A DNA stretch of 62,786 nt, the filler included, from Psammoneis japonica (lineage: Eukaryota): NCBI GenBank assembly GCA_008632985.1. It is 4 parts of 4 records of this genome, joined end to end, with 100 filler letters (N's around TTAATTAATTAA, not from the genome) between each part and the next. Parts side by side here need not be neighbours in the genome. Positions count along the whole stretch, not along the records: positions 1 to 29,074 come from QPGO01000140.1; positions 29,175 to 58,384 come from QPGO01000160.1; positions 58,485 to 61,114 come from QPGO01000322.1; 1 more part is not named here. One strand, written 5' to 3'. The position numbers and the translations under genes are program-made. The number at the start of each line of letters is the position of its first letter. Within the stretch, counting starts at the first letter, position 1. The notes beneath the pieces were generated by a model, which was not told the origin of the DNA, ran no database searches, and was given only the letters and a program-made list of their open reading frames with translations. Shown here piece after piece: positions 1 to 62,786 of this stretch.

Positions 1-1183
1 TGAAAAGCTGAGGGACGGATTGCTCGAAAGAGGATGGATTCAATCCGCCATTGACCCTTGTCTTTATTTCAAAAAGGGTGTGTCATGTGTGGTGCATGTT
101 GACGATGCCGTGTTCGCCGGCGCATCGGCCCAAGCCTTGGAAGCAGAGATTGCCAAGTTGGGTGTTTCTAACGATGAGCAACGCCATGTCTTTGATCTAC
201 GTGATGAAGGCGAAGTCGGTAACTTTCCAGGTATCAAGATTCAAAAGCTCGAAGACGGCCGATTCCTCCTGACCCAACCCGGCCTAATTGAGAAAGTTCT
301 CCGCACCGCACAGATGACTAAGTGCAACGGCGCACCTGCTCCTGCCTTGCCTGCTCCTGCTGGCAGCGACACCGACGGGCCACCGTTCGAAGAGCCTTAT
401 GACCACCGTTCCGTGGTCGGCATGCTGATGTGTCTAGCGTCCAACAGCCACCCGGACATTGCTTGCGCGACCCATCAAGTCGCACGGTTCTCCTGCGCAC
501 CCAAGGCCTCCCACGCTGCGGCTGTCAAGCGCATTCTTCGTCACCTGAAGGATGCGGCCGATAAAGGACTTATCCTAACTCCAACCGCCGATCAACGACT
601 CGACTGCCATGTTGATGCTGATTTCGCGGGACTCTTCAGTGTTGAAGATGGACAAGATCCCACGTCTGTCAAGTCACGTGCGGGGTGTGTCATTTGTTGT
701 GCTGGATGTCCGATTGTCTGGGTGTCCAAGTTACAGACCCTCGTCGCACTCTCTACCATGGAAGCCGAGCATGTCGCCCTCTCCCAAGCGATGCGTGATC
801 TCATCCCCCTTCGCGAGATCGTGAAGGAAATCAACGCGCTCGTTTTCGGACAGCCGGACAGACAGACCGACATTTCGACACATTCGAAGGCTTTCCGACA
901 CGCCAACGACGGAACTGAGGATTCTCACATTGACTCTGCTAACCTCCCAGCATCCGTTGTGTACGAAGATGATGCTGCCTGCCTCCAATTCGCCCGTGTG
1001 CCAAAATTGTCCCCACGAACCAAGCACATCGGCATTCCCTGCCATTGGTTTCGTGCTAAAGTTGAGGCTTTGGAGATCAAAATTGAGCCTGTGAGCTCAG
1101 CTGCACAGCTTGCTGACCAGTTCACTAAAGGATTGACTGTTGATCTATTCCGCACTGGTCGCAAAGCCCTCATGGGCTGGTGA
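1..1183 (+). mobile_element. Ty1/Copia (CoDi-like) LTR retrotransposon pol 3' end (RT + RNase H), mutated
   Basis: ORF 20-1183 has Copia motifs IDPCLY, [Y>H]VDD, RSVVGMLM, [Y>H]VDADFAG, SKLQTLVALSTMEAE, RTKHI and QLADQFTKGL. Conserved Tyr are replaced by His/Cys. Runs off the window start. Confidence 0.93.
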
Positions 1184-1210
1184 CTGACAGTTCTCCTTCT
1201 CTTTTCGGTT

Positions 1211-1668
1211 GAGAGGGAGAGTCACGAGTCAACAACCGAGTCTGATTCACGGATGACGCTCCCGGTCATGGATCTCTTCTTCCGGAAGAAATGTCCGTTG
1301 AGTCTTCTAGCGATGGCAATCGGAGTGACACACACGACCGTCAGGTCATAATGTCATCTCCAATCCCTCGTGAGATCTTCTCACAATTCGCATCTTTAGC
1401 ACATCTCATTGTCCCAAGCCCACTTCTTGTCATCCTCTGTTGTGTTGTACAACCTCAAGAGAGTCCTGAACTCTCCATCCTACACAGTGCATTGTTGCAT
1501 CCCAAGTCGGTCGTGAGTCGTGAGCTCCACTGCATGTAAGTGCTGCTGTGCTCTCCATCGTTTGGATTTGAATTTTTTTGGACATCCTGTGGACAAACGG
1601 GACACTGTGTAGCCCAGGGTGTAATTGAGTAGTTAGTGCTCCGTGGACAACTGTAACAAGCTGTAACA
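1211..1668 (+). repeat. Polypurine tract and probable 3' LTR of the Copia element
   Basis: GAGAGGGAGAG at 1211-1221 just after the pol stop; candidate LTR end TGTAACA at 1652-1658 or 1662-1668. No second LTR in the window, so boundaries are tentative. Confidence 0.45.
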
Positions 1669-3277
1669 AGTGCTTCACGAACGATGGGGAGTGATATACT
1701 CGCGCGAAAATCCGCGCGAGAAAGGTTCTGAGCCGCATGCGAACCCAAGAGCCTGCCGTGGTGTCCGGCGTCTCCTTTTTTTCTTGACAAGCTTGAGGCT
1801 GGATTGATGTTTAGCGGCATTTTTTTTTAAACAGCTCGTGATTTTATAATTTTCTCGCACTTCGCCCGTGTTGTTTTGCGATGCCTCTGAGCACCCCCAA
1901 ACACTCACGTGTGTGTCTAGCCCCCATCAGGGCTGTCAGACCTTTGTGTGAACTGCACTTGTCAACCTTCAAACGCCAATTGTCGCATTGGGTGCAGTTG
2001 TCACATTCGATGAACCGCTGTTTTTCGCCAAAATGGGGCTGTCAATGGCAGACAAGCCGCAACTTTCCAGGAAAGGCCGACAATTGGCGTTTGACTGGCT
2101 GTGGACATGTCTGCAGTCGTCATTCTAGAGATCCCGAACCTTGACATTCATTGTCAATGCATTCCATGATGTCTTGCAAACGGACAAAGTTCGACCTGTC
2201 GCTGAAAATCCGGGTCATTTTTAAATGTTTGCGAGCTCCAAATAAAATCGACCGCCAAACATCGACCCATCCTCAAGTCAGGACAGAGAACAAAGAAGAT
2301 GGCTTCCAACCCATCGATGCCTCGACAACACAGCAACAGCAACCCAGTTGTCTCCTTGCTGCCTCATCGATCGCCTCATCCCCATTCTGCAATTGCATCT
2401 TCTACGAATCAGCAACATGCGGTGGTGGCAGGAAAAGAAATCTTGACCATCCTCGAGGATTGTCTCAACATGAGGTTGTTGTCAGGTTGATTGGATTGAC
2501 TTTGAGTTCACATTGTCTGAGAGCAATCCACATGCTGGCAGTTGTTGCAACGCTGTGGCTTTCGTCATTTTGACGCGTTCCAGGTCTAGGTGGGACCTCG
2601 CACTGCTGAACTGTGACATCGACAGTTTTTTGAATCTCGTCGTATGTCGCGCATGTAGATTTCTACGTGATTTTTTTACACTTTGTGTCATTTTACGGTG
2701 CACTTGTTGAGCGATCCTTCCAAGAACTTTTGACATTTTTTGTTACAGCGCGATTCTACAATGTCTTGAGAATCGCGCAGGGCAGGCGCATTTGCAAAAA
2801 CGTCGAGTGGCAAGAGGCACAATTGCACCACAAACTTGGCCGTTTATTTGATGTTGAAGACAAATGCATCCATTGATCAAATTCTCGCACTGCGGAGCTC
2901 GCACGCAGAATTCTGCGGGCCCAATGTCACACGGAGTCCCACCCAGGGCTGGAACGCGTCTTTTGCAAGTTTGCTGTCACATCCTCGCACAGAGTATCGA
3001 CTAAAATGTAAAATGTCTCTTCCTCCATGTGGTGCCGGTTCTCGAATTCATTGGCATGACGGAGCATTTCGACGTGGTCATCTCATTTCACCCGCTTGAA
3101 CTGACACATGTGCTCTGTCTCTTTAAAATCATCATCATCAAGACCTTCCCTGATGAGGGCTTTGATTACTCCCTTGCTTAACTTCGTGTTGGTCCTGCGT
3201 TTGATACAACAGAACAACAGAGCTTGTTCACAAAAAGCGTTGTGGCTTTATTTTATGAGCGTTTGTTAGCACAGTAC

Positions 3278-4700
3278 ATGGTCGTCAGTGCCACGTCATC
3301 TCAACGGGCGGTGGCCGGGCGGCGGGCGCCAAATGCGCGTTGAGGCTTGACATGTATCTTCGCGATGTCTGGCGCCCTGCCCGGCGATCGGCTGCAGGGC
3401 GCTTTACTGCCCCGGGGCGCGAATGCGTGCTTGTTATCCCGGCGTCTGATTGCTGTTGCCGGATCGAACGGAATGGTGGTTATTTGGAATGCCGACAAAT
3501 CAATCCTATCTCCGTCATCGAATCAGAATCCCATGCCAGAAGCGGTCTTGACGCAACACGGTCGGGCTGTAAACAAAGTGGCATGGCACCTAACCAGAAA
3601 GCGACCAGAGCTCTTACTTTCTGCTTTGCAGGATTTGATGGTCAAGCTCTGGGAACGCTCCACCCATGATCGAGGCTCACAGGAAAGCAAAGTGCCCGGT
3701 TTGCGTTCGTGGTTTGGAATGCAACTGCACACGACAAAAGTTGCTGATCAGTCCGTCTCGTGGCGTTGTAAGTTTACCTTTCAACCTCATTCCAAAGCTG
3801 TCTGAGATATTGCGTTGAGTCATTTTGACGGCAGTGGTAAGAACGAATCATGATTCCCCTTTTGTATACATTGTTCGTTCCCGTCAGCTCACAAGACACG
3901 TTTAGGTTTTGCCATTGTGACGGGGAGCGGATGTTTGATTGTCTATATAACATCACCGCACCTGCTCGACCATGGGTTAAGATTGCCGCACATTTGGGAG
4001 ATGCAACCACCCTTTATTGGCATCTTAGACATCCATACATCGTCGCGACCGCTGGAGGGAGTCAGGATCAGCGAGTAAAGAGTGTAAGTAGGCGGGAATC
4101 GTTACAAGATATTGCCGGGACGAAACCGCATCCGCTCTAATTTCTTATCATTTCTTGTTCGCTTGCCCCTAGTTTGGAATCTTGAAAGTAGAATGGACCT
4201 TACCAAACGAGATGAAAAGAACGTGGCGAAGAACTCGCTATCTGCAAGATCTGAGTACAGTCATGCGTCAACAGCATCGGAGAACTCTAATGACGATACT
4301 GTCATTCGTTCCGGGTAAGTGCGTACCGCTGGAGGCTCGATTCTTTGTTGGCGCCTTTTGATTCTAAGAAACGTTTCGTCTTGCTGCAGATCATCTACAC
4401 CACGAGGAAACAGTCTACACGAGATGGAGATAAACCCTGTGCCACTGGCCAGCTAAGGTTCTGTTACGCGTTCGTTGTGATCGTCCACAGTGTCGCTAAA
4501 CTCGACATTGACATCCAACAAGTTTGTCGCTACGGCGTCGATATCCGCATCTGTCACGCACCTAAAATGGAGACCACCCAGCGGCAGCACTCAGAGCTCA
4601 TCCATTGACAGCAGTGGTGCTGTGCTCAACCGCCATGATGCCATGTTGGCGGTAGCAACTGCACCAATGAAAGGCGCGCATGCGGGTGGCTCTGGTGTAG
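3278..4700 (+). pseudogene. WD40-repeat protein, WDR24/Sea2 (GATOR2)-like N-terminal part, disrupted
   Basis: Motifs QHGRAVNKVAWH, VKLWER, FQPHSKAV*DI and AAHLGDATTLYWH-HPYIVAT. In-frame TGA at 3341 and 3803; truncated near 4700. Confidence 0.6.
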
Positions 4701-6291
4701 GTGGGAGGTACTGTAGATGCACGTGGGTAGATGTTTCATACCCGAACTACTTGAATGACAGAGATTTGGAGGAGCTGGAGGAAACTCTTAAGGATCTGAC
4801 TCAACGCATTGCCTTCTTGCAAGCGACTTTTGGAAGCAGTAATCTCCGAGTCAATGTCGCGAGGAACTTGCGGCATGCCACCTGCACCCAACGATTTGCT
4901 GCTCAAAGCAGTTAAACCACGCACTACTTGTACCTTCCTACACTCTAGACGAATACGGATATTATGGGTGCAAATCGTTCCAATTGTTCGTCGGAGAGTG
5001 TCACGAGAATGATAGGAATACGGTAACTTTACCGGAATCAATGAGGGTCGTTTCCGCCAATTTTGAAGTTTTCTTGTCGAGTGCTCCTATGGATTAATCC
5101 AAGAGCAGAACTGCTGGTTTCAACGACAGTGCAATTGCAAGTGAGGCACGTTGTGCTTCCTCTCCCGGGTTGATCCAAGGCGAGTGGATAGAAGCTCCAC
5201 TGGAGGCAATGCTGGTGGGGAGAAAGAGTGCTATCTTTCTCATCGGCTTTGTAATTCGTTGAAATACACTCTTGGAGTTCCGTCGAGCGTCGGTTTATCC
5301 TGAGGTAACCAAGATACCATGGATCGCAATTTGGCAAAAGTATAGCTAGGTGAAACAGCGCCGTTCAACGAAACTTTTTGTGATTAGTATCACGCCATAC
5401 CTCAAACGCAGCAAGATTTCTCTTTAGCTTCATCGTTCCTGATCCATCTGGACCAGTAACTCCGATAGGTCGCCATGAAAAAGATTGAATGAAACAGTTT
5501 GATGGTCAAGACGCCCAATGAGAGCTTTCCCCGCCGAAATCGGCATGTCTCTGTTGTCTTTTTATTCGGCGTGCCCATCTCTGTCGACTTCATGATGGGA
5601 GTAATTTTCCAATGAAGGTACTGACAATCGCACCGTTGAAGAATTCGATAAGTTCAGTCGAGTTTGTTTCGGATCTACTGATAATCGAATACCAACAATC
5701 GGACCAACATGCAAATGTATGTACTAATACTGAAACTACCCGTTCCTCTTGTCCGCCGAGGAAGAGGAGTCATCATCCGCACTGGGTACGCTTGGATTCA
5801 GGTGGGCGAAGGTGATGAATTTCCGTTTCGGAAATTGGAGTAGCGACGAACGGCTCGGGCTCGGTACAGTAGATTAGATTCCTTCATCATAGTCTCCTTC
5901 AGATTATCCTAGACGAGCGTAATGCAGTTGCAATGCTCTCTAGGAGTACTCTCTAGGGCTACTAACTACTCCTACTAGTGTCGGTACTTACACTACTATA
6001 CTTTACGCCGTGGATGGCGAGTCTCTACTAGCTAGCTCTCTTCTCTAGGGATAGAGAATAAAGTAGTGAAGAACTCGAATGCACTATGTTTAGCTAGCCC
6101 TGCATTACAGGTGCACTATCTAAAATACCCTTTCCACTGAAAAATTTCTCATCTCACAGCGGTACAAGCACTGTGGACACATGGAACCTGCAGCAAATCG
6201 GATGTAACTTGTTGGGGCACACCTATCAGTAGAGATGCATGCTTGTCAGGAAAGACGCATGATGCACTGTTCCAAGTTCATCGCTTGGTTC

Positions 6292-6519
6292 TATGTTCAT
6301 CTCTCGAAACTTCCAAGGCCGCACAAACGAAGAAGTCCCTCGCTCGCTTTGCATCTTGGTAGTTCAAACCAAGAAAGAACGAACGGAATCCAATACTTGT
6401 AACGACGTATGTATGCTTCATGGGTCTATGTTCATCTCTCGAGACTTCCAAGGCCTCAGAAACGAAGACGTTTGCTCGCTCACCCGCTTTGCATATTGGT
6501 ACCGTAGTTCAAACCAAGA
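6292..6519 (+). repeat. Diverged direct duplication, ~135 bp period, 2 copies
   Basis: TATGTTCATCTCTCGARACTTCCAAGGCC...TAGTTCAAACCAAGA at 6292-6373 and 6427-6519. Confidence 0.85.
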
Positions 6520-6900
6520 TTGAATCAACGGAATCGATATCGATTGCGACGGTGCGGGACGGGTAGGACCAAAAAGCTCACTTTATCTACGGACTCTCGG
6601 CGGATTCGGCAAAATTCGGAGAATCCACTTCACCCAAAAAGCACTCAAAATATCTTCATTACAAAGTCACCAGCCAAACTATCCCCCCTCGAGTGATGTC
6701 AGCTCGACTTTCTATGCTGCTAATAACATGTCATTCTTCTCCTTTGGCAGAAACAAGGCCACTTCCCAGAAGCTTGGTCGCCACGAAGAAGCCATTCGAT
6801 AATGATGGAGCGGGCTTTTCAATCTCTTGAGATAAAGCCTTGATCTCTGCCACTGGGCGGTTCTCGCCGGTAATTGTATTCGTAGTTGGAATCCGTGATT

Positions 6901-7446
6901 TCATGGCTCGTCCACAACAACACCAAAAACAGCCATTTTCAGTGGTTCCTTCGCCTCTGATGAAACAACTAGCCCGTGTGATTGTTTTGGAGGTATGGAT
7001 AAAAAGGTTCCCTTGGTCACATCAAATTCGTCTTTGTCATTGTAAAAACGAGCACTTCCGTCAAGGATATAAAACAGCTCATGCAGTGTATCGTGCGCAT
7101 GAGACTTTAATGACTGACCCGGATCGAATGTGGCGACGGAATAGCCGACAAAGTTTGGAATAACAAACGGCTCTAAAAGCTGCTGCTTGACAATGGGATT
7201 ACCGTTCTTGTCGACATGGGAAGTATTCCTAAAAGGAGTATCATTTAGCTTTGTAACTGCAATCTTTTGTGTACTTGATGCATCCATTTTGTGTTTGAAT
7301 GTCCGTGTCATGCTTTGACTCGGTTGTACAAGCATCAAATGATATAGCCAGCCTCCCATGAACATTCCTGCGCAAAAAGCAAAAAGTATCGTTCTAAAGA
7401 ATCTCGTCGGATTTGTTTGCTGCGGTAGCCTTGCGATCGACGTCAT
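6901..7446 (-). CDS. Cupin-domain protein with N-terminal hydrophobic anchor
   Basis: Cupin motifs FDPGQSLKSHAHDTLHELFYILDG and GTFLSIPPKQSHG; likely ATG at 7446. Confidence 0.85.
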   Translation of the reverse strand: MTSIARLPQQTNPTRFFRTILFAFCAGMFMGGWLYHLMLVQPSQSMTRTFKHKMDASSTQKIAVTKLNDTPFRNTSHVDKNGNPIVKQQLLEPFVIPNFVGYSVATFDPGQSLKSHAHDTLHELFYILDGSARFYNDKDEFDVTKGTFLSIPPKQSHGLVVSSEAKEPLKMAVFGVVVDEP

Positions 7447-8124
7447 TTTGCCTTTTTGTTGATGTAGCTTGTTTGATGAGTTGATTTCAGACGGATCCGA
7501 TGGATCGATGAGCGTGGTAAACAAGAACGGCCAAATCAGATAGCGTCTGTTACGAAAAACACAAAGGCGAGGTGAGATCGTAGGTACTGACTTTATTAAT
7601 AGGGAGGGGAACAATGAGATGACACCCGTGGACGACATACAAGAAGGATCATCGCCGTTTGCAACTTGCAACGCCACACTGAAACGAGGTCAAGACAAAA
7701 ATATTGTGACGACATGCATTGCACTTTTTAATTTTTGTCATTTCTGCATAAAATCAATATTTATTCGATGTACGTTGAGTTTAAAATAGGCTCTTAAAGA
7801 ACATAGCTTAAATTATCCCATATTAGCTCTTTTTCATGATAGTGGCATGACAAAATAGAAATAAAATATAACTATACTTATGAGGATGTACATTCCTCTC
7901 TAACCTGACGTCATTCGTAGGTTGACGTGGCTTTGTACATGTCTCTTTATTATCGCCACAAAGCTCTCTCTTTTCGATACTAAATCGATGGTGAAGGCAA
8001 CGTGTGACGACCGCGACCTCTCACATTGAACACAGAGCATAGTGCAGAAGCTCAAAAGTTCCGACTGCTGCAACATTGAATGCCTCTGATTTGAATAGAA
8101 AAGAAATTCAAGTCGTTACTAGTC

Positions 8125-10244
8125 ATGACGGAAGAATTAGAAGTCGCCTCTGGTGTCGAGCTGAGTGCTTCCGGAGATGAGGTGAATGTGATGGACGATG
8201 ACGGCAGCGAGCAGTCCTCCAAAAGAACGGTATGGACAGTACAGAACGACCCACCAACACGTCGAGCAGTAGCGGAGAGGAGGAACTGAGCTTTAGGTCG
8301 TTGGAAGAGGAGGAGAATTTGTTTCAACTGTTTACGGGTATGAAGGAGGATTTAGATGCTCGCGTGCCGCTGTACAAGGATGACTGGAGTCGGCCGAGAA
8401 ATATTTTCACCGTGGTGAATGCCACGCTGTTTGCGTTTGTCATTCAGTTGATTCCAGCGCTCATCTTTGCCGAACTCATGAATCGGGAGACTGAGGGGAA
8501 CCTTGCTACTGCCGAAACACTACTGTCGAGTGCTATTATTGGAATTATCTATGCCATGTTTGCTGGACAGCCTTTGGTTATTATGGGTATTACTGGACCA
8601 GTTGCCCTGCTCTTGGGAACTTCTTATAGTCTTACAGACACATTTGATGCAGAGTACTTTGCCTTTTTCTTCTGGACAGCAATTTGGGCCGGCCTTATGC
8701 ACGTTATCTCTGCCATGATTGGACTGGTCAGTCTCGTCTGGAAGGTGACTCCGTTTACGTCGCAGATTTTTGAACTCTTCATCGGTACGCAGAGCTATGC
8801 GCTTTTTATTATTTTATTTTCTTCTCTTGACGGTTTCTAATGTAGCGGTTTCTGTTTTGTCTCGTTCTTTGCAGCCATTACGTTTATCTACTCGGCACTT
8901 CGTGATTTGATTGAGCCCATTTATTGGGGCAACGGAGATTACCAGCCGACACGCGGAGCCGAGTGGGCAACGCTGTTTATCGGTCTCTTGACCATGTTTG
9001 TTGCATGGACTTTGCATTTTGCCGAAACATGGACTTTGTTTACTAGACAGATTCGAATCTTTTTGGAGAGTTACAATACGCTCATTGCTGTTGTGATTGG
9101 AACCGCCTTTAGCTACCTGCCGGGAGTGGACCAACCCAATAATGGATCGGGTGGCATTGATCGAGTCAATGTCGTTGCCCCCTGGGACTGGCAGCCGACT
9201 GCCGATCGACCGTGGGTAGTGAACCCACTCGAGGGCATTGGTGCAAAGGGGATTTTTGGTGCAATGATTCCCGGTTTTATGTTTTTCCTTCTCTTTATTA
9301 TTGATCACAATGTCAGTTCGATTCTGACGCAGAGCCCAAAGTTCAATCTGAAGAAACCCCCGGCCTACCATTGGGACTTTTTCGTTTTGGGGATTACTTT
9401 TATTCCCTGCGCTATCCTGGGTCTGCCGCCTGGCAATGGGTTGATCCCACAGGCTCCGTTACACTGCAGAGCTCTTTGTACTCGCCAGTTTATAGTGGAT
9501 CCAGTGACTGGTGTCAAGAAGGAGGTTGTGACACACTGTGAAGAGCAGCGATGGTCTGGATTGGGACAAGCTCTTCTCATGTTTGTAGCGCTCTCGGCTT
9601 TTACTGTCATTTCTTGGATTCCGCGTGGTTGCTTGTTTGGCCTCTTTCTATACCTTGGAATGGGAGCCTTGTACGGAAACGAAATTTGGGAGCGATTTGT
9701 CCTTTGCTTTATGCTGGAAAAGAAACGACCCAAAATTCCTGTTGTATCAAAGGTCAAAAAGTGGAGAACGACTGTCATTTGGACTTTTATTCAGGCAGCA
9801 CTTGCATTTGCTATTTTTGCTGTGGCTCAGTTTGCTTCCGTCGGTGAGTACTGGAGGAGAGAAACAAGAGTTGAATTGTCATCGCTTTCGTTGTTGCATT
9901 CAGCTTTATGCTTACAGTCAACGTATTTTCTTTTTTTATTGTTAGGATACCTTTACCCGGCTCTCTTGACAGCACTTGTGCCAGTTCGATCCTACATTTT
10001 GAACCGCTTCTTTGACGAAGATGACCTAAAACATCTTGATCCATATGGTGAGACGGAGGAGGAATACCATGATGAGCAACAGGCTATTCACCTCCAAAGG
10101 AACGATTCCTTTACCGAGGAAGAATTGGACTTTCCGAACCGTGGTGAATTCCGTGCTCAGGGCATTCACAAGGAATTGCGTCAGCGCCACCAAGCTGAAG
10201 TTATTGCTGAAGCTGAAAATCGAGCAGAGAATGGCGAAATGTAG
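8125..10244 (+). CDS. SLC4 family bicarbonate/borate anion transporter
   Basis: Motifs YKDDW, FAGQPLVIMGITGP, IDHNVSS, LKKPPAYHWD, PQAPLH, EQRWS and LFGLFLYLG. GT-AG introns at 8785-8874 and 9844-9945 restore the frame. Start is 8125 (needs a 1-nt A-run fix near 8222) or 8232. Confidence 0.92.
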
Positions 10245-10829
10245 AGGGCTCTGGTAGCCACACCGGTGCTGATTGAAATGAAACGTCAGGAGGCCCAGAC
10301 TAGACTCGGGTCATTTGGTACTCGGGACAGCGCGGAAATGTTGCTGTTTTTTCATCGGGGTGTTTTGCTTTCAGGTGTAGGGTTGAGAAAGAATGGCACA
10401 GCTTGTTTCAATTCATCCGCTGCCCAATTTCGATCGACAGTATGCCCTTCGATCATTTCCAAGAATAGATTGTATAAACGTTGCTTACCATATATATTTC
10501 CTTTTATCATTTTCTCATTACTCGCCAAAACCTTTGTTTGCCGCTCGTAGTTTAGAGAATGAAATAGAGGTCGAACCACGAACGATCGAGAGGATGCGCC
10601 GGTTCACATTTTAACCTAAATGGCACTCAGTATATATACCCCATGTTATCTGATAGTGGAGAGAAGATTCCTTTTCAAACTTGGAAACGATAAGAGCAGG
10701 AAGTGAAGAGAATTCGACATCTCTTTCGCGTGAGACGGTGTTAGTGGACATTGAGAGCCCTTTATGAGAAACCCAGCTAATTTTATCAAATGCAAATGCT
10801 TCCTTTCATCTATTCAAATAACAAGTAGC

Positions 10830-11228
10830 TCAAGAATTTCTACGTGACATGCTTGATCCATGGTACAGACTCTGCCCCTCTCCAAATCCTTCTCGTCCAC
10901 CAGCACTTTCGAGGCGCAAGGTTTGGCCGTATGCTACCTTTGAGAGTACCCATAGACAGCATATCGGACTACCCAGTAGGCAACAGCCGGTAATCCAAAC
11001 AACACCTCGGACCCAGGTAGGCTCTGAGGCCAAAATAACCGCACAGAGACAAAGACATGCTCCGTAATAATCCACCACAGTTGCAGCCAGCCAGGCGTTG
11101 GACCATTCGATCGACTCACAATCAAATGGAAACAACGGAAACTGGTGGTTGGTCCATCCAATTGTGACAAATGTGACAATCAACAGGACAAAGTAAACAA
11201 CTTGTGTTAGGCGCATCTCATAACTCAT
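10830..11228 (-). CDS. Small multi-pass membrane protein, DUF1475-like
   Basis: Three hydrophobic segments; AWLAATVVDYYG and W...LLGS pattern. Start uncertain. Confidence 0.6.
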   Translation of the reverse strand: MSYEMRLTQVVYFVLLIVTFVTIGWTNHQFPLFPFDCESIEWSNAWLAATVVDYYGACLCLCAVILASEPTWVRGVVWITGCCLLGSPICCLWVLSKVAYGQTLRLESAGGREGFGEGQSLYHGSSMSRRNS

Positions 11229-14200
11229 CGAAGCAATGCAAAACAAGGCCAGAAGAGACACGCAGCAATAAGCAAATGAAAGCCAAGATAGCCATCCAGC
11301 GGTCCAGATTGTGGTTCACAACCGCTCGCACAATAAGCAAGCGTTGTATCGTTGTCAGTTGTCATCACCTTCATGGGCATGATGTGGAGGTTGGAGGCAA
11401 AGAAATCGTAGAGTTCGGAGCTCGTACTGTTCAGAAATGCTGACTGACGTCATTGGGGTTCGCAACAAAAAGCACACAAAATGTGACAGTGAAAAAACCG
11501 TTGGTTTTCCCGCCACATTTTCAAAAATTTGGAAACGGCAAGCCGACACGTCCCGGTAAATCCGCATCACTTCGCTCATTGTTGCACGAAGCACACAAAA
11601 ATCGCCATTTGACTTTTTGAAACACGTCGTCGTCGCGATTGCCATGGTCTCGTCTGTTCTCTGCTCAAGGTGAGACTTGTTCCAGACTTAGGTGCCCTCG
11701 CGCGCGAAAAAATGACCCTTTTCGCATGAAACGCGCGGTCCACACTTGCGGTACCATTTTCGATAGTAAAAACATAACAATTTTCAAATGTGTTGTTATG
11801 GGTACATACAGAAAGGTCTTGTGCGTGTACCCATGTATTCGAAACTGTGGATGGACTCAGTTATTAGTCCCTAAATTGTACCGTAAGTTGAGAGCTCTGT
11901 TTTCCGAGGAGCGATTTATAGATGTCTAAATGTGTGTAGAAACCTATGAAATATTATTCTTATATATAAATAAACCCTCTAACATAACATAATTAATCTT
12001 TGGTTAGAATGCGCGAATCCAACTTTGATTCAACGGATCGAATAAAACATACGTTGATTGATAAGTTTCGGACGACGTGAGAAGAAGGGTAGCTCAGCCC
12101 ACGCAATGGCGTCGACTTCGGACCATTTTTCACTGTTTAAGAGGCATAAACGATTGAGACACTTGAATCCTTCGAATATATTGAGGAAGTATACATGGTA
12201 ATGGCAAAGAAATGGTCCTTAGAGGCAAATTGTGAGTGAATTGAGGCTCAATTGTTGTTGCTGACAGATTTAGTATTATTGTGCCGCGCTGCAACCTGTA
12301 ACAAGCATTTTCACTATTGTTGTTGATGACATAGACTATATCAAATACGGAGGTCCTCGTTATGACATTAAATTTTCCATAAGGCTGAAAAAAGTGGGCC
12401 GTCATGGTCACTGAAAGCCATGGCCGGTTTGGCTGTTTGTTTGTTCGAGTTTTATTCTGTTTATTTTACTTATAAGCAATTAATATGATCAATACAATGA
12501 AATATGTACGATGTTGTATAAAGAATAAAAAATTTTTTTTTCTGCGAAAAGGGGGCATGTGCGCGCCACCTAAGTCTGGAACAAGTCGTGAGTCGATCGT
12601 CTCGTTCTCGTTGCGAATTAGATCTGCTGGAGTCAAGTCATTGAATGTCGTCCGCACACGATTGCCATGTGGACCTGAAGGCTTGGGTCCTTGACGGTTT
12701 TCCTCTGTGTGTTTGATTGCGCATGTCTTTGGAAGTCGGTTCGAGGCGAAATGACGATTGCCTGTCAAAGCAGCCCGTAGTTCCGACGGAGATGCACCAC
12801 GATTGCCAGCAAACTCGCTTCTTGCGTGTGCACTGAATGCTTGTAAACATCCAACACGGCAGTGACCCGGTGCCAACCAACGCACTTTTTAGTGCAACGG
12901 TTGTTCAAGCAGGAACCACATGAGGGCCAGCCCCTGCTTTCTTTTTTGAACGCACGCTGAACGCCTGTTGACATCGTGGACCAAGACGGTGCACTAGACA
13001 CCCCGAAGGGCAGCCTTTTTTGTGAAGGTTGTGAGGTGGTTCAGACCGCTTGAGTTGCTCATTGAGCATCTCACATCTGATCCCCCGCAGGTTCAACACT
13101 CCTGTGGGTCGCCGGCCCGTCATGTCAGCCACATTCTCCACGTCCCACAGCGTTTGAAGATCTGCTTTGTTGCATTTGCGATTGTGACCGTCTAGCTGAG
13201 TCATGCTTTGTAACTCACACTCTTTTTTCAGAATTGATTTCCATCATTTTGAGCAGACGAGTGTGAGTGGAGAAATGCAACAAGAGGAATCTGCACATTT
13301 GTGGTCGCAGCTGCGTTGGCAGTGACATTGAGAGGACTGCGGCATTCTCAAGGCTCATCATTGTGGTCATCTCATGTCAGTTGCAAGAAGACAAAGCGTT
13401 GAGTCGGATCGAAAAGGGTTTTCCTCGGCCTCCTTCGAGCATCTGTCATTCGAGTCACTCGGGTTTGAAACATGCCACCCAACGTGCATCTACCCAGTGT
13501 CTTGATGACGTCCCAGCAGCCGACGACACTCAGATTGACAGGGGTTTTCTCGAGCCCCTCCACCAAGTCGCTCGGAACATGATGCCGGCTGCACATCTAC
13601 CTCCGATCTCCATCAAATCCAAGAAGGATCCGACGTTCTTACGATGCAGGCGCCTCTGACCCTCGGCGGTTGTTGGACTTGACGTTTTCCCCGAGAAACA
13701 TCTCTCTCGCAACACTCTACACACACGAGGCGACTCTCTTGAGCATTGGAAGTTCTTCTCAATGAAATGTTTCCTCGAGAGTCATGTGCAAATGTGCGCC
13801 CCACCGATTTGCTCCATCGCGGTTCACGTGACAGTGGTTCTGTGTTGCAGATGTAGTCGACCCGAGTGTTTTCTCCAAGACACGGCACTGACAAAAATGT
13901 GCTGCTCCTGCGACGACTGGAAGAATGTTTCAGCCAGTCGAATGAAATGCAAACTCCAGCAAACAGCAGTGTCGAGACAACTCCCTGTCATGACGAACCA
14001 CGAAGCAAGCCTTGTGCACTGAGATGCATGAACACCGCCCAACGATGTCGAATCACCCGCGGTCTGCAGCGCCAAGGTGTGCGAAGAGATGTCCAATCGA
14101 CCGAACACCTGGCTTGCCGACAGTGCCTTGGCTTTCTGTGCTGCAGCACACTTGAGAAAGTTGCATCCCTTGCACACCCCCCCATGTTTCATTTTGCAAC

Positions 14201-14799
14201 CACAACATCTGAACTGCAGTGATTGCAGCATTTGCAGTGGAGTGTTCTTGCCGACCCTCACGGGTCATGGGTCCAGGGTTCTCATCCGTTCGTGCTTCAA
14301 CACTCGACTCAATCACGATTCGCCGGCCCGATCAGCTTCAACCCTCAATGCGGCCTGGAGGCCTGCGCTTTGATGCTTTGACGATGGGGTTGCGGGTGTT
14401 CTCGTCCGCCAAGGCAAGAAACACTTTTGTGTCATTATTGCACTTGTGATCTATGTCATGCCAAGACAACCAAGGCTTTTTCACCATGGACACCGCCGCA
14501 AATTGGCACGGCAGCTGACAAACAGAAACATGAGGGATCGGTCTCTCAATGCACGAGGAGTGTCTGCACTGAGGAGAACAGAGATGTTCTGGACGCGTTC
14601 TGTTCAATCAGTCATTCAATGGTCTGCAACTCTCACTCTACTTTCGATCGTGTCCAGAATTGATGTTGTCAATCAGGAAAATGGGCATTTGTTGGATCCA
14701 GAACAAGTTGGCAATGCGGACGATCCGTTTGGCATCACTCTTGCGTGTGCATTGGGCGGCATTTTTGCGCATCGTCATGTGGCTCAGATTTGGGCTGAT

Positions 14800-16072
14800 G
14801 CGAATGCGACAATTGGTGACATGACATTGAGGAGGAGCATCGTCCCATTGACTTTTCTCCTGTGCATCACCGACGAATCGATGATTGCTCTGACAACTGT
14901 GCCGAACGGACGACTCGATTCGACGTGGAGGAGTTGAGAGTGTTGCATGATTTGTTTGAGCTGCCCGACACAGTTCTTGTGCCATGTGCTCATGGGCATC
15001 ATTGCCAATTCACTGGTGAGGAATTGTTTTTGTTTTCCTTGACCAAGGTGGCACTTGGACTCGACAACACCGTGTTGGTGGATGACTGCTTTGGAGGCAG
15101 GGATTTGACTCGGTGGTCGCATGGATGCAGGTGGTTTTTGATGCATCTTGATGACAGATGTGCTCCTGTCATTGGACAAGAAGCACTTCAGAGATGGGTT
15201 GATGATTTTCCATTGTTCGCCAGAGCAACAGAGCACAAGCTGAAGCAACGGGCTGCTTGGACTGACCCAGATGCCAATCAAGCACACAACGTCCCCGGTC
15301 TTGTTCATCCACCAGGGGAATTCAACATCATGGGCTTTATGGATTGTTCAATTTTTGAAACAAACACTCCTGGAACAGGGCCAGCTGATGACTGGGTAGA
15401 TGCTCCTCGGTGCCCCGACTCGGACGACATTCAGCGATCTGTTCACACAGGCTGCAAACACGTTCACGGAATTGAGATGTCATCCACAGTCTTTCCAAAT
15501 GGCTTGTGCATTGCATGGGGTCCCACTTCAGCTCGCAGGCAAGCACAAAGTTGTCAGTTCTGTGCTGCAATTGTTTGTCATGTCAAACACAGGCACTCGT
15601 CGATTTGCGTTCGATTTTTGAGTTTCCCAGAGCTGACACCGATTTGCAGTGCTTGTCTGCCGTGAACCAGCACTTGGCAGACATGCAACAAGGACACTTT
15701 CAAGATGGCATGCTGTGTGCGGTGCACACAGACCGGGGATTTGCTCAACAACAATGTGCACTCCACGCACATCAACCTGGCCACAACGGGGTGCCGCCGC
15801 TCACGCCCATGCAAATGCTCGAAAATTGTCGGCTCAAGGTGGTGCGCATCACTGTGGAGTGGAGCTGTGGCATTGTGTCAAATGTGTTTCGTACATGCAG
15901 GACATTCTGCCCTTTCAAGCTTTGCCATGAAAGCCCGCATGCTTGCGAGCAGCTTCATGTGTCTTTTCCACTGACAAACTGCCACACGTGCTTTCATCAC
16001 AACCAGATTGGAGCGATCGGCACTTTTGGTGTTGATCCTCCATCAATTCAAAACTGCTTGAATTTACATTAG
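14800..16072 (+). pseudogene. Harbinger/DDE_Tnp_4-like transposase, frameshifted and hypermutated
   Basis: Motifs FTGEELFLFSL, GFMDCS, QRSV[Y>H]TG[Y>C]KHVHG, FPNG, V[Y>H]TDRGF, RITVEWS[Y>C]G and LTNCHTCF spread over two frames (intron or frameshift near 15540-15660). Confidence 0.75.
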
Positions 16073-16168
16073 ATGCAATGCAAACTTGGCATAGAATGCA
16101 GCTTCTTGCATCTTCACGTCACAGATCTCCTGGCACTTCTGTTGCCTGAAAACACACTCTAGCAACTT

Positions 16169-17200
16169 GGCGCGCAACTGCGTTCGTTTGGACATGTGAA
16201 AGAGAATTCTGATCTGCTCAAGGCATGGAAACAAAAATGCTGCCATTAGAAAGCACTCGTTCTGAAGATGGCATTGACACTGTTTGTTGTTGCAAAACTC
16301 CAATTGCTTCTGGAGTGACGCCCAGTTCATCAAAACGCACCATCAATTTGGCGTGCAATTGCGGTGTCGTTTGGATGTATAAAAGACCATTCTGATCTGC
16401 TCAAGATGTGGAAACAAAAATGCTGCCATTAAAAAGCACTCATTCTGTAGATGTCATTGACACTGTTTGTCATTGCAAAACTCCCATTAATTCTGGAGCA
16501 ACACCCAGTTGATGAAAACGCACCAGGAATTTGGCGCGCAATTGCGGTGTCGTTTGGACACACACAAAAGACTGTTCTGATCTGCTCAAGGTGTGGAAAC
16601 AAAAATGCCACCACAAGAAAGTACTCGTTCTGTAGATGTCATCAACACTGTTTGTTGTTGCAAAACTCCCATTGCTTCTGGAGTGACGCCTGCCGGCAGT
16701 TGATGAAAACGGACTCTAGGAATTTTTGGCGCGCAACTGCGGTGTCGTTTGGATGTGCAAAACAGAATTCTGATCTGCTTCAGGCATGGAAACAAAAACA
16801 CTGCCATTGGAAAGCACTCGTTCTGCAGATGTCATTGACGCTGTTCATTGTTGCAAAACTCCCATCAATTCTGGAGCAATGCCTGCCGGCAGTTAATGAA
16901 AACGGGCTGGGAATTTTTGGCGTGCAATTGCGGTGTCATTTGGACACACAAAACAGAATTCTGATCTGCTCAAGGCATGGAAACAAAAATGCCACCATTG
17001 GAAAGCACTTGTTCTGCAGATGGCATCAACACTGTTTGTTGTTGCAAAACTCCCATCACTTCTGGAGCAACGCCTGCCGGCAGTTCATGAAAACGGACTG
17101 GGAATTTTTGGCGCACAATTTTGCGGCGGCGTTCGGATGTGCACAACAGAGTTCTGATCTGCTCAAGTTGTGGAAACAAAAATGCTGCCATTGGAAAGTG
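16169..17200 (+). repeat. Tandem array, ~180-195 bp unit, ~5.5 copies
   Basis: Units start GGCGYGCAAYTGCG at ~16169, 16350, 16533, 16728, 16919 and 17110; each contains TTCTGATCTGCTCAAG and GGAAACAAAAATGC. Confidence 0.95.
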
Positions 17201-17254
17201 CTCGGCGACATGAAACATGCATCCCAATTTATGCCAAGCACAGCCTGATCTTTT

Positions 17255-18424
17255 TCAGGCCTGATCTTTAAAACACTCGTCTTGCAGCTGCTTGCAATGC
17301 TCTTGAAACCTTGAGACGTCGAGACCCGCACCCCTGCCCTGCGAGATCATTGTTGCTGCGGACGCCATTGTGCCCAACTGAAGCTTCCTCTTCTTGCGCT
17401 TGTTGAGTTCTCCAATCTCCTCCCTGGATGGGAGGAAAGCCTTGATGTCACTCAAGACTTTGTCTGCCTTCTCTTGGGTTTTTTTCCAAATCCAGCACAC
17501 CGTCCTTCGACCTGGGCTCCCCCCGCACTTTTCCATCAGGTCTCTCAGAGGGAGTGACAGCAATGCTTGGGACTGGACGCTTCTTGCTGAATGGTTTTGG
17601 AGGTGTGAGTTTGAGTTTGGCTTCGCTTGAAGCATTCGCAGCAGCCACTTCCTCCTTCCTTGCCGTCGCTTCTGACCTGGATTCTTCGTCCTTTTCTGTC
17701 AGATCTTTCTGCTCCTTCCACATGGCCAATGCAGAGATCTCACAAGGGGTGCGATGCCCTTCCTCCTTGTTTAAAGCGTGCTCAGCCAACGTGTCCACAA
17801 TGCCCCAGCATTTTTGTTGAAAAGTGCGATGCGCAAACTCACCAGTTGGCTTGAAACAGCCGCGCGAGCAGGGCCATCAGGTCCATCGTAGAACTCGCCC
17901 AGAACTGGCTGCCAGACTGACTTGGTGGTCGCATCTTTCGAAATGTGCTTGATGTGTAGATGTGCTTTCTTTGTTTGCATGACAAAGAGCAATTCGCACA
18001 ACAAGCTCTCGTTCTCGGGTTGCAGCAACTTTGGAAGCTTTGGCTTTTTTGTCACTCCTTTCTCCTCGTTGATCAAGTCAACTGTTGCATCCTCTGTAAG
18101 ATCAATTGAGAGATTCGTGATTTCCATGAGAGCTGCTTCTTCCCCATCCAAAGTCATAGAAGGGGCTGGCCCGGACGCAGAAATGACGCTGGCACCGGGG
18201 GTCGACTGTCCTGCTCCATTGTTTGTGCCAGAACCACCAGATCTGGAAGCTTTCTTCAACTCTTCCAAAGCCCATGCAAACTTGTGATGCTGTGGGTGTT
18301 CAGAAGACATGATGATGTGCTGCATGGATGCTATGGCTTGATTGTGATGCTCGTCGTGACGATCAATTGATGTGTTTATTGTTGCGATAGCGGGCGCGTT
18401 TCGCTTTCGTTGCGGAGTTCTCAT
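17255..18424 (-). pseudogene. Second (accessory) ORF of the Harbinger-like element, fragmented
   Basis: Charged low-complexity protein over three frames (17771-18424, 17448-17798, 17255-17635), convergent on the transposase. PIF/Harbinger elements typically carry a second DNA-binding ORF; no clear Myb motif seen. Confidence 0.4.
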
Positions 18425-18805
18425 TCCACCTGAAAGCGTTTCGCTACGTCAAAAATGCGTAGAATTTGAACCAGAGGGAATGAATCCTCTTACAGGTAAA
18501 ACGGGTTATGATTCACCCCTGAACCTGTAAGAGGGAGCGTTTTCTGAGGGTTCGCATGGCTCCTTACAGGTCGGGTGACGTCAGGTGGCGCTAAGATATT
18601 CGCACGGTGACGCACGGTGACGTCCCAGTTCAAGAAACCCGGAAAAGATGTTCCCTCGAGGGTCGGTAAGAACACATTCGATGACAACCGTCACAATTTC
18701 ACTCCGACAACATGTTGAGTCTTGGACCTCTTTTTCATTCACGCTGCGTACCCTACCTCATCCACCAACGTAACAAAAAAGAACATATCGGAAATTGACA
18801 TACAG

Positions 18806-20940
18806 ATGGGAATTCCTGCCGCTGAAATCGACCCGTCGGAATCGACATCGGAAGCACCGTCCGAGGACACATGGGAAGTAAAACACGACCCTTTCTTTGC
18901 GTTCATTCCCCAGCTTGCGAGATGGGGCACTTGCATCATTGGAGGTGAGCTCAATTCAGCAAAGAGCGCAGTGATTGGCTTTCCGACGTGGTACAAGGGA
19001 TACTTGCTGGACACGTATGACTTCTACAAGGCCAAGCCTCGGGTGTTGAACAAGGAGCTGATTTCTGGTTTTACAGTAGCATTATGCAAGTTCCAGAATC
19101 GATCGCTTTTTCGTTTGTCGCTGGTGTCCCACCTGTTTCGGGAATGCATGCAACGTTCTGGATGGCCACTATCACTGGTGTCTTTGGAGGAAAACCGGGA
19201 ATGATTTCAGGCGCCGCTGGAGCTCTCGCGGTTGTGGTAGCGGACTTGACGGCTGATGATGGTGTTTTGGACTATCTTGACAAAAGTGAACGACTGAGCG
19301 TACTCTATATGACAATGTTTGTCTGCGGCCTTATGCAGATAGCATTTGCAGTTTTGCGTCTTGCCAAATTGGTTCGACTTATTCCAGAGACAGGCATGAT
19401 TGGTTTTATGAATGGATTGGCCATAATCATTTTCATGGCACAACTGCCGGCCTTTCAATATTGTCCAAACCAAACTCTATTTGTTGAATGTACTGTTGAC
19501 GAGCGTAAATGGCTTACCTTTCAAGAGAATACGTTGATCTTGGTTCTTACATTGGCTCACGTCTTTGGCTGCATGTTGATAATGAAATTCTTCTCCAAAA
19601 TTCCAAAGATTGGTAAGGTCTTCCCTCCATCACTGATTGCCCTTCTGATGGGTACTTTGATTGAGCATACGCTTTTTCGAAAGACGTTTGGTGTTGCGAC
19701 CCGAACCGTTGAAGAGACTGCGCCGGTAAATGGTGACTTTCCCTCTTTCAACTGGCCTGATATTCCCACCGATTCCAACACTATTAGCGTGATGTTTCAA
19801 TTTGCGATTACGCTCGCTTCGAGTGAGTATAGTTGTTGGGTGCTTTCGCATGGCTCTTTTCCATGCATGCCTTTCATTTTGCTAACTATGAGCACCCATT
19901 GTCATATTCTTCTCAGTTGGTGCCGTTGAATCTGTGTTGACCCTCCAAGCTTGCAACGAAATCACCGACACGGTACCAAGATCAGGGATTCTAACCAAGA
20001 ACTGTTTGCTCAAGGTCTAGCAAATACCGTCTGTGGGCTCTTCAGTGCTATGGGAGGAGATGCCATGATTGGACAGTCAACCATCAATATTATGAATGGA
20101 GCACGGCGCCGTGTGTCATCTACAATGTCGGGTGTCTTCATGTTGTTATTTGTCGTCGCACTCAGTCCCCTCATCGACTTACCTCCCGTCGCCACTCTGA
20201 CTGGTGTTCTTTTTATGGTAGTGCTTTCAACGTTTCAATGGAAGACGTTTATGATTTTGCGTTATGGGCGATTGTCTGACAGCTGCGCGATTCTGTTGGT
20301 GACATTGCTGGCCATATTTTTCAATCTCGCCATTGCGATCGTTGCCGGGATTCTTTTTTCAGCATTAGTTCATGCTTGGGATTCGGGAAATCTAGTTGAT
20401 GCAGTTACTGTTTACAAGAGAATGATTGTCAATGGCGAAGTTACCGATGTCAAATTTGTTCGCATTCAGGGCGCTATCTTCTTTGGGTCGTCTCGGAAGT
20501 TTATCAACCTCTTTAACGTCAAAGAAGATCCTCCAACCATAATTATCGACTTCGAGAATGCACTTGTGATTGACCACAGCGCTGTTGCTGCAATCCAAGG
20601 CATAACGCACCGTTTCGCAAAAGTTGGGAAACGAGTTCTACTGACGAATCTCCCCAAGAAGTCACACCGCCGAATGCAAAGAACGGGAGATCATGATATG
20701 CTCAGGGAGCAAGTGACAGACTCGTCTCATTTTCAGAATGTTGATATTGAGACAGACACAATACCGGAAGAATCATCTTCGTCCGAACAAACTAAACACA
20801 CCGACGACGCGGACAGCGAAACGGAGTATGAGTTTTCGATTCAAGATTTGCCAATGTTTCAGAAACCCGTTGAGGGCGTTGATACGGAGCTTGCTAAACT
20901 TGCCTATAATCAGGGCCAAGTTAGCATCCACGAGACATAA
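18806..20940 (+). CDS. SulP/SLC26 anion (sulfate/bicarbonate) transporter with STAS domain
   Basis: Motifs QVPESIAFS, GGKPGMISGAAGA, GFMNGLAIIIF, NQELFAQGLAN, MGGDAMIGQS, GAIFFGS and IDHSAV. Intron 19823-19916. Apparent 1-nt deletions at ~19083 and ~19978, both in short A runs. Confidence 0.92.
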
Positions 20941-21212
20941 AAGGACTCGTGAAGTGAACTACACAGATACGCAGGGTGCTCTTTCAGAACGTACCACTTA
21001 GACTTACATTAATAAACGAGCTCTTCTATCGTAGCCAAAGCCACTAGCTATCCATCGCAAAACTGTGCTCCTGCAATAGCGGCTAACATCCCCATCATCG
21101 GCGCGCTGTCGCTAGACCTGAGAACAACTGTGTTGTTTCTGACTGTCTCTTCTTCTTAATACTATTAGGTTCCTTTGTTTTGCGAACCCACGTGTCAATC
21201 AATCAGCTTCTT

Positions 21213-22433
21213 TCAAGGAGGCAATCCCGTGATCCCAAACAACGCTGGACCCAAGCCGCTCATTTCCAAGCACATGAGGACACACTCAAACGTAATCAAA
21301 ACAAGAATGGCCCATTCCAACGAATTGGATTTCTGGCTGTGGAGAATTTCCAAAAAGAACTTTGCATTTTGCTGAATCAAATCAAGCTTGAATTCAATGT
21401 TCTTGAAGCGATCATCAATCTCGAACTCGTCCTTTAATCCCTCATGTACTCGCTCATACTGACTCAAATTCCAAGCCAAATCCGATCGATCCTTTATTCC
21501 CAGTTTGCTCACCATGTCGATAAAGATACTGTTGTTCATACTGACTACTTGAAACAGGGCAGTCTTCTCTACATCGAAACTCTTGCCCCGCTGTGTAACG
21601 TTGGAATTGATCGTGGAGAAGTTTGCAAGCAATTCATCCACCGTATCACTATAGGAATCCAGTGCAACCGTTTGACCCATAATGGAGGCAATTACAGCTA
21701 CACCATCCATATTCAACGAATCAACGATACAGTAATCCCCATTGACAACGTGAGCAACCTCCTGTAGTTGCGGATAGATAACAACTTCAAAATGTTCCTT
21801 GCGTTCAAACCCAGCAGAGACTGGCTTGGTTGCCCCTACACGCTTGATCTGTTCCAATAGCTTCCCGGCCTCACGCGGTGGCACATTGAAAAGTACGACT
21901 GAACCAAATCGAAAAATGGCGACAAACCTTCGTGCCATGCTGTCATCGATCTCTTGTGAGATAGGAGGTAACTCGACGAACACACCAGACTTGCCAAACA
22001 TGTGCCGTGTTGAATGTCCAAAAACATGCGATAGGACCTTGACGACGTCCATGGTTTGTGCCGCGTGGACAGCCTTGACTCGAATCGAACGAGAATTCTT
22101 GGGACGTGCCAGTAGTTCTTCCCGGGCGTTTCGTGTTTTGCGACGTTTGGTACGTCTGTTCATCCGATGTGGCCCTTCTGGGAGTTGAAGTTTATCATTT
22201 TCAACACCAAGACTTTTCAAAGTTGGTTTGTTGCTATTGATGTGGGGTTCGTTCTCAATCAACCCATGGGGACGAATGCCGCCGCTGAACAAAGGATTGG
22301 AGCTGTTTAGTCCTCCAAAAAGTGAGGCAAAGGTTCGACAAGGATTGCTTGCGCCGCTGTCTAACAGAGACGAAGAAGCAATCGTCCTAGTTACAAAACT
22401 TCTTCCTCTAGTTCGAAAGGTCGAAGATATCAT
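21213..22433 (-). CDS. RMD1/YagE (DUF155) family protein, probably mitochondrial
   Basis: AIFRFGSVVLFN, MGQTVALD, EFEIDDRF, KLDLI and SNSLEWAILVLI; Ser/Arg-rich N-terminus. Confidence 0.88.
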   Translation of the reverse strand: MISSTFRTRGRSFVTRTIASSSLLDSGASNPCRTFASLFGGLNSSNPLFSGGIRPHGLIENEPHINSNKPTLKSLGVENDKLQLPEGPHRMNRRTKRRKTRNAREELLARPKNSRSIRVKAVHAAQTMDVVKVLSHVFGHSTRHMFGKSGVFVELPPISQEIDDSMARRFVAIFRFGSVVLFNVPPREAGKLLEQIKRVGATKPVSAGFERKEHFEVVIYPQLQEVAHVVNGDYCIVDSLNMDGVAVIASIMGQTVALDSYSDTVDELLANFSTINSNVTQRGKSFDVEKTALFQVVSMNNSIFIDMVSKLGIKDRSDLAWNLSQYERVHEGLKDEFEIDDRFKNIEFKLDLIQQNAKFFLEILHSQKSNSLEWAILVLITFECVLMCLEMSGLGPALFGITGLPP

Positions 22434-22762
22434 TGTAACAACGATACCCACTCCTCTTTTTGTGGATGGTTATTGATGCGCCGTGTCCCGTGTCGTCAAG
22501 TAGTGTCAAGTGTTGTGAATGGATGATGAATGCTGATGGTCGGCGCGCGGTCGCTTTGCTCCGCGCAGAGCGCGTGTGTGGTAGTGGCGCGGGACTGCTT
22601 GTGACGTGGCACCTTTTCAAAATTTCAATGCAAATGTGCCGCTGTACGACGTATTCAGAACGATTCTTGAGCTTCTGGAGACAGAACTTTTTTTTGCTCC
22701 ATAAAAAGAGGATTATATGATGAAAAATTGAAATACGTGGCACACTGGCGATGGTTGCTGGC

Positions 22763-22834
22763 GGGGAATTGGCACAGTGGTAGCGCGTTCGCTTTGCATG
22801 CGAAAGGTCCAGGGTTCAATCCCCTGATTCTCCA
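22763..22834 (+). tRNA. tRNA-Ala(UGC), possibly a damaged copy
   Basis: Acceptor GGGGAAT/ATTCTCC; anticodon arm TTCGC-TT TGC AT-GCGAA; T arm CAGGG-TTCAATC-CCCTG; oligo-T downstream. Position 9 is G and the D stem has a mismatch. Confidence 0.88.
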
Positions 22835-22839
22835 TGTTT

Positions 22840-24320
22840 TTGCTTTGGCTGCTGTGACCAAGTGGGGTTGACCCGAGCGACACGCACCTTTGTTCCCACA
22901 TCTTTTCGCTTGTTTTGTTGTGGCTCCAGTGGAGGAGACATTTTGAAACAGCCCAAATGCAGGGGACCCTGTGCCAGCTGTCTGCCCAGCAGCACCCACT
23001 GCAAACAGCTCTTGGCTGGGCAGCCATCCAAGAATGTCTCTCACTCCTCCAACCTCTGCTGCTGCTGTGACAGTGGAGAGATTGGAGGCTTGATGTTGTT
23101 TTCAGCTGTTGCAGGATGAAGGAGGTCGGCATCTCCTTTGAGTGACAACAGACAAGGTCCTTTGGTGTTTTGGAGCGAAGTGAGATCTGGCCAGCTGCAG
23201 AGAGCTTTTTGTCCCCACCCACAAATGCGGCGTTGGTGTGGAGGGACGGACACAGTTGTGGGCATTTGACAAGCAGAAGTGGGTGCAAAGTTGTGCTTGT
23301 CAAAGACACCAGAACAGGCTCAGGCATGCCATTGAAAAGAGAAAAAGTGCAAGTGTCGCAAGCCTTGTTTGGATCAGCCCACATCGCTTTGCTCCTCTTT
23401 TCTGTGTGGGGCTCATGTGTGCTGGTGGGTTGCTTGTGGGTGAAAGGGCAAAGACAATGCTTTGCATGATGGCAGCATGGCCAGCAGACAAATGGCAACA
23501 GCCACACATGGAAGTGCGCAGCTTTGGCAATGTGGTGATGAGCACCACAATGGCGAGGGCAATCATCGTTGCCTGGGGATGGCAAGTCACATCTTCTCAG
23601 ACATGTCAGGGAAGCCATCCCAAGCAGGAAGATGGCACTGGTCCATCTCTCTGCAAGTGCCAGATCAAGCTGCAAATGACAGCAGATTTTGCACATTGAG
23701 ATGGAGCGTCAAAGCTCTGTCTCATGATGCCAACTTTGTCAGCCCTCCAACGATGGCCAAAACCTGATCACATGACAGTGGACACGTGGCACTGGAATCC
23801 ATTTAAATCTGTGCTCCCAAAACCCAGTTTCCCTTTCTCCCCTCAGAGCCAGTGACCAGCATTGAAGTGCAAGCCAGAATTGATTGGCTGCATCATTTGC
23901 AAGAACCCAGCAAACTGGAGCTGGAAATTTTCATGTTGCAGCATTTCCACAGCTGCCAGCAAGCCAAACTCCACAGCAGTTTCTTTTCTTAGCATTCTTG
24001 CAACCACCCTCATTGTTTCTAAAAACACACATCAACAGATGCTGGTGCTTGGCTCTTCATTGTTGGACCCAAACAACTGCGGTGCTGCTGCAGCATTTCT
24101 CTTGATTGAAGCTGACCCAGTTTAGTTTGAAGAACAGTGTGATTCCTTGTTCTAAAGCACACTGCAACAGTGGATTGCTGCAAGGATCCCCTCTGGATTC
24201 AGACCAGTGTATGTTTTCCACAACACTGGAATTTTGGTCATCATTGCCATTCATGCAACACCAGTGTGGAACCCATGTCGGTGCCTGCCGTTCACGCGTG
24301 CTTGTGGCCAGCATCAGATG
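22840..24320. other. TpA-free degenerate block of unknown origin
   Basis: No TA dinucleotide read between 22783 and 23803; Cys/His-rich open frames on both strands; no family recognised. Confidence 0.7.
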
Positions 24321-25697
24321 CGCTCTAAATAATGGGGACCGATGTAAAGGACATTTGATGTGTTCACGAACGGGGCTTTTCTACACAAAAGACAAAAGAT
24401 GCTCATCGCCAACCCCTTTACTGTCGCAAGTGGCTGACTTCTCGAATGACCATCAAAATGCTGTCTTCATCGTCACTGCCAGTAAGACCTTCCAACCAAT
24501 GGAGGATGTCGAACAATTCTCTTCAAAATCACAAGAGAACCCTCTCGCCTAAGCCCTTCTGCCAGAGTTGGGTCTATTCTTGAGATCGTCTTCTGCATCT
24601 GAAGAAATCTCAAGATATATCTCGTTTCAACGTTTGGCATCCTTTCTATCCAATTTACCGTCATAACTGCTACTTCGGCTCTGACTATCAAAGCCCTAAG
24701 ACTGTGCTTCCATCTTTGATTTCTTGGAATCATTCCTCTGTCGCATCTCGAAAACAAAGCGGGGCAAACTCAGATGCGATTCCACACGACGACGGTGTTT
24801 TCTCAAACCATTGCATTCGTAACAGAGCTATCTCATCAAGAGCACTCGCTGTTCATTCCTCATAACACCTTAGGCTTTCCTCTGCCATTTCCCTGTTGTT
24901 CGTTTTGAATGCTCAAAAGAGGAATCGAGAGAACCAGAACTGCAAGATGAAGCGCAACGTTATTGTTTGATTTTGGGACGTAGAGTGAATGCATCGCCTG
25001 ACGGATCTGGCTGTTCAGCAAAGCAAAACAACACTAGATAATGGCACCTGCTATTTGATTTGGAGATGTCATGACATTGGATTGCAATTGGTGCCCGTGC
25101 TGTTAAATTGTTTGGTCTTTTTTAGTGCAGCTTTGTGATCCTGGCGATGGTGTGACTGCTCTCTAGATTTGAGAGAAAAGGATGAAACGTTGCAACTTGC
25201 CACCAACCAGATGAGTTGTTCTGCTCATTTGCCCTTGAGCAGGCGGCCAGTAAGAACAAAAGCAGACTCACACCACAGTAGCTCAAGCTCTCCAGTCTCC
25301 GGAAGACTTTTCGTTATCACTCGATAATGCAATGTCGCAATGCCGCGTCAGTCGCTGATAAGTTCACAGCAGAAATCGTTTTGTTTACAAGTGACTCATT
25401 TCAACTAGACATTGTCAATCTCTTTCGACTGGACAGCAGTAGATTGTCTTCCACTTTTTGTTGCAGCCACAGCATTCGCTATCACGAAATAGTTCACCTC
25501 CTCCCCCAGAAGCATTGATGGTAGTGCCGTTGCTCCAAGTCGAGCTGGATCCTGCAAAAGGTGCATCATGCAGTAGAGTAGATAGGACGGTATAGTCTAG
25601 TCAGATCAAAGTGGGACTTCTGGCGTAATGACTGTTCACCTTGCATGGATCTTTCCCGCAGACTGTACGGTAAGCTCTCCACGATGAAAATGCGTGG

Positions 25698-26504
25698 TCA
25701 AGAATGCTCCGGAGACAAACCATTTCCCAACAACCTCATTGCTATCCACTCATAGGAGACTAATCGAATCATTGTAACCAATACAGCTCTTCCGGTAGAT
25801 GCACCACAGCCTTTGTAAAAAGACCTGTACCCTCCATGTGCCAAAATTTTCCTCGCTGCACTCCGCATGGTGAGATGTTTCTCTGACCCCTGCTGAATGC
25901 TCTTGATAGTGTCAAACGGATAACTCACGACCCATGCTGCTGCCCCTGTAAGGGAACTCAATAGAGCCACATGTGACAGGTGTACTTGCTGTCTGCCAGA
26001 AACACTCTCTTTCAAGACATCGTACAGACCCAAGTACACGGTTGTGAAGAGGCCTTCTCTACACAGATTAGCGACATGACCTCGAAACAAGATGCATGGG
26101 TTTTTCAACAGCGTACTTCTCAGAACGTGGGCACTTGAGACCCCCCAGAGCTGTGACTGTATCTTTACATAGTCTGTTGGTGTGCTGATTGCGGCGGTTG
26201 CAAAGCCAGAGATTGCTCCCGCGAGAAAAGGTCCTCCCATCACATTGGTTGAGGCATTTTTGACAGAGTTGAAAACGGAAAACATTACCGTGTTCATCAA
26301 GATTGCGTTGAATAGAGGAGGCGATATGCCATGAAGCAATACAGTTGGAGAGTTGTGACGAAAGAGCCATTTTGTGGCTTGATAAGTGTTGGCGAGCTTT
26401 GGGTTGGTTTGAAGATGTACTTTGAGCGTATCCAAGGGATGTCCAACGACTGTTGCCGTACAACCGGCTACTGTGGCGCCAGTGATCTCCTGAACAAAGC
26501 TCAT
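25698..26504 (-). CDS. Mitochondrial carrier family (SLC25) protein
   Basis: Three signature repeats HPLDTLK, TPTDYVK and YPFDTIK, plus FYKG. Confidence 0.93.
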   Translation of the reverse strand: MSFVQEITGATVAGCTATVVGHPLDTLKVHLQTNPKLANTYQATKWLFRHNSPTVLLHGISPPLFNAILMNTVMFSVFNSVKNASTNVMGGPFLAGAISGFATAAISTPTDYVKIQSQLWGVSSAHVLRSTLLKNPCILFRGHVANLCREGLFTTVYLGLYDVLKESVSGRQQVHLSHVALLSSLTGAAAWVVSYPFDTIKSIQQGSEKHLTMRSAARKILAHGGYRSFYKGCGASTGRAVLVTMIRLVSYEWIAMRLLGNGLSPEHS

Positions 26505-26800
26505 GGGAACTCGAGAACACGGGGTGTCACATTACTTGACAGTACTTCTTGTTATGATTGCGGTTGCCATCATGGTCACTGCCTGCGAGCAGAAAAGCAG
26601 AAAAAAGTGACGATGATGGGAGGATGACGTGTTCATGGCGGGAAATTTTTATATGTTTTGTATTAAAGCTTGGATGTATCATATAGAATTAAGCTATTAA
26701 GCTCTGGAGGGTTAAATATAAAAAGTCCTTTGTGACTTGCGCGCTCAGAGGCGATCGCCAAGAACGGAGCGGGAACAAGAAATAAAATGAGAAAACGGGC

Positions 26801-28077
26801 ATGACTTCACACAAAAACGAGATGTTGTCGGAACTGCACCAGAACGCAAACTCACCCATCTTGATAAATGCCGTTGATCGGCTTTGCAAAACGAAAATGG
26901 ATGTATCGAGTCGAAAGCTTCTGGACGAGGTATTTGAGTTTCTAGAGGCTGAAGGTGACCCATGTCAGTGCTCATCTTTTGCGTCTCGTCAATTTCTCGT
27001 GTCTTTCCATGCTTTGCCCCCCTCTGACACGATGATCTTGTTTCTATCTATGCAGATACGCCTCTGAAAGAAAATATTAGTAGTAAAGAGTCTCGAGAAG
27101 CGACGGATTTCATAACACCTGTTGCTTCCCGTTCAACGCATGAAAAGAGGTATGATCGCCAACGACTTGACAACGATAACAACACGGCGATAATGTGGAC
27201 ACCTCGAACCCAAGCTTTGTGGGAGAAATACGAGAGCCTAAATAGAAGATGGCTTGAGCAGAAATCCAGCTCTATGGTGAAACGAAAACGGAACATTTCT
27301 TGTGCTGAATCATCATCGATTGGTGGTGTCTCGGGAGGGTCCAATAGCTTGTATGCCGAAGAGTCCGTGTTTGAGCGATTGTATCGAAATGAGGCTAGAA
27401 ATACATCAACCTTTCGACATGCATTTGATGAAATGCATTCACCAGAGGAGATAATGGAAAGAAGAGTTTTGTATACACACGGGGCGTGCCAATACACGTC
27501 ATCAACTGCATCCTGGGCAAGTCCCATGCGTGGTGACAACGATTGGAAACGACAATTTGATGAATTAACGCTGTCCACAACGTCTTCGACTGAGTCCATT
27601 TATGAGAGATTGTATCGAAATGAAAGGAGAACAGAACAATGTTGGGTACCTCCGGAAGACGACAAGGCTTTACCAACAAGAAAGAAAAGAGGTTTGCAGG
27701 TTGTAACTGATGGCTGCATTTATCTTGGAAAGCTTGACTCGAAGACCGATCGCTACACTGGGTTTGGTATTCAGATATTACATTCAAAGAGTGAAACATA
27801 CAGTGGCGAATTTGTGAATGGCCTACGCCATGGCTATGGTATATTGAAAGTTGGAACGGAGCAAGATGTGTATGCTGGCGAGTTTCGGCACGGTAAGATG
27901 CATGGATCTGGCACTCTTACATCTGGCGGTGACAATTCTTTTTACGACGGAGAATTTGTGGAGGGAGTGCGAGAGGGAAGAGGTACACTTTGTACGACAG
28001 ACGGAACGGCCTGGGTTGGAGAATGGAAGGAAGACAGGGCTTCTAGCAAAGGTGGAAAAACACGACGTCACCATTAA
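26801..28077 (+). CDS. MORN-repeat protein
   Basis: C-terminal repeats YSGEFVNGLRHGYG, YAGEFRHGKMHGSG and YDGEFVEGVREGRG. A predicted intron at 26955-27055 joins the upstream exon in frame. Confidence 0.8.
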
Positions 28078-28250
28078 TGACAAGAAACGGGAGGGGCAAA
28101 GTAAAACGATGTTCATAAACGCATTGGCAATAGAGAACCGCTATCGGTACTCAACAACCTATAGACTCATTTCACGTACATTAAGTTTTATGTCAGCGAT
28201 ATAAGACAAAAAACGATATTCTCGTCGAGAATCCCCTACTCAATTCCTTC

Positions 28251-29074
28251 TCAGCGTCGCCCCTTCTTCTTGAAACCATTCTCGGATACCTTTGCCCAGA
28301 GACTTGTACTGGCGTTAGCGCTTCTTCGTTTTCGTTTTCCTGTAGCTGACGGCTTCCTACGACTTGGAAAAGACGTGTTACCCTTAGACATCTGACTCTC
28401 ACCCGTGTGAAAGACGACATGACTCAACGCTACGCTTTTCTGAATAGAGGCTGTTCCCTCCATACCACTCTTCTTGGAGCACCCTCCAAGAAACGTCGTC
28501 TTACGCTTCGATCGACGACTTGCTTGAAGGGCGAGGGACAACTTTCCACCGGTCGAAAGAAGACTACCAAAGCCAGGGTTTTCACTTTTTCGCTTCGCTG
28601 CACCTCTTTCGAAAAAGCCAAGTTGCGATTGGCTGTCACTCGCGCCAGAAGACGACGTTCTGGAAGAAGCTATGGATGCCTGGCGCTTTGCCCGTGAACA
28701 AACACTCTGTCGAGGAAAGCAAATTGTACGACACACCAAATCAGCTACTACTGAAAGGAAGTCAAGTCAGTACAACGAAAGATTTCCTCGTACCTTCATT
28801 TTCGATAGATCGTACTTCATGCTCTCGTCCTCATCAATGAGACGAAGCTGAGAAAACTCCTCGTCGTCACCGTGGGCTTCGATAAGGCGCTGCATCCGGG
28901 CGCGTTTCGCAAATCGTTTTGCGAGGCGTTCTTGTTCTTTTTCTTCTTCGTCGTCCCCCTCAGCATTCTCATCTAGTATTGTACAGCCGCAACGAGAGTG
29001 AGCGATACCACCGACGTAGAAATCCTTCAGAAAAGTCAGATCAACACTTACCATCCTGGGCTTCCTCTTCTTCC
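28251..29074 (-). CDS. 3' exons of an acidic/charged protein (possibly Mrc1/claspin-like), truncated by gap
   Basis: EGDDEEEKEQERLAKRFAKRARMQRL exon flanked by GT-AG introns; basic C-terminal exon. Family assignment weak. Confidence 0.45.
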
Positions 29075-29174
29075 NNNNNNNNNNNNNNNNNNNNNNNNNN
29101 NNNNNNNNNNNNNNNNNNTTAATTAATTAANNNNNNNNNNNNNNNNNNNNNNNNNNNNNNNNNNNNNNNNNNNN
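29075..29174. other. Assembly gap with TTAATTAATTAA linker
   Basis: N run, all-frame stop linker, N run; same at 58385-58484 and 61114-61214. Confidence 0.97.
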
Positions 29175-29662
29175 ATCCATCGATGTCTCTGGGTGCACTC
29201 AGGAAGTCACGAAACTTGCTTGGAGTGCTCGTTTCTGACCGGGACTGCTTCTGTGGATCCTGACTTTGAGAAAAGTCTATTCACAGTTGGTGCCATCACT
29301 GTGTTTGTCAACAAGTCCTCTTCCCATCATGTGACATGTGAGATGGATGCTGGGGCTGTTGCAAGAGTGCCCCCAATCAATTTGTCCCAATTGTCACAGA
29401 ATTTGCAATCACCTCTGTCACAGCAGTGGCCAATGTCACAGCAGGGTAACCAACTCTGCCATCAACTCCCACCATGGGACAACAGTCACCTGTTTGGTGG
29501 GATGCAATGTGGGTGGAACCAATCTGATGACTGTGCTGATTTAAATCCTTAGTTGCAACTTGTTCATCGTGGCAATTTAGCACAAAGTGCATGAGGAAAA
29601 TGCATTGCAAAAGATCTTTGCACAATGCACACTTCATTCCATTAAAAGATGTCATTACAAAA

Positions 29663-31072
29663 TTAAGACACAGAAGAACACAGGCTTTTTCTTGGCTGTT
29701 TTTTCCAAGGAGAATTCATGACAGGTTGAATCTCCCAAGCACGAAGACGTCTTTTGGTCTTCTGCACCTTCATCACTAACCCAACTTCCTCTGCCTCATG
29801 AAGAATTGTCTCAATGGATTTCTCTGTAAAAGGCTTTCCACCAAGCACATCATCCAACAACCACTTTGTCTGAAAATGATTTCCTGCTGGCTTGTCTACC
29901 AAATTTTTCACTGTCTTGTAGCTGCCAGCTGTTTCTCTGCTTGACAAGCAAAGAACTTCTAACCAACTGCAACAACCTGTGACAATTGACTCATTGATTG
30001 CTTTCCTTGACAAATCAACCAAGCCTTCAGCCACATGGATTGAATCAAATCGAGTGTCAGAGCTGAGTGAAGGCAAAAAGCGATTCTTGGCACCTTTGGA
30101 TGAATCCAAACGCTTGACTGGTGCAAAAATGAGAAGTCCAGTGCCCCGCGCATCTTGCTCCTCCACTTGTGGCTTTTTCAAAGCTGCTTCACGGCGATCA
30201 AATGTTTCTGAAATCCCATTTGAAACACGCCTCCACACGTCACTGGCTTCATGGCAATCAACAAAGGTGGATGTTCCATGCATGGGAATGGAAGATGACA
30301 TTGCACGCAGCTGATCACAATGCACAGATGCAGTGAGCACAACACCCAACTGAAGCCATTTTCCCATGGCGACACAAGTGGCTGATTCAAGAAATGATTT
30401 TGGCTTCCCAGTGCAAAGAAGCATTGTCCCACTTCTGCCACCTGTCATAATTTCATCCACAACAATGCCAAAGCTGTGATGTTTTGCCAAGTTACCAAGC
30501 CTGGACAGAAACCGGTCACTGAGTGTTGCACCATTGTTGGCAAGCATGAGTTCCATGAGCAAAGCAGTTGTTGGGCGATGCTTCATTTTTTGAATCAAAC
30601 ACCGAATGTGAAGATGCTGCAAACATTTGTCCTCATGTTGCTCAAGCTCTTCATTGCTCATGGTTCCTGGCACATGACAGGGAAATGGCACAGTGTGCTT
30701 TTTCGTAAGCTGATTAGAAACCATGCTTGGTGGCACAATTTTTGATGGACCCATGTCAGCGCTGAACAGACTTGCAGTCCAACTGTGAATGGGACCACAA
30801 TCACCAGCAACATGGCTGCCACATGCAATGAGGCAACCTTCATTATTGCCTGTTGTGACAGAGTTGACAGCAAAAAGATTTGCATCAGAACCATTTGGCA
30901 ACACTTTGTAGAGAATGAAACTTCCTCCAAGCTCTTTTTCAACCAAGGCATCAAGAGCAGTGACACTGAAGGGATCAGCTTCATCATTGTCCATGCATTC
31001 CCAACTCCTCTTGGAGCCACTGCTCTTGATATTTACAAGATTGCAACCCCAGTTGTTTGCCATGTCATCCAC
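29663..31072 (-). pseudogene. Class-III PLP aminotransferase-like ORF, hypermutated
   Basis: NGSDAN, LLMELML, GIVVDEIMTGGRSG, MGKW and RGTGLL motifs. Only 2 Tyr in 469 aa with Cys/His excess. Confidence 0.65.
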
Positions 31073-31718
31073 ATTGCAGAGAGTGTGTTTCTTGTTTTTG
31101 CAATTGCAGTGATGACTGTTGCTGCTCGCGTTGGCTGCTGATTTTTTGTGCCTTCTGCGAGTCTCGTAGAAATCTACATGTTTTTTCTGGTAGAGCAGGT
31201 AAGCTGCTCTACCAGAGTGACTCGTAGGTTTTCACAGTGGTTCTCGTTTGGCCGTTAGATATATTTTATATTCGAATATGGTTTATACATACATAAACGA
31301 CATAAATGATTATATAAATATATATGATGCTGCCCGGCGTGGTCTGCATTTGGTCTAGCGTGAAGTGGTCTATCATGACCAGTTCTGCTACTCCGTGCGA
31401 AAGATCGATTTCGCGCGATTGTCGTGCAGCGGCAGATAAGGCAAGGCTAAAATGTCACGTCTCATTTACGTTACACATGATGTACGCACCTACCGGAACC
31501 ATCCACCATCCCCACACCACTTCGATCATTCTGTAACTCTCTGCTAAGGTTACTCTAGAGCTAGAGTAGAGACTAGTCCTACCGGTGCTTGTATTGCATT
31601 CGAAAGGGCATTCTTTGCCCTACAACCACTCTCTAGAGACCATCAATAGTATTCGTACAAAATATATCTTCATCAAATCATAACTGTATTGGAGAAATCA
31701 TAAAGAGAATATATATAT

Positions 31719-33375
31719 ATGACGAAATCCGGAAAGAATAACAAATCCGCAGCTCAGAGTGCAAGCACCATGAATCAAGAGCGTGCGTTTCTGACAAAAT
31801 TGTTTCAAGCTGCTCTGGAAGGACATGGCGACAAGGTCAAGAAATATGTACTGGATTATTCTCGTCAGCACACCGATGTATCGAATTTTGATGTATTGTC
31901 GCAATTCAAAGACGGCGAAGGACGCAGTGCCATTCACTTTTCCTGCATGAGCGATCCAAAAGAAAAAGCAGATGAAGATATTGTCGTTTCACTCTTGACG
32001 AGTTCCGACGATTGGCAATTCAGCCAAGACGAGTTGACAAGTATCGTTCGTCTCAAGAACAATGACGGTTTGACGCCGTTAATGTTGGCATCTCGTCATT
32101 CCAATCAAGACGTGGCACTGAAACGAGTCGATTTTTTGCTCGACACGGGCGGCAACAAATTGGCCTTGGCACGATCCCATGCCGGAGCCACGGCCCTGCA
32201 TTATGCGGCGGGCGTCCATGCGTCACGGGCCATGATTGAACGGCTCGTTCAAGCGGGCAGGGTTGCACTTGAAACCAATTCCAAACGGGGAGGGACACCA
32301 CTTCATTGGACGGCGGCCGCTGGTTCGTCGAGCTCAACCGAAACACTCCAAGCTCTGCTAGACTGCAACGCTGACGTGAATGCTACCAATGAGCAGGGAT
32401 TGACGCCAGTTGTGTTGTCTCTAGCTGCCGGAGATGATGTGAGTTCGAAACGATTGATACAAGCGGGAGCCAAGTTTGACATGGAGTTGTCCGGGGGGGT
32501 GACTTTGTTTCACATGGCAGGTACGTGTATATGCTGCCTTTCGTCGCAACTATTGCATTGACTCTTGCACTCACCGACTCGTATTGTACAGCGGACCTCA
32601 ACATGGTTGGGACTCTAACAGAAATGCTAGAAAGTTGGATTCACAAGAACGTGACTCCCTGTTGAACAAGAAAAACGCGCAAGGCGAAACACCGCTCGAC
32701 GTGTGTGCGCAACAAGGACATGTCGGTTGTGTAATGCTGTTGCTAGGTGGAGAGAATACTACCAAGGAGGAAGCAGAGGGGTACATTGAGAAATACAAGG
32801 CAACGCACAAGCCAAAAGAAAAGACGGCAGCCCCAGAAAAGCAAAAAGAAGAAAATACGGTCTCCTCGTCCGAGGACGAAACAGAAGCGCGTGGAAGACA
32901 ACTGGCGGAACGAATTCAAAAGGAATCAGCGACAATATCAGATGGTGATCGCGAACGTGCTTTGGAAATCAAAAAGAAAGGCAACGCGTTGTTTGCTCAA
33001 AAGGAATACGAAAAGGCTATTGAACATTACTCGCTTGCTATGGATGTTGATCCTTCAAATGCAACCTTGTACTCGAATCGATCCGCTTGCTACATGGAGT
33101 TGGGTCGCCACAGCGAGGCACTTGAAGACGCCTTTACTTGTCTGTATTTGAATCCGACATGGCCCAAGGCGTTTTACCGAATAGCAATCGCAAGGTACGC
33201 ATTAGGTCGGTACGAGGATGCTGCCGTAGCAGCATGGGAAGGATTAGAAAAGGATAACAGCAATGAAGAGTTGAAACGATTGTTGCAGAAAAGTGTCAAG
33301 CAGGGCAAGAAGGAACACCAGGCACTGAGCGAGAGCAAAAAGGGTAATGCAACGAAGGAAGAAGGCAACTCATGA
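31719..33375 (+). CDS. Ankyrin-repeat + TPR protein
   Basis: GRSAIHF, GLTPLMLA, GATALHYAA, GGTPLHW and GETPLD ankyrin repeats; KKKGNALF, LYSNRSACY and WPKAFYR TPRs. Intron 32521-32591; 1-nt A-run deletion at ~32632. Confidence 0.9.
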
Positions 33376-33802
33376 CGTTGTTATACATAGTTTTGATTAC
33401 ACGTGTAGTGTGTTTTGATTTCCGTCTCATTTTATGCTTGGTCAGAGAGCATGGTAGCATTTTGTGAGAACGATCGAAAATGCGCCCGTGTTGTGGCAAA
33501 ATTATAGGTGCCGGATAGCGTCGCTTCGCCTTTTTTCTTTATTCTGAATTCATGTCTTCGAACGGCTTACGTCCATACAGTAGAAAACAGCTCCAAACTG
33601 CTTTGCACCAACAAAAGGTGCTGTGGACAAGTGGTGTAAGTAGGTGGAGAAGTGAGAGCTGATGATTTTGCATGACGCCCACACTCAAGCACGCGTTGGC
33701 CGTCTTCCTCTGTGGTAAGTTGCGCTTAGCCAACAGACTGGAATCTTCATTCTTGCACTCTTCGTTAGTGCCATCACAGCACTCCCTAATACGTTCAATG
33801 CA

Positions 33803-35332
33803 CTATAAAGACCACGTCACCAAGGCTGCCAATTCTGTGTTGGGGTGCAGGCGAACCTGCGGGTACACATCTGCGACAGCCACGAGCTTCCCGTTTCCCG
33901 GATGAGGTGACTCTAGGTTCTTGACAAAGTTCCAGAAAGCCACAGTATCATCCGGTTGATCCCACTCGGGAAAGACATCATCTCTCATGGTTTGGCGAAT
34001 AGCATACCACAGTGCATTATCACCGCAATAACGAACATTTTCGCTAGCAGGTTTTTCTGTTGGAGCCCAATGCCACACGAGATCGCCCTTTTCAGTCGTA
34101 CCATATCGAGATTGCAATTGACATGTTACCATTGCACTAATAGTGCTTTTATTTCTTTTCGTCCAGCCGCCCAAATCCTTTTTGGCTGCTACAAGAAGCG
34201 CAAACACCGCCCAACCATCGTGCCAGAAATTACGATTTCGTTGCAATCCAATATATGATTTAGTGGCCTTCTCGTTGTCAGACGCAACACCGTATCCAAA
34301 TCCGTTACTTGAAAGAAGGGTGTCGCATGTCTTGTCGATAACGCTAGAAAGATTTTCTTGTTGCTCATGAAACAATGATTTGTTTGATTGCAGCTCAACG
34401 CATGCCAACAATGCCACAGCCTGATCAACCGCTCGAAAATACTTTTGATTTGTTTCTTCCGAGACACCCTCTGTGGGCTTTCCCCAACTAGCCGACAGTC
34501 GCAGCAGGTCTCCCCCGCCTTGGGTTTTGCTGGTCGTAAACCATTTCTCGTCGGATTCACTCCAAAACTCTTCCACAAGGTTGAGTGCGACATGTTGGAG
34601 CTGCGACTGATAGGTTTGAAAATAGACCTCTTGATTTGTCTGTTGAAAGAATTCTACTAATCGAGACCAGAATATGACTGCAATCGCATGCTGGATACAA
34701 CGGTGTTCTGCGCTTTCACGATAATAATTGACTTGATGAGGAATCAAGGATTCATCATGCTTTGTCGCGTCCAAGAAGGAATGATCCCATTGTCCGCTGT
34801 ACGATCGACGTCGAAAAGAGGTCCCATCCCAAGAGTATTTCCAAAGTGAATCGGCAATGTGAATTGCATCCAGAATCAGTTCTTCCTCGTCGTCCGTCTG
34901 TGAAAGCGCAGCTAATTTCAGAGAAGCAATGCCCACCATGCAGTTGTGCCAGACACCTTCGGAATGCAAGCCGGTGGTAGGATCGTAAAGGTCCGTTTCA
35001 ACATTCAATGAAACAGGAGCCTTTTGTATCGAATCGTGCTGGTGTAAGCCCTTCAACAAATCTCTGGAGAGGGACACGGCTCTTGCCGATTCTTGATGGA
35101 TCACAACATCTTTCTGAAGAGACAATGAAGAAGGCGGCACTTTCTTATTTCGCGCTTGACATCCGATTCTTCCAGCATGGAAGCCATACACTGCTAGCAC
35201 TCTCAAAAGCAAGCAACAGCGTATGAATAAGAGCAATGTATTGATTGGATTACGGCAAGGCATCCTACCATCATCGTTTGCGTTTTGCGTTCCTTGAAGA
35301 CCAAGAAGTGCGCGAAAAGATACGCGTGACAC
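33803..35332 (-). CDS. Hypothetical protein with signal-peptide-like N-terminus
   Basis: 509-codon ORF with normal composition. Hydrophobic stretch ending VYGF suggests targeting; true start probably the internal Met at ~35263. Confidence 0.7.
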   Translation of the reverse strand: MSRVSFRALLGLQGTQNANDDGRMPCRNPINTLLLFIRCCLLLRVLAVYGFHAGRIGCQARNKKVPPSSLSLQKDVVIHQESARAVSLSRDLLKGLHQHDSIQKAPVSLNVETDLYDPTTGLHSEGVWHNCMVGIASLKLAALSQTDDEEELILDAIHIADSLWKYSWDGTSFRRRSYSGQWDHSFLDATKHDESLIPHQVNYYRESAEHRCIQHAIAVIFWSRLVEFFQQTNQEVYFQTYQSQLQHVALNLVEEFWSESDEKWFTTSKTQGGGDLLRLSASWGKPTEGVSEETNQKYFRAVDQAVALLACVELQSNKSLFHEQQENLSSVIDKTCDTLLSSNGFGYGVASDNEKATKSYIGLQRNRNFWHDGWAVFALLVAAKKDLGGWTKRNKSTISAMVTCQLQSRYGTTEKGDLVWHWAPTEKPASENVRYCGDNALWYAIRQTMRDDVFPEWDQPDDTVAFWNFVKNLESPHPGNGKLVAVADVYPQVRLHPNTELAALVTWSL

Positions 35333-35577
35333 AGGTCGGTGTCAAATTTCAATAAAAAAAACAAGATTCCCTTTGCTTCGTGGGATTCACATGAAGATCC
35401 TACAGAGTTGCTGACGTTGAGGAATTTCAAAACGAAGCATGCGCTGACTCAGTGAATGATGCGAGACATCAGACATCACACCGCTACTGTATCAAAACAA
35501 GAGAGTTCGTTGTTGATGCTGCAGTATCATCACTGAGAGACGCGTGTCAAATCGTGATACATCAGTGATAGAACATC

Positions 35578-36618
35578 ATGGTATCGGGGCTTCTACGACT
35601 TGGCACTGTCGTCCTTGTCTCTCAGTGCAGTGCTGCATTTGTAATACCTTCAGCAAGCGCTTATTCATCCTTTTCACCAGCGTCGACCTTTTCGCAACGA
35701 CCGACTCTTCTTCAGCACTCTACTAGCAGAAAGAACAAAAGCAACCTTAACATGGGACTCTTGAATTCTCTAACAAGTCTTCGTGGTGGTGCAGACGTCG
35801 TGGAAGCAGTCTCGTCGACGCTCACGTCAGGCCCGTTCGGCGTACTAAGTCTATGGGGTGTAGCTGCAAGTGTGGTTGTGCCCCTGACTTTGTATCGTCA
35901 AGGGTTTAGCTTTTCGGTTGGATATGGATATTCGGTACTCGCCATGGGAATAGCCATGACTCGCGCCTTTGGAATCAATCCTGTACCATCCTCCATGGCA
36001 GACACGTCGTCTCTCTTGGTGAGCGCTGTCATGTTTTATGGATTCCGTCTAGGCACGTATTTAGCGTTTCGCACCTTGACGGTGAAGAGCAACAAGAAGA
36101 AATTGAAGGAATTCGACAAGAGTCCTCGATTGAAACGTATTCCATTGGCACTCGGAGTCTCGCTGTTTTATGCCTTGCTGACAAGTCCTGCACTGTACGC
36201 ACTTCGCAATGTTTCTGAAAGTGCCGTCACCATGGGAGGAATTGGCTTGGCGTGGTTTGGTGCGCTTTTGGAAGCCATTGCCGATGGACAAAAGTACATT
36301 ACCAAACGTGGCAAGGATCAAAGCAAAGACTTTGCGGGTCCCACGTCGGGAGTTTATCGTATTTGTCGTCACCCCAACTACTTGGGAGAAGTATTGTTTT
36401 GGTTAGGCTTGGCCGTCAGCGGTGTGGCGAGCTTTGGTTCCAACGTTATTCCATACGTCACGACCAGTCTTGGATTGTACGGTATTTACTCCATTATGAC
36501 TTCGGCATCGAAACGGTTGGATCAACAACAGCTTGAAAGGTATGGGGGACAAGAAGCATATGACAAGTGGAGGTCCGACGTTGGAGCGCCGATCTTTCCA
36601 TTTGTCAACAAAGAATAG
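35578..36618 (+). CDS. DUF1295/steroid 5-alpha-reductase-like membrane protein, plastid-targeted
   Basis: Signal peptide plus SAAF motif; SFSVGYG, YGFRLG, EAIADGQK and CRHPNYLGE. Confidence 0.9.
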   Translation: MVSGLLRLGTVVLVSQCSAAFVIPSASAYSSFSPASTFSQRPTLLQHSTSRKNKSNLNMGLLNSLTSLRGGADVVEAVSSTLTSGPFGVLSLWGVAASVVVPLTLYRQGFSFSVGYGYSVLAMGIAMTRAFGINPVPSSMADTSSLLVSAVMFYGFRLGTYLAFRTLTVKSNKKKLKEFDKSPRLKRIPLALGVSLFYALLTSPALYALRNVSESAVTMGGIGLAWFGALLEAIADGQKYITKRGKDQSKDFAGPTSGVYRICRHPNYLGEVLFWLGLAVSGVASFGSNVIPYVTTSLGLYGIYSIMTSASKRLDQQQLERYGGQEAYDKWRSDVGAPIFPFVNKE

Positions 36619-37328
36619 AAGGGAAAAGTCTCGTATTAAATTATGTTGTCATACAGTAGTAGTGCTAGTAGCCCCAATTTCATATAAATGTTATTACTAT
36701 TTCTACTCCAGAACCGCCATTTCCTAGAGGCTAGAGTGCACTCTAGCTACGCGCTAGGGAGACACAAAACTCAATGAGCCTAGAACCCCGTCTTGGACGT
36801 TTTCGCGTGGTCTCTCCTTGTCGCTGAGCTGACGTCGACTTTTTGAGACTGCTTTCTGTTTGCGTTGTGGAGAGATGGTCCAGGTGAATGCATCAACTCC
36901 ACATTGAATGTGATTCCAAGCGTAATGCTCTACATAGTAGCCCTTTCCTGCAAATGGTATTGGCAAATTGCGTTCATTGGAGCCAACGAGAAGGACTTCA
37001 GAAACAGAAGTACAGCACCTTAGCTCTGTTTTCACGTGTTTTCTAATACCATTACCGTGTGTATCACAGCCTATGTTCGGTTTGTTACCATTTAGAGCAG
37101 ACATTGGTGTTTGTAGGTACCAAGGGCTTGGGTCCAACACAAAAGCCTTCCAAAGACAATTCCTGAACCACTGTGCCCCGCGCCAATCTGTACCGGTACA
37201 CATTGCAAATCCAACCTTGTTTTTACAGAATATGTGCGCAGAGCATGTATCCGATGTCAGTAAGCAAATGGGTCCAATCCATTCCCTTCCAAAGTATTCT
37301 AGTATGGACTCTCTTGGAGCTGCGTTCT

Positions 37329-38108
37329 TCAGTGTTGCGTGCACTCCCGCTTCTGTTTTTTCGCAGGTGGCTTCTTTTCCGAAGCAGCACTTTGTTCATC
37401 TTGAGACGAAACAGTACCTTGCGTGGGATGATGAACTGGGATTGGATTCACCATCGACGAGACTTTCGAATTCACCATCTCAGCCTCCAAAAATGCATCA
37501 GCGGCGAAACAGGCGGCACTTGCCGTGTCCAAAGAAAAGCCACTTGAGGATCGAGCAGAAGAGCTTCCTGCAGCCCGTGGGGGACCCAACACTGCTACAC
37601 TGGGGGATTGTTCAGTTTTGAGAACGCTCACGTCCTCGTCACCTCCTTCTTTATTCACATTTATTTCCTGATTGAGCTCGGAATCATCGTCTCTGCTTTT
37701 GGATTTCGAATCATCACCTCCGCTTTTGGGTTCCGGGTCGTGGATTACGGCTGCCGGAGCTGCATCGCGCAGGTTTTGCAAAGCACTGGTGAACCGCGCA
37801 AGGATCTCATTGTCATTGAGATCTTGAGTGCCAGCAACACAACCTTTCACAGCAGACACAGCAGACACCAAAGTCTGAGGGTTACTCTCATAAAAAGATC
37901 GTAAAATTGGTTCCAGGCCTCCAACATAAACCTCAATCGAGTCGTAGGGGTACTGCGGCTGTTCATTACTTTTTTTTGAAACGTTGCTTCTCCTTACAGT
38001 AGCTGATGAGTTTGTAGTAGTCACTGACAACGCGTCGTCCTCCGATGCCACCCACGAATATCGAAACATATCGCCCTTCGCCAAGCTTCGGACACCGCAA
38101 ACGCTCAT
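37329..38108 (-). CDS. Hypothetical Ser-rich protein (TpA-intact copy of a duplicated pair)
   Basis: Open frame; close inverted paralog at 51358-52143. Confidence 0.55.
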   Translation of the reverse strand: MSVCGVRSLAKGDMFRYSWVASEDDALSVTTTNSSATVRRSNVSKKSNEQPQYPYDSIEVYVGGLEPILRSFYESNPQTLVSAVSAVKGCVAGTQDLNDNEILARFTSALQNLRDAAPAAVIHDPEPKSGGDDSKSKSRDDDSELNQEINVNKEGGDEDVSVLKTEQSPSVAVLGPPRAAGSSSARSSSGFSLDTASAACFAADAFLEAEMVNSKVSSMVNPIPVHHPTQGTVSSQDEQSAASEKKPPAKKQKRECTQH

Positions 38109-38158
38109 GGTTTTCAACGACCTCGATCAAACGACATACTGTACACTGTACAGTATGA

Positions 38159-38886
38159 TCTCGCGCACGTGTGCGCGGTTATTAGACTGTGTAGGCGTGA
38201 GTGCGTGTGTGAGGTGTAAGTAGAATATACGTAGAATTACTACTGATGAGTTGACAGGCGGTGGATTTTCCGCCGGTACACAATCTACAGGCTCTACAGG
38301 GAAGATAAATTTATGTTGGTCTCTGAGGCTATTACATATCATTGATTTTGCTAAGGCCTCTAATATATGTATATACCAATTCAAAAGTCTGACAGAACAC
38401 CCCGAAAGAACTCTGGAATCTGGATAAAAAAAATTTCTATTTAACGGTCCGAACAGAATTTCCCCGAAGCGCTTCTCAAAATATCATCAGATTGAATATA
38501 GTAAAACATCTACTATTAGCAAAACAGAGTTATTATCGGATAAATAGATCCCGTGTTCTTCGCGCGCAAACAACACGATAACGCGCAACAACACCATGGC
38601 GAGAAACGCGAACGCCGTCCCCTCATCTACAAGCTGGGAATACGAGATACTATTGAAGTGATTGGACAATGTGTATGCGCTGTATTCATGGGTCAAGTTG
38701 GGTTTCTTCTCGCTGCTTGTTGTTGCGTCATTTTACAACGTTTTGACCCACGCCGTGTTCTTTGGCACTTTGTTGCTTCTGCTCGCGCGCCACCAACAGC
38801 TCTTCCTGCAGGGTGTGGCCAGTTGCACGGCTGCATCGAACCCAAACGTGCGTGACCAACTAGCCCTACCCCGGCTAACTCATGCA
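38159..38886. repeat. ~730 bp repeat, left copy (inverted relative to 44994-45736)
   Basis: Colinear reverse-complement match from TCTCGCGCACGT to CCCCGGCTAACTCATRCA; visibly diverged. Confidence 0.9.
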
Positions 38887-38943
38887 GCATTTTAGCAGTG
38901 CAGGGGGAAGGACAGATGTGCCCACCTCCCAACTCACGCAGCC

Positions 38944-41157
38944 TTGAACGACCTGAGTGCCAATGGCATTCTTTGCAACTCGTCGCCGCCTGTCGAGGCC
39001 GCAGCAGCAGTTGCAAACTTTTTGACGAAGGGAGCGACATGCACCAACCCTCATTCGGCTGTGGCTGCTGTCCCTCCTGCAGCCACCGGTGGAGCACCGC
39101 CGGCACCCCCAAAAACACACCATGACAAGTGGATGAGCCAAGGAGATCACTTGGGTGGGGAGTGCGCGAATTTATTTCGCCAGCACGACACCACCGTCAC
39201 TGCTCCCAAGCCGGCCGCTGCGCTGCTCGAGCACATCATCGACTCGAGTGATGTGGTGCCCAAAGCCTTTTTGGCTCCAGTGTGGCAAGGCGCAGGTTGT
39301 CGTGTCACCTGCATCCACCGGCCCTCAGTTCACATCAGAGACCCGGTGGAGACCTTGCCGTGGGACGGTCGTGTGTTTTGTTTTCAAGGAGACGTCCTCC
39401 CCGGTAACTTCATCTCCATTCTCGAGATGCCCAACACTCCGTTCGATGCCGTGGGGCCTCAGGTGGTGCCTGCGGTTGCCAACATGGCCGCCCCAGAAGG
39501 TGCCTTGGCAGACGAGAACGATCCAATGCCGCCTCAGACCGACGGCGCCCCGGATGCCGACACGATCTACGTCCGTCGTCTCGTGCAAGTGCCCCGCGCA
39601 TGTCTGCATCTTGTGTTGACTCGGGATCTCACCCCACTGCAAGCATGGCACGAACTGGCCGGAGCGATTCAAAACGACGGACGCGTGGGGGACTTGAGCC
39701 CTCTCATTGACTGGCTGCATGCGGCCCTCACTGCCGACACTGCAGCGAATCCCGATCCGGTTCATTGCCTGGGCGACCGTGCCACCGCGTCACTGCCACT
39801 CGCGGTGGACGCCAGATTGCAGGAGCATCGTTGGCGTGCGTTGTTGCAAGACCCACCCACCTTGGATGCAACGGCCGTCGACAACACCGACCGGGTGCTT
39901 GCCTTCACCAACACAGTGCGCGCCAATGCAGCACGCGCTGAAGCAATCCGCACTGCAGCCGCGGCCGCGGCCTCAGCTCCAAAAACGCTGGCTGAAGCTT
40001 TCCCTCAAACTGCACCCGTGTGGCTCTTGCTCTCAAGCGTGCCGGATGATGCAGCCCCACCTGCACTGCACCACACTTGGGCCAATGGCACCAAGGCCGA
40101 GCGGCACCTGTGCTTTGCTCGCGCCTTGGAAGCCCGTGCCCAAGAACCCGATGCCGCGTCTTGCACAGCACCCATGGTTTCAAAGGAGTTGTGCAAGATG
40201 GCGTTGCAAGGAAAGGTGGCACCCCACGTGCACCAAGTGAACGACTTGACCGCCGGCGTCTCCCCGTTTGCTTGTGGTTTCTTTCTCGCCGGCCAAGGCT
40301 CCACCGTACAAGTTCGGGCCGAACGCTGTGACCTGGCGTTAGTGGGCAACTTGACGCCCACCGTTGCAGAGCAAGAAGAGTTCCGGACCAAGGACACACC
40401 TCTGCCCTCGTCCACCTGCCATTGTGGGAGTGTGCTCCAAGCTGCCAGCTTGGTCTTGGATGTCATCCAAGGGTCGAATCATCCCCATGCGGTGGCGTTC
40501 CGGCAGTTCTGCTTGGAAGACTGGCGGGACATGGTCGACTTGCTCGAGCAATCAGGAGCGTTGCCAGCCGAAGGAAACGCACTCCCCCGCATTTGTCGTG
40601 AGGCACAGATGCTCATGGGGGTTCATCTCCGCAGGCTCACGCAAGGCAGCATACCCCGAGTGCCCGATTACACGGCGGTGGCGTGCAAGGTCTTGCACGG
40701 GCAATTCTCCCTGTTGGCACAATTGCCCCGTCATTTGCTCGGCCAGCCAGACCAGGCGACTAACCCCCAGGCGAGCTTGACCAGTGCCAGCAACAGTGGC
40801 ACCCCTTCCGCAGCAGCTGCCGCGGCTGGGCGTCGCGACCCTGGTGCAGCTGTTACGAACCCCAACCCGGTGCGATCGTGGCCAACTGCCTTCGCACAGG
40901 CCGGGATTCGCCTGGCCACGGTACGACGTTTCGCGCCTCGAACCACAGACTTGAGTGGCACCGCGTGCGAGGTGTGCCTGTCGCACCACCTCAAAGGAAC
41001 ATGCTTTGCCAACTGTGAGCGCAGAGGCATGCACCGAAACCTCTCGCCGCGAGAGAGGATGGCTGTGAGCGCCTTCGTTCGCGACCACGTGTCCAACCCC
41101 CAGGAAGGTGGCGCCCCAGCGCCGGCACCCACGCCGGCACCGGCGGCATCCACCTGA
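38944..41157 (+). pseudogene. Gag-like ORF1 of the YR retrotransposon with C-terminal Cys/His knuckle
   Basis: 737-codon frame, Ala/Pro rich, CLSHHLKGTCFANCERRGMH near the end; almost no Tyr. Confidence 0.7.
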
Positions 41158-41208
41158 GGACAGGGGCCGGCTGGCCCTAGAGCCGGCCTGCAGCCCTCCT
41201 CTGCTCAC

Positions 41209-43233
41209 TTGCCAGATCCGCATCAGCAGCACCCACGCAGCAACGAACTGGGCAAGTTGGCAGAGGAACATGTTAAACTCTTGCGCACTTTAGGCTGGAG
41301 CCAGTTCGTTGCACACCTGCGCAGGGAGCCGTGTCTGGCTGAGAATGTTCAGCAGTTGCCCCATCCTGCTGCGAAGCTTCTTTCTAGTCTCCGCAACGAC
41401 GGAGCTCCGGTGCAGTTCTCAACGGAGGACTGGACATCAGACCAGGTCCGGATGGCCACCGAACGTGGTGGCCATCCGTCCACCAACGAGCACCTGGGCT
41501 TCCTCGAGTCGGACATGGCGGACATGATCCAGAAGCGACACTGGACAGTCTTGCCATGCCACGAAGCCTGCAAGCTGCCCCACCTGCGCGTCTCACCAAT
41601 GGGCGTGGTGCCGCAATGCGACCGCCGCCCGCGCACCATCGTGGATTACAGTTTCTACGGCATCAACGACGAAACCGTGAAACACGCCCCTCCGGAAGCC
41701 ATGCAATTCGGTCGCGCGCTTGACAGGTTCTTGCACAATGTCTTCCGCGCCAATCCGAAACACGGCCCAGTGTACATGCTGAAACTCGACCTCTCGGACG
41801 GTTTCTGTCGCGTGGGGCTTCGCCCCCAGGACATGCCCAAGCTTGGGGTGGCCTTCCCAGTGGGCCCGGGCGAGGAACCGCTCACAGCGCCACCTCTCGT
41901 CCTGCCCATGGGCTGGACGGAGAGTCCACCTTTCTTTTGTGTTGGAACAGAGACTGTAATCGACTTGGCAAACAGCTGCGTGCCTGCAGCTTGGGACCCT
42001 CCGATTCATCCACTTGAACAAGCGGCGGCCACACCAGCACCCCATGACGATACCTTGCGGATCGATGTGCCGCCGCCTTCTAGTGCAACCCCAGCTAGCC
42101 GCGTCTCACGCCTTCCTTCGCCCGCCGCTCTTCATCGCAGACGCCAACGCGGCTCCCAGCCGTTGGAGCACTTCGATGTCTATGCAGACGATGAGACATG
42201 CGCGGCACAAGGTTCAAAAGCGCATCTCAACAAGTTGCGTCGTCGCCTCCTGCATGTCAATGACCAAGTCTTCCGTCCCAACACAACTGCCGATGCACAC
42301 TGGCACCGCGAAACTATCTCACTGAAGAAACTCCTCAAAGGAGACGCGTCGTGGTCGACAGTCAAGGTCATTTTGGGCTGGCTCATTGACACCCTAGCGG
42401 GCACCGTGCAATTGCCGCCGCATCGACGGCGATGCCTCCTGGACATGCTTGCCGACACCATCCCGCGCCGCCGCATGTCAAACAAGCATTGCCACAAACT
42501 CATTGGCGAAGTGCGCAGCATGTTGTTGGCGGTTTCTGGCGGTGCCGGCCTGCTCTCCAATCTCCAGCACTCGCTCGCCACCTCAAGTGACTCCCGCACT
42601 CGGATCAACCGTCATGCGCGCCGTCAACTCCAAGACTTGCATGCCCTGGCCGTCGACATTGCTTCTCGTCCCACAAGGCTTGCCGAGCTGTTCCCTGCCG
42701 CCGACGGGCACTGCTGCGGTGCATGCGATGCCGCCAAGCCAGGTTTTGGTGGCGTGTTGTTGCCAGGCCCCGGTGACGACTTCCCTCCCATGGCATGGCA
42801 AGTTCTGCTGCCACCGGACCTGCAGGCTGCCATTGTTTTGGACGACAACCCCGCTGGAACAACAACTGACTCCGATCTCGAGCTAGCCGGCACAGTGCTT
42901 CAAGAAGCCGTCGTCGGCATTGCCGTCGATGTCAGGGAATGCACGGTCCACACGTGCTGTGACAACACCCCGGCCATCTCTCGGCGCGAAAAAGGCTCGG
43001 TCACCACCGACGGTCCCGGCGCCGACACATTGCGGACCGGCAGTCTCCAACAACGAAACTCCGACACGTCTCCCGCTTCCATTGCACACCTGGTCCAGCC
43101 AATCTCCTCGCCGACACGTGCTCCCGGAATTTCACCACACCCTCTCACCTCCTTGCAACTCTCACTCGCCTTGCTCCACAGACGAAACCTTGGCAAATGC
43201 TTCACCCGCCGCCCGACATCGTTTCTTCACTGA
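41209..43233 (+). pseudogene. RT + RNase H ORF of the YR retrotransposon
   Basis: SPMGVVPQ, RPRTIVDYS, MQFGRAL, KLDLSDGF, LPMGWTESPP, YADD, ILGW, CDAAKPGFGG, SDLELAG and CDNTPA. Confidence 0.92.
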
Positions 43234-44350
43234 TCTCCGCCTTGCGACGGCAAAGGCCCACGAAGCTGTCACTGCTGAGCGAGCCCGTGCCACGGACACC
43301 GTCTGGGCCAAGTGCTGGTTGCCTTTCTTGTCCAACATCGGAATCGAAGACCCTCTCCTCACCTGTGTCCAAGACAAAATCCCGATGCTCCGAGTCTTTG
43401 CCTGTCACCTTAGGGATGGACGCCTCAGCCGCAGCGGCAACCCAATCTCAGCTCCGCATGTTCATGACGAAGTCCTTCACGTCGCGAAGACGTTCACCGA
43501 ACTGGGGGCCCCGGACCCGCATCTAACGCCACACGGCATGATGGACCCTCGCCTCACTTGCCTGCACAGTGCATGCTCAAAAGACGATCCACCTCCGAAC
43601 CGAGTTGAGCCTCTCCCGATTCAAACAGTGCACCACGCACAAGCCCTCGTCGATGAATCTTCCGCGCTTGACAACGCCATCATTGACATGTCCTGGATTG
43701 GCCTCTTCTGTCTCTTGTGACCCGGCGAGCATTGCAAAAGCAAGGACAACGACCCCTTGGCACCAGCCGACATCAAACTGCTCATCAGACAACGAGCTCT
43801 CGACCACTTGACCTGTCCCTTGCGACACCTGTTTCTCGCTACACACAGCAGCATCACCTTCGACACCCAGAAGAACCGGGAGCGCGGCGAGACAGCAGGT
43901 CACACCCGAAGCTCCCACTCGAAAGCCTGCCCGGTTCTCGCCATCGCTCGCCGTGTACACCACCTGCATTTGAACGGCGCCAATGCTGACACCCCCCTGT
44001 GTGCCGTGTGCCTCGGTGCGTGTTGGGGTCATGTCACCAGCCGCGCCATTGCCAAGATGCTCCAAGTGTCGGCTGCCGCCCTGCCACACCTCGGATTCCT
44101 GCCAAAAGACATCACAGCCCGCAGCCTCCACGCCGGTGGCGCCATGGCCCTGCTGTGCACCAAAGCAGACACCGACATCATCCGTCTCATCGGCCGTTGG
44201 AAATCCGACGCCATGTTTCGATGCCTTCACGCCCAAGCGTTGCCATTGATCGCAGGACTCTCCACCAAGATCCTGAACTGCGGAAATTTCACGTTGCTCC
44301 CTGGGTCCGACATCCCCCCGTTGCACAAAACATCATCAATCAAGCCAAAG
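43197..44350 (+). pseudogene. Tyrosine recombinase ORF, inactivated
   Basis: FCLL*PGEH (Arg->TGA at 43718), QKNRERG, CPV, RSLHAGGAMAL and IGRWKSDAMFRCLH (catalytic Tyr now Cys). Confidence 0.9.
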
Positions 44351-44993
44351 CACCCACCAACTGACGAGTGCACGACTTCACCCACCCTCAGCTCCGCTTC
44401 TGGCCCATCCCCTTCTTCCTTGTCGGCCCTCCAAGAGTGGCGGATCGGAGGCGGTCTCGGTTGCTGGTGAGCCTGCAGAGGGCAAGAAACCCCAGTGGAG
44501 CACTGACACCACCAACTGCCACCTCCCAACTACAGTGGGACGCACCCCCCAGCAGCGTTGGTGGCGAATGGCCATTTTGGCAGCGCAGGGGGAAGGACAG
44601 ACGCACCCACCTCCCAACGCACGCAGCCTTGAACGACCTGAATGCCAGCGGCATTCTTTGCAACTCGTCGCCACCTGTCGAGGCCGCAGCAGCAGTTGCA
44701 AACTTTTTGACCTTCCACACCCGCCCAACCGCCTGATCGGAGGCGGTCTCGGTTGCTGGTGAGCCCACAGAGGGCAAGAAACCCCAGCAAAGCGCTGACA
44801 CCACCAACCACTGCCTCCCAACTGCAGTGGGACGCACCCCCCAGCAGCATTGGTGGCGAATGGCCACCGGCAGTGCAGCACCGCCGTCTTGTAGTTCGGT
44901 CCTCGCGAAGCCCCAGCACATTGCCAGCCATGTGTGCATGTGTGTTTTTTAAACTTGAATAAAATATTTTTTTAATTACACACATAAAAATAA

Positions 44994-45736
44994 TGTATGA
45001 GTTAGCCGGGGTAGGGCTAGTTGGTCGCGCACGTTTGGGTTCGATGTGATGAGCAACTAGCCATACCCTACAGGAAAAGCTGTTCGGTGGCGCGCGCGCG
45101 ATCGAGCAGAAGCAAGAAAAGCAAAAAACACGGCGTGGGTCAAGACGTTGTAAAGTGACACGACAACAAGCAAGGAGAAGAAACCCAACTTGACCCAGGA
45201 ATAAAGCACATAAATATATTCCAATAGCTTTGATCTTATCTGGAAATACCAGCTGGTAGATAAGTGAACGGCGTTTGCGTTGCTCGCCATGGTGTTGTTG
45301 TGCGTTATCGTGCCGCTGTTATTGCGCGCGAAGGACGGGGATCTATTTTGCCCATAGTGACTCTGTTCTGCCAATAGTCGATTTTTCACTATATTCAATC
45401 TGAAGCTATTTTGAGAAGCGCTTCGCGACAACCCTGTTCGTACCGTTAAATAGAAATTTTTTTTTATACAGATTCCAGAGTTCTTTCGGGGTGTTCTGTA
45501 AGATTTTTGAATTGCGGTATATATATTTAAAAAAGACAAAAGAAATTTTAATGATATGTAAAAGCTTCGGAGATATACATAAATTTATCTTCCATGTAGA
45601 CCACGTAGATTGTGTACCGGCGGAAAATCCACCGCATGTCAACTCACTCAGCAGTAATTCTACGTATATTCTACATACACCTCACACACGTACACACACC
45701 TACACAGTCTAATAACCGCGCACTACGTGCGCGAGA
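44994..45736. repeat. ~740 bp repeat, right copy
   Basis: Reverse complement of 38159-38886; ends in hairpin CGCGCAC-TAC-GTGCGCG followed by AGAC and an A run. Confidence 0.9.
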
Positions 45737-45974
45737 CAAAAAAAATGTCCAGTAATGAAGTGTTGAGAAAATGGAAATGCAGTCGTACGAGTAAGGGGTA
45801 GTTGTCGCGTGCAATTTCGTAGGCAGTGCGCGCGAAATTCGAATCGATTCTGGCGCCGTGTTCAGCATGATGACAGGTTTTTGTTGTCTTCTAGGCGTGG
45901 TGTCAATGCTCTCTGTGGACTGTCTGTTGGTATGCTGTCTGGACAGGTGGGGGTTGATTGAATCGGGGTGGTTC

Positions 45975-46160
45975 AGTGTCTGCAAAGGGACAGACCTGCA
46001 CCATCTTCCCACTGGGGGTCGCCTGGAGCTGATCTGAGAGGCGGGAACACGGGACCCCCTGAGGCAACGGTGGGTTGCCCGAACTGTGGTGACACTCATC
46101 CTCGCATTGACATGGCCACATGCTTCAGAACATGGCTTTTGCCATTTGTCTGATGGTTTC
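45975..46160 (-). mobile_element. 3' end of a CRE/NeSL-like non-LTR retrotransposon ORF
   Basis: KWQKPCSEACGHVNARMSVTTVRATHRCLRGSRVP resembles the KW.KPYS...GYV.ARMS...VRA...CLRGSR C-terminus of restriction-like-endonuclease LINEs. Confidence 0.6.
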
Positions 46161-46785
46161 AATGCTGTCTTTTGCGGAGACCATTAAAAAAAAAATGGGT
46201 GTTCATGGTCGTGCTGCACATGTGACATTTCGAGGTGGCCGGGTAGAAAATGAACAGAGAAAGGAACTGCATGTAAAAAAATGTTGCATTTTTTTCTGTT
46301 TAGAACACACACAATTGGGCTTGAAATGTCATGTCAAATGTCTGTGTTTGCAGCCTCAAGTTGTGTGGTTTGAGCTCAAAACCAATCTTCAAAAAGCATT
46401 TCCCCCGCTCGTCACTCCCAAAGGGCAGAGACATTAAAATTGAATGAATGCACCACTCTCATGTCTAAAGAGGAGTGGACAACATTGAACATGAGTGGGA
46501 GCTGTCTGCTTGTGCCACAGAGAGGGCTGTTTGTCAACTGAGGTTGCCCTGTGGTCGTGACTCTGCAACGGCAACTCTCTCACACAGCCAAAAATGAAGT
46601 GAAAAAGGCACTTGACTGTGACACAAGATTGAGGAATTTGAAAATCTGCAAGTCCCGTTGTCACAACTTTTCCCACCTTGTTTCATTGAGGAGTCTGCTG
46701 CACAGCTGCAGCATGCTTTTTTCGCTGCACATGTGCATTTTTGGCCACGCCGCATCATCTCCATGGTTTTGCATTCATCAACATT

Positions 46786-46875
46786 GTGTCAAGTGGAAGC
46801 TTCAATTCTGACACTTTCCACACCTTGGCTGTGTCAAGTGGAAGCTGCAATTCTGACACTTTCCACACCTTGGCT
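46786..46875 (+). repeat. ~44 bp tandem duplication
   Basis: TGTGTCAAGTGGAAGCT.CAATTCTGACACTTTCCACACCTTGGC twice. Confidence 0.9.
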
Positions 46876-47156
46876 GGCATTTCTTGCCTCCATTTCAAAA
46901 CTTGTTGCTGTGCACATGCTGCTGTTTTGTTGTGGAGCTCTTTTTGTCATTGTTGTTTTGTGCCCTCCTTGTTGCTGCAGAGTGGGGCTTGTCTTTGTAA
47001 GCTGGCTTTTGCTGACAAGGAGTCAGCTTGGCTGCAATCTCCTCCACAGTTGGCAACATGTCTCTAAAGACATGCTCTGATGTGCCAGAAAGCCGAGTGT
47101 GATGCCCTTGATGCCAGGCTGACTCAACCTTTCTTTCTCCTCTCCTCTTCATGTCT

Positions 47157-47404
47157 GCACCTTGCGGCTGCCATTGTTGTTTCCAAATGATCCCCCCTGC
47201 ATCCCACTCCCCCCCCCCAACAAACTCCCAAAATCTGGGAAGACACCTCTCTGACATTTCCAGCAGTGCTTGCATTGTCAGCAACCATGTGCAGCAGCAA
47301 CAATCTTGGTGGCTGGCACCTTGCAGCTGCCGTTGTTGTTTCCAAATGATCCCCCCCAACAAACTCCCAAAATCTGGGAAGACCCCTCTCTGACATTTCC
47401 AGCA
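47157..47404 (+). repeat. Direct duplication, ~160 bp period
   Basis: GCACCTTGCRGCTGCCRTTGTTGTTTCCAAATGATCCCCC...CAAACTCCCAAAATCTGGGAAGAC...TCTCTGACATTTCCAGCA at 47157 and 47316. Confidence 0.85.
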
Positions 47405-48727
47405 ATGCTTGCACCCCCCCCCCCCCCCCCCATCAAAGCCTTTTCAGCATGACAGCATTCACTTTGTCAAGGACGGCAGTTTGCTGTTGTCCAAGCCGCT
47501 GCAAAAGTGTTGCTTCCCAGCAACGTCAGCCCAAACCCAAGGTTGTGTGCCCGGCTGCTGTGTGTCTGCAGTGCGCGCATGTGCTGCTCACAGCTGGCAT
47601 TGTTGTGCATGACAGCCATGTGCTGTCTCCATTTTGACTGTGATGTGCAGTGCTTGGCTTGTCACTTTGGGGAGATTGTGTCAAACCAGGCAGGCACTGG
47701 ATGCTGTTCCTTGACACTCAAGAGACATGCTCCTCTCACAGAGATGTCAAAAACTTCTCTTGTTCTCAAGCCTCAAAATGGAGGCATGCTGCAGCCCTGA
47801 GACAGCTGCAAAGCATGGCTGTTTTAAGTTGTGAGGAACTGGCTTGAGCATCAGCAGTGCACAAACATGGTGCTCAACAAGGATGAGCACCACTTGTTGC
47901 TTTGCCATTGCTTTCATGACTTGCGCTTTCATCAGCCACACATGGTTCTTTCTCATGCTCTTTTTGCACACACGTGGACCTGTGACTTGGTGATGCACAG
48001 AACATTGCATTGGATCAACACAGTGGTGATCAAGAAAACAACAGCATTCAGACTTCCACACCTCTGTGCTGGGCAGGGGGGGATGTGGTGATGTCATGGT
48101 TGGCACATGGCAGATTTCATGTCTTGCTTGTTCATCACATTTTTGCACAAATGTCCACATCCATGTGGGTGCTTGGCATTGCAAACTCAACACACATGAA
48201 ACCATGCACAACTGGGCACAGCTCTGCACTCCTCTCCAGTGACACAGGGGTGAGCATTCCCTTGAGATGAGCAAGTCCCGTGAAGCCAAGAATGTGGCTG
48301 GGAGCAAGTGGGAAACAGCCTCTGCACTCTGGTGCAGCAGAGAATTGGTGGATCGATTGACATTTCTAAAGGCCATCACAAACTGTGCAAGGTCAGAGAA
48401 ATGTTGCAACTTGCACTGCCAATGCCCAGCACCCAAACCACCATGACCACTGAAGGGGAACAGCCATTCTGACTCAAAAGGAAATTGAAGAAAAACTTGG
48501 CTGTGTGTCTTGCCAGGTTGCACTCTTCAATGATTCCAAAAGGGGAAAATTTCACTGATTGGCAAGTGTGTCATTGAAGCAGTCAATGCTTTTTGTTGCA
48601 TTTTAGCAGAAGAGAGCCTTTCTTGTCTCACACATTGTTTTCATGCACTGGCCACCCAGAACAAGTTGATCATGTGATTGAACCAGGAGATGGGCCAGAC
48701 TTGACCAACTGCACCCATGATCCCGCC

Positions 48728-49070
48728 ATGACAATGCCAGAAACAAAGTTGTTGCAGCCTTGGGGTGAGAGGATTTGGATTGTTGATGGGCCAGAAATTG
48801 GCATCAGTGGCTGCCCTCTCACAACACAAATGGCCGTGGTGCACATGCACAGTGGTGGTGCATGGTCGTGGAGTCTAACTCCTTGTTCAGCAGAGTTGGC
48901 ATGAGAGATTGATGGGTGATGTGGCAAAGTCTGGTTCATTGTCGCACCAAATCAAAGCCATCACTTGCATCTCAAGGAATGGTGGTCAGAGCAGTGTCCA
49001 CAAGCCAAAATTCTTGCCCTTGGATTGGCACGCTCACTTGTGAAGAGCTGTGCTTGACTTTGAAATTGTG
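48728..49070 (+). pseudogene. DUF4336-family gene fragment
   Basis: LQPWGERIWIVDGP, TQMAVV, GGAWSWS and FIVAPNQSHHLHLKEW, with stops and frameshifts. Confidence 0.65.
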
Positions 49071-49169
49071 TTGGAAAGACTGCAATGCCAACGCCAATCT
49101 CACACTCACATCACTGTTGCCCCATTGACACTGCAAGACATGTGCAGAGATTGTGACAGGCCCTGCAGG

Positions 49170-49780
49170 GATAGAATGTGGTGCCGGGGCTGCTGTGACT
49201 TGGCATTGTTGTCCTTGTCTCTAAGTGCAGTGCTGCATTTGCAATTCGTTCAGCACACACTTCATCCTTTTCACCAGTGTCCACCTTTTCACACCGGCTG
49301 AACTTCAGTGATCTAGCAGAAATGACAAAAGCAACCTTAACATGGGACTCTTGAATTCACCAACAAGTCTTCGTGGTGGTGCAGACATCCTGGAAACAGT
49401 GTCATGGACGCTCACGTCAGGTCCACTTGGCACACTAAGTTCACGGGGTGCAGCTGCAAGTGTGGAGGTGCCCCTGACGTTGTATCGTCTCAAGGGTTTA
49501 GCTTTTTGGTTGGCTATGGATATTCGGTGCTCGCCATTGGAATAGCCATGACTCGAGCATTTGGAATCAACCTGGCAGATACGTCTTCTCCCTTGACGAG
49601 CGCTGTCATGTTTTATGGATTCCGTTTACTAGGCACGTATCTAGCGTTTCGCACCTTGACGGTGAACATCGAAACGGTTGGATCAAGAACAGCTTGAAAC
49701 GTGTGGGGGGCAAGAAGCATACGACAAGTGGAGGTCCGACGTTAGAGCGAAAATCTTTCCGTTTGTCAACAAAGAACAGA
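49170..49780 (+). pseudogene. Internally deleted duplicate of the DUF1295 gene at 35578-36618
   Basis: Colinear nucleotide match with ~420 bp missing (36088-36505), frameshifts and stop TAG->CAG. Flank similarity continues to ~49925. Confidence 0.92.
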
Positions 49781-50523
49781 AGGGAAACATCTCATATTTA
49801 TGACAATGTCATAGTTCTGGTTCGTAGTTCCAGTTTCATATAAATGATGATACTTTAGTTCTACTCTACCCCACCATTTTCTTATAGGCTAGCTAGAGAG
49901 ACACAAACCTCCATGAGCCTGGATCCTCTACAATAGACTCGTTGTGCCTATCAACCTGTGGAAAGACATGAACAACGAAGTTTGCACTTTTAGGTAATGA
50001 AGGAACCGATGATTCTTGGAAAGACAAGGATACAAAAACGCAACGCAAGGGCGTGAAGACCCGCAGGAAGGTAGACCACAACACCAGCGTAGCGCCAACC
50101 AAATCGATGCGGAGCACGGCTGTACGCCCTGCTTCTCTCTCAAAGATGTTAAAGTCTCTTTGATACCTCTGAGATCGAACTGCTGCTGTCACCATTTCAG
50201 CTGCGACAGATAGAACAACACTATCTCCTATTCTCTTGAGCTTGATGCGGGCGCCAGATGATTTGTCCGCTAAAAAACAATTTCGACCTGTGGACCCATC
50301 CGTCCAAGGAACAAGTCACTCAGTGGTCAAGATTTGGTCGTCCATCAACCTGAAACATAGGGTGCACCGGTGGCAGCTTCACAGCCATCAAAACAAGACG
50401 TTCAGCCCATTGTTGCGCAGTCCGTGGAGCTCTCTCTCTAGAGTGTAGCTCTAATCTTTCTTCCCTTACCAACAACTTGTCACTTTCACGATTCGATGAT
50501 GGCGGACACTCTCTGGTTCCAGA

Positions 50524-51198
50524 TCAAAGTTTCTGAACTTGAAAACTAGCTCGTGTTTGCAGCAGATCGTCTCTCGCAACACTCCATTGGTCTTTGTTGG
50601 CCTCCAGTAGGAACACATACAGCCGTTTGTTCAAAATCGTGGTTGAAACCAAAAAGATAGAATTGTCGGATGGAACGACCACATCGAATTCAAAGTAGAT
50701 ATCCGAACCATTTTTAGCTAAAGACCTGGTGTTGATAAGATTGCCTGACGAGAGTTTCTGTTTTAAGCCATCTCCAATCCGATCCCCAATGTCCAACGAT
50801 CTAGAAAGAGAAAAGGTGCCAACCATTGCCTTTTCCAGTCGTTCTGCGGTTGCAGTTCCTGTCTTTTGATACACAATGACTCGATTGCAGGCGGACGGTG
50901 GCGGTTCCTTGTACGTAATTCTAAAAGCCGAGCCCTGATGAGAACTGCTCAAGCCGTTGATTGCAATAGGAAACCCGCCTGTTTCTTTCTCATCCCATAA
51001 AAGCTCTACTGTTTTGCTTGCAACCGGCTGAGCAAGTAAGCCCCAGGAAGCTGCTCCAGCAGTGGCGACAAGGACATAACGGCGTTGAAGGAGCATGTTT
51101 CGGCATGTAGAAGTTTTAGATGCTCTGCTTTGCAGCCCATTGCTAACAGAACCACTCAGTGTCAATGCAGCTGTGAAGAATAAAACGAAGCGATACAT
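50524..51198 (-). CDS. PsbP-like thylakoid lumen protein
   Basis: Signal peptide, twin-arginine RRYVL lumen signal and C-terminal RLYVFLLEANKDQW...RASFQV. Confidence 0.65.
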   Translation of the reverse strand: MYRFVLFFTAALTLSGSVSNGLQSRASKTSTCRNMLLQRRYVLVATAGAASWGLLAQPVASKTVELLWDEKETGGFPIAINGLSSSHQGSAFRITYKEPPPSACNRVIVYQKTGTATAERLEKAMVGTFSLSRSLDIGDRIGDGLKQKLSSGNLINTRSLAKNGSDIYFEFDVVVPSDNSIFLVSTTILNKRLYVFLLEANKDQWSVARDDLLQTRASFQVQKL

Positions 51199-51357
51199 CC
51201 GAGCGGAGAATGTGCTTCAGTGATGTGAAGAGGCTGTTTGACTTGAAAGAGCTCTTGTCGTCGCGTTGTGCTGGGGCTTCGCGAGGACCGAACTCTAAGA
51301 CGGCGGTGCTGTCGCGTCGAAAACCTAACGACATTTGAAAAACGAAAACCGTTGGCC

Positions 51358-52143
51358 ATGAGCGTTTGCAGTGTCCGAAGTTTGGCGAAGGGCGATACGT
51401 TTCGATGTTCATGGGTGGCATCGGAGGACGACGCGTTGTCAGTGACTACTACAAACTCATCAGCTACTGTAAGGAGAAGCAACGTTTCAAAAAAAATGTC
51501 TGGCAATGCACAGCCGCAGCACCCCTGCGACTTGATTGAGGTTTGTGTTGGATGTCTGGAACCAATTTTACGATCTTTTTATGAGAGCAACCCTCAGACT
51601 TTGGTGTCTGCTGTGTCTGCTGTGAAAGGTTGTGTTGCTGGCACTCAAGATCTCAATGACAATGAGATCCTTGCGCGGTTCACCAGTGCTTTGCAAAACC
51701 TGCGCGATGCAGCTCCGGCAGCCGTGATCGACAACCCGGAACCCAAAAGCGGAGGTGATGATTCGAAATCCAAAAGCAGAGACAATGATTCCAAGCTCAA
51801 TCAGGAAATAAATGTGAACAAAGAAGGAGGTGATGAGGACGTGAGCGTTCTCAAAACTGAAGAATCCCCCAGTGCAGCAGTGTTGGGTCCCCCACGGGCT
51901 GCAGGAAGCTCTTCTGCTCGATCCTCAAGTGGCTTTTCTTTGGGCACAGCAAGTGCCACCTGTTTTGCCACTGATGCATCTTTTGAGGCTGAGATGGCTG
52001 AGTCGCGAGTCTTGTCAATTCTGAGTCCAATCCCAGTTCATCATCCCACGCAAGGTGCTGTTTTGTCTCAAGAGGAACAAATTGCTGCTTCGGAAAAGAA
52101 TCCACCTGCAAAAAAACAGAAGCGGGAGTGCACGAAACACTGA
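51358..52143 (+). pseudogene. Inverted duplicate of 37329-38108 carrying TpA mutations
   Basis: Same protein with YSW>CSW, QYPY>QHPC and VYV>VCV; frame still open. Confidence 0.8.
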
Positions 52144-52527
52144 AGAAGAACATTGGCATTGTCAATCCTGTGTGATCGTGGCCACCAAAACTTTTCTGGC
52201 GTGGCAAAATTGGCAACAATCACAACTCCAACTCGTTGGTGTCTTGCTGCCAGCAGCACGTTGCATTTGCACGCCATTTGGAGCCTGTTCAATTGCCACT
52301 GCTGTGGCTCTTTACTGCCAACAGTGGGGCCCTGTGCCTGAATCATGGGCATCGGAATCACCACAGGGAATCATCAGAACGCCGAGCAAGAAAACATTGA
52401 AGTGAACATTTTTTTCCAATGAGTTGCCGGAAACGGGTTGCTTGGTGACAACTTCTGTTGTGATGGGCCCGCCACCGCCCAACTCCATTGCCACCACCAC
52501 CCTTCCAGCAATGCATGCAATGCCTTT

Positions 52528-54770
52528 TTACAATTTGTCCAGCAAGTCACTGGGATCAGGAACCTTTTCACTCAAGCCTTTTTGGATCCGAGCTTGACGT
52601 GTGATCTCCTCCTCTTCATTCGATGGCACCATCTTCATGCCAGAGTGTGCACACGAGCAGTGAGCATGGCCCTTGGTGGCCAAGCACAAGGCATCGGCCA
52701 ATCCAAAGGAGCGTCATGCAGGCAAGGATGCTTGGAGTGAATTGGTTGTCACAGTGCTTTGAGTGTCCTCGATGGTGGCACCGCGTTCTCCTGGAACCGA
52801 GTGAACTCCATTCAACGTTCCAGCGGCTCCCAAAATTTCGGCTCGGCACATGGGTTCCACCAGATGTGGTTGCGCCAGCAAGAAGGCACCCTTCATGGCA
52901 CGAGCCGCAGCTGCCACCATCGAACCTGGACGATGGTGAACTGCATCTGAATGGAATTTGGTGTCCATCAAGTCGAATCAAACACCTCGCAAAGCCGAGT
53001 GGACCAGTGCGCCTTGGCGTGTAACTTGTTGAAAGGCCACAATGATGTTCTCTTTGGCATCTTGAGGGATCTGAAGACCAAAGGTCGAGTCCACCAAAAG
53101 ACAAGTGGGTTGACTGGCGTCGTTGTCTTCTTTCTTGTTGCCAAGTGGCTGGGGACCAACAGACCAGATTCAAGCATCATTGCTGCTCCAGCCAAAGTCA
53201 CTTGCCAGCCTTGATCCGAGTTGCTTGGGATTCAGACCCATCAAATCTCCTGACGCCATGGCTTCTGCCAAGTCTTCGCCCAGTGGAGAAGCCTTGATGT
53301 AGATGCGATTGTGCTTGTCATTGCTCTTGGCCAGTGCCACTTCCGAAGAATCTTCATGGACGGTCTCGTGACAGGCAATCATGGGTTCCGAAAGGACGAC
53401 TTCAATGCCCGTGCTGTCCACAACGGAAGATGCCAAAACTTGAATGTGCAACTCTCCGGCTCCCGCCAAAGTGCATTGTTCCATTTCAGGATCTCGGAAA
53501 AAGATGGCCGTCGAGTCGGCATTGACGACTCAATGCATTCCCGCCACCATCTTGGTGAGGTTTTTCTTGTCCTTGGGTTGAACCGAATGGTGCAAAATGG
53601 GAGTGACCGACAGAGTCATGTGTCGAATCAGTTGAGCATCTGGTGCACTTGCCAAAGTGCCCGACTTGTTCAACACTTGATCCAATCCTTCCAAGGCAAT
53701 CAATTGACCCACACTTGCCGAGGGAATGGCAAACATTTGTTCACCAATTCCACAAAGCTGGATTTGCTTGATTCTTGCTTGTCCTTCGCTGCCATCTGTT
53801 CTCAAGGCACGGACCACATCACCCGTCTGAATCGTGCCACCAAAGACGCATCCAAAGGCAAGCAGGTTTTTGCTCTTTTCACTGGCAGGTGCCATTTTGG
53901 AAATGCACACAATCAAGGGCGCTTCGGGATCGCAATCGGCAATTCCTTGACTGGAAGGGTCTTGAAGATCTCCCGAGCAGAGCAAAGGAGCTCGAAGACG
54001 CTGGGCTTGGACACTGGCAAAGGCACATGAGCAGCTGCCATGTCGACAATGGCATCGGCAGTGGGTGGCCAGGTCATCATGGCCTTCTTCAACAGCTTGC
54101 GAGGATCCAAAGTGGATGCGTCTTCGCCGTCTCTGAGAAGACGAATCCGAGACTTGGAAGGAACCAGCTTGGTCAAGGCCTTGGAGACAGTTTCCAAATT
54201 TTCTTCCGGTGTTGGTGTGTTGCCTGTCAAGGTGGGTAGAACTCCAGCGGCTCAGTTCATTTGGACAACAGGCCTCAAAATGTGCTTGATGAAATTCTCT
54301 CGCTTGGACAATGTTTTGTGAATGACTTGTTCGGAGGCAGAAGAATCTTCCTTTTGGAACAGGGGCAAGAACGAGTCGATGGAACAGCTCCATCCAAAGT
54401 GGCCACTTCCGAAACATGCCAATCCTTCTTCCAAGCTTGCACGTTGATCTGGGAAATTGTTGCGTTGATGTGTGGCAATGAATCCACCAATGTCCTGAAT
54501 GACAAGTTGAAGTCGATCATGAATCTCTTTGGGACTCAATTGTTGATCGACAATGAAGCGATCGACCTTGTTGATCATCAGAATGGGATGGACCCCTTCA
54601 CGAAGGCTTTGAATCAAGACTTGTTCTGTCTGGACGGCCTTGCCTTCGAGGGCATCCACCACCACCACCAAGGCTCCATCCAAGACACGCAAGGTGGCCG
54701 TGACTTCGGCATTGAACTCAATGTGGCCCGGCGAATCAATCAAGTTGACAGTCAACGGAACCATGGCAGC
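52528..54770 (-). pseudogene. Divergent eEF2-like translational GTPase, disrupted
   Basis: VNLIDSPGH, VQTEQVL, INKVDR, FGSG..GW, ISKM, KSGTL, AGAGELHI, ETV, KSNDKHNRIY, HSDAVH, EPM and the C-terminus LLDKL*. Several frameshifts and stops; G1 motif not found. Confidence 0.88.
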
Positions 54771-55314
54771 GTTGCCAACAAATTCTTTGTCAGATGACTC
54801 TTCCTCATTCTTGATCTTGTTGGACTCCCGTTGGGCTTCCTCGTCATTGGTGCTGTTGCTTCCGTGTTGTTGATTCCAGAAACAAAGGCACTCTTCCGCG
54901 GATGCCTTGCGAGCTTCGTGTCTCATTGCGCATCCATGGTGTTCTGGAGCCTGAATCAGCACTCCTCCCAACAACGGCCAATCTGCCATGCCACGTGAAT
55001 TGAGCTTCAAACCGCTGTGGAACCGTTTCTGGCTCGAGCTCCATCCACCAGTCGTGATGGAATGCGTTTGAGGAGGAAGGATGACTGGAGATGTCTCCTT
55101 TGTGTTCACTCCAAAAAGACAGTCTTCTCCAGATGCACGCAGCACCAAGCAAGTGTCCAAGGATTCGCAGTCCTTTGGACTGAAAAAAAAATTGAAGCAT
55201 TTTGCTCTGCTTGAAGCAAAACAGTGTCAAGTTGAGAACAAGGTTCGTGTTTCCCACCGCATCTATGAAGAAGCGTCCAAACTCTACACCAAAGGGCTCC
55301 TTGTAATGCACGAG

Positions 55315-55560
55315 TCAGAGTGACACCAATGGATGTCCCTGCAGTGCATCCAACCACACCCCACACAGTGCAGCCATGGCGAGCCCACGTCCCCCCTCTT
55401 GTTTGAACTGTCCGGCAAAGGTTGCAGCGGTGGCAGGTCCTCCAATGGCTGCATTGCTCGCGACCAAGACGTGTTTTATTTGCATCTTGATGCACATCAG
55501 TTGACTCAAAACAAAAGACCCAGCAATGCAACCCCAACATGCACCAGCAGCGCAAGCAAG
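55315..55560 (-). pseudogene. DUF819-like membrane protein fragment
   Basis: VLVASNAAIGGPATAATFA motif. Confidence 0.6.
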
Positions 55561-55679
55561 CTAAACACCAGGACACCCCCTTGTCCCTCTCATCGCGCAC
55601 ACACATCCCAGGATGAAACAAGTGCCTCAGATGATTCTACCTCCAACTTGGAGAAGTTGTGCCAGATGCCGGTTTTTTC

Positions 55680-58384
55680 TCATTTTTGCTGCAGCTGCAC
55701 TGGGGACCTGCTCCATCGAACACAGACAACCGATGGCTGCATCTGGCAGTGCAGCATCCTGTGCCAGCGACCTGCCATGGCAGGATGACTGATGGCAATG
55801 CTCCTTGACAGTGCGTCAAGTTTGCCTTGCTCAAAGACATTTCCCTTTAGATGCCGGTCTGGAGCATCCCTCTCTGGAGTCTTGTAACCAGCTGGCAAAA
55901 AGCCCGCAGAGGGTGCCAGCATTGACTGGCAATCATTGAGTTGGTTGATTGGCCAGTTGTTTGGACAACAAAGTGACCAGGTGGTGTCTGTGAAAGTGAC
56001 AGCTGCACTCTGATGGAAGGGATTCCATCCCTCATTGCAAGTGGTGTTGCACAAATCCATCAAGTTTCTGTGTGGCTTGTTCTGTGAGTTGTGGATGTGC
56101 TGCATCGTTTTGGCATTTCCACATGCCCTGAGGAATGTTGAGCAGCTGTTTGATCCAGTGTTGCACCCATTTGGCACCTGTTTTGTGGGAGGGGCACAGA
56201 ATCCATCAAGTTCCTGTGTGGCTTGTTCTGTGAGTTGTGGATGTGCTGCATTGTTTTGGCATTTCCACATGCCCTGAGGAATGTTGAGCAGCTGTTTGAT
56301 CCAGTGTTGCACCCATTTGGCACCTGTTTTGTGGGAGGGGCACAGACAGAAGTGTTTGTCTTGCAGTTGGGACCACTCTCTCATGAGACAGCCAAGTTTG
56401 CCTTGCTCAAACACATTTCCCTTTTAGATGCCGGTCTGGAGCATCCCTCTCCGGAGTCTTGTAACTGGCTGGCCAAAAGCCCACAGAGGGTGCCAGCATT
56501 GACTGGCAATCATTGAGTTGATTGATTGGTTGGTTGCTTGGATGACAAAGTGACCAGGTGGTGTCCGTGAAAGTGACAGCCACACTCTGATGGAAGGAAT
56601 TCCATCCCTCATTGGAATGGTGTTGCACGAATCCATCAAGTTCCTGAGTGGCTTGTTCTGTGAGTTGTGGATAATGTGCTGCATCATTTTGGCATTTCCA
56701 CATGCCTTGAGGAATGTTGAGCAGCTGTTTGATCCAGTGTTGCACCCATTTGGCACCTGTTTTGTGGGAGGAGCACAGACAGAAGTGTTCGTCTTGCAGT
56801 TTTGACCACTCTCTCACGAGACAGCCTTCCAGGAGCCTGTCCCACCCGACGATGCACTGGGAATGAATGGCTTGTCAAAGGATCAGACTGGCAAAGTTGT
56901 TGTGTGCAATGGGGATGTTTTGGTGCTTTCCATGCCTGAAGATGGCTCTGCATTGCTTGGGAAAACCCTGAACATCATGTTGTTGTTGTCCATCCATTTG
57001 ACACACATTTTCTGCAGCATTTCACTCCAGCCACTTTGCCATGGCTTTCAGGCATGCCAGAATGTGTTGGACATCTTCATCATCTTCTTCACAGCATGGG
57101 CAGTGGGAGCAGTCTTGCATCTTCCATCATTGGAGCCACTTGCCTGCCCCACAGATGCCAGTTGCATGTTTTGCGAGCCAGCGTCAGTGTCCGATTCCCA
57201 GTTGGTCAGCCACTTTGTCAATCGCTTCCTGGTCAACTTTTCAAATGCCCTGTCATGAGAAATGTTGTTTTTTGTGCACCTGGCAGTGAACCACTTTGGT
57301 GCCACAAGTGCAACCCAGCAGTCATTCCAGAAGTTTGGCGGACATTTTGCACTCACCTGTGCAGACCAACCACAGTTCATCCTTGATGTTGAGCTGTCTT
57401 GGGCCTGGATTTGATCAGGCAACCTCTTGCCATTTGGCTTTTGCAAGGTTGTCCATTTGCATGTCAAGTCTTGCCCATCAATCCAGTTTGCATCTTGCAT
57501 TTTCCGTCTTGATGCCTTTTCACCCACCCAAACTTCCACGTGAGTTTGCTTTGTTTTGGCTTGGTTTTTGCGGCACTCAGCAGGTCAAAGTTGTTGGAGC
57601 ACAGTGCAACATGTTTGTGGGAGTTGAACGTCTTGTTGAGTGCCTGATCCCCACCACATGCCACTTTGATCTGAGTTTGTTTTTTTCTGCTGAACGTCCT
57701 TTTGTTTTGCTGGGCCCCACTGCTGAGAATGGTGGGCACATGATGCACAAAGCAGCAGCCAAGCTAACCCAACAAGCATGACTCAGTTTCAGTGCTGCAA
57801 ATTCGCCGTTGGCATGCAACAGCCGGAAAGCATGGAAACCACCACACCATGGTGACTCTGCAGTTGCCATTTTCTCAATGGCATCACCTTCAAGAGCCAC
57901 AACAATCAACAATGTTTTGCAAGGAGTTGCCCCAATGCTCCAAAGGTCTTGCATGGCTTGTCCAGAAATTGACTGCTCACTCCAATTTCCAGTTTGTGTT
58001 TTTCAAGAAGCACACAGATGAGATCACCAGTGACAGTTTGTTGCTTGCCGTGTTTGACAAATGCTTTGATGTGTTTCTTGCACATGGCAAATTTGATTGA
58101 CTGGAAACCCAGACCTTGACTGACAACCCAAGGGAGTGAGCGGCACAATCCAGCTCTTGGGAGGCCATGTCAGAGAGCAGGAGCTTTGATGCATCTGCAC
58201 TTTTTGGAGTCAAGCGTGAGTGCCAGCAGTGGGCAATCAAGCACTTTCCACATTTTTTGTGTGAGAGAAAGCCATGCATCTGCTTTGGCGAGGTGGCCAG
58301 TGTGGACTTGGTCAGCCCATGCCTCCATTTGTTTGCACAGGGTTTTGACTGCTTTGTTGCAGTTGCCATCTGGGGCCAACCAAA
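55680..58384 (-). mobile_element. Decayed non-LTR retrotransposon (post-RT / RNase H region) with internal tandem duplications
   Basis: LAPDGN, ADAWLSLTQKMWKVLD[Y>C]PL and WVQHWIKQLLNI.QGMWK[Y>C]QN motifs. 55815-56200 is repeated at 56390-56780; 56053-56200 is repeated at ~56201-56345. Confidence 0.65.
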
Positions 58385-58484
58385 NNNNNNNNNNNNNNNN
58401 NNNNNNNNNNNNNNNNNNNNNNNNNNNNTTAATTAATTAANNNNNNNNNNNNNNNNNNNNNNNNNNNNNNNNNNNNNNNNNNNN

Positions 58485-59930
58485 ATCTCTTTTCCTCCCC
58501 CTTGAGGTTGTCAAGTGCAGCCTGAAGCACTGCCATGATGTGAAGTGCACGATGCCAAATGGACACATTTTTTCACAGTCGGCAGCCAGATTCTTGTCAT
58601 CCTGATCAGGCAACACTGACTTAAAGCCATGTGGATGATTGACAACAGCAGACAAAATGTCAAGCGCATCTTGTGCAACTGTCTTTACATCAACGTCATC
58701 TGGGTAACCAAGGTCGGTGCAAAAATGCTGTGCACTTGAGTCGAATCCCAACAGTGTGTCGAGTGCAATTTGTCACTGACAGAATCCAACTCTTCAACTG
58801 ACATCCCATCATCTCTTTTTCTTCAGAAAGATGTTGTTTCTTCTTTGCTTGTTGTGCTTTGTCACTGTTGAGTGTGTCTGGATCTGTGTTGGGTGGCATT
58901 TGGTGTGGTCAAGTGCAGTTCTTCCAAATTTTGTCTTGACAGATCCACTTTGCAGCCGCACTTCACAGAGTCATTGCCAGTTGCGCGTGGTGGACAAAGG
59001 TGCCAATGGGGCTTGCCAAATGGTGACAAAAAGAAACATTTGTTGTGAGTTTTCCACCCTTCTCAAGGCCACATGAGCACTCCGTTTTGCACAGATTCTC
59101 ACTTCGTCAGCAACAACATTGTTCTCCTTTGCAACATTTGAAATGCCCCGACACTTCCACACTGCTTCTTCAACTCTCTGCCCATGATTTGGACCCCCTC
59201 ATCATTGACATTGAATTTTGCATTGTGGTGCTCTGCCACTCTGCTGGCATCCATTGATTCTGAACGCAAGAATCCAAGAACAGCCAATGCATGTGTTTTG
59301 ATGCGAACAATTTTTGGACATCAGACATGATGGTTTTTTGCACTTCGGCCCTCAGGGAGCTTCGCAGGTGGGTTGGCAAGGTGGGCACAGGTTGCAGTGC
59401 CAAAAGCCAAGGATTTTCAAGAAGCTGTGAATGTCGTCGTTGAGCAACCAGGCACGTGACAATTCTCATTCTTTTTGTTTTCCCTCCAATGAAATGAACT
59501 TCAACTTGGTGACGTGTTGTGCTGTTCACACAGAAATCTGCACCAAATTTCGAACAATCAATTCCAGCCACAAGCCACACCCAACAAGGAACCTGCATCC
59601 AAGGATCCGGGATCTTTGTTGGATGCCGCACACTTGCAGCAGCAGCAGCAGGGACCTTTCTTCATTTCAAGATTTTTGCCTGGGTGTGGACAGACTGCAC
59701 ATCAAGCAGATTTTGCTTGCCGCACTCCATCACCATGCATACACAGGTGCTCACAATGATTGATCATGTTGTTTCCATGCGTGGTCCAGTCGGTGGTCGG
59801 CGGGTGTGGGATGACGAAGGTTCAACGCACCAGCAGTCACAAGATGGCGGTGGAGGCTGCACTTGTTCATCGCCTTGGCAAACTCAAGGCTTGGTTGGTT
59901 TCATCCATTTGGGATTCCCAAAATGGCAAG
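58485..59930. other. TpA/CpG-depleted degenerate block, unidentified
   Basis: Composition as in the other mutated blocks; no motif recognised. Confidence 0.5.
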
Positions 59931-60862
59931 GGTAAGGGGAATTGCCTTACCCTTTTTGGGAATACCGGGAAATGAGGGTTATTTAGCGGAGGAAGGAACG
60001 ACTGAAAGGGGTCAGGGGAAGGAACAAAAAATGAGTGCAGTGCGGTAATTCCCGTCTAATTTTGTATAGGCGGGTGTGCTGTTTTCCCACATTCAACCAG
60101 ATATATGATGCCGGTAGGAAAGCCACGCTCTGCCGCCGCGACCATGGACGGATGCATCGACAAATCGACATAACGGCCCTTATGGTGCAGTAAAGAAGAA
60201 TAAACTTTACCATTAAATCATACATATTAACATTGCCATATGCGGCTCTATTTTTGCTTAGCCTTTGCTCTAGAGCCGTTGTGGTTGCATTTGTGACCAC
60301 ACGACACAAGAAGGAAAGAATTGATGCACCGTATTCTGTACATCAGATAGGTCAAAGGGAAGAAGAAACATTGTCAAACAATCCGACACATTTTTATTAA
60401 CCATATAATTCTACTTTGCCTTATCCTTCACACTAGACGCCTCATGGCTTGCCTTTCGAATGCACGACAAAAGAGTGATCGAAACGATCTGTGACTATTG
60501 GACGTCTATTTATGCCTCGCGACATCTACGACATCCGATTATCAATATTCGATTTCTATGGCCCCAAATTGTTTACACGTACGGCCCCCAAATTGTTGAA
60601 GACATCTCAAACACTTATCGGAAAACACTTATTGAGACGTTCGTCTTCTCACCTTTTCGAAATTCAAAGTAATCACAATTAGTTCATCTGTGTTCATCAC
60701 AAGGCTAGTTGTCAACTTAGTTCTAATTAAACTATTAGCTCACACGCTTCCTCTGCGATAAAGTGTTCTTAATCGAACCAGCAACGTTCTCTCCGAACCA
60801 ACAAGATACGCCGTTTAACAAGAGGAGCACAAAGACGTGCTCAGGAACTTCAAGACCTCATT

Positions 60863-61113
60863 ATGGCGGACGCTGACGCGCTCGCTAACGCCATCGCACA
60901 AGCTGTCCAGGCGGCTGTCCAGCCGATTGTGAACAACATGCCTGCACCACCAGCAGCAGCTGCTCCAGGACCTTTCGCCAAGTCACCAGCGCTGGCCCGT
61001 GCAGACGTTTTGGACTACACCAAGAAAGGTGACGCGCTCGTTTTCGCAGACGCGACCAAGCCGTTGGACACCCAGTTCAGTCTTGAATCGCCCAACATCC
61101 CAGTCTTCCTAGA
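60863..61113 (+). mobile_element. Start of a CoDi-like Copia gag ORF, truncated by gap
   Basis: Ala/Pro-rich N-terminus then FAKSPALARADVLDYTKKGDALVFADATKPL, resembling the FA.TP.....LDY....G...Y..AT..L start of diatom Copia gag. LTR presumably upstream but not delimited. Confidence 0.55.
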
Positions 61114-61214
61114 ANNNNNNNNNNNNNNNNNNNNNNNNNNNNNNNNNNNNNNNNNNNNTTAATTAATTAANNNNNNNNNNNNNNNNNNNNNNNNNNNNNN
61201 NNNNNNNNNNNNNN

Positions 61215-62786
61215 CCTCGAAGATCCACGTTTCATCCAAATCAAGCTTTCCGTCATTGTCTGAATCTCCCGAAACCAGGTTGGTGATCGCACCCCTTACG
61301 CTGTCTTCTACCGTAACGTTTGACAGTTCAAAGTTGCCTCCATTGGTCACTGTGTATTTCCACGTGACGTTCTTTCCCTTATCGATGTCCAATCCATCGT
61401 AGCCATTGGTCACTGTGTCAATCAAGATCGATGCATTCACGCCAAAGTAAGACGTGGGGTCCGTTGCATTCACAGGCTGACCGTTGGACAGGGGCCGACG
61501 TCGATCCAGTGTTGTTGTACACTCCCTCATCGGCCGTAGCCTCGTACACCCAGTTTCGGTCGGATCCAAGTTTCCGTCCCCGTTTGAATCGCCACGGAGG
61601 AGGTTGGTAACCGGTCCTCCCTCGCTGTCCCGTACCGTGATATTGGTGAGAGGCTCGTTGCCCAGGTTTTTGACGGTATAAGTCCAGGTGACGGGTTCTC
61701 CCACATTGATGTTAGGCCCGTCTTGGCCGTTAGTGACTGTGTCAATGCCGATGGACGCGTTCACGCCGTAATAAGATGTGGGGTCGGAATCGTCAACCTT
61801 CTTTCCATTCGCTGTAGCCTCGGTCGATCCGGTGTTGTTGTAGACACCGACTTGTGCGATATCCGTAGTCCTCGAAGATCCACGTTTCATCCAAATCAAG
61901 CTTTCCGTCATTGTGAATCTCCCGAAAAGGTTGGTGATCGCACCCTTACGCTGTCTTCTACCGTAACGTTTGACAGTTCAAAGTTGCCTCCATTGGTCAC
62001 TGTGTACTTCCACGTGACGTTCTTTCCCTTATCGATGTCCAATCCATCTAGCCATTGGTCACTNGTGTCAATCAAGATCGATGCATTCACGCCAAAGTAA
62101 GACGTGGGGTCCGTTGCATTCACAGGCTGACCGTTGGACAGGGCCGACGTCGATCCAGTGTTGTTGTACACTCCCTCATCGGCGGTCCGTACTTCGTACC
62201 CAAGTTTCGGTCGGATCCAAGTTTCCGTCCCCGTTTGAATCGCCACGGAGGAGGTTGGTAACCGGTCCTCCTCGCTGTCCCGTACCGTGATATTGGTGAG
62301 AGGCTCGTTTGCCCAGGTTTTTGACGGTATAAGTCCAGGTGACGGGTTCTCCCACATTGATGTTAGGCCCGTCTTGGCCGTTAGTGACTGTGTCAATGCC
62401 GATGGACGCGTTCACGCCGTAATAAGATGTGGGGTCGGAATCGTCAACCTTCTTTCCATTCGCTGTAGCCTCGGTCGATCCGGTGTTATTGTAGACGCCG
62501 ACTTGTGCGATCCGTAGTCCTCGAAGATCCACGTTTCATCCAAATCAAGCTTTCCGTCATTGTCTGAATCTCCCGAAACCAGGTTGGTGATCGCACCCCT
62601 TACGCTGTCTTCTACGGTAACGTTTGACAGTTCAAAGTTGCCTCCATTTCACTGTGTATTTTCCACGTGACGTTCTTTCCCTTATCGATGTCCAATCCAT
62701 CGTAGCCATTGGTCACTGTGTCAATCAAGATCGATGCATTCACGCCAAAGTAAGACGTGGGGTCCGTTGCATTCACAGGCTGACCG
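61215..62786 (-). CDS. Repetitive surface/secreted protein with DUF7507/DUF11-like Ig-type repeats (partial, frameshifted)
   Basis: GEPVTWTYTVKNLGNEPLTNITVRD, GKNVTWKYTVTNGGNFELSNVTVED and GDSNGDGNLDPTETW. Nucleotide unit of ~650 bp restarts at 61215, 61870 and 62519. Confidence 0.7.

Follow-up and report, generated by a model that had tools for sequence, protein, structure and literature searches.

Features of the Locus

The window, meaning the whole stretch of 62,786 nucleotides analysed from the diatom Psammoneis japonica, consists of four contigs separated by spacers (N44-TTAATTAATTAA-N44) at 29075-29174, 58385-58484, and 61115-61214. Our own segmentation, with a block defined by at most 3 TA per 300 bp, delimited seven TA-depleted blocks, which are listed below with the other features (O/E, observed/expected ratio).

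1-1600, plus strand: partly TA-depleted Copia-type RT remnant with ORF 2-1180; TA O/E 0.28
1846-2995, no strand: weaker TA-depleted block; 15 TA, O/E 0.20; CG O/E 0.89
12527-18377, no strand: TA-depleted block with a DNA-transposon remnant and a tandem array; 41 TA, O/E 0.11; CG O/E 0.72
22715-24326, no strand: TA- and CpG-depleted block; 9 TA, O/E 0.09; CG O/E 0.29; TG 1.69, CA 1.83
29666-31231, minus strand: class-III aminotransferase gene, hypermutated copy with an open 522-aa frame; contains block 29828-31167 (TA O/E 0.11, CG O/E 0.29)
35579-38110, plus strand: unmutated reference copies of duplicated host segments (35579-36086, 36506-36787, 37325-38110; self-BLAST); TA O/E 0.38-0.75
38159-38893, plus strand: spared repeat R, with an inverted partner at 44987-45736; the repeat adjoins depleted blocks
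38862-44965, plus strand: GC-rich (61%) TA-depleted retroelement (block); 36 TA, O/E 0.15; CG O/E 0.87
41158-43230, plus strand: RT ORF of the retroelement; RVT_1 match, E 0.015
38888-39026 (A), 44443-44574 (B), 44573-44711 (A), 44735-44866 (B): direct repeats of the retroelement (self-BLAST)
45800-49338, no strand: TA- and CpG-depleted block; 18 TA, O/E 0.08; CG O/E 0.24; TG 1.82, CA 1.80
49179-49926, plus strand: duplicate of 35579-36787, straddling a block edge, with graded TA loss
51356-52147, minus strand: duplicate of 37325-38110, with a domain edge inside it near 51480-51500
51466-59963, no strand: largest TA-depleted block, crossing an artificial contig joint; 30 TA, O/E 0.06; CG O/E 0.44
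52531-54992, minus strand: EF2-like GTPase gene, hypermutated 5'-truncated copy; frameshift near 54012, five in-frame stops

Two of these assignments are weak. The RVT_2 match in 1-1600 (E 2e-4, 21.4 bits) lies under the 31.6 cut-off, and ORF 2-1180 reads, by eye, HVDD where YVDD is the motif usual in Copia RTs. In block 12527-18377, ORF 15476-16069 (plus strand) matched DDE_Tnp_4 below the cut-off (E 1.7e-4), and the 191-bp tandem array at 16167-17198 comprises 5.5 copies with 81% matches (TRF). Pfam searches of 1846-2995 and 22715-24326 returned no match. Block 51466-59963 holds gene fragments and CpG-poor sequence, including a DUF819 fragment at 55318-55560 (minus strand; Pfam, E 7.7e-7) and tandem repeats at 56049-56399 (TRF); since a spacer lies inside it, it has to be counted as two separate stretches, 51466-58384 and 58485-59963. 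An initial sequence-only reading had named LTR, YR and non-LTR retroelements, a DNA transposon and host-gene copies as targets. What stands of that list is a Copia-type RT remnant and a DDE_Tnp_4 remnant (both weak), an element that carries an RT and split direct repeats, and the host-gene copies; the non-LTR element found no confirmation in Pfam searches of the window ORFs. Viral genes were not seen among the targets in the window.

Extent and Composition of the TA-Poor Blocks

Together the seven blocks span 28,094 bp, 45% of the window. They contain 160 TA (5.7 per kb), compared with 1,455 in the 34,692 bp outside them (41.9 per kb), and the pooled TpA O/E is 0.10 in the blocks versus 0.59 in the rest. 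TG (1.61 vs. 1.19) and CA (1.59 vs. 1.17) are raised, CG is lowered (0.60 vs. 0.98), and the remaining 12 dinucleotides stay at 0.86-1.25 in both compartments, which makes the effect specific to TA apart from a variable loss of CG. The gains of TG and CA are about equal block by block, so both strands are hit, as the sequence-only reading had proposed. The CpG O/E differs among blocks, from 0.24 to 0.89, with four blocks at 0.24-0.44; CpG decay is a separate, variable overlay on TA loss. Block edges are sharp, the transition taking place within tens of bases.

The counts made earlier by eye were reproduced: there is no TA in 22783-23803 (base composition predicts 57.8), one in 56674-58384 (109.7 predicted), and five in the host gene at 19201-19320. 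The seven blocks outlined in that reading have TA O/E of 0.05-0.14, except for 1-1600 at 0.28.

Direction and Specificity of the Changes

Duplicated host segments allowed the changes to be polarised, the copies in 35579-38110 being taken as the ancestral-like state. In three duplicate pairs, 23 of the 59 aligned ancestral TA became TG or CA in the in-block copy, and the reverse change occurred in just 0, 1, and 2 cases. Per adenine, A>G affected 23/119 TpA (19%) but only 6/231 ApA, 7/212 CpA, and 7/214 GpA (about 3% each). A:T to G:C changes are therefore strongly enriched at TpA over other NpA contexts (23/119 vs. 20/657; Fisher odds ratio 7.6, p = 1.8e-9). A control duplicate pair outside the blocks showed symmetric changes.

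The pair 51356-52147 and 37325-38110 (786 aligned bases, 93.9% identity) has 18 TA, eight kept, five changed to TG and five to CA, with no new TA; of its 46 CG, 31 were kept, 10 became TG and five CA. Left of 51480, five of six TA are kept, and to the right nine of twelve are lost. In 49179-49460, seven of 12 ancestral TA turned into TG/CA (three kept, two otherwise changed), and in 49480-49926 six of 30 (21 kept, three otherwise changed). Domain edges inside this duplicated host DNA fall off gradually over 100-700 bp, which argues that the process acts in place.

The 191-bp tandem units point in the same direction. In 15 dinucleotide columns one unit has TG where another has CA; 12 of these columns are without CG (four still with TA) and three also have CG. 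CA/TG accounts for 16 of 46 adjacent double differences between units, the next class numbering three. Such differences indicate independent hits after duplication. Adjacent CA/TG swaps were also found in other genomic copies at 39791-2, 40565-6, 55092-3, and 55120-1 (among 40 of 2,254 difference rows). The divergence of the units in place and the edges inside duplicated host DNA bear out the earlier claim of a DNA-level process.

The same reading had called the process repeat-targeted and RIP-like, and this part did not hold. In each duplicate only one copy was hit. Repeat R (38159-38893 vs. 44987-45736; 731 aligned bases, 86.5% identity, i.e., 13.5% divergence) shows no directional loss, with four TA>TG/CA against 10 TG/CA>TA changes, and a TA O/E of 0.69-0.98. 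Its summed contig depth is 1,400-4,400 compared with 55-230 in bins 46317-55800, a depth that does not equal copy number. As a single copy per duplicate is hit and this old repeat of high summed depth is spared, homology sensing of the RIP type was rejected.

The substitutions have support in read-built contigs. Logan contigs, built from exact 31-letter words, of 582 bp (two differences) and 656 bp (no differences) match 46026-47241; with word depth of about 35-40 they agree with the block sequence, although the run is possibly the assembly's own sample and so gives no independent confirmation.

Damage to Encoded Proteins

Judged by the columns on which at least 70% of 19 homologues agree, the aminotransferase copy (best homologue 50% identical over 88% of the query) retains none of three conserved Tyr (two now His, one Cys), while all 20 Gly, all six Asp, and all four Asn are intact. 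It has 5 Tyr, 18 Cys, and 22 His; its homologues have 6-14 Tyr. Homologues of 1,037 and 1,092 aa, used as tblastn queries, match the EF2-like copy in two frames at 51-56% identity. Where at least 75% of 12 homologues agree, this copy has lost all seven Tyr (four Cys, three His) and kept all 26 Asp, all five Trp, and 24 of 25 Pro. Its conserved Arg turned into stop (three), His (three), and Cys (two), which are CpG-type changes. In both gene copies together, 10/10 conserved Tyr became His or Cys.

The RT ORF has 4,659 homologues at E ≤ 0.001. Compared with their median it is poor in Tyr (0.6% vs. 2.0%) and rich in Cys (2.5 vs. 1.2) and His (4.9 vs. 3.6). One of four conserved Tyr columns is kept, the others being C, D, and Q; YADD is retained at residues 342-345, and the ORFs of the element are joined by in-frame stops of the TGA type only. 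Metagenomic relatives have ordinary TA (O/E 0.44-0.85 in 79/79), with O/E below 0.25 in one of 754 1-kb windows, so that family members in other genomes are not already TpA-free. With YADD and long frames kept and one of four conserved Tyr changed to Cys, part of the TA poverty of this element could have been inherited along the element lineage rather than made at the locus. The blocks as such are a mutation footprint and not native composition.

Sequence Context and Chemistry

The ratio of TA survival, blocks to remainder, is 0.05 for RTAY, 0.13 for RTAR/YTAY, and 0.29 for YTAR, in all three block subsets. In the 42 events that could be polarised, the edited strand carried C in the 3' position 22 times, T 12 times, and A and G four times each. 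At sites with Y on one strand and R on the other, editing fell on the Y strand in 15 of 20 (p = 0.04); tandem-array events are mutually dependent, so this within-site test (15:5) is only modestly significant. Altogether, TAY is hit several-fold more readily than TAR.

TadA and ADAT2 natively deaminate A34 after the invariant U33 and so share a target A preceded by U/T, and we know of no demonstration in an alga that this family naturally edits DNA on a genome scale. According to a review, a TadA-8e variant edits within a YAC context. Adenine deamination has roughly an even chance of being the chemistry of TA loss.

A>G at TpA on one strand is T>C at TpA on the other, and thymine-directed chemistry would fit the sequence equally well. 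The thymine of TpA in silenced domains might be modified or oxidised, for example from 5hmU to 5-formyluracil by a TET/JBP-type dioxygenase, and mispair with G, giving T>C on either strand. In dinoflagellates 5hmU is enriched at TpA/TpC, and 5-formyluracil does mispair with G. At a palindromic dinucleotide the two routes are inseparable from sequence; the TAY>TAR bias, however, matches the U-A-C preferences described for TadA-type deaminases. The thymine route, for whose equivalent RTA bias we know of no precedent, is the leading alternative, though an unlikely one.

Other Explanations

Somewhat less likely still is that the blocks arrived TA-poor, through editing of extrachromosomal intermediates or through loss over earlier insertions. 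Sharp edges at element ends and the long ORFs and YADD of the RT element would agree with this, but the graded edges within duplicated host DNA, the divergence of tandem units after duplication, the presence of host-gene copies without sign of mobility, and the equal use of strands, unlike single-strand cDNA editing, all oppose it. In Bigelowiella natans, moreover, a preprint places the mutations in integrated single-copy DNA (Mettrop et al., 2026; bioRxiv 10.64898/2026.01.13.699255).

Error-prone patch repair in methylated or heterochromatic DNA, comparable to phase 2 of somatic hypermutation, is improbable. Pol eta is prone to T>C/A>G errors at WA, TA being the stronger hotspot, and CpG decay in most blocks implies T:G mismatches that could trigger repair. 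Yet ApA is not raised over CpA and GpA, although WA includes AA; block 38862-44965 combines a TA O/E of 0.15 with a CpG O/E of 0.87; and near-complete removal of TA suggests a dedicated activity.

Selection against TA (a TA-cutting nuclease, TA-targeting insertions) or a TA-poor donor genome could account for the open frames and for one largely coherent element, but is very improbable given the destruction of every invariant Tyr of the host enzymes, the polarised changes in duplicates, and the ordinary TA of the relatives of the RT element. The surviving TA of that element is also not concentrated in Tyr codons: by hand tally, 6/29 lie at codon positions 1-2 in its four ORFs versus 72/322 in eight host ORFs.

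Two further explanations are highly implausible. ADARs are, as far as is known, metazoan enzymes, and they have a 3' preference for G. Editing of repeat transcripts by such enzymes, followed by reverse transcription into the genome, would suit a 5' U preference, which the Discussion of the preprint (bioRxiv 10.64898/2026.01.13.699255) ascribes to ADARs, but here the 3' preference is for pyrimidine, with G among the least used bases, and the sequences hit include the DNA-transposon remnant, gene fragments, non-coding flanks, and tandem units; in-place divergence of the units and edges inside duplicated host DNA largely refute it. A systematic error at modified bases, in base calling or in the consensus, could yield a TG/CA mixture if a palindromic site were miscalled on each strand, and the read run may be the assembly's own source; however, contigs of exact words match exactly, the small contig sizes and the presence of just one ambiguous N point to an assembly of short-read or Sanger type, and copies differ mutually at TG/CA sites, an evolutionary pattern. 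No modification is known to us that would cause A to be read as G in short-read chemistry.

Relation to Known Systems

Like fungal RIP, the diatom process consists of DNA-level, dinucleotide-specific transitions that disable transposons and duplicated genes and leak into flanks. RIP, in contrast, turns C into T, chiefly at CpA, and generates TpA and stop codons, where the diatom process destroys TpA and removes two of the three stops; RIP also hits both copies by homology, whereas here one copy is hit and repeat R is spared. Decay of 5mC at CpG gives the same TG/CA products in most of the same blocks, and 15 of 46 CG were lost in duplicate 51356-52147, but it cannot remove TA, which was lost at a CpG O/E of 0.87 in 38862-44965 and 0.72 in 12527-18377. 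ADAR hyper-editing and APOBEC3 are likewise deaminase-driven hypermutation of repeats or retroelements; ADARs act on RNA, however, and APOBEC converts C>U on one cDNA strand, whereas here both DNA strands and non-retro sequences are affected.

The sequence-only reading knew of no description of such a signature, but the same one has been reported in B. natans (bioRxiv 10.64898/2026.01.13.699255). According to that preprint, hypermutation is localised in integrated viral DNA, and in mutation-accumulation lines two regions acquired 231 single-nucleotide mutations de novo, of which 230 were TpA>TpG/CpA. As here, the changes are A>G/T>C with few exceptions, are restricted to TpA, yield both TG and CA, fall in discrete regions, and leave a lasting footprint of TpA depletion with CpA and TpG gain; TpA-poor CDS are enriched in DDE-endonuclease and reverse-transcriptase domains. 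The preprint also notes an ADAT2 candidate and cites DNA editing by amphioxus ADAT2. The host there is a chlorarachniophyte, here a diatom; there, 124 clusters were found in 95 Mb, with a rho of 0.45 in the viral region, compared with near-saturation over 45% of the window here; here it is transposon remnants and duplicates of host genes that are hit; and direct de novo evidence there contrasts with a footprint here. The words "context", "trinucleotide", and "diatom" are absent from the preprint's main text.

Conclusions

The sequence shows A:T>G:C change that is specific to TpA, affects both strands at the DNA level, acts in place, favours TAY, and keeps to discrete blocks of transposon or duplicate origin; a real, domain-limited mutation process of this kind is very likely. 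Somewhat less firmly, though still as the probable account, we favour in-place, domain-limited A:T to G:C change at TA by an adenine deaminase in silenced domains. The blocks would be remnants of transposons together with stray or duplicated parts of host genes in the diatom nuclear genome, in which A:T is turned into G:C at 5'-TA-3' within limits set by chromatin domains. As TA is its own reverse complement, editing of the top-strand A would give TG and of the bottom-strand A CA, in equal amounts, and repeated editing over many generations would remove about 90% of TA. Tyr codons would become Cys or His codons, TAA/TAG stops would vanish, which leaves frames open though the proteins they encode are damaged, and signals containing TA would be erased. 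The likeliest agent would be a DNA-acting adenine deaminase with a TadA/ADAT2-like preference for A after U/T, yielding inosine, read as G, and having access only to silenced or foreign domains, where it may serve in defence. CpG>TpG/CpA decay, presumably via 5mC, would run in parallel but separately, in many, not all, of the same domains. It is this decay that suggests a role for silenced chromatin, and block 38862-44965 shows little of it.

TpA-erasing hypermutation has one earlier report, in an unrelated alga, and the present case places it in a distant lineage, near saturation. New here are the TAY>TAR bias, the graded edges inside duplicates, the spared repeat R, and the overlay of CpG decay.

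TA depletion is confined to discrete blocks

Over the whole window, the observed/expected ratio (O/E) is 0.40 for TA, 1.38 for TG and 1.36 for CA. Segmentation at no more than three TA per 300 bp assigned 28,094 bp to the TA-depleted blocks listed below, which hold 160 TA (5.7 per kb) versus 1,455 in the other 34,692 bp (41.9 per kb).

TA-depleted blocks of the window
1846-2995
12527-18377
22715-24326
29828-31167
38862-44965
45800-49338
51466-59963

The window is an artificial join of four contigs, so adjacency across the spacers (N44-TTAATTAATTAA-N44 at 29075-29174, 58385-58484 and 61115-61214, with stops in all six frames) need not hold in the genome, and the last block, interrupted by the spacer at 58385-58484, represents two pieces on two contigs. 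The evidence base is this one window together with the reads of one sample.

The pooled O/E values in the blocks versus the rest of the window are 0.10 v 0.59 for TA, 1.61 v 1.19 for TG, 1.59 v 1.17 for CA and 0.60 v 0.98 for CG, and the remaining dinucleotides lie between 0.86 and 1.25 in blocks and rest alike. Block-wide, the gain of TG and CA alone offsets the loss of TA, and the rise of both products indicates that both strands were hit. The CG ratio of individual blocks ranges from 0.24 to 0.89. Some block edges span only tens of bases and others grade over 100-700 bp, and the background is normal. The TA-poor blocks described in the sequence-only reading are thus real and striking, and their nature had been read largely correctly; even the counts made by eye proved exact, with no TA in 22783-23803 (57.8 expected), one in 56674-58384 (109.7 expected) and five in 19201-19320.

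Direction and TpA specificity of the substitutions

A rearranged, mostly inverted segmental duplication (35579-38893 versus 44987-52147) flanks the GC-rich reverse transcriptase (RT) element at 38862-44965. Its layout is near-palindromic, and TA-depleted insertions sit between the second copies. Self-BLAST yielded the pairs below, the first three of which match TA-normal segments within 35579-38110 to places that enter the blocks.

Duplication pairs (self-BLAST)
35579-36086 / 49179-49666, direct
36506-36787 / 49667-49926, direct
37325-38110 / 51356-52147, inverted
38159-38893 / 44987-45736, inverted

The alignment of 37325-38110 with the reverse complement of 51356-52147 spans 786 bases at 93.9% identity. 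Eight of its 18 ancestral TA were kept in the block copy, five became TG and five CA, and no new TA arose; 15 of 46 CG had also changed to TG or CA. In the three pairs taken together, 23 ancestral TA sites turned into TG or CA and seven changed otherwise, and the reverse events were rare (0, 1 and 2 TA arising at TG/CA sites of the block copy). Counted per adenine on both strands, A>G changes affected 23 of 119 TpA, versus 6 of 231 ApA, 7 of 212 CpA and 7 of 214 GpA (odds ratio 7.6, p=1.8e-9). Enrichment at TpA over the other NpA contexts, on which the earlier interpretation depended, is therefore borne out. GC-biased gene conversion was ruled out, as A>G does not rise at ApA, CpA or GpA. The control pair, 38159-38893 and its inverted partner 44987-45736 (86.5% identity), lies outside the blocks and behaved symmetrically, with four TA>TG/CA changes versus ten in reverse.

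A 191-bp tandem array of six units (16167-17198) gave a second view of these events. In 15 columns, a dinucleotide that is TG in some units is CA in others; 12 of these columns lack CG (four of the 12 retain TA in one unit) and three also contain it. Five more columns combine CG with TG or CA only. Swaps between CA and TG make up 16 of the 46 adjacent double differences between units, the next class reaching three. Such differences imply separate hits on each unit, on one strand or the other, once the array existed. The blocks thus carry a TpA-specific A:T>G:C mutation footprint, directional and present on both strands.

Extended context

The surviving TA are not evenly distributed among sequence contexts. 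Survival in the blocks relative to the rest is 0.05 for RTAY, 0.13 for RTAR and YTAY and 0.29 for YTAR, and this order is the same in the CpG-retaining and CpG-poor subsets of blocks. In the CpG-retaining blocks NTGY is raised 1.28-1.55, NTGR hardly (1.04-1.12). The base 3' of the edited adenine in 42 polarised events was C in 22, T in 12, A in four and G in four. Of 20 sites that presented a pyrimidine on one strand and a purine on the other, 15 had been edited on the pyrimidine strand (two-sided p=0.04, the tandem-array events not being fully independent). Survivor classes and polarised events together define 5'-TAY-3' as the preferred target; trinucleotide gain and loss bookkeeping between blocks and rest was set aside, as base composition confounds it.

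Targets, edges and a spared repeat

Identified targets
Copia-type RT remnant, weak Pfam match
DDE_Tnp_4 remnant, weak Pfam match
38862-44965, RT-bearing element with an RT-like ORF and direct repeats A...B-A-B
Host-gene copies: aminotransferase, EF2-like, DUF819 fragment and one unnamed ORF

The list upholds most of the target range proposed from sequence alone, namely host-gene copies, Copia-RT and DDE remnants, both weakly matched, and an RT element with split repeats; the non-LTR element was not recovered by the Pfam ORF search. We take the split direct-repeat layout (A1 ... B1 A2 B2) to be typical of tyrosine-recombinase (DIRS/Ngaro/PAT-like) retroelements, and a Pfam search at E<=5 detected no tyrosine recombinase domain in 42887-44467 of this element. 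Pfam searches of 86 short and 14 long ORFs of the unassigned blocks returned only the DUF819 fragment and a weak RVT_1 match, the ORF search assigned no family to 1846-2995, 22715-24326, 45800-49338 or 55600-59963, and no viral genes were found in the blocks. A Bd3614-like deaminase match in ORF 14820-15662 (E 0.27, 11.7 bits versus a cut-off of 38.5) was dismissed as noise. By eye, we presume this ORF to resemble a Harbinger/PIF transposase in its N-terminal region, and the ORFs of the DNA-transposon remnant at 14820-16069 are presumably Harbinger/PIF-like, with His or Cys at the expected Tyr positions, as in ...HTGCKHVHG...

Two edges fall inside duplicated segments. Near 51480-51500, about 130 bp into the segment, five of six TA are kept on the left and nine of 12 lost on the right; near 49340, TA loss falls from 7 of 12 (49179-49460) to 6 of 30 (49480-49926). 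This graded loss indicates that the DNA was resident before the process reached it, and that the process leaked on a nucleosome scale.

The sequence-only reading had called the process repeat-targeted and RIP-like. Sequence repetition as such, however, is not the trigger, since one copy of each of the three duplicates was mutated and the other was not, and since Repeat R (38159-38893, with its inverted partner at 44987-45736) was spared. This repeat is 13.5% diverged, lies between depleted blocks with a TA O/E of 0.7-1.0, has no Pfam match, and reaches a summed contig depth of 1,400-4,400 versus 55-230 in bins of 46317-55800, a depth that is not a copy number.

Damage to the encoded proteins

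The footprint is legible in the affected reading frames. In the class-III aminotransferase-like frame (29666-31231, minus strand), all conserved Gly (20/20) and Asp (6/6) columns are kept, and none of three Tyr columns is (two His, one Cys). The EF2-like copy (52531-54992, minus strand) keeps all conserved Asp (26/26) and Trp (5/5) and none of seven Tyr (four Cys, three His), so that the Tyr replacements of the two host-gene copies sum to five Cys and five His; CpG-type changes in the EF2-like copy turned Arg into stop (three), His (three) and Cys (two). The RT ORF (41158-43230, plus strand) has less Tyr (0.6%) than its homologues (median 2.0%) and more Cys and His; it keeps one of four conserved Tyr columns, the others being C, D and Q, and YADD is still present. 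Stop words and reverse-complement stop words containing TA number 211 in the blocks, and none of them outnumbers TGA at 578.

Native composition and read support

A profile built from the RT ORF and 31 homologues led to 79 metagenomic loci. These have a TA O/E of 0.44-0.85, even those with 60-63% GC, versus 0.15 for the copy in the window. Only one of the 754 1-kb windows of these loci falls below 0.25. This single window, L014:1001-2000 (TA O/E 0.23, TG/CA 1.36), may reflect either chance or a weak instance of the same process in a different host.

Support for the substitutions in the reads was sought in Logan contigs from a run in which 77% of the sampled words occur. A contig of 656 bp at 46586-47241 shows no difference (word depth 39) and one of 582 bp at 46026-46606 shows two (word depth 35). 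The block bases are thus reproduced; as the assembly may have been built from this very run, the match excludes consensus errors rather than providing independent confirmation. In a broader comparison at 80% likeness (2,037 contigs), transitions dominate the departures from the window sequence, at 400 A>G, 406 T>C, 418 C>T and 423 G>A versus 62-79 for each transversion. The near-equal numbers of the four transitions are what independent TG and CA outcomes predict. Adjacent CA/TG swaps occur at 39791-2, 40565-6, 55092-3 and 55120-1 among the 40 rows listed, with 2,214 further rows beyond them. The TA poverty is neither intrinsic to the elements nor an artefact.

Host genes in the TA-normal sequence

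Host genes in the TA-normal parts (Pfam)
SLC4-type bicarbonate transporter
Sulfate permease
DUF155
Mitochondrial carrier
MORN
Ankyrin/TPR
DUF1295
PsbP-like

These genes are intron-poor, with Pfam domains unbroken over at least 250 residues; the genes of Bigelowiella natans are intron-rich. Among the 120 homologues listed for the transporter ORF, all named ones are from diatoms (best named match 66%). The genes thus point to a diatom host, distinct from B. natans. One stop interrupts the bicarbonate transporter (8838-8840, TAA) and one the sulfate permease (19927-19929, TGA), the frame being the same on either side; T-rich sequence surrounds the stop at 8838. These single stops are probably short in-frame introns, which the T-rich surroundings resemble, and an alternative genetic code was dropped as their explanation. 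At 61215-62786, TA is normal and direct repeats of about 650 bp share 96-98% identity; ORF 61911-62411 (minus strand) matches DUF7507/DUF11 repeat domains, and the region is probably a repetitive surface-protein gene that extends past the window end.

Relation to known systems

To our knowledge, there was no example of natural targeted A:T>G:C DNA hypermutation before a 2026 chlorarachniophyte preprint. According to its main text, 231 of the 302 nuclear single-nucleotide mutations in B. natans mutation-accumulation lines fell in two integrated viral regions, and all but one of the 231 were A>G or T>C, every such change at TpA (bioRxiv 10.64898/2026.01.13.699255). The changes arose de novo in cultured lines, at viral-region rates about 1000-fold over background; the B. 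natans genome holds 124 clusters of TpA-poor, CpA+TpG-rich windows, and its TpA-poor coding sequences are enriched in DDE-endonuclease and RT domains. Its authors suggest that adenine is deaminated in DNA, and they point to an ADAT2 homologue (bioRxiv 10.64898/2026.01.13.699255). The process, which the sequence-only reading believed to be undescribed, has thus been published for B. natans. The words 'diatom', 'trinucleotide' and 'context' are absent from the main text of that preprint, and our literature search found it to be the only description of the process and found no report of the signature in diatoms.

As in B. natans, the changes in the diatom are almost only A>G/T>C, restricted to TpA, with both products and in discrete regions on a normal background. 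The targets differ, being viral inserts in B. natans and transposon remnants and displaced host-gene copies here. New are the host lineage, diatoms being distant from chlorarachniophytes; the extent, close to saturation across 45% of a 63-kb window; the target range; and the TAY bias, graded domain edges and spared repeat. Fungal RIP, in contrast, is a C>T process (CpA>TpA) that enriches TpA, is triggered by duplication and mutates both copies, whereas the polarity here is the reverse (TpA 0.10, CpA 1.59) and one copy of each duplicate is hit. Decay of CpG driven by 5mC alone would remove only CpG; here TA is lost as well, even where CG O/E is 0.87 (38862-44965), and TA loss is therefore separate from it. 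The process is in place, domain-limited and TAY-biased.

Possible mechanism and alternative explanations

The leading candidate behind the footprint is a DNA-acting adenine deaminase, whose product, inosine, would be read as G. The A34 substrate of tRNA deaminases follows an invariant U33, and the T required before the edited A and the preference for TAC and TAT would suit such enzymes. According to a review, a TadA-8e variant edits within YAC. Targeting may proceed via silent chromatin or small RNAs, and the role may be one of defence. Plausibly, no Tyr codon and no Ile-ATA would survive TA erasure, and many Leu and Val codons would be lost; with TAA and TAG removed, damaged frames would stay open, and TA-containing promoter and polyadenylation signals would presumably disappear too.

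Among the alternatives, chemistry directed at the thymine of the same base pairs is unlikely, yet deserves to be kept in mind. Editing inherited along an element's lineage or preceding integration is distinctly unlikely; the graded edges inside duplicated segments speak for action on resident DNA. Errors of Pol-eta-like repair appear improbable, and selection very improbable. ADAR-type RNA editing copied back into DNA hardly deserves credence: it concerns RNA-intermediate elements and ADAR prefers a 3' G, whereas the affected sequences here include a DDE remnant, tandem units and duplicated flanks, and G follows on the edited strand in only 4 of 42 events. Technical artefact is equally hard to credit.

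The adenine-deaminase reading can be extended, tentatively and as a possibility short of a probable one, to a chromatin-guided defence common to diatoms and chlorarachniophytes, and perhaps to the SAR clade, that derives from a tRNA A34 deaminase, keeps its U/T-A-(C/Y) preference and forms the adenine counterpart of fungal RIP.

Significance

The TAY motif, the nucleosome-scale edges, the independence from duplication and a link to CpG methylation decay that is only partial offer mechanistic handles, and genome editing could draw on a natural DNA adenine deaminase whose context preference is defined. Annotation of diatom repeats and genes will misread the blocks, since their long open frames encode damaged proteins, and tests for foreign DNA based on dinucleotides will be confounded. 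The same footprint, near saturation in a second major lineage, suggests that the process is widespread and not a curiosity, and diatoms are among the most important marine primary producers. If the shared-defence reading is true, TA erasure would put transposons, integrated viruses and misplaced gene copies permanently out of action, and a large part of this diatom's genome would bear its mark.

What the first reader, a model, noticed from the sequence alone, without database searches (positions are those of the whole stretch)
51358..52143. Internal control 1: inverted gene duplicate shows polarised TpA loss
Aligning to the reverse complement of 37329-38108 by eye gives about ten TA->TG/CA changes in this copy (gaTAt>gaTGt, cagTAc>cagCAc, ccTAc>ccTGc, ttTAt>ttTGt, gagTAa>gagCAa, cgTAa>cgTGa, aaTAa>aaCAa, gTAg>gCAg, ggTAc>ggTGc and one beside an indel), plus several CG->TG/CA. 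I saw no reverse gains. Four of five Tyr become Cys/His. Only one copy of the pair is hit, which suggests location or chromatin state rather than RIP-style pairing of both copies.
Basis: seen in the sequence. Interest (0 to 1): 0.8.

Follow-up and report, generated by a model that had tools for sequence, protein, structure and literature searches.

The report
Gene copy eroded by TpA-targeted hypermutation
One of two copies of a small gene sits at the edge of a DNA domain in which nearly every TA and many CG dinucleotides have been rewritten to TG or CA, which gives a natural control for a TA-targeted hypermutation so far reported only in one unrelated alga.

Summary
Window 51356-52147 (+) and 38110-37325 (-) are 93% identical copies of a 260-codon ORF. 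CG>TG/CA differences run 15:1. Four of 5 Tyr are Cys/His in the 51-kb copy. Transitions per base are 0.278 at TpA, 0.163 at CpG and 0.011 elsewhere.

Polarity is supported. Distant protein homologues keep aromatic residues at 3 of the 4 changed Tyr sites. A second duplicated gene (DUF1295) polarises 16:0 the same way. A GTPase pseudogene inside the domain has lost 7 of 7 conserved Tyr to His/Cys and carries 5 in-frame TGA.

The 51-kb copy straddles the edge of an 8-kb domain with 4.7 TA/kb against 43.1 TA/kb in normal DNA. At least six such domains cover 36-48% of the window. Domain edges fall inside both duplicates, so position decides which DNA is hit, not repeat pairing.

The signature matches the TpA>TpG/CpA hypermutation measured in Bigelowiella natans (bioRxiv 2026). 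Here the named homologues are diatoms, host pseudogenes are affected, and CpG decays as well. The enzyme, possibly an adenine deaminase, is inferred only.

The parts
51356..52147 (+). X' : the derived, hypermutated copy of a 261-codon orphan-family ORF (ATG 51358, TGA 52141-52143). The frame is still open.
   Evidence: Alignment; context counts; polarity; 34 nonsynonymous against 10 synonymous codon differences.
37325..38110 (-). X : the better-preserved copy (259 codons), lying in TA-normal DNA (TA o/e 0.5-0.86).
   Evidence: five distant homologues found.
51480..59500 (.). TpA-erased domain (TA o/e 0.02-0.14, TG/CA o/e 1.4-2.2, CpG o/e 0.15-0.65). Its left edge lies inside X'.
   Evidence: 1-kb profile; TA positions and the converted/kept map.
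52531..54992 (-). Pseudogene of an EF2-family GTPase. Its best homologues are about 790-1115 aa, and I read it from memory as EFL1/Ria1-like. It has 5 in-frame TGA and a frameshift at about 54012, and it has lost all conserved Tyr.
45900..49450 (.). Second TpA- and CpG-erased domain (TA o/e 0.03-0.14, CpG 0.10-0.33). Its right edge lies inside the DUF1295 pseudogene.
49179..49926 (+). DUF1295' : pseudogene copy of the DUF1295 gene. It has CGA>TGA and TCT>TGA stops and lacks about 420 bp. It serves as a second internal control.
35578..36618 (+). Intact DUF1295 (steroid 5-alpha-reductase-like) gene, the reference copy for DUF1295'.
   Evidence: Pfam hit; 150 homologues; polarisation.
49451..51479 (.). 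TA-normal island between the two domains. It holds a PsbP-like ORF (50524-51198, minus strand).
16155..17290 (+). A tandem repeat of about 190 bp inside another TpA-erased domain (12.5-18 kb). Its units resolved the same ancestral dinucleotides independently into CA or TG.
38900..44700 (.). GC-rich (60%) multi-copy element. TpA is erased (o/e 0.05-0.27) but CpG is not depleted (0.8-1.0). It is flanked by the high-copy inverted repeats 38159-38893 and 44987-45736, which are TA-normal.

Best explanation
X' (51356-52147) is the decaying paralogue of the ORF at 37329-38108. It lies across the left border of an 8-kb domain in which a region-bound mutational process converts 5'-TA-3' to TG or CA. 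That is an A>G change on one strand or the other. In most domains CG is also converted to TG/CA.

Shown here:
- the context-specific and one-sided substitution pattern;
- its direction, from outgroups;
- its confinement to sharply bounded domains whose borders cut through duplicated segments.

Inferred:
- The domains are silenced, cytosine-methylated chromatin built around transposon remnants and pseudogenes.
- CpG decay is ordinary 5-methylcytosine deamination.
- TpA loss is enzymatic adenine deamination (A>I, read as G) on DNA of either strand, with a preference for TAT over TAA/TAG.
- It is the same kind of process as the TpA hypermutation measured in a mutation-accumulation experiment in Bigelowiella natans.

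The copy at 37 kb is untouched because it lies outside any such domain.
For: (1) In the X pair, TA>TG/CA runs 10:0 and CG>TG/CA 15:1. Transitions per base are 0.278 at TpA, 0.163 at CpG and 0.011 elsewhere.

(2) Polarity. Outgroups keep Tyr/Phe at 3 of the 4 changed Tyr sites, and 15 sites favour the 37-kb copy against 7 with 12 ties. The DUF1295 pair gives 16 sites where the 35-kb copy matches the outgroup and 0 for the other copy, including TAT>TGT at a Tyr invariant in 40/40 homologues. The GTPase pseudogene has 0 of 7 conserved Tyr retained (3 His, 4 Cys). It carries 5 in-frame TGA, 4 of them where most homologues (8-12 of 12) have Arg. Conserved columns also show R>H in 3 and R>C in 2.

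(3) Regional character. Core domains have 4.7 TA/kb against 43.1 in normal DNA. Domains show TA o/e 0.12, CG 0.61 and TG/CA 1.59, against 0.61, 1.00 and 1.17 in the rest, while AT, GC, AC and GT are unchanged.

(4) Borders lie inside duplicates (p=0.043, 0.031, 0.0075).

(5) Negative control. The repeat pair 38159-38893 / 44987-45736, both copies in TA-normal DNA, gives 4:10 and 6:5.

(6) Mutation happened in place. In the in-patch tandem repeat, CA<->TG adjacent doublets number 74 pairwise instances against 13 for the next class, and 5 columns hold CA, TA and TG together. The out-of-patch tandem repeat has 1 such column. Other copies or alleles of the 39-44 kb element differ from the window by CA<->TG doublets, with 133 of 149 differences being transitions.

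(7) Precedent. In B. natans, 230 of 231 de novo mutations in two viral insertions were A>G or T>C, all at TpA, and the genome holds 124 clusters of TpA-poor, CpA+TpG-rich windows (preprint 10.64898/2026.01.13.699255, Results read).

(8) Diatoms methylate transposons at CG through DNMT5a (PMC9998398, passages only).
Against: No DNA-level outgroup exists for X. The protein outgroups are only 27-33% identical, and 7 of 34 sites favour the 51-kb copy.

The polarisation of DUF1295 and the GTPase rests on amino-acid changes, where purifying selection on the intact copy biases which lineage can change.

No methylation, chromatin, expression or mutation-rate data exist for this organism. No genome is held, so no deaminase gene could be sought.

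CpG loss and TpA loss are separable: the 39-44.5 kb domain has TA o/e 0.05-0.27 with CpG 0.8-1.0. One silencing state therefore need not explain both.

Every identifiable content of the domains is a duplicate or a transposon remnant, so a repeat-triggered process is not excluded.

The only runs holding the stretch come from one sample, probably the source of the assembly. The sequence is therefore not independently confirmed.
Confidence: 0.75

Rival explanations
1. A repeat-triggered defence like RIP. Duplication or repetitiveness is what marks DNA for TpA editing, and the ectopic copy is mutated while the original is protected.
For: Everything recognisable inside the domains is a second copy or a mobile-element remnant. 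This includes X', DUF1295', the GTPase pseudogene, an aminotransferase-like fragment, weak Copia RT and DDE_Tnp_4 hits, and a multi-copy GC-rich element.
Against: Domain borders do not follow homology borders. The first ~130 bp of X' and the right ~60% of DUF1295' are spared, and the domain runs on for kilobases beyond X'. The partner copies are untouched. The high-copy repeats at 38.2-38.9 and 45.0-45.7 kb are TA-normal. In B. natans the main hypermutable region is single copy.
Confidence: 0.13
2. Editing happened before integration. X', DUF1295' and the GTPase pseudogene would be retrocopies whose RNA or cDNA was edited A>I by an RNA-editing enzyme and then inserted already mutated.
For: Both duplicates begin at or within 2 bp of the start codon, and X' ends 4 bp after the stop, which suggests processed copies. 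A 5' U preference is typical of RNA adenosine deaminases (stated in the preprint Discussion).
Against: Conversion shows a gradient within each copy and is continuous with flanking unrelated DNA. Tandem-repeat units diverged by CA/TG after they were duplicated in place. CpG>TpG/CpA cannot come from A>I editing. CGA>TGA stops and His/Cys replacements accumulate together with it.
Confidence: 0.05
3. Reverse polarity: the 37-kb copy gained TA and CG from an ancestral TG/CA-rich sequence.
For: No DNA outgroup exists. C>T at CpA (giving TpA) is the known RIP direction in fungi (abstract of PMC2621366 in the listing).
Against: Outgroups have aromatic residues at the Tyr sites. This reading would also need 15 net gains of CpG. 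The 37-kb copy has the composition of ordinary DNA in this window, whereas the 51-kb copy has that of the abnormal domains. DUF1295 and the GTPase polarise the same process as loss.
Confidence: 0.04
4. Technical artefact, or a non-mutational cause such as modified bases misread in sequencing, assembly error, codon-usage selection or GC-biased gene conversion.
For: All reads come from one sample. TA>TG/CA raises GC, as biased conversion would.
Against: Independently built contigs of the run reproduce domain sequence without a difference at 46586-47241 and 52118-52476. CG>TG/CA lowers GC, so biased conversion does not fit. The pseudogenes carry in-frame stops, so selection on coding or codon use cannot act. 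Control dinucleotides are unchanged.
Confidence: 0.03

Closest known systems
TpA-targeted hypermutation of integrated viral DNA in Bigelowiella natans (Mettrop et al., bioRxiv 10.64898/2026.01.13.699255; abstract, Results and Discussion read; supplements closed)
   Same: The dinucleotide signature is the same (TpA>TpG and CpA, both strands). The domains are kilobase-scale and clustered, TpA-poor and CpA+TpG-rich. RT and DDE transposase remnants occur in them. Neighbouring DNA is unaffected.
   Different: Here the organism's named homologues are diatoms, and the best protein identities to anything in the databases are 54-63%, so it is not B. natans. Host-gene duplicates and pseudogenes are hit. 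Erasure is far deeper (TA o/e 0.02-0.14, against 0.45 for their NCLDV region). CpG>TpG/CpA accompanies it in most domains, whereas the preprint's text has 0 mentions of CpG. A 3'-neighbour effect is visible. No live mutation rate has been measured here.
Repeat-induced point mutation (RIP) of ascomycete fungi
   Same: It is a hypermutation that ruins duplicated and mobile DNA by context-specific transitions and can leak into neighbouring sequence.
   Different: RIP makes C>T mainly at CpA and so creates TpA, whereas here TpA is destroyed. RIP hits both copies of a repeat, whereas here only one is hit. Borders here do not follow homology.
CpG decay of methylated DNA (5-methylcytosine deamination); CG methylation of diatom transposons by DNMT5a (PMC9998398, passages)
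   Same: The CG>TG/CA bias of 15:1, CpG o/e down to 0.10, and Arg CGA>TGA stops.
   Different: It cannot produce TA>TG/CA. Methylation was not measured here. One TpA-erased domain keeps normal CpG.
Adenosine deaminases with a 5'-U preference (ADAR on dsRNA; ADAT2/3 and TadA on tRNA position 34, which follows U33; the last point is recalled from memory)
   Same: An A>G outcome with T/U immediately 5' of the edited A.
   Different: Those enzymes act on RNA. Action on genomic DNA is a hypothesis of the preprint. No enzyme could be sought here. The 3' preference seen here (T favoured, A/G disfavoured) is not the ADAR preference as I recall it.

Membership tests
TpA-targeted regional hypermutation (B. 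natans type) | Substitutions almost exclusively A>G / T>C at TpA, giving TpG and CpA | tested here: met
   X pair 10:0; DUF1295 pair 8:1 and 5:2; conserved Tyr 7/7 changed to His/Cys; 5 A>G and 5 T>C on the + strand of X'. A CpG component is present in addition.
TpA-targeted regional hypermutation (B. natans type) | [quoted passage not shown] | tested here: met
   At least 6 domains. TA o/e is 0.12 against 0.61, and TG/CA 1.59 against 1.17. TA density is 4.7 against 43.1 per kb.
TpA-targeted regional hypermutation (B. natans type) | Targets are foreign DNA (integrated viruses, transposons) | tested here: inconclusive
   Only weak RVT_2 (E 2e-4) and DDE_Tnp_4 (E 1.7e-4) hits and a multi-copy element were found. 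The best-identified contents are host pseudogenes. 75 of 82 long frames in the domains have no Pfam hit.
TpA-targeted regional hypermutation (B. natans type) | Mutation rate in the regions measurably raised in living cultures | not testable with these tools
   This needs mutation-accumulation or resequencing data. Only one sample holds the stretch.
Fungal RIP | C>T at CpA, producing TpA excess | tested here: not met
   TpA is lost, not gained; 0 of 10 sites run in the RIP direction.
Fungal RIP | Both copies of a duplicated sequence are mutated, within the limits of homology | tested here: not met
   Outgroup-polarised changes sit in one copy (16:0; 15:7). Borders fall inside the duplicates.
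CpG decay by 5mC deamination | One-sided CG>TG/CA with regional CpG deficit | tested here: met
   15:1 in X, 11:2 in DUF1295a; CpG o/e 0.10-0.65 in five domains.
CpG decay by 5mC deamination | Cytosine methylation present on the region | not testable with these tools
   No methylation data are available. Diatom transposon CG methylation is known from PMC9998398.
GC-biased gene conversion | AT>GC bias regardless of dinucleotide context, with no GC>AT excess | tested here: not met
   15 GC>AT changes at CpG in the same copy. Transitions outside TpA and CpG run at only 0.011 per base.

The most novel reading that the evidence does not exclude
TpA-directed editing of genomic DNA is a chromatin-domain-bound genome-silencing system. 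It would be shared by distant SAR algae, a diatom-like stramenopile here and a rhizarian in the preprint. In this reading:
- it erases about 90% of TA from whole domains;
- it spreads a few hundred bases into adjoining sequence;
- it stops at active genes;
- it has a TAT > TAC > TAG/TAA target preference;
- it works alongside, but separably from, CpG methylation.

Paralogue pairs that straddle domain borders, such as X/X', would then serve as natural clocks and polarity controls for it.
Probability: 0.4. Interest if true: 0.85.

Novelty: new member of a known kind. Interest (0 to 1): 0.7.

Why it matters
A mutational process that rewrites A:T to G:C at one dinucleotide, and only in chosen domains, has so far been documented in a single preprint on one chlorarachniophyte.

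Finding its full signature in a diatom-like genome suggests one of two things. The system may be old and widespread among marine algae, or it may have arisen more than once. Here the signature is deeper, has sharp borders, and lies next to host genes.

The paralogue pairs that cross domain borders give something the experimental study lacked. The same sequence sits inside and outside a domain, which fixes direction, context and spatial reach without any assumption about foreign origin.

The finding also gives annotators a practical warning. In such domains only TGA stops remain, so long spurious ORFs appear in all six frames. Tyr is systematically replaced by His or Cys, and Arg CGA becomes a stop.

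Tried and rejected
- Whole-genome search of the window's own assembly: no genome is held. Other copies of X, the parent of the GTPase pseudogene and candidate deaminases could therefore not be sought.
- Word-based homologue search for X at near length: 0 hits from 3790 candidates. The exhaustive search later found 5 distant hits.
- Pfam on 82 stop-to-stop frames of 110 aa or more from the domains: 7 frames with hits, 75 without.
- Protein atlas on the 751-aa frame of the GC-rich element: best score 0.85 and no family, so not usable.
- Sequencing runs: no RNA holder is listed. Three runs of one sample are listed, two of which hold part of the stretch. Expression of the two copies could therefore not be compared.
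- Run X2's contigs lie only on TA-normal genic parts and give no cover in the domains. This is a hole in contig cover and is not used as evidence.
- Only 40 of 154 differing places were printed, so variants inside X' itself were not seen.
- I considered whether the Y repeats (38159-38893 / 44987-45736) belong to a segmental duplication with X and DUF1295. I rejected this because their depth is 1000-4500 against about 50, so they are high-copy repeats.
- I considered Bigelowiella natans as the source and rejected it. An intact 346-aa ORF finds nothing above 57% identity.
- Literature: six searches gave no report of TpA-targeted hypermutation in diatoms or any organism other than B. natans. The library lacks most subscription journals.
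- No structure or complex prediction was run, because none bears on the question.

Full report
**1. The observation**

Window 51356-52147 (+) aligns to the reverse complement of 37325-38110 with 740 matches, 45 mismatches and 8 gap columns (93% identity). Both copies keep an open frame, 261 and 259 codons, and the proteins are 86% identical. Homology starts 2 bp before the ATG and ends 4 bp after the stop.

A context count finds 10 places where the 37-kb copy has TA and the 51-kb copy has TG or CA, and none of the reverse. Five are A>G and five T>C on the + strand.

A further 15 places have CG in the 37-kb copy and TG/CA in the 51-kb copy, with 1 reverse case (51398). Together these are 25 of the 32 transitions; there are 13 transversions. 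Per base of the 37-kb copy, transitions hit 10/36 TpA bases, 15/92 CpG bases and 7/657 other bases, with Fisher p about 6e-10 for each. The one-sidedness gives binomial p=0.002, 0.0005 and, pooled, 8e-7. Four of the five Tyr are Cys or His in the 51-kb copy.

**2. The surroundings**

The window is a patchwork. In normal stretches TA o/e is 0.5-0.86, or 43.1 TA per kb.

In sharply bounded domains TA o/e is 0.02-0.27, or 4.7 TA per kb in hand-set cores totalling 22.5 kb. TG and CA rise to 1.4-2.2. The domains lie at about:
- 12.5-18 kb
- 22.6-24 kb
- 29-30.5 kb
- 38.9-44.7 kb
- 45.9-49.45 kb
- 51.5-59.5 kb
- more weakly, 0.5-2.7 kb

By a 500-bp criterion, 30.3 of 62.8 kb is affected. AT, GC, AC and GT are unchanged. 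CpG is depleted in most domains (o/e 0.10-0.65) but not in the GC-rich 38.9-44.7 kb element (0.8-1.0). The two losses are therefore separable.

The 37-kb copy lies in normal DNA. The 51-kb copy lies on the left border of the 51.5-59.5 kb domain.

**3. Further internal controls**

(a) An intact DUF1295 gene (35578-36618, Pfam) has a pseudogene copy at 49179-49926. That pair shows TA>TG/CA 8:1 and CG>TG/CA 11:2 in its first block, and 5:2 and 2:2 in its second.

(b) The repeat pair 38159-38893 / 44987-45736 has both members in TA-normal DNA and shows no such bias (4:10 and 6:5). Read depth shows these are high-copy repeats (1000-4500 against about 50).

(c) The conversions are graded within the copies.
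- In X', 1 of 6 TA is converted before 51480 and 9 of 12 after (p=0.043).
- In the DUF1295 pseudogene, 7 of 12 TA and 10 of 18 CG are converted up to about 49450, next to the 45.9-49.45 kb domain.
- Beyond that point only 1 of 10 TA and 1 of 14 CG are converted (p=0.031 and 0.0075).

Both domain borders therefore cut through duplicated segments. They enclose a TA-normal island (49.45-51.48 kb) that holds a PsbP-like ORF.

**4. Polarity**

X has no close relatives. An exhaustive search found 5 distant ones, the best with E 4.5e-11 and 33% identity over the full length.

In their alignment, three of the four changed Tyr positions are Tyr/Phe in 2/5, 5/5 and 5/5 outgroups, and never Cys or His. 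The fourth is uninformative. Over all 34 amino-acid differences, outgroup identity favours the 37-kb copy at 15, the 51-kb copy at 7, and neither at 12. The one reverse CG site (ATG against ACG) may be a CpG loss in the 37-kb copy.

For DUF1295, 40 homologues polarise 16 nonsynonymous differences to the intact copy and 0 to the pseudogene. These include TAT>TGT at a Tyr invariant in 40/40, GTA>GCA/ACA, CTA>TCA, TCG>TGG/TTG and CGA>TGA.

Inside the 51.5-59.5 kb domain lies a pseudogene of an EF2-family GTPase (52531-54992, minus strand). Against 12 homologues, 330 of 410 conserved columns are kept. However, 0 of 7 conserved Tyr survive (3 His, 4 Cys). All 5 in-frame stops are TGA; 4 lie where most homologues (8-12 of 12) have Arg and 1 where they have Gln or Arg. 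Conserved columns also show R>H in 3 and R>C in 2.

In the tandem repeat at 16155-17290, inside a domain, adjacent CA<->TG double differences are the commonest doublet (74 pairwise instances; the next class has 13). Five columns hold CA, TA and TG side by side. The tandem repeat outside any domain (61.2-62.8 kb) has one such column. The same CA<->TG doublets separate the window's copy of the 39-44 kb element from other copies or alleles in the reads, where 133 of 149 differing places are transitions.

All of this says the TG/CA state is derived and arose in place.

A caveat applies. The amino-acid polarisations are biased towards seeing change in the unconstrained copy, and there is no DNA outgroup for X itself.

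**5. What X' is**

The two copies differ at 34 nonsynonymous and 10 synonymous codons, so at least one of them evolves without constraint. The frame of X' is still open, but this process rarely makes stops. It removes TAA and TAG, and creates TGA only from CGA. I read X' as a decaying copy. Whether it is expressed could not be tested, since no RNA run is listed.

**6. Mechanism**

Shown: a region-bound, dinucleotide-specific process that acts equally on both strands, with TA>TG/CA and CG>TG/CA.

Inferred:
- CpG loss is deamination of 5-methylcytosine. Diatoms methylate transposons at CG (PMC9998398, passages).
- TpA loss is adenine deamination to inosine on DNA.

The surviving TA in domain cores are poor in a 3' T (7.5% against 28%) and rich in 3' A or G. 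YTAR makes up 42% of them against 17% in normal DNA, and RTAY 8.5% against 29% (chi-square p=2e-12). This suggests TAT is the best target. Newly created TA could also contribute to the pattern.

The domains contain weak Copia RT and DDE_Tnp_4 remnants, a multi-copy element and pseudogenes. That fits silenced DNA, but no chromatin data exist.

**7. Comparison with what is known**

A bioRxiv preprint of April 2026 (10.64898/2026.01.13.699255; abstract, Results and Discussion read; supplements closed) reports a mutation-accumulation experiment in Bigelowiella natans.
- Two integrated viral regions mutate about 1000-fold faster than the rest of the genome.
- 230 of 231 changes there are A>G or T>C, all at TpA.
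- The genome holds 124 clusters of TpA-poor, CpA+TpG-rich 1-kb windows, enriched for RT and DDE domains.
- An ADAT2-like deaminase is proposed as the enzyme.

This gives experimental support to the direction and the motif inferred here.

The present window is not B. natans. An intact 346-aa ORF finds nothing above 57% identity, and all nine homologues that carry a legible organism name (three of them cut short in the listing) read as diatoms.

Differences from the preprint:
- deeper erasure;
- host-gene duplicates and pseudogenes as targets;
- accompanying CpG decay (the preprint's text never mentions CpG);
- a 3'-neighbour effect;
- borders resolved to a few hundred bases by paralogues.

Fungal RIP is the functional analogue, but it fails both of its defining features here: it creates TpA, and it hits both copies. 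GC-biased gene conversion fails because 15 changes in the same copy are GC>AT.

Six literature searches found no other report.

**8. Verdict**

The finding is real and correctly interpreted. Its kind is already in print for one alga. Here it appears in a second, distant lineage with added features, so I rate it a new member of a known kind with fairly high interest.

The enzyme, the trigger and the chromatin link remain inference. A repeat-triggered process is the main rival, at about 0.13.

Noticed in passing
window 37325-38110 / 51356-52147 and 35579-36787 / 49179-49926: Both duplicated segments begin at or within 2 bp of the start codon of the gene they copy. X' ends 4 bp after the stop, and the DUF1295 copy runs about 170 bp past it. 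This might mean processed (retro-)copies or transposon-captured ORFs. The DUF1295 copy also lacks 36087-36505.
   Followed up: partly
window 38159-38893 and 44987-45736: These are inverted repeats of about 750 bp (84% identical) with contig depth 1000-4500 against about 50 elsewhere, so they are a high-copy repeat. They flank a 60% GC, TpA-erased, CpG-normal core (38.9-44.7 kb) with short direct repeats at 38888-39026 / 44573-44711. The flanks themselves are TA-normal. Possibly a large element with terminal inverted repeats. Its long frames have no Pfam or atlas match.
   Followed up: partly
window 53871-54413: A contig of run X1 differs from the window by 18 letters in 541 and lacks 2 bases at 54011, which is exactly where the GTPase pseudogene changes frame. 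It is a second haplotype or copy, about 3% diverged, which would fit raised diversity inside the domain.
   Followed up: no
window 37969: A contig of run X2 carries 7 extra letters here, at the place where X' has 6 extra letters relative to X, with only 1 other difference. There may be an allele or third copy of X that keeps the insertion, so the window's 37-kb copy may carry a deletion.
   Followed up: no
window 29051-30600 (ORF 29663-31072, minus strand): A short TpA- and CpG-erased domain overlaps the 3' two-thirds of an ORF with a weak, sub-threshold aminotransferase class-III match. It may be another decayed host-gene copy whose 5' part lies in normal DNA.
   Followed up: no
TpA-erased domains, e.g. 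39-45 kb and 53-58 kb: Because only TGA stops remain, long overlapping ORFs appear in all six frames (67 ORFs of 150 aa or more in the window, many stacked in the domains). Gene finders will over-call here.
   Followed up: partly
window 42101-44950 and 55500-59500: There is strand asymmetry of the products. TG/CA counts are 0.70 in 42.1-44.95 kb, and CA o/e 1.9-2.2 against TG 1.65-1.75 in 55.5-59 kb, while other domains are near 1.0-1.13. Editing may favour one strand locally, for example through transcription or replication direction.
   Followed up: no
window 61159-62786: Tandem repeats of about 325 bp encode DUF11/DUF7507-type repeat domains. They are TA-normal and run to the end of the window.
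   Followed up: no
window 29075-29174, 58385-58484, 61115-61214: Three identical gap figures occur: 44 N, 12 bases, 44 N. Two of them lie inside or at TpA-erased domains.
   Followed up: no
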